A stretch of 62,551 nt of DNA, the filler included. It is 11 parts of 11 records of this genome, joined end to end, with 100 filler letters (N's around TTAATTAATTAA, not from the genome) between each part and the next. Parts side by side here need not be neighbours in the genome. Positions count along the whole stretch, not along the records: positions 1 to 5,338 come from SRR7504441_11953; positions 5,439 to 8,954 come from SRR7504441_11954; positions 9,055 to 16,167 come from SRR7504441_11961; positions 16,268 to 19,409 come from SRR7504441_11963; positions 19,510 to 29,018 come from SRR7504441_11965; positions 29,119 to 34,805 come from SRR7504441_11967; positions 34,906 to 39,365 come from SRR7504441_11981; positions 39,466 to 45,586 come from SRR7504441_11982; 3 more parts are not named here. One strand, written 5' to 3'. Shown here piece by piece: positions 1 through 62,551 of this stretch. A program made the position numbers and the translations under genes. Each line of letters starts with the position of its first letter. Within the stretch, counting starts at the first letter, position 1. The notes under the pieces are model-generated. The model ran no database searches. It saw only the letters and a program-made list of their open reading frames with translations, and was not told the DNA's origin.

Positions 1-243
1 AGGCCAAGGCCGGCGTCGAGGCCGGCGTCGACACGCAGCTGTGAGTGCCTCATTGGGTGCCCTCTGAGTTGGATGCACGGCGAATTGGTCTGTGCTTGTA
101 AGGAATATGTAAGTCAGCGCATTTATCCCGATTTGGAGCTCTTGGCGTGTGTGTGTCGTTGGACTATGAAAGCAGGAAAATACATTAATTTTATTTACAA
201 ACCCCCGCAATCTTGGACCGGCCGCGACATACTGGTAGATGGT

Positions 244-1548
244 TTAATCTTTGCGCATCATTCCCACATGCTCGAGCATCACAGCGCGCAGCTCCACCTC
301 ACACTCCGGGTCCCATTCCCGCAATTGTTGGACCAGCCGGGCATCGAACCCTTGCGCCCCATAAAACGCTCCACTCAGCTGCCCCGCCATGCATGAAATT
401 GAGTCTGCGTCCCCAAGCACATTCGCTGCCTTAACCACCGCCGCCGTGCCAGAATCCGTATGGAAAACTGCCCACAGCGCCGCGGCGAATCCGTCAAAAG
501 AATATGCACCAAAGTAGTCGGCGGACGGAGTATGGCCATTGTAACTCTCGCCGCGGTTTTCAAGCGTCCTCTCTATTTCGAGGCGTGTATTCCTCCAGTT
601 CCAGCAGCGCTCTGTGGACGCGTCGGGCTCGCCACTCTGGAGCAGCCTGCGTACGAGCGCCACCGCTGGCTCCTCCGGCAGTTCTGCTAGCATCAGCAGG
701 TATTCAGCCACACTCTGATCAATAAACTCCTGCACAGTCGACGGGTTGTCTGCTGCACGCACTATCGCCCGTCGCATCAGCCACGCAAACAGCCGGGCGA
801 GCTCCGCCGTGCAGGGTCCGTTCTGCGTGGCCATCGCGCTCTCGCCGGCCATGCGCATGCACTCGGCCTCACTCAGATGGCTGCTGAACACAGGCACCGC
901 AGCCAGCCGGATCACCGCCCCGTTCCCCTCATACTCCTTGTCGGACAAGCACACCGGGGGCGGCGGCTCGCCTTCTGTCAGCTCGAAGAGCATTCTGCGG
1001 GTGCCCTTGCCGCATCCGAGCGACTGCAGCGCCGCGTTGGGGTCGAGGCCGGCCTCGATCATGAATTCCCGGGTGGCCTGGTCGCCCATCCGGGCGGTGT
1101 CGTGCCGAAAGCCGTTATTGTATCCCTGGCAGTTCCAGTTCCACAGCCGGGCCACAAAGTCGGACCCGTCCAGCCCCCCGCAGCATATCAGAGAGTCCGC
1201 CAGGCAAAGTCCCATCGAAGCGTCATCCGTCCACTGCCCCGGCTTGAATCCGAACATGTTCCGAGGCGAGCCCCAGTACGCCCAGCTCTCCGGGTCAAAC
1301 CCGGCCGCCTCGGACTCGACCGGCATGAACTCGATTGGGGCGCCGACAGCGTCGCCAATCGCCATCCCGAGTATGCACCCGATGCACCGACTGCGCTGAG
1401 CGTTGGGCTGCTGGAGCAGTTGCTGCTTGAGGCCGGGAGGGAGCGGGTCGAAGATCGAAAATTCCACCAGCCCGCCGCCCACGCTGCCGCGCTCTCCCAC
1501 CTCCAGCCGCCGGCGATCCACTACGGCGACCGCCGCATCCAGCTCCAT
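244..1548 (-). CDS. ADP-ribosylglycohydrolase (ARH/DraG family), intronless
   Basis: 434-aa ORF with family motifs GxAIGDAVGAP, WTDD, GNGAVIR and GDADSI (Mg-binding Asp residues). Confidence 0.9.
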   Translation of the reverse strand: MELDAAVAVVDRRRLEVGERGSVGGGLVEFSIFDPLPPGLKQQLLQQPNAQRSRCIGCILGMAIGDAVGAPIEFMPVESEAAGFDPESWAYWGSPRNMFGFKPGQWTDDASMGLCLADSLICCGGLDGSDFVARLWNWNCQGYNNGFRHDTARMGDQATREFMIEAGLDPNAALQSLGCGKGTRRMLFELTEGEPPPPVCLSDKEYEGNGAVIRLAAVPVFSSHLSEAECMRMAGESAMATQNGPCTAELARLFAWLMRRAIVRAADNPSTVQEFIDQSVAEYLLMLAELPEEPAVALVRRLLQSGEPDASTERCWNWRNTRLEIERTLENRGESYNGHTPSADYFGAYSFDGFAAALWAVFHTDSGTAAVVKAANVLGDADSISCMAGQLSGAFYGAQGFDARLVQQLREWDPECEVELRAVMLEHVGMMRKD

Positions 1549-1621
1549 ACGTACACTCTGGAGACGTCACCGGCCTGGCCGACCGTTAATAACGGATTGC
1601 TCGCTCCGCCCTGTACTCTCA

Positions 1622-4600
1622 ATGGCCACCAAGGTGGATGCGGTGCAAGGTGACCGGTTAACCGACCTCGAGAACCGTCTCGAGGCGGTCAAGGACTACC
1701 AGCGGCAGATCGCATCCGCGATGCGCGCGCAGGACTACGGCCGGGCGGCCGAGCTCAAGAAGGAGATGACTTTGGCGGCTGAAGGACACGCCGGCGCTTC
1801 GTCGGCCGCTCGGGCGGGGCAGCCGGGCCAGGCAGTTGAGGATCGGCGCAGCACGGAGCGGCCACCGGCGTCGGAGGCGCTGCGGCGAGACTTGGATCGG
1901 TCCTGGGAGTAGTAGCGGCCGGCCGTTGATTGGCTGGGGCAGCGTGGCCCGCGGGATGAGCCAGCGGACGCAGAGCAACCTGGACACGACCATGGCCGGG
2001 GCCCGGCTGGAGGTGGTCACCCCGGAGGTGTGGGCCGGGACCGGGCCCGCCGAGCTGGGTCAGGGCCAGAGACTGCCCGCGCACTACCTCCAGCCGGGGA
2101 GCAGCACGGTGCACTGAGTGCTTGTGCCGCCCGATTGGTTGCAGGTGGGACGTCATCCGAGCTGCGACCTAACGCTTGCGGACCCGAGCAAGCAGCTCTC
2201 CCGGCGCCATCTCAAGGCGAGCCCCGGCCCGGCCGGCGCGAGCCGCTGCCAGATTGAGTTTGAAGCTGAAGGCCGTCCGACGCTTTGGGTACGCGTGACA
2301 TGCTGCCGGGTGCGGGACCGGGGGCAGGTAACCGACACGAGCGGTAACGGGTCTTGCCTGGACGGGAAGGAGCTGGAGTATAACACGAGGACCCGAGTGG
2401 AGCACGGAGGGGTTGTGCAGATTCCGGGGACCGACGCCGAGCGGAAGGGCGTGTGGAAGATCAGCTTTCTGGTGCAAGAGCAGGACACCGAACTTGACCA
2501 GTGGACAGTCTTCAACGAGCTCGACATGCGCGACGAGGCCGCTAATAGTATTATTACCACTACTGAGCGGGAGGCCAGGCCGATAAGATGATGTTGGCCA
2601 AGTTTCTCACGGAATTCGTCGCTGCGCTACAAGGACATAGGCGGCCGCCGGCGCTAGAGCGAGTGGGCTCTCTCGGGAGCCCGATAGCGAACAGAAAGGT
2701 GCCCGCCGGGCCGGCTCCGTGAGGCTCGTCAGGGCTTGTCAGAGGCCGAGACTCGTCAAGTATTCAGGATATGCTGCGACTCCCACGCCGGGGTGGGTCG
2801 ATGCTGATAATAATAATAGTGCAATGGGGGTCGGATTGAGGGAGCTGTTAGGTCAATAAGGAGCTGCTGGATACGGGCCTGGTGCTGAATCTCTGCCGCA
2901 AAGGCTCAAAACTGCTTCGGCGGCTCCCGACTGCGGTGCTGCCCGCCTGAGGCGGGCTCTGACCGGTGGCTAGATCGATCTAGACCCCCCTGACAGGCAA
3001 CGGCCGATCAAGGCGGGCTGCCGTTAGCATGCTAAATATAAACAGCGCCCCCCCAGGTGGTCGGCGATTTACATGGCAACATGCACGACCTTGTCGAGAT
3101 TCTACGGCTGTGTGAGTGGCCGAGCCCCGACAACAGGCTGCCGCACCGCCCGGCAACAGCTGATCGGCTGAGCCAGGTACGTGTTCGTTGGCGACTACGT
3201 GGACCGCGGCCCGTCCAGTCTAGAGGTCGTGATTGCACTGCTGGCGCTCTTGCTGGGTTGTGGCCCAGATGCGGTCACTCTGCTCCGCGGTGCCCGCTGC
3301 CTACCGGATTCGGGATCACCGGTGTGACAGGAAACCACGAGGATCCTGCAATCAACGGAGTCTACGGCTTCACAAAGGAAGTGCACAGCCGATTCGGAGA
3401 CGAGCGTGCCGCCGTGCTCAGATCCGTCAACGAGGCGACTGCTCGAGCTGGCCGGACTCACCCACAGCGCAGGTCTTCAGAGCGATGCCGCTGTGTGCGC
3501 GAGCCGGGCGCGCTGTTGTGATCTTTCACGGCGGGCCTCCTCGCCCGGTGGGCTGTGCGGGCTCGATCTGGCCTGAGCCCTGTGCCAGATGACTCCAGAC
3601 AAGCTCGAGGTTGTCGACTGGGAAAGACTAAACTCGATCGATCGCTTCTCGCTTAGCACGGTGTCGCGCACCAGTAGCGACGACGGCGTGCTAGCTCAGG
3701 ACATGCTGTGGTCAGACCCCCGCCCGGTGCCGCCCTCGTGGTAGTCGCGTGCTTACTGCGGGCAGCTGCGGAGCAAGGACTGGGGCCGGAAAGCGACGTG
3801 GACGCCGGCTGAGCCGGTACCCTTCTGGGACCCGGCAGCGCTGCTCGAGGCCAATTCACGTGGTGGCGGGTATGCAGATTGCTCTAGCGGGGGGCTGTGA
3901 AGGGAGGTAGGTTTATTTACTCGCCGGAGGTGGCCCTGTACTGGATGCATCTGCTCGAGGTCGGGTGCATAGCCCGGGGGCACGAGCTGTGCCAGCGAGG
4001 CTTTAGCTTCATGCCAGCCGGCGAGAGCACCGGTGCCGGGCGAGGGCGGGAGAGGCCTAGCCGGTGCCAGGCGTGTGGACGGTCTTCTCTGCCACCAATT
4101 ACCGCAAGAAGGGCACCAAGAACTCTGGGGCTGTGCTTGTGTTCGACAACAATCACGGTGCGCCAGCTCCCGGGCAAGAGTCGAGCCGTGACTAGGCACA
4201 CCCGACACGATCGTGTTTGAAAGCAAGGAGGTGGTCTCCTGCGAGACGGTTTGCGCGTAGCGTCCTCTGGGGGCGAGTGGTCGCGGGCCAGATGCAGAGC
4301 GCGAACCGGGAGGCTCTGGCGGCTGCAATTGCGAGCTGCAGCCAGCAGCTGAGCACCAAACTCGATCAACTAGCTGACAATGGGCTGGTCGACCTTGCCG
4401 ACTGGGGCCCCGTGATGGACTTGGTGCTCGGATTCACCCCAGGTGCCGGCAGAGTGCTCATCCTGCCAACCATTGGGTGCAGGAGCGGTCCATTGGGTCT
4501 CTCTAAGGGAGCAGATCGCGCCGGGTAATCAGCACCGGCGTCGAGCTCGGATCTGAAGCGCTGTGGCAGGGTGCATGGCCACGCCGAATCTGATGGATTA

Positions 4601-4970
4601 CCGCAAGTTTCTCGAGCTTTACCCGCAGCAGCTGCACCAAGCTGCTCCCGCCGACGCCGGCCCCAGGGCGGCTGTAGGGCTGGAGGACCTCTTTGGGTTC
4701 CTCGATGCTGATTCTAGTGGCGATATCTCCCGGGGCGAGTGGCTGCAAGGGTGCCGGTTGGGGCGGAGCGTCCGATCGATGTCCAGGTGTGCTTGGATGA
4801 ACTCGAGGCTGCCCGAGGAAGAGAGGGTGGACCCGGGGAAGCTATTTGAGATTCTGGATACCGATGCGAGCGGTGCGGGCCGGGCCGAGCCTAGCGGAGC
4901 GAGGGCAGGGTCGATCAATTTGGACGAGCTTGTGAGCACGTTCCGGCCTCCAGTCGAGAGGGGCGAGTAG
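1622..4970 (+). CDS. PPEF/RdgC-type Ser/Thr phosphatase with N-terminal UVR motif and FHA domain and C-terminal EF-hands (about 20 short introns)
   Basis: Hand splicing gives a UVR-like [39 protein letters not shown] motifs [41 protein letters not shown], and EF loops [12 protein letters not shown] and DTDASG|SINLDE. Some internal exon boundaries are uncertain. Confidence 0.85.
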
Positions 4971-5338
4971 CCACTGCCCATCGAGCCTTTGTCGGGCCTT
5001 TTGTTAATGTTATTATACAAGTAGTTAAACTCCTTATCCATGGTACATATCGTGTCCGGGAGCTCACTTATACCGTAGAATAAATAAATGATGACTTGTT
5101 TGCGTTGTTTGCCTTTTGTGAATCTTGTGTGAGAGTACCTATTCCTGCGGCTCAACCGAGGACCGTTGCGCGATGGAGGGCTGAGCGTTTGGGATGTGGC
5201 CTACGCGTAGAGAACGGGAGGAGTTGCGGCGACAGGGGGAGGGTCGGCGGGGGAGGGACGAGAATGGAACGCCCGAGAGGGCGACGGCCACGCCCGAGAG
5301 GGCGAACGTCACGGCGGGGGAGAAGCGTGCGGGGGGGG

Positions 5339-5438
5339 NNNNNNNNNNNNNNNNNNNNNNNNNNNNNNNNNNNNNNNNNNNNTTAATTAATTAANNNNNN
5401 NNNNNNNNNNNNNNNNNNNNNNNNNNNNNNNNNNNNNN
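5339..5438. other. Artificial contig spacer (N44-TTAATTAATTAA-N44). Identical spacers at 8955-9054, 16168-16267, 19410-19509, 29019-29118, 34806-34905, 39366-39465, 45587-45686, 49925-50024, 57130-57229
   Basis: Identical 100-nt blocks with a six-frame stop linker; genes are truncated at these points. Confidence 0.99.
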
Positions 5439-6584
5439 CGCATCAAAGATCGGCATGTCGACTTCGCATAGTCGGAATACTGTGAACAGTATTGAGATAT
5501 ACGGCCCCATTGCCCCTACCAGATACAGCAGAGACTTTCGCGAGATCTGAACGTCGCCCTGGCTCCCGCCCAGCTGGAGGAACATCAGGCCTATCATTAT
5601 CCCGATCCCACTAGACTGCACCAGCCCACCCAAAACGAGCGGCCTGTCCCGAGCTAGCCGTCGCCCGCCCCGGACTAGCAGCGCGGCCAGCTGCTGCAGG
5701 GCGGGGGCAGCCGGCACTGCCTCATACTCGAGCTCGGCTAGCGCCGGTGGCTGTTGCAGCAGAATCGGCTGTGCAGCCGCCACCTGCTCCAGCCGCGCCC
5801 TGGAGCGCTGCTCCTTGGACTCAGTTCGGGTGTCTACCGTGACTAGATCTATAATAAAGTCGGCCGGGTTGACACTGACCGGGCACCGGTGGCCCAGCTG
5901 GGACAAGTGTGCCGAGACTTGAGCCGGGGAGCCTATCGCTAGTGCCCGGCCTCCGGCTAGCAGGCACACCAGCCTGAACTGGGCGTAAATGTCGCTCCGG
6001 GGCTGATGGATCGAGCACACCACTGTGCAGCCCCCGGCGGCCAGCTCCGACAGCACCCGCACCACCCGCAGCGCCGCTGCCGCGTCCAGCCCGGTTGTCG
6101 GCTCGTCCAGGAATAGAACTCGCGGCTTGCTCACCAGCTGCACGCCGATCGCCAGCCGCCGCCGCTCGCCACCCGAGAGCTGACCCACCCGACCGGTCGC
6201 CCGTTCCAGCCCGAGCTGCGCCAGCGTGTCCGCCACCAGCGCCCGCCTCGCCGGCCCCGGCCAGCCCAGTCCGACCGCCGCTGCCCAGCTGAGCGTCTCT
6301 TTACAGCTGAGCCAGTCGGCCAGCCTCGGGTGCTGGAGCACATACCCCGAGTGGGCGGTCCGGCCGGTCGTCGGCCGCAGCTGGCCGGCCACCCGAACCT
6401 CTCCGCTGACGGCCACTCGGCCGAACAGCCGACCGGCGAGCACGTTTAGCAAGGAGGTCTTGCCGGCGCCGCTCGGGCCCATGATGGCCGCAAACCCGCC
6501 GGCCGGTAGCTCGAGCGAGAGGTCTGCGAGGATCTTGGCAGAGCCAGCCGCCACCGAGACCCCCGTCAGCGACAGGCTGGACAT
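5439..6584 (-). CDS. ABCG-family transporter (NBD then TMD), 3' end truncated by contig end
   Basis: Walker A GPSGAGKT, signature LSGGERRR, Walker B FLDEPTTGLD, SIHQPRS, then hydrophobic helices. Likely start MSSLSL at 6584 (alternative at 6651). Confidence 0.9.
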
Positions 6585-6714
6585 CGTCGTCGGTCCCCGG
6601 TCGTCGGCCGCGGGGTGAGATTCAGGCCAACCAACGGACTCAAACGTCATCGCGATCGAGGGTGCGGGATCGTAAGCGGTCAGGCGCGCACGCTGCAGTA
6701 GGAGGGTCAGCAGC

Positions 6715-8814
6715 ATGGAAGGCCTCAAGGTGCGGCCGGGGCTCCCGCCCGGCTGAGCCGCCCGGGGCCGCAGAAGCTTCACTTTTACCGAAAGACGCCT
6801 TTGGACCTGACCGAGGCCACTTCGTCCGGCGGTGCGCGCGCCCCAGGGGGCCAGGCCTGAGCGGCGGGCAGGGATAATCTCGATGTTGGCGCTGGTGATC
6901 ATGATGTACCTGTTCATCTCCCAGCTGGTCATGTTCTGGCAAGTCCAGATCACCACCGGTGCCCACCCCGCGGGCCGGGTGGTACGAGCCGGGTGGGCAG
7001 ACATAGTCATGGACAACTCGTCCGGGTCGCAAGCCACGATGGGGATCGATTTCGACGTCACCCTGGCTCGGCTCCCGTGCCAATACGCCAGCGTTGATGT
7101 GTTCGACATCCTGGTGGCTGCCCCCCTGTGCCGGCACCGGTGTGACAGCGGGCAGGGCACCGCAAGGATCAACGTCACTGAGGGCAAGCACAACTTCCAT
7201 GTGACCAAGACCCGAGTGGCCACCGAGATGGGCTCGATGCGCCGGGTCCCCGGTGCCGCGCTGCGACAGCCTGCGCGGGCTGAGCAGCGAAACAGGTGCG
7301 AAACTTGAGGTCGGTGCGCATGAGGCTTCGCCACGCGCTGAGAAGAAGACGCATCACGACAAGCATCAGGCGATCAAGGAGCTGAAGAAGTTCCCAGTCA
7401 GCGAGCATCGGTGCGGCCACAGCCTGACCCTAGCGCCGCTGCGTGCATAGTAGACAGCGTGGACCGGCTAGTGAGCCGTGTTGTGTGCAGCGATTGGGAC
7501 AAGGACTGGAATAAGGAGATTTACTCGTTCGAACTCACCTCCGAGAACTTCGAGGCCAAGCTGGCCAAGTACGACTTTGCCATGGTTGATTTCTTTGCGC
7601 CGTGGTGAGCCGCACTGCTGTGATCGGCGGCGTGAGAGAGCTGTGGCAGGTGCCATTGGTGTACACAGCTCAAGCCAGTGTGGGAGCACGCCACCGGGCT
7701 GGTCGAGAAGACCACGATGGACTATGGCGAGGACCCGAACGAGGGCTGGCACGGGTTCGCGAACCGGAAGGAGGGGATGTATCAGTGGGAGGAGTACAAC
7801 TCGCAGCACGAGCATTCACCCATGACACTGATGGACTTCCTCAATCAGAAGCGCGCCGAGACTGGGATGGGTGAGACGCCGTTGCATGGACGGAAGCGGG
7901 TGATCATGGCCAAGGTCGACTGTACGCTCCCCACGAACAGGGAGCTGTGTATGCAGCACCGGATCTTTGGATATCCCACTGTGAGGATCTACCGCAACGG
8001 GGCCACACATTCGTTCGAGGAGTATCAGGGCGATAGGACGGCCGAGGCATTTCTGAATTACGTGCACGAGCAAGTGCCGGAGATCCCGATGACTGAGGAC
8101 GAGGAGACCGAGGAGACGAGGCGTCGTGAATTAAAGGCTGAATTTCACGAGAACATGGACTCCGAGACACACGAGGGGTGCAACATTGTGGGCACGGTCG
8201 AGGTGAACAAAGTGCCGGGCAAACTGGTGTTTGCAGCGCACTCGAATTACCAGGATTTTGCTGTCAAAGAAGTTAACACGAGCCACACTCTGCATCACCT
8301 GTCGTTCCGGTCAGTCGTGGTGTCGGATGCTCACAAACACGGAGACATGACAGAGAAGCTGCTCCGTGTGCGACTCACCCGGCGCAAGTGGGAAGACAAA
8401 AAGAACTTGCTTCGGAACAGGCTCGCGAGCCACAAAGACAACGTGCTGCGATACCTCTGGCCTCTTGATAAGAAGCGTTTTGTATCTAAGGAGGCGCACC
8501 AGATATCGGAGCACTACATCAAAGTGGTCCACTCTCGGATGAGCCTGCTGAGCTACCCAGATTTCTCAGTCTACCAGATGCAAGCCCATTCAAACGCGTT
8601 TACTGAGGAAGGAACGCTCCCTACTACCAAAATTAGCTACGACGTTTCGCCTTTGAATGTGCAGTTGACCGAATCCAGGCGAAGCACTGCCGAGTTTCTG
8701 ACCGGCTTGTGTGCGATCATTGGTGGAGTGTTTACTGTAATTGGCCTTGTCGATTCCGTGTTGTTCCACGGGACAAAGCTGATAAAGAAGATGGAGCTAG
8801 GCAAGGCTGAGTAG
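6715..8814 (+). CDS. ERGIC/Erv41-Erv46 family protein with an inserted thioredoxin domain (PDI-C-like), multi-exon
   Basis: Spliced N-terminus MEGLK|KLHFYRKTPLDLTEATSSG|G, LPCQYASVDVFDIL, thioredoxin FFAPW|CHWC, EGCNIVGTVEVNKVPG, and C-terminal FLTGLCAIIGGVFTV..KKMELGK. Confidence 0.88.
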
Positions 8815-9054
8815 GGGGCTGGTGGGCACACTGTGCTGCACGCATTCAAGCTGTCGTCGTTATGACGAAGCATGCCAGGATTAGGGTGGCAAGGGGCTGC
8901 AATGACTACAACCTAGGGATCAGTGCCAATTGCCATTATTTTGGGCTATTTTTTNNNNNNNNNNNNNNNNNNNNNNNNNNNNNNNNNNNNNNNNNNNNTT
9001 AATTAATTAANNNNNNNNNNNNNNNNNNNNNNNNNNNNNNNNNNNNNNNNNNNN

Positions 9055-9286
9055 GTCTCCACCCGATCGTGTCGGAGTGCGGTGGCCAACATGACTGTAC
9101 GTGGTGGAGTTTCAAAAGCGAGGTCTACCCCACATCCACCTGCTTATCATCTTGGACAAGCAACACCGCATTTTGGTACACGAGGTTGACGAAATCGTGA
9201 GCTTTCGACTGGCTTTTGACGTGACCATTTTTTCGTGGTACAGCTTGTGAGCACTGCAGACTTGAAACAAAGAACAACAACAACAT
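9055..9286 (-). CDS. Possible 5' end of a secreted protein, truncated at contig end
   Basis: ATG followed by signal-peptide-like MLLLFFVSSLQCSQA and a plausible GT-AG intron near 9094-9128; no recognisable domain. Confidence 0.3.
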
Positions 9287-9321
9287 GTACAACAACAACG
9301 GCAGCGCGGCATCTCGGTGCC

Positions 9322-12300
9322 ATGTTCGCAGGGCTATTCGACGAGGAGGAAGGCGGCGAGGGCTGCTGGGACTATTCGACGGGCGGGCCGGCATACTTCC
9401 GGCCGACGCCGATCCCGGCCATCCCGGCCGCCCCGGACCCGCCGCGTGGTCCGGCCGGGTTCTCGGGGCTTGTGAACCTGGGGGCGACCTGCTACCTCAA
9501 CTCGCTGCTCCAGACGCTGTACATGACCCCAGAGCTCCGGCGCGGCCTGTTCGAGCTGCCTGACCAGCAGGTGGGGCCCCCGGGTGGCATCCTCTCCAGC
9601 GTGCGCAGGCCACAGCAGCCCAGGCAGCCGCTGACGGCCGGTGGCAGGCTGTTCGCGATGCTGGCCCGGGCCGACCGGCGGGCGGTGAGCCCGGAAGTGC
9701 TGACACAGGCGTTCGGCTGGGACGAGGGCCAGGTGCCAGGGCCTGGGTGTGTGAAGGGGGATTGGGCGGGAGGTCCGTATCCAACAAGACGCCCATGAGA
9801 TGCTCAGCCTGCTGATGGAGCAGATCGAGCTACAAGTGCCTCGCCCGCTCGATCGGCGGCGAGCGTTGCCGGGCAGACCGATGGGAGTGAGATGTCGGGG
9901 CTGCTGCCAAAACTGTACCGCGGCCGGCTGCAGTACGCCACTGAGTGAGCCGTCTGGGTTAGCAGTGTGAGGGTCGCCAGGTGCCTGAACTGCGGAAATA
10001 CCAAGAAACGAGAGGCAGATGAGTGGGGGCTCCCCGCGGTGATCGGGCCGCACCAGAGCCTGCAGGCCTGCCTGGAGGCGCTATTCTCCCGCGACGGCGA
10101 AGTGCTGGACGATCAGAACAAATATGAGTGCGAAAAGTGTGGCCAGCGGGTGGTCGGCAGGATAACGGTGGGCGCCTCGGCCAGCCCGTCAGTCACGCTG
10201 GGGACAGCTGACCCCGACAGTGCTCCCGCCGATGCTCTGGATCAATCTCAAGCGGTTCTCGTATAAGGTGACCAACGGGAACTTTGAAAGGATGAAACTA
10301 ACAGATAAGTTCGAGTTCAGCGAGCATTTGGAGCTTGACTGGCTGCTCCCTGGCGCACGGTATACTCTCGCGGCCGTGGTGATACACAGCGGCTCGGCTG
10401 GCGGCGGGCACTACCATGCGCTGATTAAGGACCAGCAGGACGAGGGCAACTGGCAGCTAGGTGCCACTGGGCTGATGGCAGCCAACGGAATCGGCCGCAG
10501 GCGAAGGCGCCCCTGCAGGGCAGCCGCCGGGGTGGTTTGACTATGACGACGACACCGTCACTCCGGTTCCTGCCAGCAAGCTCAAGGCGCAGTTCGAGGG
10601 GTGTGATCGAGCTGTATTTGCCACGATTGACCGCTGTCACAGAGCGTCGTCTGCATACATGTTGCTCTATCGTCGGTTGGATCCACAGCCGACCGCCGAC
10701 CCAGCACTCCCGCCGGCTAGCGAGATGGAGCTAGTCGCAGCGTCCAACAAGGAGCTCGAGGCCGCCCGAGAGGAGTACGAGCGAGAGAGCCACAAGATGC
10801 ATCTGACTGTGTTCTCTGAGTCCCAGTTTGAGCTGATCGACGGGCTGCTCCGATGTGGCGACCAGATTGAGCCGGCGGCACAGATACAAGTGGACGATCG
10901 GTTGGTTGTCGGCCGGGCGTCTGGCGATGGGCGGGCCAGGGCTGGTTGGTCTGAATTGATGAAGGCGATCGCAGAGGTTCAGCTCGAGACAGAAACGGGG
11001 GCAGTGCATGTGCTCGAAACGCTCAACGAGGTGCGACTAAGTTGCCGCGTCTCATCCGGGGGCAGTTGCCGTGGCCGAGTCGGCTGCTTGAGCCAGCAGG
11101 CGAGGCTTTGGGTGAGATGGCCGGCCTCGAGAATGGCTGTTCGCTGCTCTGCTGCAGCCAACCGTGCCCAGGTCATACTTTAGGGTTAGCGTTAGGGTTA
11201 GAAACCGTGCAAACACTGATGATTGTAACAGCCGGCAAGCCAATCAAGCTGACGCTAGTGCTGCTGCGTCGCGACAAGGAAGGCCGGATTGATGCAACGG
11301 AGGAGGAGCACCTTGTGGCTAGCACCCGCCTGCTGAGCGAGCTCAGTCCTGCCGTCGTCCACCCGGTATGCAATTAGCGCGGCGGCCAGGGCTGACCGGG
11401 CCGCAGCTCGCATTCGCTGACCCACCCGATGAGCCTCTTGAGCTAAGCCTGTCGCTGGCGGCCAACCAGCTGGATGACGGCTGCACAATCAGCCTGGAAG
11501 AGGCGGCGGAGCCTGGGGAACAGCCGCTAGCAGTCTGCCGACATCTGCTCGGGGAGACAATGATGGAGCTCACGGTCAAGAGCGAGCTTGGCAGCGGGCG
11601 GCTGATGCTTGCACGTGGCCTGGGCGTGGCGGAGCTCAAGAACCAGCTGTGGCAGAGGTTGGAGTGGCCAGTTGCACTGGGCGAGTGCCGGTTGCGCAAA
11701 GCGTCAGTGTCTGAAGACGGCGAATGGACAGTCGGTGGGCTGTTGGATGAGGCAGCGGACGAGAGCCTGCGCTCAGTGGAGCATATGCATCTGATTGGTG
11801 AGCTGGGCAGGCCGCCGGCTGACGGAGAGATATGCGTTGGCTGGGGGGTCGCTCAAGGTGGTGCGAGTGGGTTTGTGCTGGTCGATCCTAGCAGGACCAC
11901 GCTGGCAGGGCTAAAGCAGAAGCTGGTACAGGCGGCAGCGCTTCAGGTTGGGTTGGGTGAGCTGCGGCTGCGCGAGTGCGACGGGCTAGATTCACCAGGC
12001 GAGCTGTATAAGGACGAAACTAAGCTGGTCTGCCAGTGCAGTCTGCAGCAGGACGACTGGGTGATACTGGAGCACGGCAAGCCACCCGCTCGTGGACAAA
12101 TCCGGCTGCAGCTGAGTTGGCACACTGACCTCCTGCGTGTGCACGGGCCTGTCTCTGCAAATGTATCGGACTCTCTGCTCGATCTCAAACGAGGTGTGGC
12201 TGAGCAGTACGCTGATCAGCTGGAGGTGGAGGCGGATCCGAGCCGGATTCGGCTTCACAAGCTGCAACGGCGCAAGTGCGGCCCAATCCTTAAACCGGAT

Positions 12301-12978
12301 GAAGCCAGCCTCAAGCAGCTCGGGATCGCTGATGGGACTCAGATCGTGGCTCAACAGCTGCCCCGACCCGAGCGGCTTCAGGTGGGCCAAGTGCTGCTCC
12401 GAGTGGCTAAGCGCGACACCGGTCGACGGGCACTAGAACAGGAGCGCGAGCTTGTTTTTACCATGGTGCTGCCTGGGGCATCGGCGCTGGTAGCAGCGCT
12501 GGCGTGTGAATTTGGGTTGGCAAGCGAGGATGTTGTGGTGGCTAAGTACATCTCGCATAAGCACAAATGGCTGCGGCTGCCGGTGGATGACCAAGCGCTG
12601 CTGGAAGCCCTGGAGCCTAGTATGCGGAAGAAGCCGCGACCGGCGAGCCTGGAGCTGCCCCCATTCATGCTGCAAGATGGCGACTTGCTCGCGGTGGGAA
12701 CAGACTGCGAAGACGATTTTGGGACAGCGGAGGACGAGGCAGCGTTGTTGGCACGGGCGGCAGAGCAAGGGAAGACACGGGAGGAGCGCAGGCGGAAGCC
12801 TCGGCAAGCGGAGGAGGGGATCAAGCTTAATCTGACGAAGAAGCAGGAGGTGGAGGTGGACGAGAGCCAAATACTGGAGTTAAGTAGCATGGGATTCGAG
12901 TACGATAAAGCTAAGGCCGCGCTAGTTGCCAACGCTTGCAACTTGGAGGCCGCTTTAGATCAACTGTTGTCAAGCTGA
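9322..12978 (+). CDS. USP40: Ubiquitin-specific protease, USP40-like, with C-terminal UBA domain (multi-exon)
   Basis: N-terminal MFAGLFDEE, Cys box GLVNLGATCYLNSLLQ, QQDAHE, zinc-finger CxxC pairs, His box IHSGSAGGGHYHALIKD, Ubl-like repeats, PFMLQDGDLL, and UBA-like LSSMGFEYDKAKAALVANACNLEAALDQLL. Confidence 0.8.
11180..11201 (+). repeat. Short interstitial telomere-like array TTAGGG TTAGCG TTAGGG TTAG
   Basis: Read directly from the sequence; it lies within a candidate 30-nt GT-AG intron at 11172-11201. Confidence 0.7.
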
Positions 12979-13032
12979 GCCAAATACTTATAGTAAATAG
13001 AACTGGTGTGATTCGCTTTTTACCCTGTATCA

Positions 13033-13040
13033 TACATGTA
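13033..13040. promoter_or_regulatory. Palindromic TACATGTA motif, candidate 3'-end signal (also 17020, 17032, 23384, 32687, 43209, 48933)
   Basis: Seven exact copies, all in AT-rich DNA shortly downstream of stop codons. Confidence 0.45.
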
Positions 13041-13400
13041 CAATGTCATGTAATGACGAAAAATGACCGTCGTGGACCTATTGTGCCCGCAAAAACCCCT
13101 TGGTCGAATTTGAGAGGTCGAAAAACAGCACCCCCCCCGGACCCTACCCGAACCCTTAGCCAGGTTATAATTAATAGAACCCCTAAACTTACATGAATTG
13201 TACTTATATGAATTTTTATTATCCAAGCACCCAGTAGTAGTAGTAGATCTAGTGGTAGTAGTGGTCATGCTTCTGGAACTGTCTTGTGCTGCAATCATGC
13301 GTCTCGGGTGGCAGGCACCCTACCTACAACATGCCGTGGTAATGCCGGGGTGCACCCGAGCACTCCCTACTGCACTTCCGGTGGTTGCAGCTACTGAAGC

Positions 13401-16147
13401 TCATAATTGACGGCGCGCTGCCCTCTGCCGTGCCAGGTCCTCCACCACCTCCCCGTGTGTGTGCTCGAATGGATTGAATCCTGCTCGCAGGCTCGCCGGG
13501 GTGCACCCGAGCACTCCCGGTGGTTGCATCAGCAGCTGGCGAGAGCTCACAAACCCCGTAGGTGCGGGGCCCAGCCGTGGCTGAGCCTGCCCAAGCGTGG
13601 CCGGGCCCTGCAGACTTCGGCGCAGCTCGGCCGAGGTCTGATTCAAGACAGGCTGTGGCGTGGTTGGCTGGTCACCCCGTCTAAGGATGGAGGCCAGCTT
13701 GCCTCTATCCTCGGTCTCGAGCTCCAGAATAGATGCCAGCTTGCTCACCCCGGCCGATGCCACCTGCATTCGGTCCTTTTCTGGGGTCTGTTGGTCGTGT
13801 TGGGTCTCGAGCTGTTGCTTGAGCTCCAGCAGATTGGCCAGCCGGCCGCTCTGCTGCTGAGCCAGTTCGAACTCGAGCACAGAGATCCGGCTTGTCAACT
13901 CAGTCGCCTGCAACCCATCAATCCACGATCCAACCGCCAGGCACCCTGCACTTCTCTGCTCGGAGTTGCTCGAGCTCATTGAGCACTGCTGGAGGCACAG
14001 CATGCGCCGGCCACATCTGGGCGCCGGGCGCCTGCACATTTGCAGTGAGGCGGTTGGCTAGGCTTTATATGAGCATGCTAGAAGGAATCACCTGCAGCTG
14101 GGGCTTCTCTCGCTCAGCGACCAGCTCGGCCTGCAGCTGAGTGACCTGGGCCTTCAGGTCTTGGCTCTGTGCCAGCACCTGCGCCAGCCATTAGAGCCGG
14201 CGCAGCCCCGACACTCGCCTGCTCCAGCGACTCTACTTGCCTGGCAAGCTCCGACACTTGCTCGGCCTCCACCTCCAGCGCCGCCTCCCGACCCACGCTC
14301 TGCTGCAGCTGGCCTCTCAGCTCGTCGCGCTCGGCAACAAGCTCGGCCTCCTTGCTCCGCCATTCCGCCATCAGCTGCTCCGCCTCCTCCACCCGCGCTG
14401 AGAGCGGCCCCAGCTGGGCGGTGGCTGAGCGCTCAATCTGAAGCTGCTCCTTTACAGTGTCGAGCTCCACCTGGAGCGACTGGACAGCCGCTTGGCTCTG
14501 GCTCAACTCGGCGTTCAACTCTTTTACCAGCTGTCCGCTTGTCTCAGCTTGCTCGAGCAGCGGCGGCAGCTGCCCCGAAGCTTCCTCGAGCTCGCGCTGC
14601 AGCCTATCTGTCCGACTGGTTAGCTGCTCGACCGCAGCCTTGAGCACGCCCTCCCGTCTTGCTGATGCGTCTGTCTCCTGCCGCAGCCGCGCTAGCTCCT
14701 CCTGGCTGCTGGCCAGTCGCTGCTCGGCCTGCTCGGCCCGCAACTCAGCTGCCTGGGTCTCGTCCGAAGTGTCCTTCTCCATTGCGGCCACTCTGGCAGC
14801 CAGCGGCCCTATCTGGTTTGAAGTGGCCTGCAGCGCAGCCTCTCTCTGCTGGCTCAGCTCGAGATCGTGCTGCAAGGCCTTGACTCGCTCCTCGAGCGGA
14901 TTCGGGTCTTGGACCTTGAGCTCCAGCCGGTCCAGCTGCTCGTGCAGCGAGTCCACAACCATCTGCTCCACCTTGAGCGCGGCCGCCTCCGCCTCCTCGT
15001 CGCCCTCGAGCCCCAGCAGCTGCTGCTCCACCGCCATCGCCGCGTGCACCAAATCTGGCTCCTGTGGCACCGGTCTATCCGCGAGCAGCTCAGCGGTGGC
15101 CTGGTTGGTGGCGTCCAGCTCAGTCTGCAAGAGCTCACACCTAGCTTGGAGAGGCTGCAGCTGGCTGACCGCCTGGAGCAGGGTGGCCTCCCTCTGCTCG
15201 CTCAACTCCCTGTCCGCCTCCATACGCGCCAGCCTCGTCCGCGTGTGCTCCAGCTCCTGCACCAGCCCTGCCTCGCGCACCGCCACCTCCGCCACCATAT
15301 TTTCCGCTAGCTCCGTCTTCCCCGCCAGGGGCTCCAGCCGCTCCACGAGTCCACCCAGCGACCGCTCTCTCTCCCGCGCCGCAGCCAGATCGGCCGCCAT
15401 CTGAGACTGCAGCCCAAGCATCGTATCGGCCTGCGCTACCGCCCGATCTGCCGCAAGCAGTTTCTGCTGTGCCTGAGAAAGCTCAGAGCGCAACCCCGAC
15501 GCCTCCTGCTCCACCGCAGCGCACCGACCCCCCAGCGTCTCCAAGGCGCCCTCGGCCTGCTGGGCGCGCACGTGCAGCAACTCGGCCGCCTGACGCTTCT
15601 CCTCCAGCGCCCGCTCCGCCCCGGCCAGCCGCCCCTCCAGATCAGCCCGCTCAACCCGCCCCTGCTCGGCAATCGCCTCCGCCGCCGCCGTCCGCTCGCG
15701 CTGCTCGGCCAGCGCGGCGCTGCCCGCCTTGCGCTGGGCCACGGCCGTCTCCAGCGCTGACTCGGCTACCTGCCGCCGCCGGGCCTCGGCGACCACCTCG
15801 GCTTCCACCCGGGCCTTTTCGGCGGCTTGCAAGTCTTCCTGCCGGTAGTCGCTCTCCAGGTGCTGCTTGGTGAGCCCTGGGGCGGGCTGGCTGGACATGT
15901 CGTGCAGCGGGCTCCGCCACCGCCGGGTGAGGTCCCGATCCAGCCGGCCCTCCTTGTCTGCGTCGATCGCGTCGACCACCGAGTCCGCGGCGCTGGCCGG
16001 GGGCGGCTGGTCCTCGCTCCCGCCCAGCCGACTCCGGAGCCTCCCAGCCACCTGGTCCGGCTTCCAGCGCGAGTAGTTATCTAGTATCCCCATCCTCGCC
16101 ACAGTGCCATCCTCATCGCCAAATTTTGTTTTGAGTTGATTTCTCAT
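13401..16147 (-). CDS. Long coiled-coil protein of unknown function (ORFs 14114-16147 and 13401-14039, probably joined by short introns)
   Basis: E/Q/A/L-rich heptad-type sequence over about 600 aa; no catalytic motif. Confidence 0.7.
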
Positions 16148-16276
16148 GCACCATGCTCTCTGATTGANNNNNNNNNNNNNNNNNNNNNNNNNNNNNNNNN
16201 NNNNNNNNNNNTTAATTAATTAANNNNNNNNNNNNNNNNNNNNNNNNNNNNNNNNNNNNNNNNNNNNAACGAGATC

Positions 16277-16981
16277 GTGCTGGAGGTGGATCTGGAGCGG
16301 GAGGTGATCGTGGACTTCTACAAGACCAAGGCCGAGATCGTGGCAGGCTGTTGCTTCTCCTGCCACAACTGCTGCAGTGAGCACGCCCACGGGCCGCCGT
16401 TGGGTAATGGCGAGGCAGGCCCGTGGAGGTGGACAGATATGTCAGTCAAGTACAACGCGATGCACGTGGCTGTTACTGCGCACAACGTGCTCTATCTAGT
16501 GGAAAAGGTGCCGCATCACGTGCTGAACCCCTGTCCGCCCTGCTGCTGCTGCATGTCCTCTAATTACAAAGAGGACTACGCGCCCAAGATGCGCAAGTCG
16601 ATCCCTCTGGAGAAGATCACAGACATCGAGATCCAGGAGGCCGGCTCTAATGAGCTCGTCAGTCCCACCTGCTGCTACCATTGCCCACCGCGCTGCAACC
16701 CGGAGTCGTTAGAGATTCCGTTCTCCCGATCTTCTATCAATACTGCTGGCAGCATCGGCTTTGAGCTGGTGATCGAAGGGGTCAAGGACCCCAAGGCATT
16801 TAAGCAGGTCGTGATGGATCAGAAGCGAGGAGCGAGCGGGCATTCGGTTTCTGCAGTGATTTCATCGGCACCGGGGCAGCACGGGATGTCTATTGGAGCC
16901 GACTCTGAGGTCACCAAGTTGCTCCAAGATATTGCAGAGAGCAACCGCGGCATTCTCCAGGCGTTGCAAGATCAAAAATAG
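16277..16981 (+). CDS. Cys-rich protein with a bacterial-PH (bPH_2/DUF304)-like domain, 5' possibly truncated
   Basis: RKSIPLEKITDIEIQE...INTAG...ELVIEGVKDPKAFKQVVM pattern, plus Cys clusters CCFSCHNCC, PCPPCCCC and TCCYHC. Confidence 0.55.
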   Translation: MLEVDLEREVIVDFYKTKAEIVAGCCFSCHNCCSEHAHGPPLGNGEAGPWRWTDMSVKYNAMHVAVTAHNVLYLVEKVPHHVLNPCPPCCCCMSSNYKEDYAPKMRKSIPLEKITDIEIQEAGSNELVSPTCCYHCPPRCNPESLEIPFSRSSINTAGSIGFELVIEGVKDPKAFKQVVMDQKRGASGHSVSAVISSAPGQHGMSIGADSEVTKLLQDIAESNRGILQALQDQK

Positions 16982-17125
16982 ACCCATGTCAATACTGATG
17001 TGTTCGTACGTGACCGAACTACATGTATTGGTACATGTAGTAAGGCTTAGTCAGGCTTACGACGTTACGAGTATAGTTGGTATCCTGTAATCAATATCCT
17101 CAGCGTTACGAGTATAAGTATCATC

Positions 17126-19257
17126 ATGCGCGCACACACTCAGCTTAGGCTCACTTTGACCTCCGCGGATGGAGCGCCGCCTTGCATTGCAACGGACTCA
17201 ACTGTCTTGGAAAGGATGCTACTCAGACAGTGGAGCTCCAGCGATGCTACTGAGTGGCTGTGGACGCTTGTGGCCCGGCACCTTCCGCTGATCGGGCTGG
17301 CCCGGCTGCAGTGCAGCTTCAAAGCCGGCGTGCCAGCGGTCGGCCTGCTCGCCGAGGCCCTGCGCCCGGCCCTCCAGCTCCTTCCCAACGAGTTCGAGCT
17401 CCTTGCCTTCCCAACGAGTCCTGGCCTGGCCCGGTTGCAGCAGCCGTGGCGGTTCGCGCACCACACAGCGGCCCAGCTGGGCCGGCTGGTCCTCCAGATC
17501 CTGAATGTGCACGCCATCGCGCTCCACCGCTCTTGCCTCGCGCCAGAGCACAGTTCACCTGCAGTTGGGCAGGACGAGGACGAGGACGAGGAGCTCTCGC
17601 TCTTAAGGAGGCGGCCTTCGTGCATCCCCAGGCGAGCGCGCGACGGGCGCCGCTGGTTTGTTGAATCCGACCTGGAGGCGCTCCCGCCGCTGCCCTGGAT
17701 CGCAGTGCCGCCCGAGCTGGCCGACGGGACCCAACGGACTGGCCAGTTCTCAGTGGGAGTGGACACGTTCTCGGGTCGTAGCGGCCCGGCTCAGATTCGC
17801 TTCTCGGCGGATGTGCTTGGCACGGCCAGGCGATTGGTTCGGTGGATGGCGGCAGCGTACCGAGGGCTGCCAGCCGCTGCCGAGGAGCGAGCCAGATTGT
17901 TTGTGCTGGCTCGGTGCCAGCTGCATCAGTTTGTCGAGATCAGCTCGCGAGGTCAGGCGGCTGAGCTCACACCGCTGGCCGAGATGGCGTGGATGTGCAA
18001 GTTGTGGAGGCAGGACCATTTGTTTAACGCGCTGGACAGATTCAATTATCTACCCACTGCGGCTGAGATTGACACCGACTTTCAGGCTCGGTTCGGCGCC
18101 AATGGCATCATTGAGTATGCGGGAGCCCATTGCGGGGTGATTACTGAGCCTCCAGTACAAGGGTTTGACACTTATGGTGTTGAAGAGGCTTGTGAAGTAG
18201 CGCAGCGGATCTGTTCGCTGCAGGATGAGGTGCAGCGGCTGATTGAGGCCGGTCGTGTATACAGTCGTACCGATCTGCAGCAGTATGATAAAAACCAGGA
18301 CCTGATCAAGGCGGCCAGTACCGAACTCAAGCCACTCGAGCCCTGGCAGAATCCTGGGGTGCTAGTTGATCGGGCCGGCGGGCAGAATCCGAGTAACGAA
18401 CATCTAACCGCAGATTTTGTGGTCTGGTTTGAGAATATGTGCGAATCTGAAGGCCAGAAGCCGGATCAGCTGGACTTTGGAGCGCTTGATTTTGATGAGG
18501 CCTTGGCCGAGTACAAGAGCATGTGGTTTCAGATGGCCAAGCTCGTAAACAATGAGCTCGTGGTCGACACTAGCAACTACAGCCTGAGCCTGCGCCCTCG
18601 GAGCTACCTGTGCGACTTGGTGCGATTGTCTCGCTATTTGTTGTCCACGAGACCTCCCTTGTACACTTAGTTCCTGGGCTAGTGCTGTAGTCTGTAGTAG
18701 GGGTCGTGCTGGTCTGGGTGGTGTCTTGGCTGAGGACTGGGGGGGCAGATCTGGCACGCCCATCAATTGCACAGGTGCAACCCACCTAAGCCCGGGCCGG
18801 GCTGACTTGAACGGTTTGCAGCTGCGAGTACCGACTAGACTGCTTGCGGCTGATTGGCGAGGCTGTCATTCACGATCCAGATGTGCCGCTTGTGTCAGAG
18901 ACTGACCCTGCCGGCCGGCTGAGCACAGCTGAGCTTGATGGGATGCTCTCTCGTGGATCAGATTTGCTCCGGCGGGCAAACGGCGAGCCGGATGCGGAGT
19001 TGTTCTCCGAGTGCGTGGCGCTAATGGAGCAGCTCAAGCATGCGTCGGAGCGGCTGAGACGTGAGGCCAAACAGGAGGTTGGATCGGCTCTCCAACGGGA
19101 TCAACTCTCAACAGCGCGGGCCAGTGAGCAGCGTATGATTAGGTTGTTGTGCCAGAATTTGTTTGAGTATGTGGATAATTCGAAGAAAGCTCACGGGTTA
19201 GAATTCGACCCCACTTGGAGCCTGTACGATCTAGAGAGAGCTGATCGGTTCTGGTGA
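17126..19257 (+). CDS. GRDP/DUF1399-like protein
   Basis: Removing introns 18620-18748 and 18775-18821 joins two ORFs and gives ALAEYK...CDL|IWHAHQLHS|CEYRLDCLRLIGEAVIHDP, which matches the DxxWHxHxL..Y..DC..G..I.HD motif. Start codon uncertain. Confidence 0.65.
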
Positions 19258-19538
19258 TCACGAGCGGCTCCTTCGTCAGGCTTCGTGGCAGCAACCATTT
19301 TGAATTAAGGCATTGCAAGTACTTAAGTCTTTTCGGTATTTTCAGGATTAGAGAAATCAATTCGTTTATTAAGTAAACTCTAATACCCTTCGCCCTTTAG
19401 GCGTTGAAGNNNNNNNNNNNNNNNNNNNNNNNNNNNNNNNNNNNNNNNNNNNNTTAATTAATTAANNNNNNNNNNNNNNNNNNNNNNNNNNNNNNNNNNN
19501 NNNNNNNNNAAGGAAACAGGGCGTCCATCACTCCGGCG

Positions 19539-22500
19539 ATGCTGTGGGCAGGCGGCTCGTCGTCGGGCGACGAGGAGCTGCAGCTGCACCGGGCCGTGGC
19601 CGGCTCGGAGGACGACCCGATGGCGGTGCTCCTCCACAACCGGTCCCAGCTGGTCCGCCAGCACTGCGGCCCGTCTGTTGGGCTGCTCGGCGAAAGCTGC
19701 TGCGAGCTCCCGGGCTGGGTGGACGTCCAGGGCGAGAACTACCCCGCGGCCATATCCGACCACCCGCCCGCCACCAGCTCACTTGGGGCGATCCAACAGT
19801 GAGTAGTAGTGTGGCGCGTTGCGAGCCCCTGGCGGGCAGGGCTGTGCTCGAGGAATGCCGGTGCAGGATCACAGGCGAGCTCATGACTGAGCCCGTGACC
19901 GCCCCTGACGGGCACACGTACGAGCGGTCGGCGATTGTCCAGTGGTTGGCCCAGGAGGGGGTCTCGCCGTTCACGAAGCAGCCAATGTCGGCGGATGAGT
20001 TGCATCCGAATAGGAATATCGCAAACCAGCTGGACGCGCTCAGGTGCCACCTGGCCGCAGGAGTATATATGTGGCTCAGTTCGGGCCGCAGGGGTCTGGA
20101 TCCGACGCGCGCCGGTTCAGTCGTGAATCAGAAGGCCGCGGAATCGATAGCCGATGAGTGCGAGATGTCCTACGCTGATTTCCTGTGGTACGGTGGTGCC
20201 AAAGGCGAAGGGGACCCAAATGGGCTCCACCGCCCTCTGCAGCACTGGCTGCCGGACGAGGCCGCCACCAGGTGCCAGAACGAGAGGTGCGCCCAAGCGT
20301 TTGGCGGTTACGCACGCCGACATCACTGCCGATGGTGCGGCCAAGTGTTTTGCTACCGGTGCTGCCAGGAGTGGGTACACATCCCGGTCGATCAGCTAAG
20401 AGAGGCCCCAGTCGAGCCACAACGGAGCTTTCTGCAGGCGCCGCAGCCCCTGGCAACGGCTTGCGTAGCCATCCCGACAGGTGGTGGCTTCAGAGATCAC
20501 AGCCAGGGTGTCTTCTGGCAGATACTTGGCACTCAGCAGGCCACAGCGCGTATGCATCAAATGTGCCGAGCACTGGACTCGTAGAAACTGCTCAGAAGCT
20601 ACCCGACGACGGTGTGCCTCCGGCTGTTGGGTGGGCTAGCTTGGGACAGGTGGGAGCAGTTAGAACTGCGGCTGTCTGACATGGAGATATCTGGGCTATG
20701 GCGGCTTTACAGGGAGAGTCCAGATGAGCTGGAGCGGACTGCTGCTGGTGGGCTCATCTCGCGTATGGCTAGTGCGCAGTATGGGTGGCACAAGCCCGGT
20801 CTGGCTGAGTATAGTAGCAAAAGCACGGTACAGCGGTTTCTGTGGCGTAATCGGGGAATATTCGGGCAAGTGTCTAGTTATCTACTCGCGTTGGTGCGGA
20901 GTGTCACCTGGGGCGGACAAAGCTCGGCACAGGACAGAGCAGAGCAAGAGGAGCTGCTCCAGATCCTCAGTGATAGTGCTGCGGCCTATGTGCATCGGGA
21001 CCATGCTGCGAGCCAGCGATGCCGGGCGGCTGGCAGCGGTCGACACCGTTCAAACCTGCCAGAGTCAGTCTACGAGCAAATTTGTGTCTCGCGGAACGCG
21101 TATACGTGCATCCAGCCCGAGGACGCCATGCGGCTGCTGCTGATGGAGATTCGGAATGAGAGACTTACTCAGATCGCGTGCTCTGTGCTCATACAACATG
21201 CCCGCGAGGCCCCACAGTGGCTCGAGTGCTGGGTCCCGCTGCTCGTAGCGCTCTGGAAGAAAGTGTCCTACTCGCCCGAGGTGTGTAACCAGCTCGAGGC
21301 GTTCTTCGAGAATCTGGCCGACTTGAAGCACGATGTTGTGCTCCACGATTTGTATCACAGTTTGAAGCTCGAGCATGAATGCGCTGCAAGCAAGGAAGAC
21401 AGCATGCGGGCGGTACGGGCCCTCACCCGGATCACCCGGACCATGCCTGAAGCTGTCTACCAAAAGCTGATCCTAGGCGACGCGTTCATCGAGTTTGTCC
21501 ATAAGCAGGTCGGGTACGCAAGTGAGGCTGGTGACACTGCCTGCCACAGCCCCAGGCCGGGCCGGAGCTGCGCGCTCCGCCGCAAGTTTTCTGCTGTGTT
21601 CGAGCAAATGCAACCGCGCGGCAAGTGGCGGGGAGTGCTCCCCGACAAGGTTTCAAAGCAACTCGTCCACGAGACTGCACACCGCGTGACTCAGATGGGT
21701 GGAGATCCTTCAGAGGCTGGCGAGGTCGGCGCACTGCTCGCTGAAGCAGGCCAGCAATCGGGCTGGCTACAGCCGCAGCCAGGTCTGAAGGAAAGCAAGC
21801 AGGTCGCCCAAATCGCAGCTTCGACGGCGGCCATCTCTTCGTGGCTGTCTGCGCATTGGATCTGGGAGGGTAAGCAGTTTCCTGTGCCCACAGATCCACG
21901 CCAGGAGTGCACTGGACTGGACAATGCCGAGCCGGTGCTGCCGTGAGGGCCAGGGCAGGCGTTAGGTCAGGGCCACAGGTGTCTGTCAAGCTGGAGGGGG
22001 CCTCAAGGCCAACTGTGATCCCACTTAGGTGCACTGACAATGGTCAATCACCAGGTGCCCCTTTTTGCCTGCCGGCAGGGCCTCATGATGACTGCACAGA
22101 GGATTCCAAGCGTGTGCTCAAGGTCTTGTACAAAATAGGGGACGACTTAAGGGTAGACCAAGCCGTCAGCTGTCTGGTCAGGCTGATGGAGCTCACCCTG
22201 GCCGAAGAGCTGGTGCCCTGGCTCAAAGAACAGTCCCAAAGCAAGGACCCCACCAGCCGCGAGCTGGCTCAGCTGGACCTGCACACCATTGAAGCGCTCT
22301 TCAGCGGGCCTGGCATAGGCCGATACCGTGTCTGCCCGACTGGCCAGTCTTCCGGGTTTATTCAGCTGGTATCCGGCGAGACACTGTGAGCGCGACCGGT
22401 GTTCCGTAATGTGCTGATGCCGGCTCGGCAGGTACAATATTGCACGCGACTACACTGATCTCCAAGACGACTCGCTGCCAGCCCGGGCCCGGTGTGGCAC

Positions 22501-23219
22501 TTCAATTGGCCGCTGGCTGTTCACTCAAAACCCGTCGCCCGAAGAATTTGTGGCCGCCAAGCAGCGGCTGGCTCACTCGATTGCAGTCTGGTTGGTGATT
22601 TCTTACCTGCTCGGATTTGGCGACCGGCACACGGACAACATCATGATCATGCCCAACGGCACACTCTTCCACATAGACTTTGGCTTCATTCTAGGTGCAC
22701 GCCCGGTACTTAAAGAGCCCAAACGAGGCGGGGCAGGCTGTGACCCCAAGCCGTCGATGATGTGCATTCCCAAAGTCAGGCTAGACAGCATTTGGCTCGA
22801 GTCGATTGGGCCAGAGAACGAGCACGTTTTCAAAAAGATGCTGCGGGCTTGCTTTCTGACGCTCAGGCGCAAGCAGGTGAGCGGCCCTCTGTGATGGCAT
22901 CTGTGAGGCTGGACAGGGGCTGTTGGTTCCGATGATCTTGCTGCTCGGTGAGATGGATCGAGTGGACCCACAGCATGTGGAGGAGCATTGCAATACCGTC
23001 TTCCTGCCCGCGCATCAGGAGGATACTGCATTTTCGCACTTATGGGCTACAATCAGCCAGGCCACTGATGCTTCAGGGGGGTCGTTCCGCGACATCTTTC
23101 ATCATTGGAGTCGGATTGGGCTTGCGGCTCGAGGAAGGGACTCGATCATGGATGGGATTGACGCTGCATTGGAGTTTGTTGGCGGAACCTGCAAAGGATC
23201 AGAGGCTGACGTACAATGA
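19539..23219 (+). CDS. U-box + FYVE + phosphatidylinositol 3-kinase catalytic domain protein (multi-exon)
   Basis: U-box CRITGELMTEPVTAPDGHTYERSAI..W...SPFT; FYVE WLPD..C..C...RRHHCRWCG.VFC..C...RVC..C; kinase YKIGDDLRVDQ, YLLGFGDRHTDNIMI, FHIDFGFILG, DPKP. Confidence 0.85.
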
Positions 23220-23436
23220 TAGTCAAATGATAGTTACATGTGGGCACATATAATTATATATAGTGGTAGCGAGACAGCCTAGAGACAACCAAGGCTAAGC
23301 CAGGGGGCGAGCGCAAGTAGCGCTAGCGCATAAATAAAATCATGACAGCTCAATAACAAATTAAACCGATTGTAGGGCAGTATTACATGTAGTCAGTATA
23401 CGCTACAATCATGATTGTGTAATCAAAATGAAATCA

Positions 23437-25400
23437 CTAATCAAAATCATCTGCGAACGATTCCATCCCAAACACAGGCGATAGCTTCGCATCGCCAGGA
23501 CTACTACATGCAGGGCTAAGCTCAAGTAACGGCACCGGCCCATCCCCGTCGGGTGGCGCGTGCACCAGCGGTGTTTCCATTTCGTCGCTCTCGTAGTGTC
23601 CGATAGGCGGCGGTGGCGACGCGAGGTCCGACAGGTCCGTGAGATCGCCCGCCGAGGCCAGACTTGACATCATCCGGACTGGTTGCTTCTGGGGCGTCGG
23701 CGACTCCATCTCGTCGGAGTCCGAATCGTTAATATGCGTCCACTGGTCCGGACTGGCCGGATCAACCTCCAGCGGTGGTGTGTAAGCCAGCATCGCGTCA
23801 TCCAGCACACAACTCGGACTGCGTCACACACGGTCACCCAGGCACGGGTCGCCGGCTACCTTAGTGTGACCGCGCCGTCGTCGATGAGCGCCGCTAGAGC
23901 CGTGAGCTCATCCCGCAGCCGCCTGTCGTCAGGGCCCGACTCCGCGAGCGTTTCCTCTGCATCGTTGGACGTGTCGGAGAAGATGGAATCAGACCTGCTA
24001 ACAGTAAGACAAGAACGATCCAGGTCGGGTACTTGGAACGCTGGGCTCCGGGATGCTCTAGGATAGAGATCCCAGAATCTTCGCCGGGGACTGAATCCTC
24101 ATCCTCAGAGGACGAAGCATGGTCCATCCTGCCAGCAAGTGAGAGGAAGCGCTGGGCAGACGCACTGATAATCCCGGTACGCCTGTCGCTTCTCGTGATA
24201 GCTCTTGGTCTTGCTCATCTGCAGCCTCGGGCCTGTGGCCAGGATCGGCCTCCCGCCCCCAGTACCAGCCACCTCGCAGCAGCCTAGAGACTAGCGTATT
24301 GGCTATGCTCCCAAATAGCCAGCTCTGCTCCTCGCTCGTGCCCGATCCAGCATGCTGCAACCGCTCAGCTGACCTGCAACCACACACTGCCACCTCCTCT
24401 TCGTTGTCCGAAGAGCCGCTGTCGTCAAATGAAGTGGCCCGGCGTAGGTTTCGAACCCATGACAGCGCCGTCTGCGAGTCTAATTGCTCGCTGGATTCTT
24501 GCCTTTCCATCTGCAGAGCTTTCCCCTGAGCTGGGCTCAAAACTGGCTGCTCGGGCGTGCACGAGCTCCGCCAGTTATCGCGCATTCCTGCCCCGGGGCT
24601 GCAGTCCAGCTGGGGCCCGACGGCACCGTGCAGCGCATCGCGACAAGCCCTCTCGTGCCTTAATCTAACTGAATTGAACCCCCGCCCTGCTGCCTCCCAG
24701 ATCAGCACGGCGCCAGCCAGCCCGCACCCAGCGCGCTGACTTCCCCGCCGGCCGGCTCCTCCGATCCCATGGCCGGAATGGCCCAGAGCCCGAATGGACC
24801 CGTCTCGGCCGCCCCTGCCTGCTGCTGCTGCCTCTCTGCTTCACGCTTCGCTGCCCTCCTGCGCTTCTGCAGCTTTCGCTCCTTGCGCTGTTTCCGGCGG
24901 ACGGCGCGCTCCTGGGCCTGTAGAGTGGCCACGCGAAGCTTCTCGGCCAGAGCCTCCTGTGCGATGCTGAGCGGGGCGGTCACAGGGCCGGCCACCTGAT
25001 GAGATCTCCGGAGCGATGGTTTGAGCGAGCTTCTAGCGGTCTTGGTCCACTCAATCAAGTTGTTGGTGCTCTCAGACCGGTTGATCGTCTGCCCACCGCC
25101 TGACCGCCGGCCGCAGGGTCGGGGCACCGGGCACTCGTGGGGCTCGTGGTGTTGGAGCCACCCAGCGGCCGGCAGCCCGCGGTGCTGGCGCCAGGCACGC
25201 TGGATCACCACCGCTTGCTCCTCGATCTCACACAGGGCATCGATCGACAGCTGCAGCTTGTGGGCCGTCGCCACCCGATCCTGCGCCCTCCACTCACTGC
25301 CCGGCCCCGGCGCGCCACGCACCTCCGCGAAACCCATCCAGTAGTCCGCCTCCTCGGTGCCCACGATCTCTTCAAACTGAAGCGGGGCCACCGTCCGCAC
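23437..25400 (-). CDS. Low-complexity/disordered protein with an IQ-like motif (multi-exon, model approximate)
   Basis: Chain of same-strand ORFs separated by short GT-AG introns; AVVIQRAWRQHR IQ-like motif; acidic S/D-rich tail. Confidence 0.5.
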
Positions 25401-25697
25401 GGCCGCGGCCTCCTCCGCTGCAAACCGGACGGACTTCTTAGCCGGTCGTTGCGAGTACTGTCCGTCTGCCGGCCGTGCGGAGCACCTAGGTCAGCGCTCA
25501 GCGGCCGGCGGCCCCGGCCGGACCGGAAGCCAACCCGCCGGCGCGGGAGCGGCATCCTCGGACCGCAAGCCCCGCTCCGCTCGCGCCCGCCGGCTCCTGG
25601 CCTTGTGCCGCGCCCTGGCGTGCCCTTCCGGCGTTGTGGGCCAGTCAATCACAAAATTTCACCCGGTGACCGGCAGCTGACAGGCTCGGGATCCCCG

Positions 25698-26978
25698 ATG
25701 AACAGGGAGCGTCGGCCGGAAGTGGACACTGGGGTCCGGGCCCAGGAGCGGCAGGTGCTGGCGTGGGGGCCCGAGCTGGAGGAGCGCTGGCTCGGGATCG
25801 TGGCCCGGTGCAACGAGCGCCGGCGGTATTTAGACGAGAGCGCGTTCAAACCGGGCAAGGTGTGGGGCCGGCTGAGGCTGGTGGCCGACTGGAGAGGGAG
25901 CGTCCTGGTCAGAGACACGCTGCTGGACGTGGTGAATGTGCTCACCATGGCGTTGTGGGGGGTGTGCAGTGGGCTGGCGGCAACGGACACGGTGCAGTTC
26001 CCGGAGTCGTCCGAGTTCTACATGCTCAGTCTCGGCTCGGTGCTGACCTTCACATCGGTGTTCTTTCTAAACCAATGCTTCGGGCGGTGGAGCGAGCAGT
26101 GGCGGCACACCTGTACGGCCACCGGCAGCACCCTGCAGACGGCCACGCTGCTCCGTAGCTACTGCCCCCCCTCCAACCCTGGGGTCTCCGACCTGCCTGA
26201 CCGGATCGTGCGGTACTGCAACGCCGCCCACGTAATGGCGTACGCAGGGCTGCCTCAAGGACACGACTATGATCTGACGTGGATGCGCACCTTCTGTGCC
26301 AAGTTTGATTTACTTAGTGTGAATGAGCTCGCCGTCGTGATGAAGCTGGAGCCTGACTCTGGCAACGCTGCTTTCATGGAATTGATCCGCTGGGCGGTTG
26401 ACGGAGTGGCCCAGTGCCGGCAGCAGGGGTTTCTGAGTGACATGCAAGCGTACAGTGTGGAGCAGTCAGTGCTGAAGGTTCGGGAGAGTTTGTCGTGGAT
26501 TCATTACTATGACTCTCAGCCTATCCCTTACGCATACTACAACCTTTTGAGCTGGACCCTGCTTTTTTACAGGCCTTGCGCAGCGTACTACTTTGCAGTC
26601 GAGTACTACAGTCATTGGTATTTCTCTTGGACCGGTGTGTTATTTATAAACTTGGTGCTGCTCGCTGTCATCACATTGGCTGAGCAGCTGGCAACGCCGT
26701 ATGGGAGAGATGACGTCGACATCTCTGTGTCAGACTACGTCGCAAGAGGTTGCTTGGGGTCAACACGGTTGATGACTTCCCAATTCGGAGCCACGAGAGG
26801 GCCCAACAGCATAGACATTGACCCAATCGAACTGCTGAACCACCAGACCGAGGGCAGCCCCAAGTACGACCACCACCACTGGGTCGAAGGTGCGAATCGG
26901 CAGCTATCGCCGCCCGGCCCACAGCCTGGTGCGCACAACGCAGCAGCAGTGTCCATACCTGGATCAGTGCAATTATAG
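25698..26978 (+). CDS. Bestrophin-family (UPF0187-like) anion channel, intronless
   Basis: LTFTSVFFLNQCFGRW..W, QPIPYAYYNLL, and AEQLATPYGRDDVDI; four hydrophobic segments. Confidence 0.8.
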   Translation: MNRERRPEVDTGVRAQERQVLAWGPELEERWLGIVARCNERRRYLDESAFKPGKVWGRLRLVADWRGSVLVRDTLLDVVNVLTMALWGVCSGLAATDTVQFPESSEFYMLSLGSVLTFTSVFFLNQCFGRWSEQWRHTCTATGSTLQTATLLRSYCPPSNPGVSDLPDRIVRYCNAAHVMAYAGLPQGHDYDLTWMRTFCAKFDLLSVNELAVVMKLEPDSGNAAFMELIRWAVDGVAQCRQQGFLSDMQAYSVEQSVLKVRESLSWIHYYDSQPIPYAYYNLLSWTLLFYRPCAAYYFAVEYYSHWYFSWTGVLFINLVLLAVITLAEQLATPYGRDDVDISVSDYVARGCLGSTRLMTSQFGATRGPNSIDIDPIELLNHQTEGSPKYDHHHWVEGANRQLSPPGPQPGAHNAAAVSIPGSVQL

Positions 26979-27197
26979 CCGCAATGGTGAACGTACTCAC
27001 TACATCAGTAGTGCAACTACATCAGTAGCAACACTCAGCCGGATTGTCCAGATACTCAACTAGATCTAGTCAGATGTCTGCTGCACGTCGACGTCATCTG
27101 CTAGATAAGCTCAAGTTTAGTTCGGCGGAGCTCGGCTTTGAACATCCTAATTCAACCGGCTTTAATTAAAATGTCAAACAAAATCAATATTTTAATG

Positions 27198-28418
27198 TCA
27201 TAACTCGGCTCGTTTGCCATCGCTACTGACCGGCTCGCTTATGAGCCACACTTTCCGATCCGGCAAGCGGAACTCATTTGGTTCGAGTTCAGTTGCATCC
27301 TCCGACTCAGCTGCGGCCAGCTCCTGCCGCCGCCGCTTCCGCCGACGGCCCGACAACGGGAGCTCACTAGCATTAAATTGCGGAAAGCCTATCTGGCAGC
27401 ACTCCAGCCCCAGCGCCAACACCGGCCCCGGCTCGTCCTCCGGCCCGCAGGCGGCAAGCTCATATCTGCCTAGTTGGCTCTCTGGCAGCGCTGACGAAGG
27501 CGGATCCGTGCCTAGCAGCCGGCGCACCGTCTCCCTACACTCCGGGCAGCCAGTCGGGTGGGCAGCCGCGCCGCACCAGCCGCCCCATCCGGCCCAGCCG
27601 GCCCAAGACTCCACGGGCTCAGCCGTCTGCTCAGGTGTGGCTGGAGCGTACAGCTGGTCGCCTACGAGGGGCCATCCCAGAGCAGCCATCTGGGCCCTAA
27701 TCTGGTGGGTCCGGCCGGTGTGCAGCCTAATCTGTGCTTGGAGCACCCCCCGCTGCCGGCACTCCGTCAGAGCCTCGATCTCGAGCTCGCATCTCGACCA
27801 CCCATCCCGCTCCTCGCCCACAACAGTGTGCCGCTCGCTCCCCTGCCCGGCCCGAGGCTCCATCCAGTGCACCACCCGGCCGATCGGCGGCCGGGTCCCC
27901 GCGCCCCGCACCAGCGCGCGGTACCGCTTCACTACCCGGCCCTGGCTAAGCCACCCGTTGAATCCGGCCTGCCAAAGCCTGCACCGGGCGAGTACCAACA
28001 GACCTCCGGTCGGCTGGTCCAGCCGGTGCGTCACCCGCAGCTCTGGCCCGAGCACCGGCCGGAGCCGGGCCAAGACGTTCTGCTCGGCGTTGTCCACGTT
28101 CGGGTGGGTGGGGCAACCGCTCGGCTTTCGGACTACCGCGAACCTTCCGGCCTGATGAACCACGCAGGCCGGCCAGTCCGCCCGGTCGGCCGCCGGGAAT
28201 GGCTTGGGACACAGATACACCCGCACGTAATCGCCCGGGTGGACGGGACGGCCTGGGTCGACCAGCCGCTCCGGTTTGACACCGGCTGGTCCAGACCAGA
28301 CGGCCCCGAACAGACACAGTCGCTCAGCCCGCCCGGTGCATATTTGAGCGAGTTGGGCCACCGCCTGGCCGGCCGGCCGGGGCGGCCAGTCGGCCGGGAT
28401 GGTGAGATGCCGGATCAT
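27198..28418 (-). CDS. RluA-family RNA pseudouridine synthase
   Basis: VVRKPSGCPTH, HRLDQPTGGL with the catalytic Asp, KRYRALV, HTGRTHQIRAQMA..G.PLVGD.LY. Likely start MIRHL at 28418. Confidence 0.9.
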   Translation of the reverse strand: MIRHLTIPADWPPRPAGQAVAQLAQICTGRAERLCLFGAVWSGPAGVKPERLVDPGRPVHPGDYVRVYLCPKPFPAADRADWPACVVHQAGRFAVVRKPSGCPTHPNVDNAEQNVLARLRPVLGPELRVTHRLDQPTGGLLVLARCRLWQAGFNGWLSQGRVVKRYRALVRGAGTRPPIGRVVHWMEPRAGQGSERHTVVGEERDGWSRCELEIEALTECRQRGVLQAQIRLHTGRTHQIRAQMAALGWPLVGDQLYAPATPEQTAEPVESWAGWAGWGGWCGAAAHPTGCPECRETVRRLLGTDPPSSALPESQLGRYELAACGPEDEPGPVLALGLECCQIGFPQFNASELPLSGRRRKRRRQELAAAESEDATELEPNEFRLPDRKVWLISEPVSSDGKRAEL

Positions 28419-28543
28419 CGCGCCGGCAGCCTCCCGCTCAGCGCGCCGCCGCGCCGGGGTCCGCACCGCTGTGTGGTGGGCTGTCCGTTGCTCACCGGTG
28501 CCCAAAGAAGCACCGCTGTACCAGAGCCGGCTGAAGCAGGGCC

Positions 28544-29018
28544 ATGGCTGGTTCGACGGCGGCGCTGGAGGCGGTGGCTGAGCAGGTCTTTGCCGAACTG
28601 GACAGCGACAAGGTGCGCCGCTTCCCCGCACCCGGCTCACCGGTCGTCTCGGCCAGAACGGGCTGCTGCTCCCGATCGAGCTGTCCACGCGGCTCACCGA
28701 CTGGGGGTTCACTGACGAGCAGGTGCCCGTGGCCGGCTCCCCGGGGTCCGAGAAGCCAGGGCAGATCTTCGACTTCTTCATGGACATGGACGTCAACATG
28801 GACGGGGCCATCGACAAAGCCGAGTTCGTCTCAGGCTTCTGGCGCTGGCGAGACGCCTCAAAGCTGGGCGGCCAACCAATACTCACCCCTCGCGCGGCCG
28901 AGCAGGCCGCCGCGGCGGCCGACGCCGCCCCCGCAGCCGAGGAGGAGGCTGCGCCTGCTGCCGAGGAGGCTGCCCCCGCCGCTGAAGAGGAGGCTGCCCC
29001 TGCTGTTGAGGAGGCTGC
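28544..29018 (+). CDS. EF-hand protein with an AAPAAEEE repeat tail, 3' truncated
   Basis: EF loops ELDSDK|NGLLLPIE and DMDVNMDGAIDKAEF; tandem Ala/Pro/Glu repeats. Confidence 0.7.
28924..29018 (+). repeat. Coding tandem repeat (GCTGCCCCCGCCGCTGAGGAG-like, 21-24 nt unit) encoding AAPAAEE(E)
   Basis: About four degenerate units running into the contig end. Confidence 0.75.
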
Positions 29019-29308
29019 NNNNNNNNNNNNNNNNNNNNNNNNNNNNNNNNNNNNNNNNNNNNTTAATTAATTAANNNNNNNNNNNNNNNNNNNNNNNNNN
29101 NNNNNNNNNNNNNNNNNNTTCTCGGTCCCGTGGGCAGCCCGGCAGTTGCCCCCGGGCGGCGGTGGCGGCGCCGACCGAAATGCTTGCGCCGTGGCGGCCA
29201 GGAGCAATAGCATCTGCGATCTGGCCATCGTCTCAGATCGGCTTGGATTTTCTGAGTGGGCCGCATCAGCTGTCTGGAGGTGTCAGCTGGGCACGGTCGG
29301 GTGCGGCG

Positions 29309-32300
29309 ATGGGCGGCTGCCAAGCCAAGCAAGGCGAGCGGGAGGACAAGGCCGGGGACTGGCCGGTCGATCCGGACCAGGGGGGCACCGGGTACCACGC
29401 GTGCGTTGTCTGCTTGTTCGCGGTGGGACTGGACTGCAAGGCCGAACTCCAGCTGAGGCTCCGGTTCGGGGGCACTGGGCACGCCGAGAGCACACAGTGG
29501 GCCTCTCCGGACCGGCAGGGGCACGTGATGTGGTATGCCACCCGGCACTGCCACCTGGCCCACCGGCCGGAGGGGCTGGAGGTCGAGTTGGTTGACAAGT
29601 CGGGCGGGGTGCACGCCAGGGCCGCTGTCCCGGAGATGGCCGCCCCAGGGGACACCGGCTCGAGGCTGCACAAGCTGCGGTGCGCGAACGGGGTCAAGAT
29701 CCAGCTCACCACAAGGCTCGAGCTCGAGGCGAGCACCGCGCTCCTTGAACGCAGGTCAGTCCCGGGGGGGCGGGGGCGGGGGCGAGCTTAGGCAGGTGGC
29801 AGTCTGCGCGGGGGCTGCTCTCTATCGAGCTTGTGGGAGGCTCCGGATTTGACCAGGACGAGCAGCCGGTCGGGGGGACGGCGATGCTGATGGGCAACAG
29901 CAAGAGCGGTGCGCGAGGCTGAGTGCGCGACTGAACACGGGTCCAGGCAGCACAATGAGAGTCTGGGTCACAGAGCAAGAACTGACCAGCACGATCACCA
30001 TCGGCGGGGTGGGCGCGTCCGGCCAGCTGCTCGGATCTGCTTCCGTGCTGGTCCAAACAGCCGTGGAGGCAGACCAGCTTATGACCCTTCCGTGCGCTGA
30101 CTCACAGGGTGCGCCGCGCTCCGGGATCGGGCCGTCAGAAGCGGGGGCAGGCCAGCTGATGGTGCGTTTCGAGATGATGCCCAAGCAGCAGGCGCAGGAC
30201 CACATGCTGCTCGCCCTGGCCAGCACGGTTGGTGCCGAGACTCTTCGTGACAGGCTTGACACTGCACAACTAGCTGGAGTGCTTGCAGCGCTCGGACGAC
30301 CGTTCGAGCTCCCAACGGACGGATGTGACGGGCCTTCGCTGGAGCAACTGCATTCCGAGCTCATGTGAGGGGCGCGGGCCGGGCCGGGCTGAGGACAGGC
30401 AGGCAACACCGCGAGTACCATGCGAGATTTCTGCGGAAAATGCGCCTGTTTGCCTCGCGAGGCTTCTACACTCAAATGTCGGACACCTTGCTCGATCTGC
30501 TACCGATTCTGCCGATCGCGCAGCGGCCGTGGCTGGCACCAGCTGAGGCGAGTGCCGAGGTGCGCTCTCTGTTGAGGCCGAGATGAGCTGGGAGGCAGGC
30601 GGAACAGACAGGGCTCCCAGACTCCGATGAGATCGTTCAGGTGTTCGACCCAGCGCAAGGTGAGTCCCGGCAGCTAGCCCGGGCTGACCATGGCGCGGCA
30701 GGCAAGCTGGTCGAAGAGCAGGTGCCGCACTGTGTGCAAGCTGCAATCAAAGTGGCCGCCGCATCCGGCCGGGCGCACCGGGCAGTATTTCATCGGATCA
30801 CCCAGATGGTTCAAACTAGGATCCGGTGACCAACCGCCCGGCCGGCGGCTGATTGGGTCTGGGCAGGTCGGTAGAGTCGTACAAGGTGATTGACGCCTTC
30901 CGGGAGGCGTACGCGAGCTGCCCGATGGATTTTAGCGAGGCGAGGCCGAGTCACAAGTATAGCACGTTCGGTGCACCCGCTGGGCCCGGCCTCGAATGAT
31001 ACAGTTTGTGCAGCCGAGTTCATGGCCCGGCAGCCTCTCGAGGACAGCAGGCCTCTGGCCATGCCGGATGACCCTTGCGCTGCGGTCGCGCCCAGTGACT
31101 GCTGTTGCCTCGGCTATGCAAGCACCGAGGCTGCAATCAGAGTGATCTGCGGTAAGTCTAAAGGCGCGCAACTGGCCACAATAGCCAGCCAGTTCGTCTC
31201 GAAGCTGATTGCGCCACTCCCTGGCGAGCTGGCCGCTAAGTTTGCGCACGGGCCATTGCTGATCTGCCGGATGACGGCCAAAGACCATCAGAAGTGGTAC
31301 CTGCCAGTGGAGTCCACCGTGATGGCCATGATTAACGCTGGCTCCGAGTTTTACCCCATCCACCCTCACCTCTTCGGTCAGCGCGAGCTCCGGCACTTTG
31401 GCAGGGAGCAGGACCGCGAGATGAGCTTTGGGGCCGACTTTGCTCAGCTCAATTTGATGCTATCCAACTCCCGCAGGTGGGCTAGTCAGGCACGCTGCAA
31501 GCCTCTGACTGACCACCGTGCAGCATTTACCACCTGCTCTCCCCATGGTTTGGGAACGTGGCTGTGGTCACGCTCGGGTCCACCTTTGTAGACGGCGCAG
31601 GGTCCCGCGCACCTCCAATGAAGGCACCCGGCCTCTCTCTGCGCCTTGACGGCTGACAGGTCGGTGCTGTCGGATCCAAGGGAGCTGAGGCAGGCTGGTT
31701 TGAATTCGCTGGGACCTGTGTGCTGGTTCTGTTCGAGCGGGATGCCATCAAGCTAGACAGTCAGCTCCAGTCGCGAAGCGCCTCCTGTGTCGAGACCAGG
31801 CTCCTCTCAGGCGAGCTGCTTGGTTATGCGACAGACACCACCAACAAGGCTCTTGAGCAAGTCCAAACTGCCAAGGAGCGGCTCGGGCTCAGCCAGGCTT
31901 CCGGGGCGGACAACTCGCCTAGCCCGCCGGCTCAGCACAGTCCGCCAGTGGAGCCAGAGAAAGTGAGCAAACTCGCGGCGTTCATTGCCAAGGAGGAGAT
32001 GAAGCGACAGGCCAAGGAGGGCAATCAGCAGCCAGTCTCGCAGCCTTGCCACGAGGCCGCGCTCTCGCCACGCAGCCAGTGGTCGGGGGCTGTGGAGCGG
32101 GCCGGGGCAGCCCGGGCGGCTGCGGATGTGCAGGCCCGGAGCTTGCAGGCTGAAGTGACTGGACTCCAGAGAGAGGCCGCAGCACTCAAGGCCAGGCTGG
32201 CAAAGGAGCAGTCGAGCAGAGATATCCCGCAGAGGGCAGCGGCGACCGAGGCTCAAGCTCAGCCAGAGAGAGTGCCTCGGGCAAGAAAGGCGTGGCCACA

Positions 32301-32593
32301 GGCGGAGGTGCCCCCTGAAGTGGTTCATGCGCGGTGCTTACTGTGTGGCGGGTGAAGGTGATGACTGGTGGGTATTTCAACCTTTCCGAATGGCTGAACA
32401 ACGCCAGCTTGAGCCCGCACCACGCAGAGGCGCTGCTCACTTCAGGTGACTGGACGAGCCGCAGAGGATTGAGTGTTTTGCAGGTGTGCAGCGTGAGGAG
32501 GATCTGGCGAAGCTCACTACAGAGCAGCTCAAGCAGCTCGGATTCATGCCAATAGAGATTAAGCTCTTCCGACTCGTGCTGAAGCAACCATGA
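29309..32593 (+). CDS. PSD2-like (C2-type N-terminus + phosphatidylserine decarboxylase fold), catalytically degenerate, with coiled-coil and SAM-like C-terminus
   Basis: Spliced protein follows the PSD2 motif order: LVEEQVP, EFMARQPLEDSRP, VAPSDC, ICRMTAKDHQKWYLPV, SPWFGNVAVVTLGSTFV, KGAEAGWFEFAGTCVLVLFE, CVETRLLSGELLG. It ends with LSEWLNNASL...DLAKLTTEQLKQLGF. Confidence 0.72.
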
Positions 32594-32836
32594 GCTACTA
32601 GCTGGACGCTTCTGGTGTCCTATGAATATTCTAACAATCATTTGACTGATGTCCGACTCTCTTGAGCATATCGCAAGTAGAGTATGTACATGTAAGTGAC
32701 AACACTTTATGAGAATAAATGCCTTTGAGTGCTTTATAATAGCTTTATGATATTATTGTACTTGTACAAAGTAATAGTTTGTAAATTAATACAAGTAGTT
32801 AAGGTTCCAGTTCATAAGCCAAAAATAACATCAGTG

Positions 32837-34592
32837 CTACAACCCACGGAACCATCCAGTGGCGAGTTTGAGCCAAGAGGAGGCGCCAATCTGGCTCTCA
32901 GTTGTCTCTACCTGGGCTTGAACCCGTTCGGTGTCACTTTGTTTCACATCCGGCCCTTGAGAGCAGAGCTTCAACCCAGCTGCGTCTAGATCTATATCCT
33001 CTTCCTTGCCCAAGTGTCTGAAGCATTTGACGTTGCCTGTCGGGTCCGTGAGCGGCAACCAACCTCGTCTGGAGGTACATCGCACAAACACAGTAGAAAG
33101 CCCTGAGCACAGCTCTCAAACAAGCCAGGGCGGAGCTTTACCTTGGCATATGGCGTCGACTACCACCACCTCTGGGGCCACTGGACCACAGCCATCCAGA
33201 TTCTGCCAGCAGCCGAATCAGCCATCACAGGCCTGCAGGACTTCACACCTTGTCTGTGAACGACACAGAGTACCTATACCCGACCCCGGGGCTTGGGATG
33301 AGGCACTGGAACACCCGCCGACCAAACGTGAAGGTCGGACTGTCTGGAGGCTCCAGGCCGGCTGCCGATGGACGGGCACAAGCCTCAGGCGTTTCTGCAT
33401 CTTCACTTGGTGCTGCCTCAGTCTGACAGATCTTCCGCAGTGCCTCAGCACCTAACTCTTCCTGCTGGACAACGCCCGACCCCTCGTCCACTGCGCGCGG
33501 CCCGACTTCCTCTGAATCTACCGAGCGAGCTCGTGATATTTGATCATTAAGTCGCCGAGCTGCTGCGTTAGCGCCCCTCTCCATGGGCGGGCCAGTTCCG
33601 CTGAGCGGTGGCGTGCGGGGACGGTGGATCATCGCTGTTTCGGGCGCTTCGGCCTCCATACCCCCCTGCTGACATTCACCAGCCGCCCGCATTTCGGCTG
33701 CCCGGCGGAACTGCTCCACCTTGCGTGCCGCCTCTCGCCTGGCCGCGGCGCGCACATGTGGAGGGCTGCGCAGCTGGGTGGCGGAGACCGGCCCAGTAGC
33801 TGCTCCGATCATTTGCCGCCGCAGCAGCAGCGTGTGGTCCGGTGGGGGCGGGACGTGTCCACCGGGTGGAAGCGGTGGGAGCACGTGCCCTCCGTCGGCG
33901 CAGTACGCGCTGAGGTCGGCCGGGCTCGCAGCTGCGCCGTCCAAGGGGCTCGCTGGGGTGCCGGATGGTCGAATGATATCGGCCCGGCAGCGGGGGACCT
34001 GTAGCAGCGGCTCGGGGGAGGCCCGGTCAGGCCTGTGCGTGGGGTCAGGGCCGGCGGGGCGGCAGGCACCCGAGAAGCAGCTCGGCCTCGGCTCTGCTGA
34101 ACCCGAGCACCCGCTGAGGAGGAGAGCCTGGTTGGCGGCTCTCCATAGTACTGTAACGGAACTGAAACACAGATGGCGCTGGAGCAGCGGCACCGGGCCA
34201 ATCGGGCCCTGGCCCGGGGGCTGCGTCAGCCCGGGTTCGTGGCACCGTTCAACGCGCCATTGTCGGCGACCAAGGGGGTGTCGTACACCCGTCTGCTCGC
34301 CAGGATGCCTCTTAACCATCAGTTTGGATGGTGCGGCCGCCACAGGCCCGCTGACCGACCGCAGGCCGCACGACAGCAGCACGATCCCGTTCCACCTGGG
34401 CGCGTCGCAGCCCGCGGCGCCAGTCGATCCCACCTCGCCCCAGCAGCGGTATCCGCTCCGGGGGCCGAACCCACATCGGGAGGAGGAGGTGCGCCTCGAG
34501 TGGCCCCGCGGCCATGGTTACCGCGCTCCGAGCTTGGCTGGTTCTAGTCCGTATGTGATACCACGCGCGCAGCCCACCGGCTGGTGCCGCAT
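32837..34592 (-). CDS. Uncharacterised protein with a C-terminal ~90-aa domain shared with the gene at 43595-44601 (start approximate)
   Basis: Spliced C-terminus FGRRVFQCLIPSPGVGYRYSVSFTDK|NLDGCGPVAPEVVVVDAICQG|LSTVFVRCTSRRGWLPLTDPTGNVKCFRHLG; N-terminal part is Pro/Ala-rich. Confidence 0.65.
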
Positions 34593-35031
34593 GCCTAGAT
34601 AGCACACAATTCAACACTGGGTGGCACTGATCGATACTCGTATCGCTGATTATCGCGCCGCGTACTCGTACGAGAGAGGTACAATACGTGTACGAGCTCG
34701 AGTATGAGTAGAGTATGAGCATGACGATCGATGAGCATAACGATCGTTCCTGCGGTGTTACAGAAGGGCTCGAGCGCTCGAGCAGCGGGACCTGCTTGAG
34801 GTGGANNNNNNNNNNNNNNNNNNNNNNNNNNNNNNNNNNNNNNNNNNNNTTAATTAATTAANNNNNNNNNNNNNNNNNNNNNNNNNNNNNNNNNNNNNNN
34901 NNNNNTGGGCCGCCTCTCCACCGCCCTGACCCTACCCTTAGCTATTGTGCTGAGCTGGGCACCGATGACATAGTTACGTCTAAGTTTCCTTGAAACTTGT
35001 GATAATTCAATAGTTGGTCTTTATGATTTAT

Positions 35032-38000
35032 TTATGAGGAGAACCTAAAGTTTCTGATTGAGTGTGCTCCTATTTGCATCTGTCGATGGCGGCGGATTAA
35101 CTTCTTCTTTGCTTGATCCAATGCGTGACTACCGATTAAGATGTCAAAGCGGTCCGCCTTTAAACCCCCCATCCCCGCAATGCGCTTGAAAAGCACCTGA
35201 ATATCAGCCCTCAGCACTAAACTTGGTGTCATTCACTACCACTACTCGAGCGCACAGGAGAGCTTTGCGCCACAGCCAAGAAGCATTGAATACTCTTGGG
35301 CTGCCGAACGTGTATAGTTTCATTTTGACCTGATGAGCAGAAATCATGAGGCACCAGCGGGGTGAGAACTCGCCTGATTCATGAGTTCAGAGTCTGACTG
35401 CATTCGGAGATGTGCAGCACAAAGCGTGGCCAAAGCTCCACCGAGTGAGTGCCCGACTAGGACCACCTGATGCCGGTCAACGTGATCAATACGCTTAAGG
35501 ATGCCTCAAGAGCTGTGTCTCTGCCATTATTTTGTACGCATTTTTCGAGGGCAGCGGTGACTCGCTCCTTGAGCTCTTCGAAAGCTTGAGCAAAGCCCCT
35601 GTGGGTATAGCATTCTTTGTCCTGGAACCCTTTTGAGCGAAGCTTTTCAAGTGTCTTCTCAGAAAGGTGAAAGGGCACCTGACCAGAGAGCTCTCAGTCC
35701 GTCACGAGGGTCAGGAGGCTGGACCTGGACAGAATCAAGGTCGGTAGCTACATTCGTCATGGAAGCTGTTCCTCGAAATGCGATGAACACACGCTCGATT
35801 TGATCGGGATTCCCAGCAACGGTCTGTTTGAGTATGGTAGCATGTGAATCGGATGATCTCTCATCATCCTCGTCTGTAATATGGATTGATTCGAGCAAGT
35901 GTGTCCGCGGTGCCCTCTGCAAGCGGCTCCTAGAGTCACGGCCATCAAATGTAGCATTCAAGCCATCAGGATCGAAGTCCTCAGAATCCAGCTGGTCGGT
36001 GTATTGTTTGTGTGTGAGCAAATCAAGATAGGCGTTCATGCAGACCGTGATAGATAACCTACAGCCACAAGTTAGCTCGGTCACGGATTAGTTACCTTGC
36101 AAGGACAATGTCAAAGAGCACGGCCTCCGAGCATCTCTCTTTAATGCTGATCGAGTCGTCGAGCAAAGTTTGACTTTTGTAGTCGATGGTGCTCGCTGGA
36201 TCTCTGTTTCTGAATCTGAAGATGCTATGTCTCTGAGCTGCATGTGAACTGAAGGTTGAATACGGGAGTGTCTTGATTGTGATGAGCCCACTCATACGTG
36301 CTTGGGTCGGTGCGAGAGTGAACAATAGGGTGATCGCATACAGAAAATACATCACAAGTCGCTGCAGCGTGAATGTTGTATCCCAACCTAGACCTGTGCT
36401 GCCACTCAAGACGAAGCCGAAATCCACTTCTTGCTGCCAAGCAAAGATCAGCGTTGCAACAGCAAAAGATGTGCAAGGGCAAGTCTTGGGGTGCGCCCCA
36501 CCTTGTAAATTGAGGTGACGCCCTCGGCAAGGACAAGTATGATGTTGGAAACCACAGTGTAGAGGAGAAAGACCGTTGTGGTCAGAAAGGACCATCGGAA
36601 ACTCACCTAAATCACAGGTTAGTTCTTTTGCGATGCCAAGCCTTGACCTGCATCTGCCGCTCACAGTTGTAGTCTACCTGTTTGTCCACGAAGCGAGCGG
36701 ACACAAGAGCCGTGCGGAAGTACTCGACGATCCAAAGAAGTGCCAAACACGTCCCAGCGCCAGTGCCCACGACGTGGAGAGAGATTGAGTCTGGTGAGGC
36801 CCAGTATGTTGGGTCGTTGTACGAGGAGTCGACCCCTATGACGTACACTGAAACTTTGCTGCCAATCTGCAGTTGAATCGATTAGTCACCAAGAAATTCG
36901 AGGAGCGTACATTGAGCAGTGCCAGGAACCTTCGCACGTAAAGTGTGCCTGACATGAAGATATAACTAGATGTGCCTGACGTGTCTGAGATTTGGCCGTT
37001 GGAATAATCCACAAGAGCGCAACCAGAATATCTTAGTCCCACCTGCCGTGGTGTGAGGTCAGATGGCGATTCCAGTTCACTGACCTCAGCACAGATGTTT
37101 AGTATGGAAAGGATCATCGCCGCCACTGGCATGCTTTGAGACTCGAATGGATCGTCGTACACTTTCGCCACCAGTACTATGAACTCAGTGATTCCAAGGA
37201 CGCAGAAAAAAAATACAATTCGCAGAAGGTTGGCCTGCAATCACACAGTTGTCAACTCGTGTTTAAGAGAGAGCTGTAGCATACTTCCTCGTGATTGAAG
37301 AGGCTGTGCGCCCCGTGAACAGCTTCACCGTGCTGTCCTCGTGAAACCACTCCGCACTATACGTATACACCTCCACGTACACCTCGCGCACCCTGAAGGC
37401 AGTGAGCCGGCATCGTGGTGGCTGTGAGACACACCTATAGCGGGACGACAACGGACAACCAGTGTCCGGGGTCCCTGGGCACGAATACGTACAAACCATC
37501 CATGACGAGTGGTCCAGAGAACCTGATGGTATGAAGTCCATTGTGGCCCAATATTGGTTTTCAATCTTTTGCACTTGGTCCGACGACAGCACTGTTATAA
37601 CAACCCCGTCCTGTCCGAGGTACCCACCAGCCCATGTCTGCCCAAAGCCCCTTCAGTCCAGCCACCGCGCTGGATCGGGCTATAGTCACCAGCCCTGCAA
37701 ACACCACAGCTGCTAGAGCAAGACCCAGCCAGCAAGCCTCGATCCACTGCAAGACACCGTCCGACCTACCGACCCTTGTCAGACCAGCCGTTAGCCAGCA
37801 GCACAGCTGAAACAGCCGAATCGATGAAGTCCCCCGGAGTATCTGCGCCCTGTCCGTTTCCGTTGCCACACCGGCTACGCCCGCTGTTGCACCGCAGGCT
37901 GGGGAAGTTCTGCAGCTTTTGATTCCGGTACTCTCGCCTGCTGCCCTCCTCCTGCATCGTTGCACTGCCCTTCATTAGGTCTGGTAGCTCTTGTTTGTCC

Positions 38001-38275
38001 TGCAGCAGCTCACCAGCCTCCAGCTTGGTCTCGGCCTCGTTGTCCGGCTGCTCCTCCAGCTTGCTCATGGTCACCCTCTCGATCAGCACCGGCTGGGCTG
38101 TTGGCGCCATCGTCGCCTTCTTCTCAGCCTCCTCCGGCTCCGTGGTCGGCAGAGCAGCATCGGTTGCCAACAGAGGGTTCCGCCTCACCACAGTATCGCT
38201 CAGAGGCTGCCCTGCTGTCTGGGTGCCAGCGATCGGCTCGAGCCGGCCGCTGGCCGGCACCACTCGCGATGACAT
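35032..38275 (-). CDS. Multi-pass membrane protein with a C-terminal class-3 lipase domain (multi-exon)
   Basis: VFIAFRGT, HRGFAQAF, spliced VVLVGHSLGGALA (GxSxG), YTFGSPRV and SHALD; several upstream hydrophobic helices. The last exon junctions are uncertain. Confidence 0.78.
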
Positions 38276-38399
38276 CTCTCCCGCGCACTCCTGTCCCTTT
38301 TCGGCGCTGTCTGTCCGTTGGCCGTTGCCGTTAGGTCAAAGAATCTCTGCTGGTGCAAACGAGGCCCTCGTGCGGCGAAGAACGAGGGCCTTAACCCGC

Positions 38400-39172
38400 A
38401 TGCAGAACGCCTCGGATCTGGAGAGTAGGATGATGGCGGCGGCGAACGGCAGCGGCCAGCAGGCCGCCAAGAAGCCACGCAACCGGCAGCGCAACAACAA
38501 GAAGCACCGCCGGCCCTCCGGGTCGGCGGGGGAAGACAGCGGAGCTGGCGGCTGGCAACCCCCGGCCCCGGCTCCCAAGGAGCGGCGGAACGAGGGCAAG
38601 GGCGGCGGCAAGGCCGGCCGGCCGGCTCCGTCGGGCGGTCCGGCCCCGATCCGGCAGCCGGCACCGGTCCCTTCGGGGAAGAAGACCTCGCAGATGACCG
38701 AGGAGAGGTTCGACGGGCTTCCTCTGCACCCGCACACGCTCCGGGCGCTGGCCGAGGTCCTGCAGTACCAGACGATGACCAAGGTGCAGGCCATGTCCAT
38801 CCCGGTCGCGCTCGGGCCGGCCGACGTGATGGCCAAGGCCAAGACCGGCACCGGGAAGACGTTGGCCTTCTGCATCCCTGCCCTCGAGAAGCTGTCTGCC
38901 GCCGGGGGGCTGCCCGGCCGGATCAGCATCCTAGCGATCTCGCCCACCCGCGAGCTCGCCAGCCAGATCCACGACGAAGCTGTGCTGCTCTGCAGGTTTC
39001 ATCAGTTCCGACTGCAGGTGATGCGTGGCGCAGCGCTGGGCCGAACGGTCGGGCAGGTGGTTGTGGGAGGTACCAACGTCAAGTCCGACGTCCAGAAGCT
39101 GCAACGGTCGCCGCATATGCTGATCGGGACCCCAGGCCGGCTGAATGATCTGCTGGAGAACTACCGCCTGCA
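38400..39172 (+). CDS. DEAD-box RNA helicase (Mss116/RH31-like), 5' part only
   Basis: Q motif F..L.L...MTKVQ, AKTGTGKTLAF, SPTRELASQI, VVGG, TPGRL. It runs into a long intron before the DEAD motif and the contig ends. Confidence 0.88.
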
Positions 39173-39207
39173 GGTGTCCTCATCCCCCGTGCATTATTAT
39201 AGTGTCG

Positions 39208-39307
39208 AGCCGGCCCCGTGATGATATCGGAAAACACTCAAACGCTGCGAGCCTCGTATGAGCAGCCGCAAGGCTGGATGCTTTTGACGTTTTTCCTGAG
39301 GGTGGCT
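39208..39307 (+). ncRNA. Candidate intronic box C/D snoRNA
   Basis: C box GTGATGA at 39218-39224, D box CTGA at 39296-39299, an 8-bp terminal stem with one bulge, and an internal CAGCC-GCAA-GGCTG hairpin. It lies in an unusually long intron (>190 nt) of the helicase. Confidence 0.62.
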
Positions 39308-39465
39308 AGTAGCCGATACGTGTCCACATAGCGGCGGGGCGTATCAGCACGCTGACAAACGGGCCNNNNNNNNNNNNNNNNNNNNNNNNNNNNNNNNNNN
39401 NNNNNNNNNTTAATTAATTAANNNNNNNNNNNNNNNNNNNNNNNNNNNNNNNNNNNNNNNNNNNN

Positions 39466-41997
<2,532 letters not shown>

Positions 41998-42022
41998 TGC
42001 AGCGACCGGCCTCCGATCTCGG

Positions 42023-43146
42023 ATGGGCTGCACCGGGGCCAAGGGGGCGCGCGGGCTTGGGACGGCGGCTGCCAATGGCGACGTGTGCGGGGTGCGGGCG
42101 CAGCTGGAGACGCCCGGTTTCGAAGATCGCCCGGGGAATAAAGAAGGTGCACCGCTTCTGCAGCCGCAGCTGACTGTTGCGCAGAACTCAACACGGCGCT
42201 TCTGCGGGCGGTGGACAACAACCAGCTCCCAGTGGTCCAGCTGCTGGTGCACAAGTTCGGTGTGCCGCGCTCCTGCCGCGCCCGGTCAGCCCGGCTAGGT
42301 GCACACATCGTTAACAAGAACAGCCGCCGGCCCGACCTTGGGGCGCACAATGCGATCACGATGGCCGCCGCGTCGCCGCACGTCACGGAGCCGCTGCTCC
42401 AGTACTTGCTGCGAGACTGCGGCGGCGACGCCAGCGCCTACGAGCCTGTCAACCGGCGGAGCGCGTTACACCTGGCGTGTGTGCCGGAGCTTACAGTGAG
42501 TTTCTGGCCAGCCCGCGGGCAGCCGGAGGGCAGCCTTTCAAAGTTCGACTGCTGGCAGCATTCGGCGCGGATAAAGAGGCCAAAGATAAGGCTCGCAACC
42601 AGCTGAGGCGGTGCCTGAGGGGCCGGGCAGGACGGTCGGACTGCACTGGAGGCGATAAAGGAGTTTTATGCGGTGAGGATAGATCTGGACCCTCGGGCAC
42701 AGCAACGGCAGCGGCAGAAGCTCGAGCAAATGGTCGACCAGTACCACGCTGCAATCCACGCCTCGCCGGAGGCCACCGAGGCGGTGTTCCTAGACGCAGT
42801 GCAGCCGCAGCTGACGGCATTTGAGGAAGCGCACGGGCACGCCGCGCCGTCGGGCTGCTCCGTGGAATGCGGCCTGTGTGGGACGCCGTTCAGTCCCCGA
42901 TCGCGGGATGGGAAGATGGTGCACAAGCTGTGTGTAGGCCACGGGGGCACTGGGTTTCGAGCGCTCCGGGCCCAGTTTGTGAGAGAGTTTCTGCATGAGC
43001 CTTCGGGAGAGATCACGTCGGTGGTGTGTGAGCAGATGCGCCGGCAACCGAATTTGGATGCATGGGCCGAATTCCATCAGCGTAATGCAACGCTTAGGAT
43101 GATTTGTGAAACCTGCGTGAAGTATGCCGTAGATGAAGCAACTTGA
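42023..43146 (+). CDS. Ankyrin-repeat protein with an MGC N-terminus and a C-terminal CxxC...CxxC (HNH-like) domain
   Basis: Spliced repeats TAAANGD, TALLRAVDNNQLPVVQLLV, RRSALHLAC; C-terminal CGLCG...VGH...WAEFHQRNATLRMICETC. Confidence 0.65.
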
Positions 43147-43594
43147 TTGAAAATCCGAGAAATGTGATCGCTCTACGTATACTCGAATGCCGGCAGATAG
43201 ATTACACATACATGTACAGCAACCACAAGGCTGGTTTCGAGCTAGTCTTGCGCGGCATTAGGGTCACACGTAAGGAATTTCTGAGGAATTGTCGCAATTA
43301 TTCCGGCGTTATTCAATCATTCTATTTTGCCCAAAATCCCTTTCTCGAACAACATGGTCTCCATGCATAAGCATTTGTTCTCGACGAATGGTATTTAATC
43401 TAAATATTCGGTATGATTCATGTACGAGTATGCATTCTGCGTCATCATAGTATTGCCGCCGTTGAGTACGTAGCTCTATACACTTTGTCCAAAGCCTAAA
43501 CATTGTATTTGCCTCTTGTTTGATCCTCCAGGGCAAGGGTAATAAGATCCGTCTTCGAGGAATCGGGACCCTTGTTCGTTGCCAGGCATCTGCT

Positions 43595-44601
43595 CTATGG
43601 CGTCGACACGGACCCGCGCAGCGACTCTCCGGTTGTAGGATCGTAGCCCTTAGCCACGCTGTCAGCCTGGCCAGTCTTGACCTGAAGCACCGGTCAGCGA
43701 TTTGATCAGGGCACCGGGGCGCCTCGAAGTCGTTCAGCTGGTACTTGCTCATGTCCACGTCTTCCACCCTACCGAGGTGCTTGAACATGAACCGCTCGCC
43801 CTGACCGGCCCAACTCAACAACCGGCAGCTAATCGGGCTACCGATGGGCCGACCAGAGGCAGCCAGCCGTGCCCGGAGGTGCAGCGGATGAAGATAGCCT
43901 TGGGTCCTTGGCAGATGGCATCGGCCACCACGACCATTGGAGCGTGCGGGCCCTTGCCATCCTTGATCTGTGACCCCTTCAGCCACCGCCAGCCCGCGAG
44001 CGCGCCTTCTTGGTGAAGTCCGGCACCTCCCTGTAGCCCACGCCGGGGGAGGCCTGGATGCACTGGAACACCCGGGTCCCGAACTCGTATCCTTGCGGGA
44101 TCAACAGTTCTGGCATCACCAGCTGGGCGCACCGACGGAGCCTGCCGCCTGATGAGCCAAGCCCCGCCGGCCGGCCGACCGGTTGTTCTCTTCGCCCAGC
44201 ATCCCGTTCTCCTGCCGCAAGGCCTTGAGCTCGGCCTCCAGCCTGGCCCCGGCCTCCAGCTCGCCCTGGGGCCTCCCGCACCGGAAGTTCTCCTCCCTCA
44301 GCTGCAGCTCCCGGCGGTGGTCGTACGAGAACTCTCCGTACGACGGGTGCGAAGGCTCCTTGCCGTAGTTGTACGCCTCAGCTGCCGCAAACCGGCCGGA
44401 GCCCGAAAGGTACGGGTGGACCGGTACGCCGCCGGCGCCCATGTGGACTGGGGTCGACCATGCCGGGGTTTCGCGGGGGTACTCTCCGAAGGAGCGGAGC
44501 GGCGGGTGGTGCACGCGGTTGCCGCCGTGGTGGTACCAGTCCGGCGGGAGTTGGTTGGAGAAGTTCTCCTCGGGTTTAGTGGAGTTGTCAGCTTCAGCCA
44601 T
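43595..44601 (-). CDS. Uncharacterised protein: coiled-coil plus the ~90-aa domain shared with 32837-34592
   Basis: Spliced FGTRVFQCIQASPGVGYREVPDFTKK|IKDGKGPHAPMVVVADAICQGPKAIFIRCTSGHGWLPLVGPS|GERFMFKHLG. The 3' end is approximate. Confidence 0.68.
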
Positions 44602-44769
44602 GTCGTCGGAGGGTAATCTCTCTCGGCGCGGACGGTTGCATAACGTCTTTTTCCGTTATCGCCCCTAGCCACCCAGCAGCTCCTCGCCGGCCAGCACCCC
44701 GGTACCCTCCTCGGCCAGGTGGTCGAACTCGCGCCGCGCCCGGCCCAGCAGTCCCACACTGCGACAGGG

Positions 44770-45586
44770 ATGTGCGGCCGGCTGGCGTGCGCCGGGTCGG
44801 CCGACTCGCTGATCGCCCAGACCAAGGCCCGGGAGTTCGTGCACCGGGAGGCTTACAAGCCCACACACAATTGCGGCCCGGGCAAGGCCACCCCAGTGCT
44901 GCTGAACGGCCCGGCCGAGCGCCGGCTGGAGACAATGCGCTGGGGGCTCCGGGCCAAGCAGGACCCGGCCCAGCTGCGGGTGAATGCCCGATCCGAGACA
45001 GCCGGGCAGGTGTACCGCAAGGCAGTCGGGCAGCGCTGCGTGGTGCTCAGCGACGGGTTCTTCGAATGGGTGGCCGACGGCGACAAGAAGCGGCCCTGGT
45101 TCGTCACCGCTGTGGACGGTGGACTGCTCCGGTTTGCTGCGATCTACGAGCCGGGCGAGGAGGGCGGGTTGCGGCGGTACAGCATTCTGACCACGAGTGC
45201 GTCCGAAGAGCTCGGCTGGCTGCACCACCGGATGCCGTGCGTGGTCCCCCCGACCGACTTGGATCAGTGGCTCGACCAGTCGGTGCCGTTCGCGGCAGTG
45301 GCTGCTCTGCTGAAGCCATGCAAGCCGGGGGTGCTCAAGTGGTACGAGGTGGGCACTCTGGTTAATTCAATCCGGAACGACTCGCCGGATTGCTTACTCG
45401 CCAGGAAAGAGGCTGAGGCCAAGAGCAAAGCTAACGGCATCATGCGCTTTTTCAGCTCAAAGCCAGCTGAGCCCGATCCTAAGCCGGAATCAGCTGAACT
45501 AGCCAATGCTACTACTGTGGCTGTAGCTGAAGTGCCTCAAACTAGTAAATTGCCAACAAAGCCCCCGAGTGAAGAAGCCGAAGCAG
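44770..45586 (+). CDS. HMCES: SRAP-domain abasic-site processing protein (HMCES/YedK), 3' truncated
   Basis: N-terminal MCGR (catalytic Cys2), MRWGL, NARSET, RCVVLSDGFFEW, HHRMP. Confidence 0.92.
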
Positions 45587-45686
45587 NNNNNNNNNNNNNN
45601 NNNNNNNNNNNNNNNNNNNNNNNNNNNNNNTTAATTAATTAANNNNNNNNNNNNNNNNNNNNNNNNNNNNNNNNNNNNNNNNNNNN

Positions 45687-48600
45687 GGCTATTTCACAGA
45701 GCAACCCGGCGCTCCGAAGGACGAGCACGCAGCCAGTGGACATCGAAGGTTCCGCTGCTTCCAAGCTGATCGAGACTAGTGTGGTGTTTGCTTCTTACGA
45801 GGAGGGGTCCAAAGTGACCAGATACGCTCCGCTCGAGATTGTTGTGTCCACGAATGACCCCGAAGAGTATGATGTGCAGCGGCCGGATGCGATGAACGTC
45901 GACGTGAGGGTGTCGGACGGTGGTGACCTTGGCGTGAATCTGGACGGGACTTTGGTCAAGACAGCGGAGTCGCTGATGGAGTATCACTTGCAGCTGGTGA
46001 TGCTGAACGACATGATCGACAAGGACGCCGACATCATGCTTGAAATGGCCAAACTCGGGCTCAAAGGGTATATCCTGTTCATTTCGGGCAACATTCCGCT
46101 ACCGATCATGAACACAAGGGTACCCGCCCGGGTGGATGGCGGTGCTGAGCGGGTGTGGTGCAGATGCCGTTCAGCATCATTGTCAAGGTCACTGATTTCA
46201 TGATCAACTCCGCTCGAATGATCGTGATCGGCACTCCAAAGGAGCCTATGTACATCGTTGTCAAGAACGGCACGGTGTGTGCTCGCACAGCCGGCCATAC
46301 CGACATGTCTGCTTGGGCAGATCGGAGTGCAAATGCCAGGGATTGACGCGGAGATCCCGGACCGCAGTCTGAAGAGCACGATGATCGGGCGCAAGATCAA
46401 CTACGTCGATGAAACAGGCGCCCGAGTGACCAGAGGCGCTAATGGTGCGCTCAGTAACCCCGACGGCGAGCGAGAGCGATTCCTCGAAATGTCGGATTTC
46501 GACTCGTCTGTCAGAGGAGCGGAAGAGGACAATGACGTGGCAATTCAGGTCTCTATTCCTTATTTCACAAATGAAAAGATTCTCTTTGAGCTCCGTCCGA
46601 ACTTGGCCCTCACGATTCCGAGCATCGTGGTCTCTGGCAAGCAGTTTTCAACAGGCAACCAGACGTTCGCTCTGATCAACAACGTCGAAGTGCTCCAAAT
46701 CCAAGCCGGGGCGGTTGCAGCCACTCCACTCAAGAATCTGCAAGCGCTCCAAGCAGGCCAAGGAGCCTCGACAGTCTTGACAGCGTCGGTCGGTCAGATA
46801 CAAGTGGCTAGCCCTGTGAGCGCCGACCAGACCACTTTCTGGTTTAAATTCCTTCACGATTACAACTATCTCAAGCAGCACAACAGCGCGCTCGCCACAG
46901 TCAAACTCCAGTCTGACTGGCCGTTTCTAGCCGACATTGCGGTCGACAGCACCAACCTGTTCATCGAAGTGAATGTGAGTCCTTACACTGTGCAGAGTTT
47001 TGTCGAGTTCGCGTATGCGTTCAAGAATGGTATCCTGACCAAGGAGGTTCAGGCGCTGATCGACGCGGAACCTAAGGACCTGGAGGAAGTGGGCGTGCAG
47101 GAGGACGCAGATGAAGACGGGGAGGAAGCACAGGAAATCCCGTTTCCAGAGCTCCGCATTTATGGGCTCTTTTCGACACGACTTGATTTCTGTAATGTGT
47201 GGCCCACATTTGGCGCCCTGAATCGGACCGGTGTGAGCTTTGGTGTCTGCTTCTTTCACCACAAAGGTTGCCTGATCACCGCGCTGTACGTCTTCTACGT
47301 CGCTGTCTACTTCATTGCATCGCAGGACCATTTTGCGTCAATGGCGGGATTCGTCATGCTGCTCTACAACATCATTACATGCAATTATACAGATGATGAG
47401 AAAGCCGATGGGGCGCACTGCGATTCTCTCACAGACGTTTTCTTTGCGATCCCGTCTGCTATCTTCATAGTCTATATGCTGCCATGCTTGATCTGCTCAC
47501 TCACAACCGGAAGGTGGCGGCGTACCTACGGCATCCTTTCTGCCATGTGTGCGATCCTCTTCGCCAACATGACCATGGCAACAAAATACTCGTTCAGAGG
47601 CGGCTTCCAGGAGCACACATGGCCTTACAACGCGTGGCTGTTCACTTTTCTGTTCATGGCACTTCTTTGCCCTTTGTTGATCAATCACAGAATGTTTATT
47701 TTTCAGACAACCACTCGGATGCCGAGGGATCACTCTTCCAAAGTGCAACTGATGTGCTTCATGATGTACGGACTACTCGGGGTTTGCCAAATGGTTCTGG
47801 CCCTTGGTTCCCAGGATCTTCCCGACTGTAAAGAACAGAGCGCCGGAGGCGTCACAGTCACCCAAATCTGGGAGGACAGATGTGGAGGTTACTGGGTCGT
47901 CGCGTCTGCCGGCACCAAGATCGGGCTGGCTTTTGTATATTTGACATTTGACATATGCGGCAAATGCTTTGAAGACATCCTGGTGCGGAAGACCACCACC
48001 ATGAAAGAAATGATCAACAATCAGATGTTCAATCCAGATTTTAACGTCGTCGAGGTATAGCCGCCCTAGCTGCTTGTTTCTTAACTGTTGGAGTGCAGGA
48101 GCAGGCTGAGCATCAGAAATTCAAAGTGAACAGATTCCTCGGCTATTTTGTGGCTCTTTGCTTGCTTGCCGAAATCGGGCTGTGGATAACAATCAATTAC
48201 AAGACGGACCGTTGGAACACGCTCCCACGTCATGGACATCCAGGCAACAGTGACTTCTTCTACTACAAGTGCCGAATGTGTGCTGTCTCGAACATCAACT
48301 TGATGGTAGGCTACTGCATGGTCCTTTGGGTTATCGGGACCGTCCTGCTGATGCTCATGACCTGGTGTAGAGGCCCACGTCTGGCCCGCATCCTGGCCGA
48401 ACGCTATCAAGATGCCAAACCTCCGGCTATTGGCAAAGGTAACTACACCGGGCCAGCCACTCGAGAGGGCGATGCGACAATGATCGAAGGTGCGCCAGCC
48501 CAGCATGTCTGTGCACGAATAGTGGTCTTGCAGGTGTCTACTCGACAATAGGCGCCATGGGGAACAGGGACTCGAGTGGATTCCGGATCTCATCTGGCAA

Positions 48601-48820
48601 CAGAACTTCAGCCGCGCTCTCCATCCGGAATGCACTGCAGCAAGCACAAGAGGACGATGCCAAGTCTCTAAACAAGGCCAAGATGGACTCTGCTTTCATG
48701 GACTGCGTTGACTCTCCTGTGCCGTGGGGTGACGAGCCTACCGACGGTCTCTTTGTGGACAAGTTTGTATCATCAGAAAGTGGGGTGGAATTGGATGCGC
48801 GACCCCAAGATCAGCGGTGA
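45687..48820 (+). CDS. Large multi-pass membrane protein of unknown function, 5' truncated
   Basis: Four same-strand ORFs joined by GT-AG introns; a beta-rich soluble region followed by about 9-10 hydrophobic helices. Confidence 0.7.
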
Positions 48821-49254
48821 GTTGTAGCACAGCAACTCACCGAGATCTTGGTCACGGTGTGGCTAGATTTCTCGTAGAATCAATGTGACACCCATTGAAA
48901 CTATGCGACAATAGCTCACACCGTGGATGGTCTACATGTACTTGGCATGGATGGTCAATATAGGACAATCATGAGGGCAATGCTAATACAAAGTGGTCCA
49001 CAAAGAGAACGTCGGCAGGTTTGTCACCCGACTTATCTAGAAGCCTTTATGAATTGATCAATAAGGGTTCCATGGTTTAGCTTTTATTATTTAAACATAA
49101 TGATTAATAAAAAAAGTGGTTTTAGAAACTAACGTGTGCGCTTCGGGGGCCTGAGACTTGCGGATTACAACCAGTTGGCATGTTTTAGCAGTTTGGCAAT
49201 TGACAGATTATGAACAGATGTAGATGCGTGTAAGATGCGTGTTCACGAGATCAA

Positions 49255-49759
49255 TCAGATGAGTGTACGGCCGTTCTTATTTTCATTTGTCCAAATCCAT
49301 TCTTCGGTGCTGTTTTGGCCCATGTGAGGAGCATCGGCGTCTTCGCACCACTTTTTACCCAAGGCTTCGAAACGGGGTCCCCAGAGCGGAGCCTCTTCTG
49401 GGTTCACGCAAAAGACCTGACACAACCACGCTTGCCCGGGCTAGCAACGGCAAAGTTCTTCACCCAATCTTTGCCCAAGACTCCTTTCAAGTATTCATCA
49501 AAGCTGATGACGCCATCCTGGTTGCAATCAAACTGCGAGAATAATGAGTTGCACGCGCTAAGTGGCATACCTGGATCATCATCAAGTCCACCTCTTTGGC
49601 TGTCGGGGGCCGTCCAAGCTGCGAATTCAGCAGATTGGCCAGCTCGGCCTTTTCAATGTACTTATTGTTATTCCCGTCGATCCTACCGAAGTCCTCTTCG
49701 AAAACGAAGAATTGCGGAACTGTCACCCGAGCCGGCTGCCCCGGTGCAGTTGGGGCCAT
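49255..49759 (-). CDS. Small two-EF-hand calcium-binding protein
   Basis: EF loops IDGNNNKYIEKAE and FDCNQDGVISFDE after removing short GT-AG introns. Confidence 0.75.
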
Positions 49760-50545
49760 TGAAAAAAAATCACTTGAACGGCCTCGGATTGAGTGACCGA
49801 CCGCAAGCTGTTGACCCAATTATCAGTACCGACAAGGGGCTAGCGCACCCGTGCAGCATCGTTCTCCAGCCCGTTCCGAGTTTCTTTGGGGCATGCCAGG
49901 GTCGCAATCGGGGCGACATCCATTNNNNNNNNNNNNNNNNNNNNNNNNNNNNNNNNNNNNNNNNNNNNTTAATTAATTAANNNNNNNNNNNNNNNNNNNN
50001 NNNNNNNNNNNNNNNNNNNNNNNNGTACTCGTACAATCATGGCTAGGTGCGTATCACGTGGTTGAATGTGTGGTGGGGCCAGCGTGGGCCTGTTCACTGT
50101 GACCAGTTGGCGGGTCGTCGTCGCTGCGCGCAGCTCCGGCTGGCCGTACGGCCGCCTTGTGCTGGCGCTGCGACTGTCGGTCGTCGTGGCCGTCCGCGCG
50201 TTTGCGCGGCCGGTCCGTGGGGTTTTTGATGTCCGTGTCCGCTTCCGGCTGTGTACTTGGTACAACAAATACCTACAAATAATATGCACGAAGGCCAAAG
50301 AAGCCTAATTTGGGCGTCGCAACAGCGAATATGTCCGTTGAATACCGCAATTTCCGGCCTTGGCTTTTGAAGAAAAGCGGGTGAAGACCATGAAAGAGAT
50401 GTTTGAAATGCCGGAGTTGCAAGCTTGGCTGACGGAGGGGGGTGAAAATTATGTGCTGCCACCAAATCAGCCATTTGATGCCTCCAACAAATGCCATGCC
50501 TAATGAGTTGATTGAGTTCACTCTTCACTCGTAGGGGTTGCATGA

Positions 50546-50589
50546 TATTATTGAGCTAGATAAGGTATATTATTGAGTTAGATAAGGTA
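50546..50589. repeat. Tandem 22-nt direct repeat x2 (TATTATTGAGYTAGATAAGGTA)
   Basis: Two adjacent copies with one mismatch. Confidence 0.8.
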
Positions 50590-50685
50590 GACTCGAATAA
50601 ATTTAGATTGTTATAGGAGTTGCTTTTAGTCTGTTAGTAACATAAAAATTAACCGCCTCAGTACTGAACCTAACCGGGGACAGAT

Positions 50686-50817
50686 CCTGGGTCTGGTAAT
50701 CTAGCGCAGTTGCTAAGCGAGTAGCCCAGGCGGATTCCACTGGCCATACGGGACGCCTTCGCGGCGCTCAGTGCTCCGGTATGGCCAGTGGGGCCCGCCT
50801 TAGGCCCGCCTAGGGCC
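50686..50817. other. Multi-hairpin structured element (possible ncRNA)
   Basis: Perfect 13-bp inverted repeat at 50737-50749/50779-50791, extended by AGGCGG/CCGCCT; flanking stems CCTGGG/CCCAGG and GGCCC/GGGCC. Confidence 0.5.
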
Positions 50818-50884
50818 GACACTACACTGACTGCAGGTATCATGGATCATGAATCAGATGTGGTAAAGAACAACGGTGCCATCC

Positions 50885-51679
50885 TCAAGGGAGCCCTGCT
50901 ACATTATCGTAAGCTAGTTTGGCGTGTTCGAGGATCCAAAAGAACGTGGACGAGCCTAGTCCGATTATTACTATCCGTGGTCCTACCCCGGCCCACAGCG
51001 CTCCCAGCCCATCTACCTTGGCCACATGTAGCCCAGCAGGCCAGCAGCCGACCACCCCGCCTGGCAGCAGCCCGCCCTTGATCCGAGTGTTGACCACGTC
51101 CAACGGATTGGTCAGCACCGCTGTGAGCACGCCTGAGCCCAGTCCGACCCCAGCCTTCTCCCACGGAGCTAGTTGGTCGGTGTGGCAGCCCCGGCCGGCG
51201 GCCCAGCAGCGCATCAGCCCCTCATACAGCGACATCTTGAGCCCCGCAAACGGCACATCTTTGGCCAGATTTGCCCGCCAGCCCACCATCAGCCCGGCCC
51301 AGCCCGGCCCAGCTAGCACGCTCCGGACTGCCCCGAGCGGCGACCGGTCCAGCCCAAGCACCACCCGCTTCTTCACGGTGTCTGCCGGCACTGCCAGCAT
51401 CGAGGAGGGCACCGCACATAGCAGCGAGGCTGTCAGCACCCCACCAGCCGAGCCGCCCACCGCCGACTGCTTGAGCAGGTAGTACCCCCCGAAGAAGAAC
51501 CCGAGCGACGGGCCGCTCCCAGCCAGCGAGAGGCTAACCACCCCGCGGAGCATCCGGCGGGGCTCCACCGGCCGGCCCGCCTGAAGCTGGGTCTTGTACG
51601 CGTCCAGCGCGAAGAACACCGCGTCCGTGCACGCCCCAGCCAGGTAGCCCGCTGCTGCCTCCCGTCGCCAGCCGCTCAT
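50885..51679 (-). CDS. Mitochondrial carrier (SLC25; SAM-carrier-like)
   Basis: Three-fold Px[DE]xx[KR] repeats ALDAYKTQLQ, PADTVKKR and PLDVVNTR; DVPFAG; GVGPR. Confidence 0.9.
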   Translation of the reverse strand: MSGWRREAAAGYLAGACTDAVFFALDAYKTQLQAGRPVEPRRMLRGVVSLSLAGSGPSLGFFFGGYYLLKQSAVGGSAGGVLTASLLCAVPSSMLAVPADTVKKRVVLGLDRSPLGAVRSVLAGPGWAGLMVGWRANLAKDVPFAGLKMSLYEGLMRCWAAGRGCHTDQLAPWEKAGVGLGSGVLTAVLTNPLDVVNTRIKGGLLPGGVVGCWPAGLHVAKVDGLGALWAGVGPRIVIIGLGSSTFFWILEHAKLAYDNVAGLP

Positions 51680-51801
51680 CCGTCGCCGCTGCTGCCTACG
51701 TCGCCGTCGAATTTAACGGAACAATATGCGACCTTGTGAGTGAGTCATCGGTCTTTGGAAGCGAGTAACGGAGGCTCCGCTCGTGACGTGTCAATCTCAA
51801 C

Positions 51802-52821
51802 ATGGCAACACCGCTGAAAGCCTCGCTCCGCTCGCTCCGGCGGACGCTGCTCCAACGACGGATCCACGTCAACGGGACCGCTCCGGCCTCACGCGTCAAC
51901 GGAGTCGAGCCAACCGTGCGGCCGGCCGTCTCGATCCAGTCAGCCCCGGGTGTGGGGACGGTCGGTGTGCTCGGGTGTGGCAAGATGGCCGAAGCGATAT
52001 GCAGAGGGATGGTCGAGTCCAAGGTGGTGGCCTCCGACCAGCTTCAACTGTACGACGTCAACCAAAAGCGGATTGACCACTTCCACAACCAAGGCATCGT
52101 CGGCCGGGTGTGCGAGGCCGCGGCGGAGGTGGCCGAGGGAGCGGACACGGTCCTCCTGGCGGTCAAGCCGCAGCACATGCAGAAGGCGCTCGCAGCGATG
52201 GCCCCGGGCCTAAGCCCAGAGACTATGGTTGTCTCGATCGCGGCGGGCCTGCCGGTCAGTCTGCTGGCGGAGGAGCTTCCCGGATGCAGCGCGATTGTGC
52301 GGGCGATGCCCAACACGCCGGCCATGATAGGGGAGGGGATGACCGTCTGGTACTGCTCGGACGGGGTGACCAAGCACCAGCAGAGCCAAGCGCGCAGCAT
52401 GATTGCCTGTTTCGGTTCCGAGCATCTAGTTGCTGAGGAGCACTTCCTAGACATCGCCACGGCTGTGGTTGGCAGCGGCCCTGCGTATACCTTTATGTTC
52501 ATCGAGGCCCAGATAGACACCGCGGTGCACATGGGCTTCCCTCGCGACGTGGCCGAGAAGCTCGTAATCGAGACTGTTAGAGGCTCCACCGAGTACCTGG
52601 CACAGACAGAGAAGCACATCGCTGCTCTTAGGAACGATATTACAAGCCCGGGGGGTACCACGGCTGCTGCGATCTACAGCGCTGAGCAGGGCGGGTTCAA
52701 GACTGTGATCTCGGACTCGCTGTGGGCTTCTTTCAGGCGGTCGCTGGAGCTTGGCGGCAATAATAGTGATGTCGGCCCAGGGCGGAGTCTCAATCATCAA
52801 TTTACTTTCCGGGGCAAGTGA
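51802..52821 (+). CDS. proC: Pyrroline-5-carboxylate reductase with a transit-peptide-like N-terminus
   Basis: GCGKMA, LAVKPQ, SIAAG, RAMPNTP, GSGPAY, ITSPGGTT. Confidence 0.95.
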   Translation: MATPLKASLRSLRRTLLQRRIHVNGTAPASRVNGVEPTVRPAVSIQSAPGVGTVGVLGCGKMAEAICRGMVESKVVASDQLQLYDVNQKRIDHFHNQGIVGRVCEAAAEVAEGADTVLLAVKPQHMQKALAAMAPGLSPETMVVSIAAGLPVSLLAEELPGCSAIVRAMPNTPAMIGEGMTVWYCSDGVTKHQQSQARSMIACFGSEHLVAEEHFLDIATAVVGSGPAYTFMFIEAQIDTAVHMGFPRDVAEKLVIETVRGSTEYLAQTEKHIAALRNDITSPGGTTAAAIYSAEQGGFKTVISDSLWASFRRSLELGGNNSDVGPGRSLNHQFTFRGK

Positions 52822-52946
52822 ATATGTAGTGAATATGTGCTCCTATAATGAATATGTATACATAACAATCGTCCAAAGTTGCAAGCATGCATAATTATGC
52901 ATTAGATCCGGGCGTTAGAACCTGCTACTTGTATACTACTTGTGAA

Positions 52947-55199
52947 TCAATGCGGCGGACCTTGAGTCGAAATCCAATCGCATTTTCCGTTTGTGACAGA
53001 AGCCCAGAATGGCACCGCCGGTAGACTAGAGTTGAAGCTCTGGATTGGGCAACTCATCGGCGGGCACGGTACAATCATCTTGTTGGCCGAAGGGCAGCAC
53101 GGGTATTCGCCCCAGGCGTATCTAATCGCCGTCACGTTTGGCACAAGGTCGGCCGGGACTTGAAACTGGACTTCATTCCAGCCATCCAGCTTGGCGCCAG
53201 TCGTGGCGTTGATCCCACACACGCCAGCCCCTGGATTCACGTGGTCGTTGTCCCGAGGAGGGCACTTTGGCCCGAGAGTGACTGGAATCCAAACGCCAGA
53301 CGACGCATTGTGCACGTCGCCGTTGAGCTGCACTTCCATCGGGCTTTCTGGCCCGAGCTGCTGGGCCAGCGAGAGCAGCTCGGGCGTCCAGCTGATGCCC
53401 TGCCCGCCGGAGTCGACCATACTGATCGCCGAGTCCGATCGCTGAAGCACCATGATCGTGTCATCTCTAAGCAGCTCAGCATCAAACGAGAGACGGAAGC
53501 TTCCTCCAGTGGCTTGGCACGCGCGGAGCACAGGACCGGTGTAGACGATGGACTTGTCTCCATAAGCAATCGCGCGTGCGGCGGCGGCCAGTCTGTGCCC
53601 CACAATCTGCTTGACCCGAGGGTGGATTCCTCCCATGAACTGACCAGTATACGGGGCGAGCCCTGCCATACAAGCCCAGCCCTGACCCGCAGCGTGGTTT
53701 GTGCAGCACTGGTTGCCTCCGCTACATGGGTCACCGGCATCGTACGCTTGTGCCACAAACGTGTTGTCTGTTGCGTTCAGGAATCCAGTGTTGAGGCTCT
53801 GCGCATACCTGAAGCTCCCCATGTTCTCGCCGTTACCCTCCGACGTGCCGCCTGCCAACGTCACGAGACCAAACGGGAAATTCGCCGGAGTGGTGCCAGG
53901 CACCGCGCTCCAGGCAGCACGCCAGGTGCGGATCAGATTCTGCATTAAGCATGCGTATCCGGTCCGAGTCGAGACACTCCCGCAGGCCAATGGGCCGCCG
54001 CCGCGAGGCCCGTGCTGCGACCAGCTCCGGCTGTTAGCGTCGTGGCACTGGAAGACATTGTTCTCGCCTTGGTACCACAGAGCGCCTTTGATTGTTGTGT
54101 TGAGCACCGGCGCTATCATTCCATTCCACAGCGCCCCGCTATCTATGTCCCACCGTTTGTTCTGCCAAGGCGCGTACGCCCCTCCCGAGCTGTTACGGCA
54201 CGCTCCTGCGTTGAGGGTGGCGTTTGGCTGCCAAAATTCAACCATCGTGCCGCCCCAGTTGGATGTAACCAGCCCGAGCGGCACAACGGGCTCCCCATTG
54301 GCCTCGGCCATGTCAGTCAGCCGCTGCCCGAAATGCCAGCAGGCGGCGCTGAATTGGTCAACTGTATTGTAGTTCCAGGTATCATCAGGCTGAGGGTAAG
54401 CGGTGCAGCAGGTGGGGCAGTCGCCCTGATCGCCCCGTCCTTCGCGACAGGTTTTATTGGCGTAAGCGCCAACATCAGGCAGCAACCAGCCGCCCCCAGG
54501 GTACCCGCCGTAGATCTGCCGGGGCGGGGGCGGTGGAGCCACGTGCAAGTCGTAGCCCTTGTACCCACCATCTGGCTGGTTATTCATCGGCATGGTCCAC
54601 ATCCGGATGTTGGCGTACTTGCCGGCGATGATCTGGTCGTACGTGGCGTTCCGCGATGTATCGAAATGCATGACCAGCCACACTGCCCCGGGCTCAGCTC
54701 ACCGCCAGCCGCAGCGCGACTCACTGTTGCTCTGGCCGGAGCAGAACCACACATCGCCGAAGGTGACGTCCCATATGGTCTGGCTGGCGCCCACCGACCC
54801 GGCCACGGTGATCGCAAACTGCCCGCCTGCCGGGGCTGGGTCTAGCAGGACCTTCCAGTACGAGTAGTTTCGCCCGGGGTCCTGCCAGACGACGGCGGAC
54901 AGATTGTACCGGCCGGGCCGGCGCAGGTCGTCCACGATCAGGTGGACTCGGCTGCACTGCACCGCGTACCCATACACGGCAGCCCGGCCCGGCTCTCGCT
55001 GGAGCACCGTGTGGTTGGTGAAGCCGCCTGAGAAGAAGGCGCCTGGGGTGGAGGTATCGAACGGCTTGAGCGTGTTGCCGTTGGCGTACTTGTCCGGCCC
55101 AGCCGTCAGGCCGGCCGCTGCCGCAAAGTCCTGCTCGCGCTGCCGGTGGGCTGCAGCCCCGCACACCGCCAGCGTCACGAGAGCCGTCCGGAGCACCAT
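52947..55199 (-). CDS. Secreted sialate O-acetylesterase (SASA/SGNH family)
   Basis: Signal peptide MVLRTALVTLAVCGAAA; DVTFGDVWFCSGQSN|M across intron 54684-54725; WGGT, WYQGENN, IHPRVKQIVGHRL, IRYAW. Confidence 0.88.
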
Positions 55200-55265
55200 T
55201 CTCGCCTCGCCGAGCCGGAGAGGCACAACGCCACAAACCAGCACCCAGCTGCAGTGACCGTCCAC

Positions 55266-57037
55266 ATGGAGTGGTGGCTGAAAGGAGTCGTCACCGCGCA
55301 GCTGGTGGTAGCTGGGCTGGTTTACCGGGCGCTGTCCCGGTACGACGCCAAGATTCGCCCACCGCCCTTAGAGCCGCCCCGCTCGCCCGACCCCGGCACC
55401 CCGATCCTGCAGCAGCTGCCCCCACAATCCAACCCGTTCATCAACAAAACCTGGCGGCTCTCTGCGTTCGAGCGGCTCAAGATGGCTCTGATGGCGGTCA
55501 CCATGTTCCCGGTGCGGATGGTCGTCTTCCTTGTCGCGCTGGTCGGCTGCAATCTCACTTGCCGGCTGATCCTGCTCGGAACCGTCAGGGGCTCGCCGCT
55601 CTCCCCGGCCCGCCGCAAGCTCGTCGACTTGGTTCTCCCAACCTTCGCCCGTGTTGTGATGCTCTGCGCCGGGTATTGGCGCCTACCTGTCAAGGGCCGC
55701 CGCGCGCCGCCGTCCGAGGCCCCGATTCTGGTTTGCAGCCACAGTTCGGTGGTGGACTTCTTCGCGGTGTGCGCCGTGTACGGCCGGTGCCGTGTGGTCG
55801 CCGAGCGGTCCAACGTCGCCAACCCGGTGCTGGGTCCGCTGGCCGAGTGCCTCGAGCCAATCACGCTCGATCGGCGGTCAGCGGAGTCGAGGGACCTGGC
55901 AAAGCAGCGGATACAGCAGTGCGCTGAGGACACCTTCGCTGGTCGAGACCAGACTCAGATGTGCATCTTTCCTGAGGGCACCACCTCCGGAGCCGAGTTC
56001 CTGATCGGGTTCAAACCGGGCGCCTTCGTGCCCGGGCTGCCGGTTCAGGGTATGTGTCTCAAGTACAAATGGGGCTCGCTTGACCCGTCGTGGTGCTTCT
56101 CGGGGCCTGACGCGCCGCTCCTCTTCTTCCGTATGTTCTGCCAGGCACGCCCAGCACCGCAATGCACTGTTCAAGCGGGGTGCAGGTGAGCAATTCCATC
56201 GAGGTTCTGTACACTGATGTGCACAAGCCTTGCGAACAGGAGAAGCGGGAGCCCAAGCTGTTTGCATCGTGAGCCACCCGCAGCAAGGCCGTCTGACCGT
56301 TGGGGGGGCAGTAACATGCGCGACCGGATGGCTCGAGCCGGTGGGATGCAGACTACTGGGCACTCTGGCGACGACGTGGTGCTGCAAACAATTGCTTTCA
56401 AGCACGGGCTGCCTCCGGAGGTCGGGGCGATTGGATCCCAGGACATCATGGACCGGTTCCGCATTCACCGGACAACCATCAAGGAGCACTTGGACAGGTT
56501 CGCGCTGGCTGACACCGACAAATCGGGCACTTGCTCGTTCAGTGAGCTGGTCAGTGCGTCCGAGAGTGTAACAGGTGAGCTCCACCCGGCCCAGAAGAAG
56601 CGGATGCGCGTGCTATTCGACTTGCTCGACGCTGACGCCTCCGGTGAGATCGATTTCCGGCAGTATTTACTCGGGCTCGGTCTTGTGAATGAGACGACGC
56701 TGGCTGGGGTGGCGCAGATGGCCTTCACGTTGCTCGACATGGATGGCGATGGTCTGATTGACTTCAAAGATCTGTGCCACATGATCGGCTGGCAGGAAGA
56801 AAACTCAGCGGTGAGCCCCTCCGGCTGGGCTTGTCAAGTGATCGAGGGGTGCAGGGAGAGGCCACGCCGCGGTCGGATGCGCTGGTGCAGCAATGGGGCT
56901 CGCGGAGCAAGCAGTACGACGAGAGCCAGTTTGTGGCGTTGTGTGCAGCCAATCCCGAGATGATTCAAGGACTTCAGACTAAGTTCTTTGAGGAGATGCA
57001 GAGGAAGCCGGACGGCGAGCAGTACTGGCCGAGCTGA
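55266..57037 (+). CDS. Lysophosphatidylcholine acyltransferase (LPCAT1/2-like) with EF-hands
   Basis: HSSVVD (HxxxxD), IFPEGTT, FKPGAFVPGLPVQ; EF loops DTDKSG, DADASGEID, DMDGDG. Confidence 0.9.
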
Positions 57038-57229
57038 TCCACCAAGCTCAATACTACCAATGCTTTGGAGGCTCGACCAATACGTGATAATGTTCTGCTT
57101 AAGCTCGCCATTTGGCTTCTTTTGTATACNNNNNNNNNNNNNNNNNNNNNNNNNNNNNNNNNNNNNNNNNNNNTTAATTAATTAANNNNNNNNNNNNNNN
57201 NNNNNNNNNNNNNNNNNNNNNNNNNNNNN

Positions 57230-58717
57230 CATCCGAGTCGCCATCGGCCGCTGCATCACATTCGGTTGCAACACAGGCTGCTTTTCTACTTGCTGCTGCA
57301 GCAAGCTCTGCTGCTGGGCCAATCCACTGGCCTCTGGGATCACGTCCAGATCTGCCGGCGCCGGCGAGGATAACTGTAGAAACCATAGTGACATCACTCC
57401 GTCTACTCGCCTGGAGCTGTTGTAGCTGGCCACTGTCCTGAGCTCGGTATCTGGGTAGATCCTCAACGGAGGCTCAAACACGCAGGGCTCAATCCCGACC
57501 AAGTAGCCCAGCTCGTCTCCGGCCCGGTCCGACTTGCCGTAGATCAGTTTCGCGTCGCACAGCAGCTGCCCTGACGTGTGGTTAATCAGCTTCAGTCCGA
57601 TAGCGCCCGAATGGACGTGTCCGACGGCATGAACTAGCTGGAGATATCCCATCCCGTCGGGCAGTCCGCCACGAATAGGCCGTTGCACGTTGCTCACTTC
57701 ATGCACGCAGCTCTCGGTCGGAGTCCCGTCGAGGCAGGCCGGCACTGTGTACTCAACATTCCCACCATGCTCATCGGCAGTGACATCAAGAGTCGTTCGA
57801 AACATCGTCGGGTAGTAACCAGCGCTGACAGTGGCGGGGACCGAGCGGTAGTGGAAAGTCATCTTCGCCATCACTCGGAGACTGGGCGCCAGCTTGGCTG
57901 TTGCAGCTGAGTGGCCATTGAGAAACACTCCGTCAGCGCAGCATCTGTAGCCCGAGCTGTAAGAGTCCAGCGAGCAGCCCGGATTGTGGCTAGCCTCGAA
58001 CCACGCATTGCACTCGAACGCTGGCGAGGGCACACAGCCGTCGATGGTTCCATTCCGGTAATCGAATACTCTCTCAGAAGTGCACGGGCATTCGAGCAGT
58101 GGCGACCACTCGCCCACCTTTGAGCTGTTCATAGTGTTGATGAAGTGGAGTACCGGCATCAGCTGCTCCGGTTGGGGGACAGCTATGCCGAACGGAGCCG
58201 GGAACAGCTGAGGGTTGTGTCGCATCTCGCCACCGGCCGCCCCGCCGAAACTAGCTGCCGAGGCTTGCGGCTTTCGCCTCTGTAGTTCTGCCAGACAGCC
58301 CGCCCCGCCAGCCATACTGTCCAGCCGGCAGCTCGGTTGGTCACGGTGCCACTCATGCCAACAGGGCTGGCCACCGACCGGGTCGTGCCCGCGCATGTAG
58401 TCGTATATCTCAGCCATGGAGTCGGTGCTGCCCATGTATAGGATATAGTGATGGTTGTAGAGATCAAACAGTGGCACTTGCACCTCCCGGCCGCGGTCGT
58501 CCAGGCTCACCACATCGAACGAGTAGTTGGTGATGAGCATCTGCCGCTCGCCGTCCGCAAACTCAGCCACTACCTCGGCGGGCAGCCGCACTGGCTTGGT
58601 CGGCCGGTTGTGGATCTCTGTGGGGCGCAGCGCGATCTCCGGGGAATACACCACGAATGAGGGGTCGGCAGCGAGCGTCGGCAGCAGCGAGCAGCCGAGT
58701 AGCAGTAGCGACAGCAT
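57230..58717 (-). CDS. Secreted SURNod19-like / copper monooxygenase-like protein, 3' truncated
   Basis: Signal peptide; VPLFDLYNHH, LLECPC, GYRCCADG, EYTVPAC, GHVHSG, GYLVGIEPC, GVMSLW. Confidence 0.72.
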
Positions 58718-59082
58718 GTGTGCACGTCTGCTCTCATCAGCGGCAACCCACCGGCACGGTTTCTAACTCAGCATGGTTGCTAATAACGGTGGGAAACCAA
58801 CGCTATGGTACAGACCCGGTCCTTTACAATGTACAGTGTACAAGTAATAAGGTGCGGGTACTTCGAGTAGGTATTCGAGTCAGTACGGGATGGTTTTGGT
58901 GGTTTCGGGGGGGCAAGTTCGTGTTGATGTGGGCTCTGTGTCATTTTAGATTCATTTAATAATATTTGTTCTGTGATGTTGAAATCTTGAGCTCATTCGT
59001 TGTAGACCTTGTCATTGCATGAGCTGTAGAAGCGCAAGTTATGTGAAGCATTGAACTAATTGCCTACACACTGCTTGCGATG

Positions 59083-62000
59083 CTACGGGTCCAGCTCAAT
59101 GTGCGTGTACCGCTCACTCACCTCCATCTGTTGACGAATGTAGTCTCGTGTTCTGGCATAGTGCTGGACAGAAGGCGCTTCAGGGTCTGCCTCGCGTAGC
59201 GCAGCAATGTTGTCTTGCAAGAGCGAGATCAGTGCATTGATCCACTTGACCTCGATTGCCTCGTTCCCGACGCTGAAATGGTACAAGTAGACATTGAGGA
59301 GCTCCACATATAGCGGCACGTTCTCGAAATTGGCCTCGCATTCACTGGCGTACTTGACACCTGCAGCAGGGTGAGGCCGACTCAAGCCGGGCACGGCGCA
59401 CCTCTTCGAAGCGCCTCGACTGCCCGTTTGCCCTGGCAGACAGTGATATCCTGATTCATCTGGAGAAGATTGAGTCCCGTGCCCGAAGTGTCCGGCGACC
59501 AGAAGAGCGACGAGCACATTGCGAGCATTCTGGTCTGGTCAGATTTGCGGAGCAACTTGGAGGAGTACAGCGTGGTCTTTGTGGAAAAGTTATCGTAATC
59601 CTCTTCAGAGAGGCAGCGGCAGGTCTGGAGCGTGCCAACCATCATCATGATGGCGTCGACTTGGACGCGTGAATCTGCCATCTCTTGCTCGTAGATGATG
59701 TAAGCCTGTGTCAGGAATTCGTAACAGATTCCTTTGTAGCCACACACGTTCGCTGACTGGGCAGCTGTCATGTATAGCTTGAAGGCCGCTTCTGGGAAGG
59801 CTGGCTTGAGCGCTTTCTCGAGGATCTGGTGCACAAACTCGAGGATCTTTTTGCAAGATATGTTGAACGTCCTCTCGGGCTGGGGAGTGGACCGCTCCAT
59901 CATCCTCACCTTTATCCCGAGCTTGAGCGCCGCCATCATCAGCGATGGCATCGTGTACCCGATCCTCTTCTGGCCAGCCATCCCAAGGTGCTTGCGCAGC
60001 AGCAGCAGCAGCTGGAATTGGACGTCCACGTCGTCGCAGTTGACCAAATGCACCATCGACGCTACCATCTTCTGCTGTTCCTCAAAGTCATCTAAAGCAT
60101 CCTCAGCCAGCTGCCCGTCGGTCTCCTGCTCTTCCAGCAGCGGCTGCATCAGCTCGAGCAACCGCTCAAACTGCAGCCCGTCCACAATCGGAGTCTGGTT
60201 CTTAGTCATGTTCTTCACGACGCTCACAGCGACAGAGGTCCTCTCCTCGGCCTCGAGAGACCCGAGTAACACTGAAAAGTGCTGCAGTTCGAGCACCTCA
60301 AGAATCGACTTGTAGCTCCGGATGGGTGTGGTGAGCAGCCGCTCCACCAGGATGGCGCACTCTGGCGGCATCGGGTCGTTCTTGAGCTTCTTCTCAATGA
60401 ATTGGCCGCAGAACTTGAGGACGTGGTCCACGTACGCACGACGCTCCGGGTAGGCTTGCAGGGCGAAAGTAACCAGTGAGACCTGCCCGGAGTGACCGGC
60501 CACCCGACTGCGCGCCTCACCTGGAGTTCGAGGATATCCTGCAGCTCGAGCGCTGAGCTCTGCTGGATCACCTTGGCGATGTACTGGGTGAAGATGTTGA
60601 ACGCTTTAATCTCACATACAAAACCTCCGCCTCCCGGCTCGTTGCACGACTGCGCAAAGTTGGCCAGCCGGTCCATCAAGTTGACCAGGATCGTTTTGAC
60701 CTGACGAGCCAGCTCGAGCCACAAGCAGCCACGAGGAGACCTTGACACCAGCCTGCAGCTGGGTACACGTGTTGAGGAAAGTCTCAAGCGTGGCTATGTG
60801 CATCTGATCGGGGAAAACCTGCCCCCGACGCAATCAATCGAGCGGCTGAGGCCGGCCGCGGACCTGGATGACGCAGTCCATCAGATATTCCTGGGCAATC
60901 GCGTCCTTGCAGTTGGTGATCTGTTCTAGCACCCTGCCGAGCCGCTCTATCAGCCACCAATACTGCGCCACTGGGGCCTTATATTAGCGCCCGCCCTAGC
61001 TATAGCCCGGATGGCACCTTGGGAGCACAGTGCTCTTGTACATCTCAGTGGTCACCCCCTCCAGCTGAGAAAGCCGGACAAGGCAAGTGCCCACCTGGCG
61101 GCACAGTCAGCCGCCTCGACCTGCCTGGGCCGCACCAGCACTCTGAGGTCCTTCCTCTCCCGCTGGAGCTTCTCGCGGTCCCGGATCGGGCCCTGGACGG
61201 GGGTCTGCGCTGGGGATCGGGGTGGGCACCTGCATCGCCATCCGGACCCACAGCTTGTTCATCTCAGTAAAGTTCTGTCAGCCCAGTCAGCAGCCCAGTC
61301 GACACCGCCGGCGCGCAGGCCGGGCAGGCACAGCCGCTCCCTGTTACGGCACGCACCATGATGATGAAGTCGATCGCATCTCGCGTGGTGCCGCCAGCAC
61401 CTTCATACTCGGAGTTCTCGTCGGGCAGCTTGTTTTTGCTCATCTGGCCACTGGATTAGGGCGGGCAGCTGGGCCGCAGGCACCTGCGAGAGATAGTTTC
61501 GGAGGAACAGCCCGCGCATCGGGTGCTGCACGCCGCGGCACATCTCGACTAGATCCTTCAGGATGTCTTTGCACGCCGATTCTTTCGATTCGATGAACAC
61601 AGCTCCCACCTGCAGCGCCACCGCATTACTGCGAGCCAACTGAGCCGGCCCACCGTCACCAGCAGATACATGCGCGGCAGAATGTTCCCCGCGTGCTGCA
61701 CTAGTTCGTACAGATCCGCCATCCGCTTGCCTGTCGCACCCAGGGACTCGACCGCCGGGCCCACGAGCCCGCAGACCTGAGCTGAGCATCTCCCTGAAGA
61801 AACCTTCCATATGTGTCAGCTCGTCCAGAACCTGCAGCCAGCCAACGCTCTTGCGGCCCGCCAGCTGCAGCTCCAGGGCGTCAGGCACGCACCGCCATAT
61901 ACAGGCCATAGTAGTTTTTCGGGGAAAGCAACTGCAACCCAATCAGCCCGGGGACAGCTCGACAGGACCGGGGTGCGCAGCTCGCTGATCATGACCGCCG

Positions 62001-62179
62001 AATGCTTCAATGCCTCGCGCAGATTTTTCGAGTCGAGCGCTCGCTTCATCAAGAAGGCCTCCTGCTGGACAACCTGCAGGCCCCCGCCGTGGTGAGCACG
62101 GGCCCGCCGCGGCCCGAGCGTGGGGCACCTTTTGGGCCTCGGCCAGCGACTTGGCTTCGTCCGGAGCCTCCTTCCCCAT
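59083..62179 (-). CDS. VPS35: Retromer subunit VPS35 (multi-exon)
   Basis: Spliced [86 protein letters not shown]. Confidence 0.96.
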
Positions 62180-62551
62180 CGGTTTGCTGCACCCGAGACG
62201 GCTCCTGCTCCGAGCTGGGGCCCGGCACTCGCTGCGATCCGGGCTGGGTGAGTCGTTGAGCCAAGCCAACGGATCAACCCAGACACCAGCTGCAGGCACC
62301 AACTGCAGACTCGAGTGCCAGTGAGTCGAGTCTGTCGGTCTGTGGGATGACTCCCGCATATATCCCGCATACACAATCGGGTGGTAGTGAGGCACTCGAG
62401 ACATGTTGAACCAAATCTACCTACTTATTACTTATTATTTACTGGTAATGTTGTACACCCGCTTGGTTAAAGCCAAGCTTAACCTCGTTAACCTGATCGG
62501 TTCAAATGACATGAAACCGTTTGCTTGCGATGACTGCGACCCACTCGAATC

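Follow-up and report, generated by a model that had tools for sequence, protein, structure and literature searches.

Introduction

Extensive use of GC-AG introns by GC-rich protists has already been published. In the excerpted text of PMC3033335 the GC-AG share is given as 39.6% in Aureococcus anophagefferens, 22.2% in Micromonas pusilla and 7.7% in Chlorella sp., and that of PMC4028052 reports about 60% GC donors in Emiliania huxleyi, checked by RT-PCR. Animal and plant GC 5′ splice sites, as described in the excerpts of PMC1557818 and PMC3167603, make up for the mismatch with U1 at position +2 by matching better at other positions, and a U12-type GC-AG class is defined by GCATCC at +1 to +6 (PMC1557818). 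An earlier note on the DNA studied here had presented heavy GC use as a dinoflagellate trait, which is too narrow in view of the other GC-rich protists on record in the available text of PMC3033335 and PMC4028052.

The window, that is the whole stretch of 62,551 nt that was analysed, consists of 11 short contigs joined end to end with linkers N44-TTAATTAATTAA-N44. It represents a microbial eukaryote with a GC-rich (about 60%), intron-dense genome, in which nearly all introns of the window are about 35-46 nt long. Because the window is made of joined contigs, the span 2217-56185 is no single locus and extends over 10 contigs unrelated to one another. GC-AG introns are real in this window, and the earlier observation is partly confirmed. 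They quite probably belong to the GC-AG subtype of ordinary U2-type spliceosomal introns and, measured against the cited excerpts, add a further instance of high GC-AG use in GC-rich protists under normal splicing rules.

The GC-AG segments

The features are collected in Table 1, where a slash marks an exon-intron boundary. As the earlier note had described, all 14 of its segments start with GC, end with AG, follow an exonic AG and measure 36-44 nt. Several of them, it added, contain in-frame stops or shift the frame: 11 shift the frame and 31624-31659 is in frame with a stop inside, while 2217-2252 and 9609-9647 are in frame and free of stops. The coding score is below zero in 11 of the 14 segments and reaches at most 0.026 per nt, the references being 0.068 ± 0.047 per nt for trusted exon windows (5% below 0, n=111) and −0.029 ± 0.046 per nt for 20 homology-defined GT introns. 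Among the GT alternatives near these segments, G at −1 occurs only for 43968-44005, a base that is present in 29 of 29 GT introns.

Table 1. Putative GC-AG introns, one rival intron and the control gene, in window coordinates
Position	Strand	Length (nt)	Feature	Status
2217-2252	+	36	Phosphatase gene, FHA part; claimed GC-AG intron	doubtful
2538-2578	+	41	Phosphatase gene; GC-AG intron	probable
2936-3056	+	121	Phosphatase gene; rival single GT-AG intron, G/GTGC...CAG/G	read from sequence
3013-3056	+	44	Phosphatase gene, directly 5′ of GDxHG motif; claimed GC-AG intron	doubtful
3137-3176	+	40	Phosphatase gene, between GDxHG and GDxVDRG motifs, phase 2; GC-AG intron	firm
3435-3472	+	38	Phosphatase gene, between GNHE exon and HGG exon; GC-AG intron	firm by frame and motif
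9609-9647	+	39	Ubiquitin hydrolase (UCH) gene; GC-AG intron	probable
14179-14218	-	40	Coiled-coil gene, donor CAG/GCGAGT; GC-AG intron	candidate
20438-20480	+	43	After FYVE exon; claimed GC-AG intron	doubtful
31624-31659	+	36	Phosphatidylserine decarboxylase gene; GC-AG intron	probable
35330-35373	-	44	Class-3 lipase gene; GC-AG intron	firm
35467-35504	-	38	Class-3 lipase gene, directly 5′ of GHSLGG serine motif; GC-AG intron	firm
41345-41381	-	37	Isoleucyl-tRNA synthetase gene (organellar-type), TAG acceptor; GC-AG intron	firm
41475-41512	-	38	Isoleucyl-tRNA synthetase gene (organellar-type); GC-AG intron	probable
42591-42630	+	40	Inside ankyrin repeat; GC-AG intron	candidate
43682-43722	-	41	CTGAC motif, CAG/GT acceptor; GC-AG intron	candidate
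43968-44005	-	38	Gene without assigned family; claimed GC-AG intron	doubtful
56145-56185	+	41	Acyltransferase-EF-hand gene; GC-AG intron	probable
59086-62179	-		Control gene Vps35, 14 introns, all GT-AG, 37-84 nt long	homologue alignment

Homology locates the boundaries of at least five putative GC-AG introns, and the five marked firm in Table 1 are firmly supported in this way, at the level of sequence; their removal from the RNA is what we infer. For five others, frame, stops and coding score make GC-AG introns probable. The GC-AG status of the remaining four is doubtful, workable non-GC readings being available.

In the phosphatase gene, the junction at 3137-3176 is fixed by PP2A chain 4iyp_C, of which residue 76 ends the first exon, residue 77 corresponds to the split codon AG/G and residue 78 starts the second exon. 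In the downstream frame a stop precedes the acceptor by two codons, and the GT alternatives, with T or A at −1, would cost 7-9 residues. The exon before 3435-3472 matches rdgC chain 8jfy_D (211-246) through its final residue, and a +2 shift is required to reach the HGG frame; this segment scores −0.108 per nt, its GT alternatives have C at −1, and the HGG exon on its own matched nothing in the PDB or Pfam. Retention of 2538-2578 would shift the frame and introduce two stops within 90 nt; coding scores downstream are 4.7 spliced vs −1.8 retained. All GT alternatives have A at −1, and the ab initio finder also calls the segment. The in-frame segment 2217-2252 has an intron-like coding score (−0.036 per nt), and the FHA loop is longer than that of Rad53 FHA1 whether it is removed or kept.

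The segment 3013-3056 requires a 16-nt micro-exon at 2997-3012, which yields the spacing P-I-K-V-V-G-D as at positions 49-55 of 4iyp_C. With this micro-exon, as read from the sequence, the preceding intron is left without a GT donor in the correct phase. The rival intron 2936-3056, of phase 0, would absorb both the micro-exon and the segment and would leave a proline five residues ahead of the GD motif; the exon upstream of this intron matched nothing in the PDB. The earlier count of 5 GC introns in about 20 is a reasonable one for this gene only when every one of the five is counted as real. Our own count is three firm or probable and two to three uncertain, alongside 13 GT introns, the counting being partly hand-curated.

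The two introns of the class-3 lipase gene are framed by the Pfam Lipase_3 profile, which runs over three exons as 25-61, 65-90 and 94-110. Positions 25-61 fall on the exon upstream of 35467-35504, 65-90 on the middle exon (31 residues) from its residue 1 to residue 26, and 94-110 on the next exon from residue 2. Retention of 35467-35504 would give two stops; 35330-35373 contains an in-frame stop, and its sole GT alternative would remove the conserved block. In the isoleucyl-tRNA synthetase gene, all 10 IleRS homologues call for an intron at 41345-41381, where GC-AG is the sole recognised dinucleotide pair (462 vs 483 for the best solution, a one-residue difference) and there is no GT-AG solution within ±15 nt. 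At 41475-41512 an intron is placed by 9 of 10 homologues in a poorly conserved region (GC-AG 84 vs best 91), and a ca/GT donor 3 nt downstream gives an alternative GT-AG intron of 35 nt.

Frame alone is not decisive for 9609-9647, because the segment is in frame and stop-free. The UCH profile spans the exon upstream of it, and the segment scores −0.012 per nt, holds a branch-like CTGAC motif and is called by the ab initio finder. The segment 31624-31659, besides its stop, holds TTGAC and CTGAC motifs and has no GT alternative, and the exon downstream corresponds to positions 156-179 of the PS_Dcarbxylase profile. At 56145-56185 the frame shifts, the downstream coding score is 2.8 spliced vs −11.0 retained and the internal score is −0.094 per nt; the GT alternatives have T at −1. 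For 20438-20480 the downstream score is −1.2 spliced and 0.8 retained, stops are absent in either case, and the ab initio finder made no call. For 43968-44005 a canonical intron of 59 nt would result, without a change of frame, if splicing ran from an AG/GT donor 21 nt upstream to the same CAG acceptor; no homologue was found for this gene.

Frequency of GC donors

An ab initio finder, which gives a small bonus for A at −2, returned 18 GC calls when unfiltered, compared with 4-18 for decoy dinucleotides (CC also gave 18), and several of these GC calls were mistaken, as they fell within long GT introns of Vps35. In the strict context (an AG/XY donor, a CAG acceptor and 34-46 nt) there were 9 GC calls vs 0-4 (mean 1.8) for 14 decoy dinucleotides. 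Three further candidates, 14179-14218, 42591-42630 and 43682-43722, were found independently of the earlier list. The first shifts the frame and scores 10.2 upstream and 8.7 downstream when spliced, but −10.8 with a stop when retained; no G/GT alternative was found for it. No such alternative was found for 42591-42630 either, where the upstream exon matches designed ankyrin repeats to its final residue (...GAD..A.DK) and the downstream score is 7.7 spliced vs −4.9 retained. The third shifts the frame (downstream 1.6 spliced vs −7.4 retained) and has two cg/GT alternatives.

The strict-context excess and the additional candidates bear out the claim that GC-AG use here lies far above 1%; from 62 kb we estimate that about 10-15% of introns may be of this type. 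Vps35 was the only gene sampled regardless of the claim. In its alignment to transcript-like relatives (5-8 homologues, P0001 being 84% identical) the GT-AG solution was top-scoring in all 14 introns and GC-AG was always at least 48 points behind, so that this gene holds no GC introns.

Comparison of GC and GT introns

The 5′ splice site of this genome is short, with an invariant G at −1, GT and a weak GCG at +3 to +5. The 3′ site is CAG/G(T); introns often carry a CTRAY-like branch motif and lack a pyrimidine tract. An exonic AG precedes the donor in 14 of 14 GC introns and in 11 of 29 GT introns (Fisher p = 6e-5), in agreement with the earlier note, although this figure is biased because its reader may have searched for AG/GC. 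The claim that positions +3 to +6 vary freely, with no intronic consensus, goes too far. GC donors do fit the genome's own GCG preference at +3 to +5 less well than GT donors (1.07 vs 1.86 matches, p = 0.02), but consensus elements persist: a purine stands at +3 in 11 of 14 GC introns, CAG acceptors end 13 of 14 (GT introns 27/29), and 7 of 14 contain a branch-like YTNAB motif (GT introns 12/20, all CAG/G sites 26%). Positions +4 to +6 are weak in both classes. The weaker fit at +3 to +5 is not predicted by a simple T-to-C drift.

GC-richness and the lack of a polypyrimidine tract, put forward earlier as traits of the GC introns, do not set them apart, GT introns having 70% GC and a pyrimidine fraction of 0.47 and GC introns 68% and 0.45. 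The median lengths are 38 nt (GC) and 40 nt (GT), the next exon begins with G in 11/14 and 22/29 cases, and it begins with GT in 9/14 and 12/29, which is not a significant difference. The match to MAG/GTRAGT is 5.14 (GC) vs 5.45 (GT) of 9 positions and, without +2, 5.14 vs 4.45. Neither sequence families nor terminal hairpins were found among the introns.

Interpretation

The reading as ordinary U2-type introns would operate as follows. An exon ending in AG may allow a T-to-C change at +2, since an extra pair at −2 would make up for the pair lost at +2, and total U1 complementarity would therefore be unchanged. GC-biased mutation pressure may then have raised the GC donor share to roughly one intron in ten. 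Both the role of U1 and the mutational cause are put forward here as suggestions from the sequence pattern. The earlier interpretation, partly supported as a whole, went further and proposed a relaxed or altered spliceosome that chooses tiny introns by exon-side pairing and length and needs no intronic donor signals. The exonic AG at every GC donor, the poorer fit at +3 to +5, the narrow range of 36-44 nt and the non-significant surplus of GT-starting next exons are in line with it. GT introns, however, are equally narrow in length and equally weak in intronic signals, the +3 purine, CAG acceptor and branch-like motif are all retained, and ordinary spliceosomes also show exon-side strengthening of GC donors in the excerpts of PMC1557818 and PMC3167603. 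Since the equal total U1-consensus match of the two classes is the +2 compensation known from those excerpts, an altered spliceosome is not needed, and we hold it to be improbable. No snRNA was found in the window, where Rfam gave no match.

That the listed segments are for the most part mis-called, being retained coding sequence or having true GT donors elsewhere, so that GC-AG use would not be unusual, is about equally improbable. The upstream donor of 43968-44005, the GT donor 3 nt from that of 41475-41512, the 121-nt intron that can hold 3013-3056, the in-frame, stop-free segments at 2217 and 9609, the unfiltered decoys and the absence of GC introns from Vps35 all speak for such errors; they are opposed by five homology-fixed junctions that have no GT solution, by the strict-context count against a decoy maximum of 4, by the three independent candidates and by the mostly negative coding scores. 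It is somewhat less improbable, yet still unlikely, that the single intron 35467-35504 belongs to the minor spliceosome as a U12-type rather than a U2-type intron. Its first eight bases, GCATCCTT, resemble a U12-type 5′ site carrying C at +2, and TTGAC lies ~11 nt before its 3′ end; only the TTGAC core matches the branch site, however, the intron is just 38 nt long, the window holds 4 matches to RYATCCTT vs 4.28 expected, which is chance level, and none of 29 GT introns starts with GTATCC. Hardly credible is an origin of the GC donors in T-to-C assembly errors or broken genes of a poor draft. The assembly is indeed highly fragmented into 3-10 kb contigs joined by linkers, but errors would not repeatedly strike +2 of AG-preceded, CAG/G-ended segments of 36-44 nt at homology-defined junctions.

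Comparison with known systems

The comparison is drawn with the excerpted text of the sources named. The U12-type GC-AG introns of PMC1557818 resemble 35467-35504 in its GCATCCTT start, with a partial branch match, and the other 13 segments are unlike them. The GC- or GA-donor introns of dinoflagellates (PMC5032977) share with the present ones a common GC donor and AG/G at both donor and acceptor, because of which the boundary triplet is repeated; here, in contrast, GA is not enriched (2 strict-context calls, within the decoy range), GT forms a large majority and introns are about 40 nt long. Neither a spliced leader nor another dinoflagellate mark was seen in the window, where Rfam gave no match. 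With the GC sites of animals and plants the present donors have compensation in common, achieved here through A at −2 (14/14) with a total match equal to that of GT donors; the model species strengthen exonic and intronic positions (towards GCAAGT), whereas here the exon side only is strengthened. The GC-rich protists of PMC3033335 and PMC4028052 are alike in having a GC-rich genome, GC as the only common non-GT donor, a conserved AG acceptor, GT and GC introns of equal length and a GC-AG share that greatly exceeds the roughly 1% seen in model organisms. The present introns differ from theirs in being tiny (median about 40 nt), in lying in intron-dense genes and in their lower share (about 10-15%), and while Micromonas and Aureococcus are introner-rich (PMC7789003), the introns described here form no sequence families.

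Support for the GC-AG segments

All 14 segments that an earlier note on this DNA had listed as GC-AG introns start with GC, end with AG, follow an exonic AG and measure 36-44 nt. The list proved to be largely right, with about a quarter of it (four of the 14) doubtful. The GC-AG pair falls exactly at an independently defined exon junction in five cases by homology, and five more are probable from frame, stops and coding score (see the table). Eleven of the 14 shift the reading frame; the coding score in the continuing frame was negative in 11 and nowhere above 0.026 per nt, the references being 0.068 +/- 0.047 for exon windows and -0.029 +/- 0.046 for known introns. The GT intron 3290-3330, next after 3137-3176, has an equally exact junction in the numbering of PP2A chain 4iyp_C. 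The exon downstream of 3435-3472 carries the HGG motif, and PDB and Pfam searches with this short exon returned nothing useful.

Coordinates of the linkers, of the listed segments and of further candidate GC-AG introns
Feature	Position	Strand	Observation
Linkers, first five	5339-5438, 8955-9054, 16168-16267, 19410-19509, 29019-29118		Identical
Linkers, last five	34806-34905, 39366-39465, 45587-45686, 49925-50024, 57130-57229		Identical
Listed segment	2217-2252	+	Could be plain coding sequence; in frame, no stop inside; PDB FHA alignments non-discriminating (loop long with or without the segment)
Listed segment	2538-2578	+	Probable GC-AG intron (frame, stops, coding score)
Listed segment	3013-3056	+	
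Listed segment	3137-3176	+	Exon runs to residue 76 of PP2A chain 4iyp_C; split codon is residue 77; next exon from residue 78
Listed segment	3435-3472	+	Preceding exon matches rdgC chain 8jfy_D through its last residue; HGG frame needs removal of 38 nt
Listed segment	9609-9647	+	Probable GC-AG intron; in frame, no stop inside, coding score negative
Listed segment	20438-20480	+	Coding score favours neither splicing nor retention
Listed segment	31624-31659	+	Probable GC-AG intron (frame, stops, coding score); in frame, stop inside
Listed segments	35467-35504, 35330-35373	-	Lipase_3 positions 25-61, 65-90 and 94-110 in order over three exons; stops carried or caused on retention
Listed segment	41345-41381	-	All 10 homologues point to an intron here; sole recognised pair GC-AG, without any GT-AG solution
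Listed segment	41475-41512	-	Probable GC-AG intron; homologue spacing favours GC over a ca/GT donor 3 nt away
Listed segment	43968-44005	-	AG/GT donor 21 nt upstream keeps the frame and yields a normal intron of 59 nt
Listed segment	56145-56185	+	Probable GC-AG intron (frame, stops, coding score)
Further candidate	14179-14218	-	Likely GC-AG intron; near-consensus donor CAG/GCGAGT
Further candidate	42591-42630	+	Likely GC-AG intron; preceding exon and an ankyrin repeat end at exactly one point
Further candidate	43682-43722	-	Likely GC-AG intron

The phosphatase gene (about 1900-4967, plus strand) combines N-terminal FHA, PPP catalytic and C-terminal EF-hand parts in about 20 very short exons, and its PDB matches are rdgC/PPEF-like. 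For the FHA exon no close orthologue was found among 1.8 billion representatives, which gave just a repeat protein and weak matches; a search based on the reading frame that spans two phosphatase exons found no scoring homologue, and PDB and Pfam searches with the short later exons yielded nothing useful. A candidate 16-nt micro-exon at 2997-3012 (plus strand) would encode the residues just ahead of the GDxHG motif and would have a non-GT intron on either side. The segment 3013-3056 requires this micro-exon, whose upstream intron has no in-phase GT donor; the alternative is a single 121-nt GT-AG intron, 2936-3056, with which a proline likewise stands five residues ahead of the GD motif. PDB and Pfam searches with the exon before the micro-exon gave nothing useful. 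In our reading the micro-exon model agrees better with the phosphatase family than the 2936-3056 intron does.

Composition of the window

The window consists of 11 contigs of about 3-10 kb strung by ten identical linkers (44 N, TTAATTAATTAA, 44 N) and is not one locus; since the contigs are unrelated, gene order and distances across the linkers are meaningless. Its GC content is about 0.6, and its eukaryotic genes include Vps35, a bacterial-type isoleucyl-tRNA synthetase, a class-3 lipase and UCH, together with PI3/PI4-kinase, DEAD-box, mitochondrial carrier and P5C reductase genes. Rfam gave 0 matches to RNA genes at the gathering threshold within the window, and metagenome scans with an acyltransferase exon and a decarboxylase exon found no relative. 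In the Atlas lineage assignments Cercozoa were commonest for Vps35 and Chordata or Chlorophyta appeared for P5CR, the Cercozoa hint not being repeated by a second protein. The rhizarian Lemnamoeba was considered as a match for the genome and is a misfit, having 99.5% GT-AG introns and 82-nt introns in the account cited (PMC13746701); Amoebophrya, going by the source cited for it (PMC7789003), is also a misfit.

GC introns measured against GT introns

Boundaries were tested with our own protein-to-genome aligner, which is blind to splice dinucleotides, and every boundary pair near a gap was then scored. Vps35 is the one gene with transcript-like relatives (among them P0001, with 84% identity, from a contig of 2,335 nt). 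Aligned with these, it shows 14 introns of 37-84 nt; the GT-AG pair was top-scoring in 14/14, GC-AG never came within 48 points, and taken by itself this gene has 0/14 GC introns. The set of GT introns analysed numbered 29, including seven of the isoleucyl-tRNA synthetase and ten of the phosphatase (one located through PDB numbering and nine curated by hand) and leaving out the Vps35 introns 61731-61776 and 62074-62128. Their donors have G at -1 in 29/29, A at -2 in 11, G at +3 in 20, C at +4 in 18 and G at +5 in 16; their median length is 40 nt, their GC content 70%, and the pyrimidine fraction ahead of the acceptor 0.47. A CAG acceptor is present in 27/29 GT and 13/14 GC introns, and G opens the next exon in 22/29 and 11/14, respectively. 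The branch-like motif YTNAB, 6-28 nt ahead of the acceptor, was found in 12/20 homology-defined GT introns and 7/14 GC introns, against 26% of all CAG/G sites. Length, composition, acceptor and branch-like motif are common to both groups.

GT opens the exon after the acceptor in 12/29 GT and 9/14 GC introns (for example at 59361-62128, minus strand), so that the context of many introns is AG/GT at either end, and shifting their boundaries by 1-4 nt leaves the mRNA unchanged. Against the near-invariant CAG, TAG acceptors occur at 3870-3910 (+), 4158-4195 (+) and 41345-41381 (-); with the first of these, the conserved RG.G block of the phosphatase stays in frame only if the TAG acceptor is used.

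Donors were scored against the usual MAG/GTRAGT consensus, as quoted in PMC5032977. Over its 9 positions the GC donors matched at 5.14 and the GT donors at 5.45, and over the 8 positions other than +2 at 5.14 and 4.45 (p = 0.07); the exon-side match was 2.43 for GC and 1.86 for GT donors, and the intron side was not strengthened. All 14 GC donors have A at -2 compared with 11/29 GT donors (p = 6e-5), a difference to which the way of searching behind the earlier list may contribute. With the genome's own GCG at +3 to +5 as reference, the GC donors matched worse than the GT donors (p = 0.02). Judged from sequence, the higher match without +2 suggests that the exon-side AG offsets the loss of the +2 pair, and that this compensation is confined to the exon side. 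Exon-side compensation is likewise described by Sheth et al. (PMC1557818) and Kralovicova et al. (PMC3167603) for ordinary U2-type GC-AG introns, the class to which the segments here probably belong. With compensation of this ordinary kind, the relaxed spliceosome that had been proposed earlier, defining tiny introns by exon-side pairing and fixed length, is not needed, and no novel mechanism of splicing is indicated.

Frequency of GC donors

GC donors were counted with an ab initio finder built on a 3-periodic Markov coding model and donor-neutral signals, which recovered 16 of the 20 known introns, called 68 GT introns and missed the short-exon phosphatase gene entirely. An earlier version without splice signals missed most known introns, and a histogram of donor-acceptor motif pair distances had no power, even GT giving z = 1.0-2.3. 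With a second donor class allowed, the unfiltered finder made 18 GC calls against 4-18 for each of 14 decoy dinucleotides; because it is blind to a difference between GC and decoys, only the comparison in strict context (AG/XY, CAG acceptor, 34-46 nt) was used, in which GC gave 9 calls and the decoys 0-4, with a mean of 1.8. Several of the unfiltered GC calls were wrong. Inside the long Vps35 introns 60934-61017 (84 nt) and 61275-61356 (82 nt), on the minus strand, short GC-AG introns were mis-called, and length-biased gene finders could likewise inflate GC-AG counts in this genome. The three further candidates in the table were absent from the earlier list and stood up when inspected; PDB and Pfam searches with the short exons of the ankyrin pieces gave nothing useful, and with the exon after 42630 repeat-protein matches only. 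About 12-16 credible GC introns stand against about 85 GT introns in our own count over 62 kb, from which the GC-AG share is estimated at 10-15%.

Other intron classes and recognition modes

U12-type introns are recognised by the 5' site RTATCCTY (or GCATCC) together with the branch site TCCTTRAY 10-15 nt from the 3' end, and 13 of the 14 GC introns have neither. The lipase intron 35467-35504 may belong to the minor-spliceosome GC-AG introns: it starts with GCATCCTT, a donor of U12 type in which +2 is C, and about 11 nt ahead of its 3' end stands TTGAC, just the core of the U12 branch site. U12-donor motifs occur in the window at chance level (4 matches, 4.28 expected). Introner elements would form sequence families, and none were seen among 43 introns, whose pairwise local scores were like those of shuffled sequences (mean 6.48 vs 6.08, maximum 15 vs 16). 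The non-conventional introns of euglenids and Amoebophrya have variable, non-GY-AG borders and a hairpin of paired ends; the borders here are GC-AG, and no end-pairing hairpins were found, with folding z-scores of 0.02 for GC and -0.05 for GT introns. A farther-reaching reading, which we consider improbable, is that 5' site recognition comes almost entirely from the AG that ends the exon plus the first base of the intron, possibly with a few U12-like GC-AG introns beside. If it were true, +2 would be free to drift, the GC donors would be the class without even the genome's +3 to +5 preference, and these introns of about 40 nt would offer a natural case of exon-anchored recognition, perhaps U5- or U6-led.

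Comparison with known systems

At least one GC donor is needed by each of the phosphatase, lipase, isoleucyl-tRNA synthetase, ubiquitin hydrolase and other genes, so annotation of this and related assemblies should allow AG/GC donors; in this genome, gene finders restricted to GT would put roughly every third or fourth gene out of frame. Dinoflagellate-type sites use GT, GC and GA donors, all commonly, with G after the AG acceptor. In this window G does follow the acceptor, as it also does in the general CAG/G consensus, and the strict-context count of GA donors, 2, does not exceed that of the decoys. According to the sources cited, the GC-AG share of introns is 0.37-0.86% in five model species (PMC1557818) and about 1.3% over a set of 61 species, whose three most GC-rich genomes have shares of 39.6% (Aureococcus), 22.2% (Micromonas pusilla) and 7.7% (a Chlorella; PMC3033335); for Emiliania huxleyi about 60% of donors are given as GC, with an RT-PCR check (PMC4028052), and the GC content of splice sites is stated to track that of the genome (PMC7072748). 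High GC-AG use being thus on record for GC-rich protists, the kind of intron is already known. Relative to the cases as presented in these sources, the distinguishing marks here are the tiny introns and the high intron density, and an intron-dense, tiny-intron genome is added to the GC-rich protists with raised GC-AG use.
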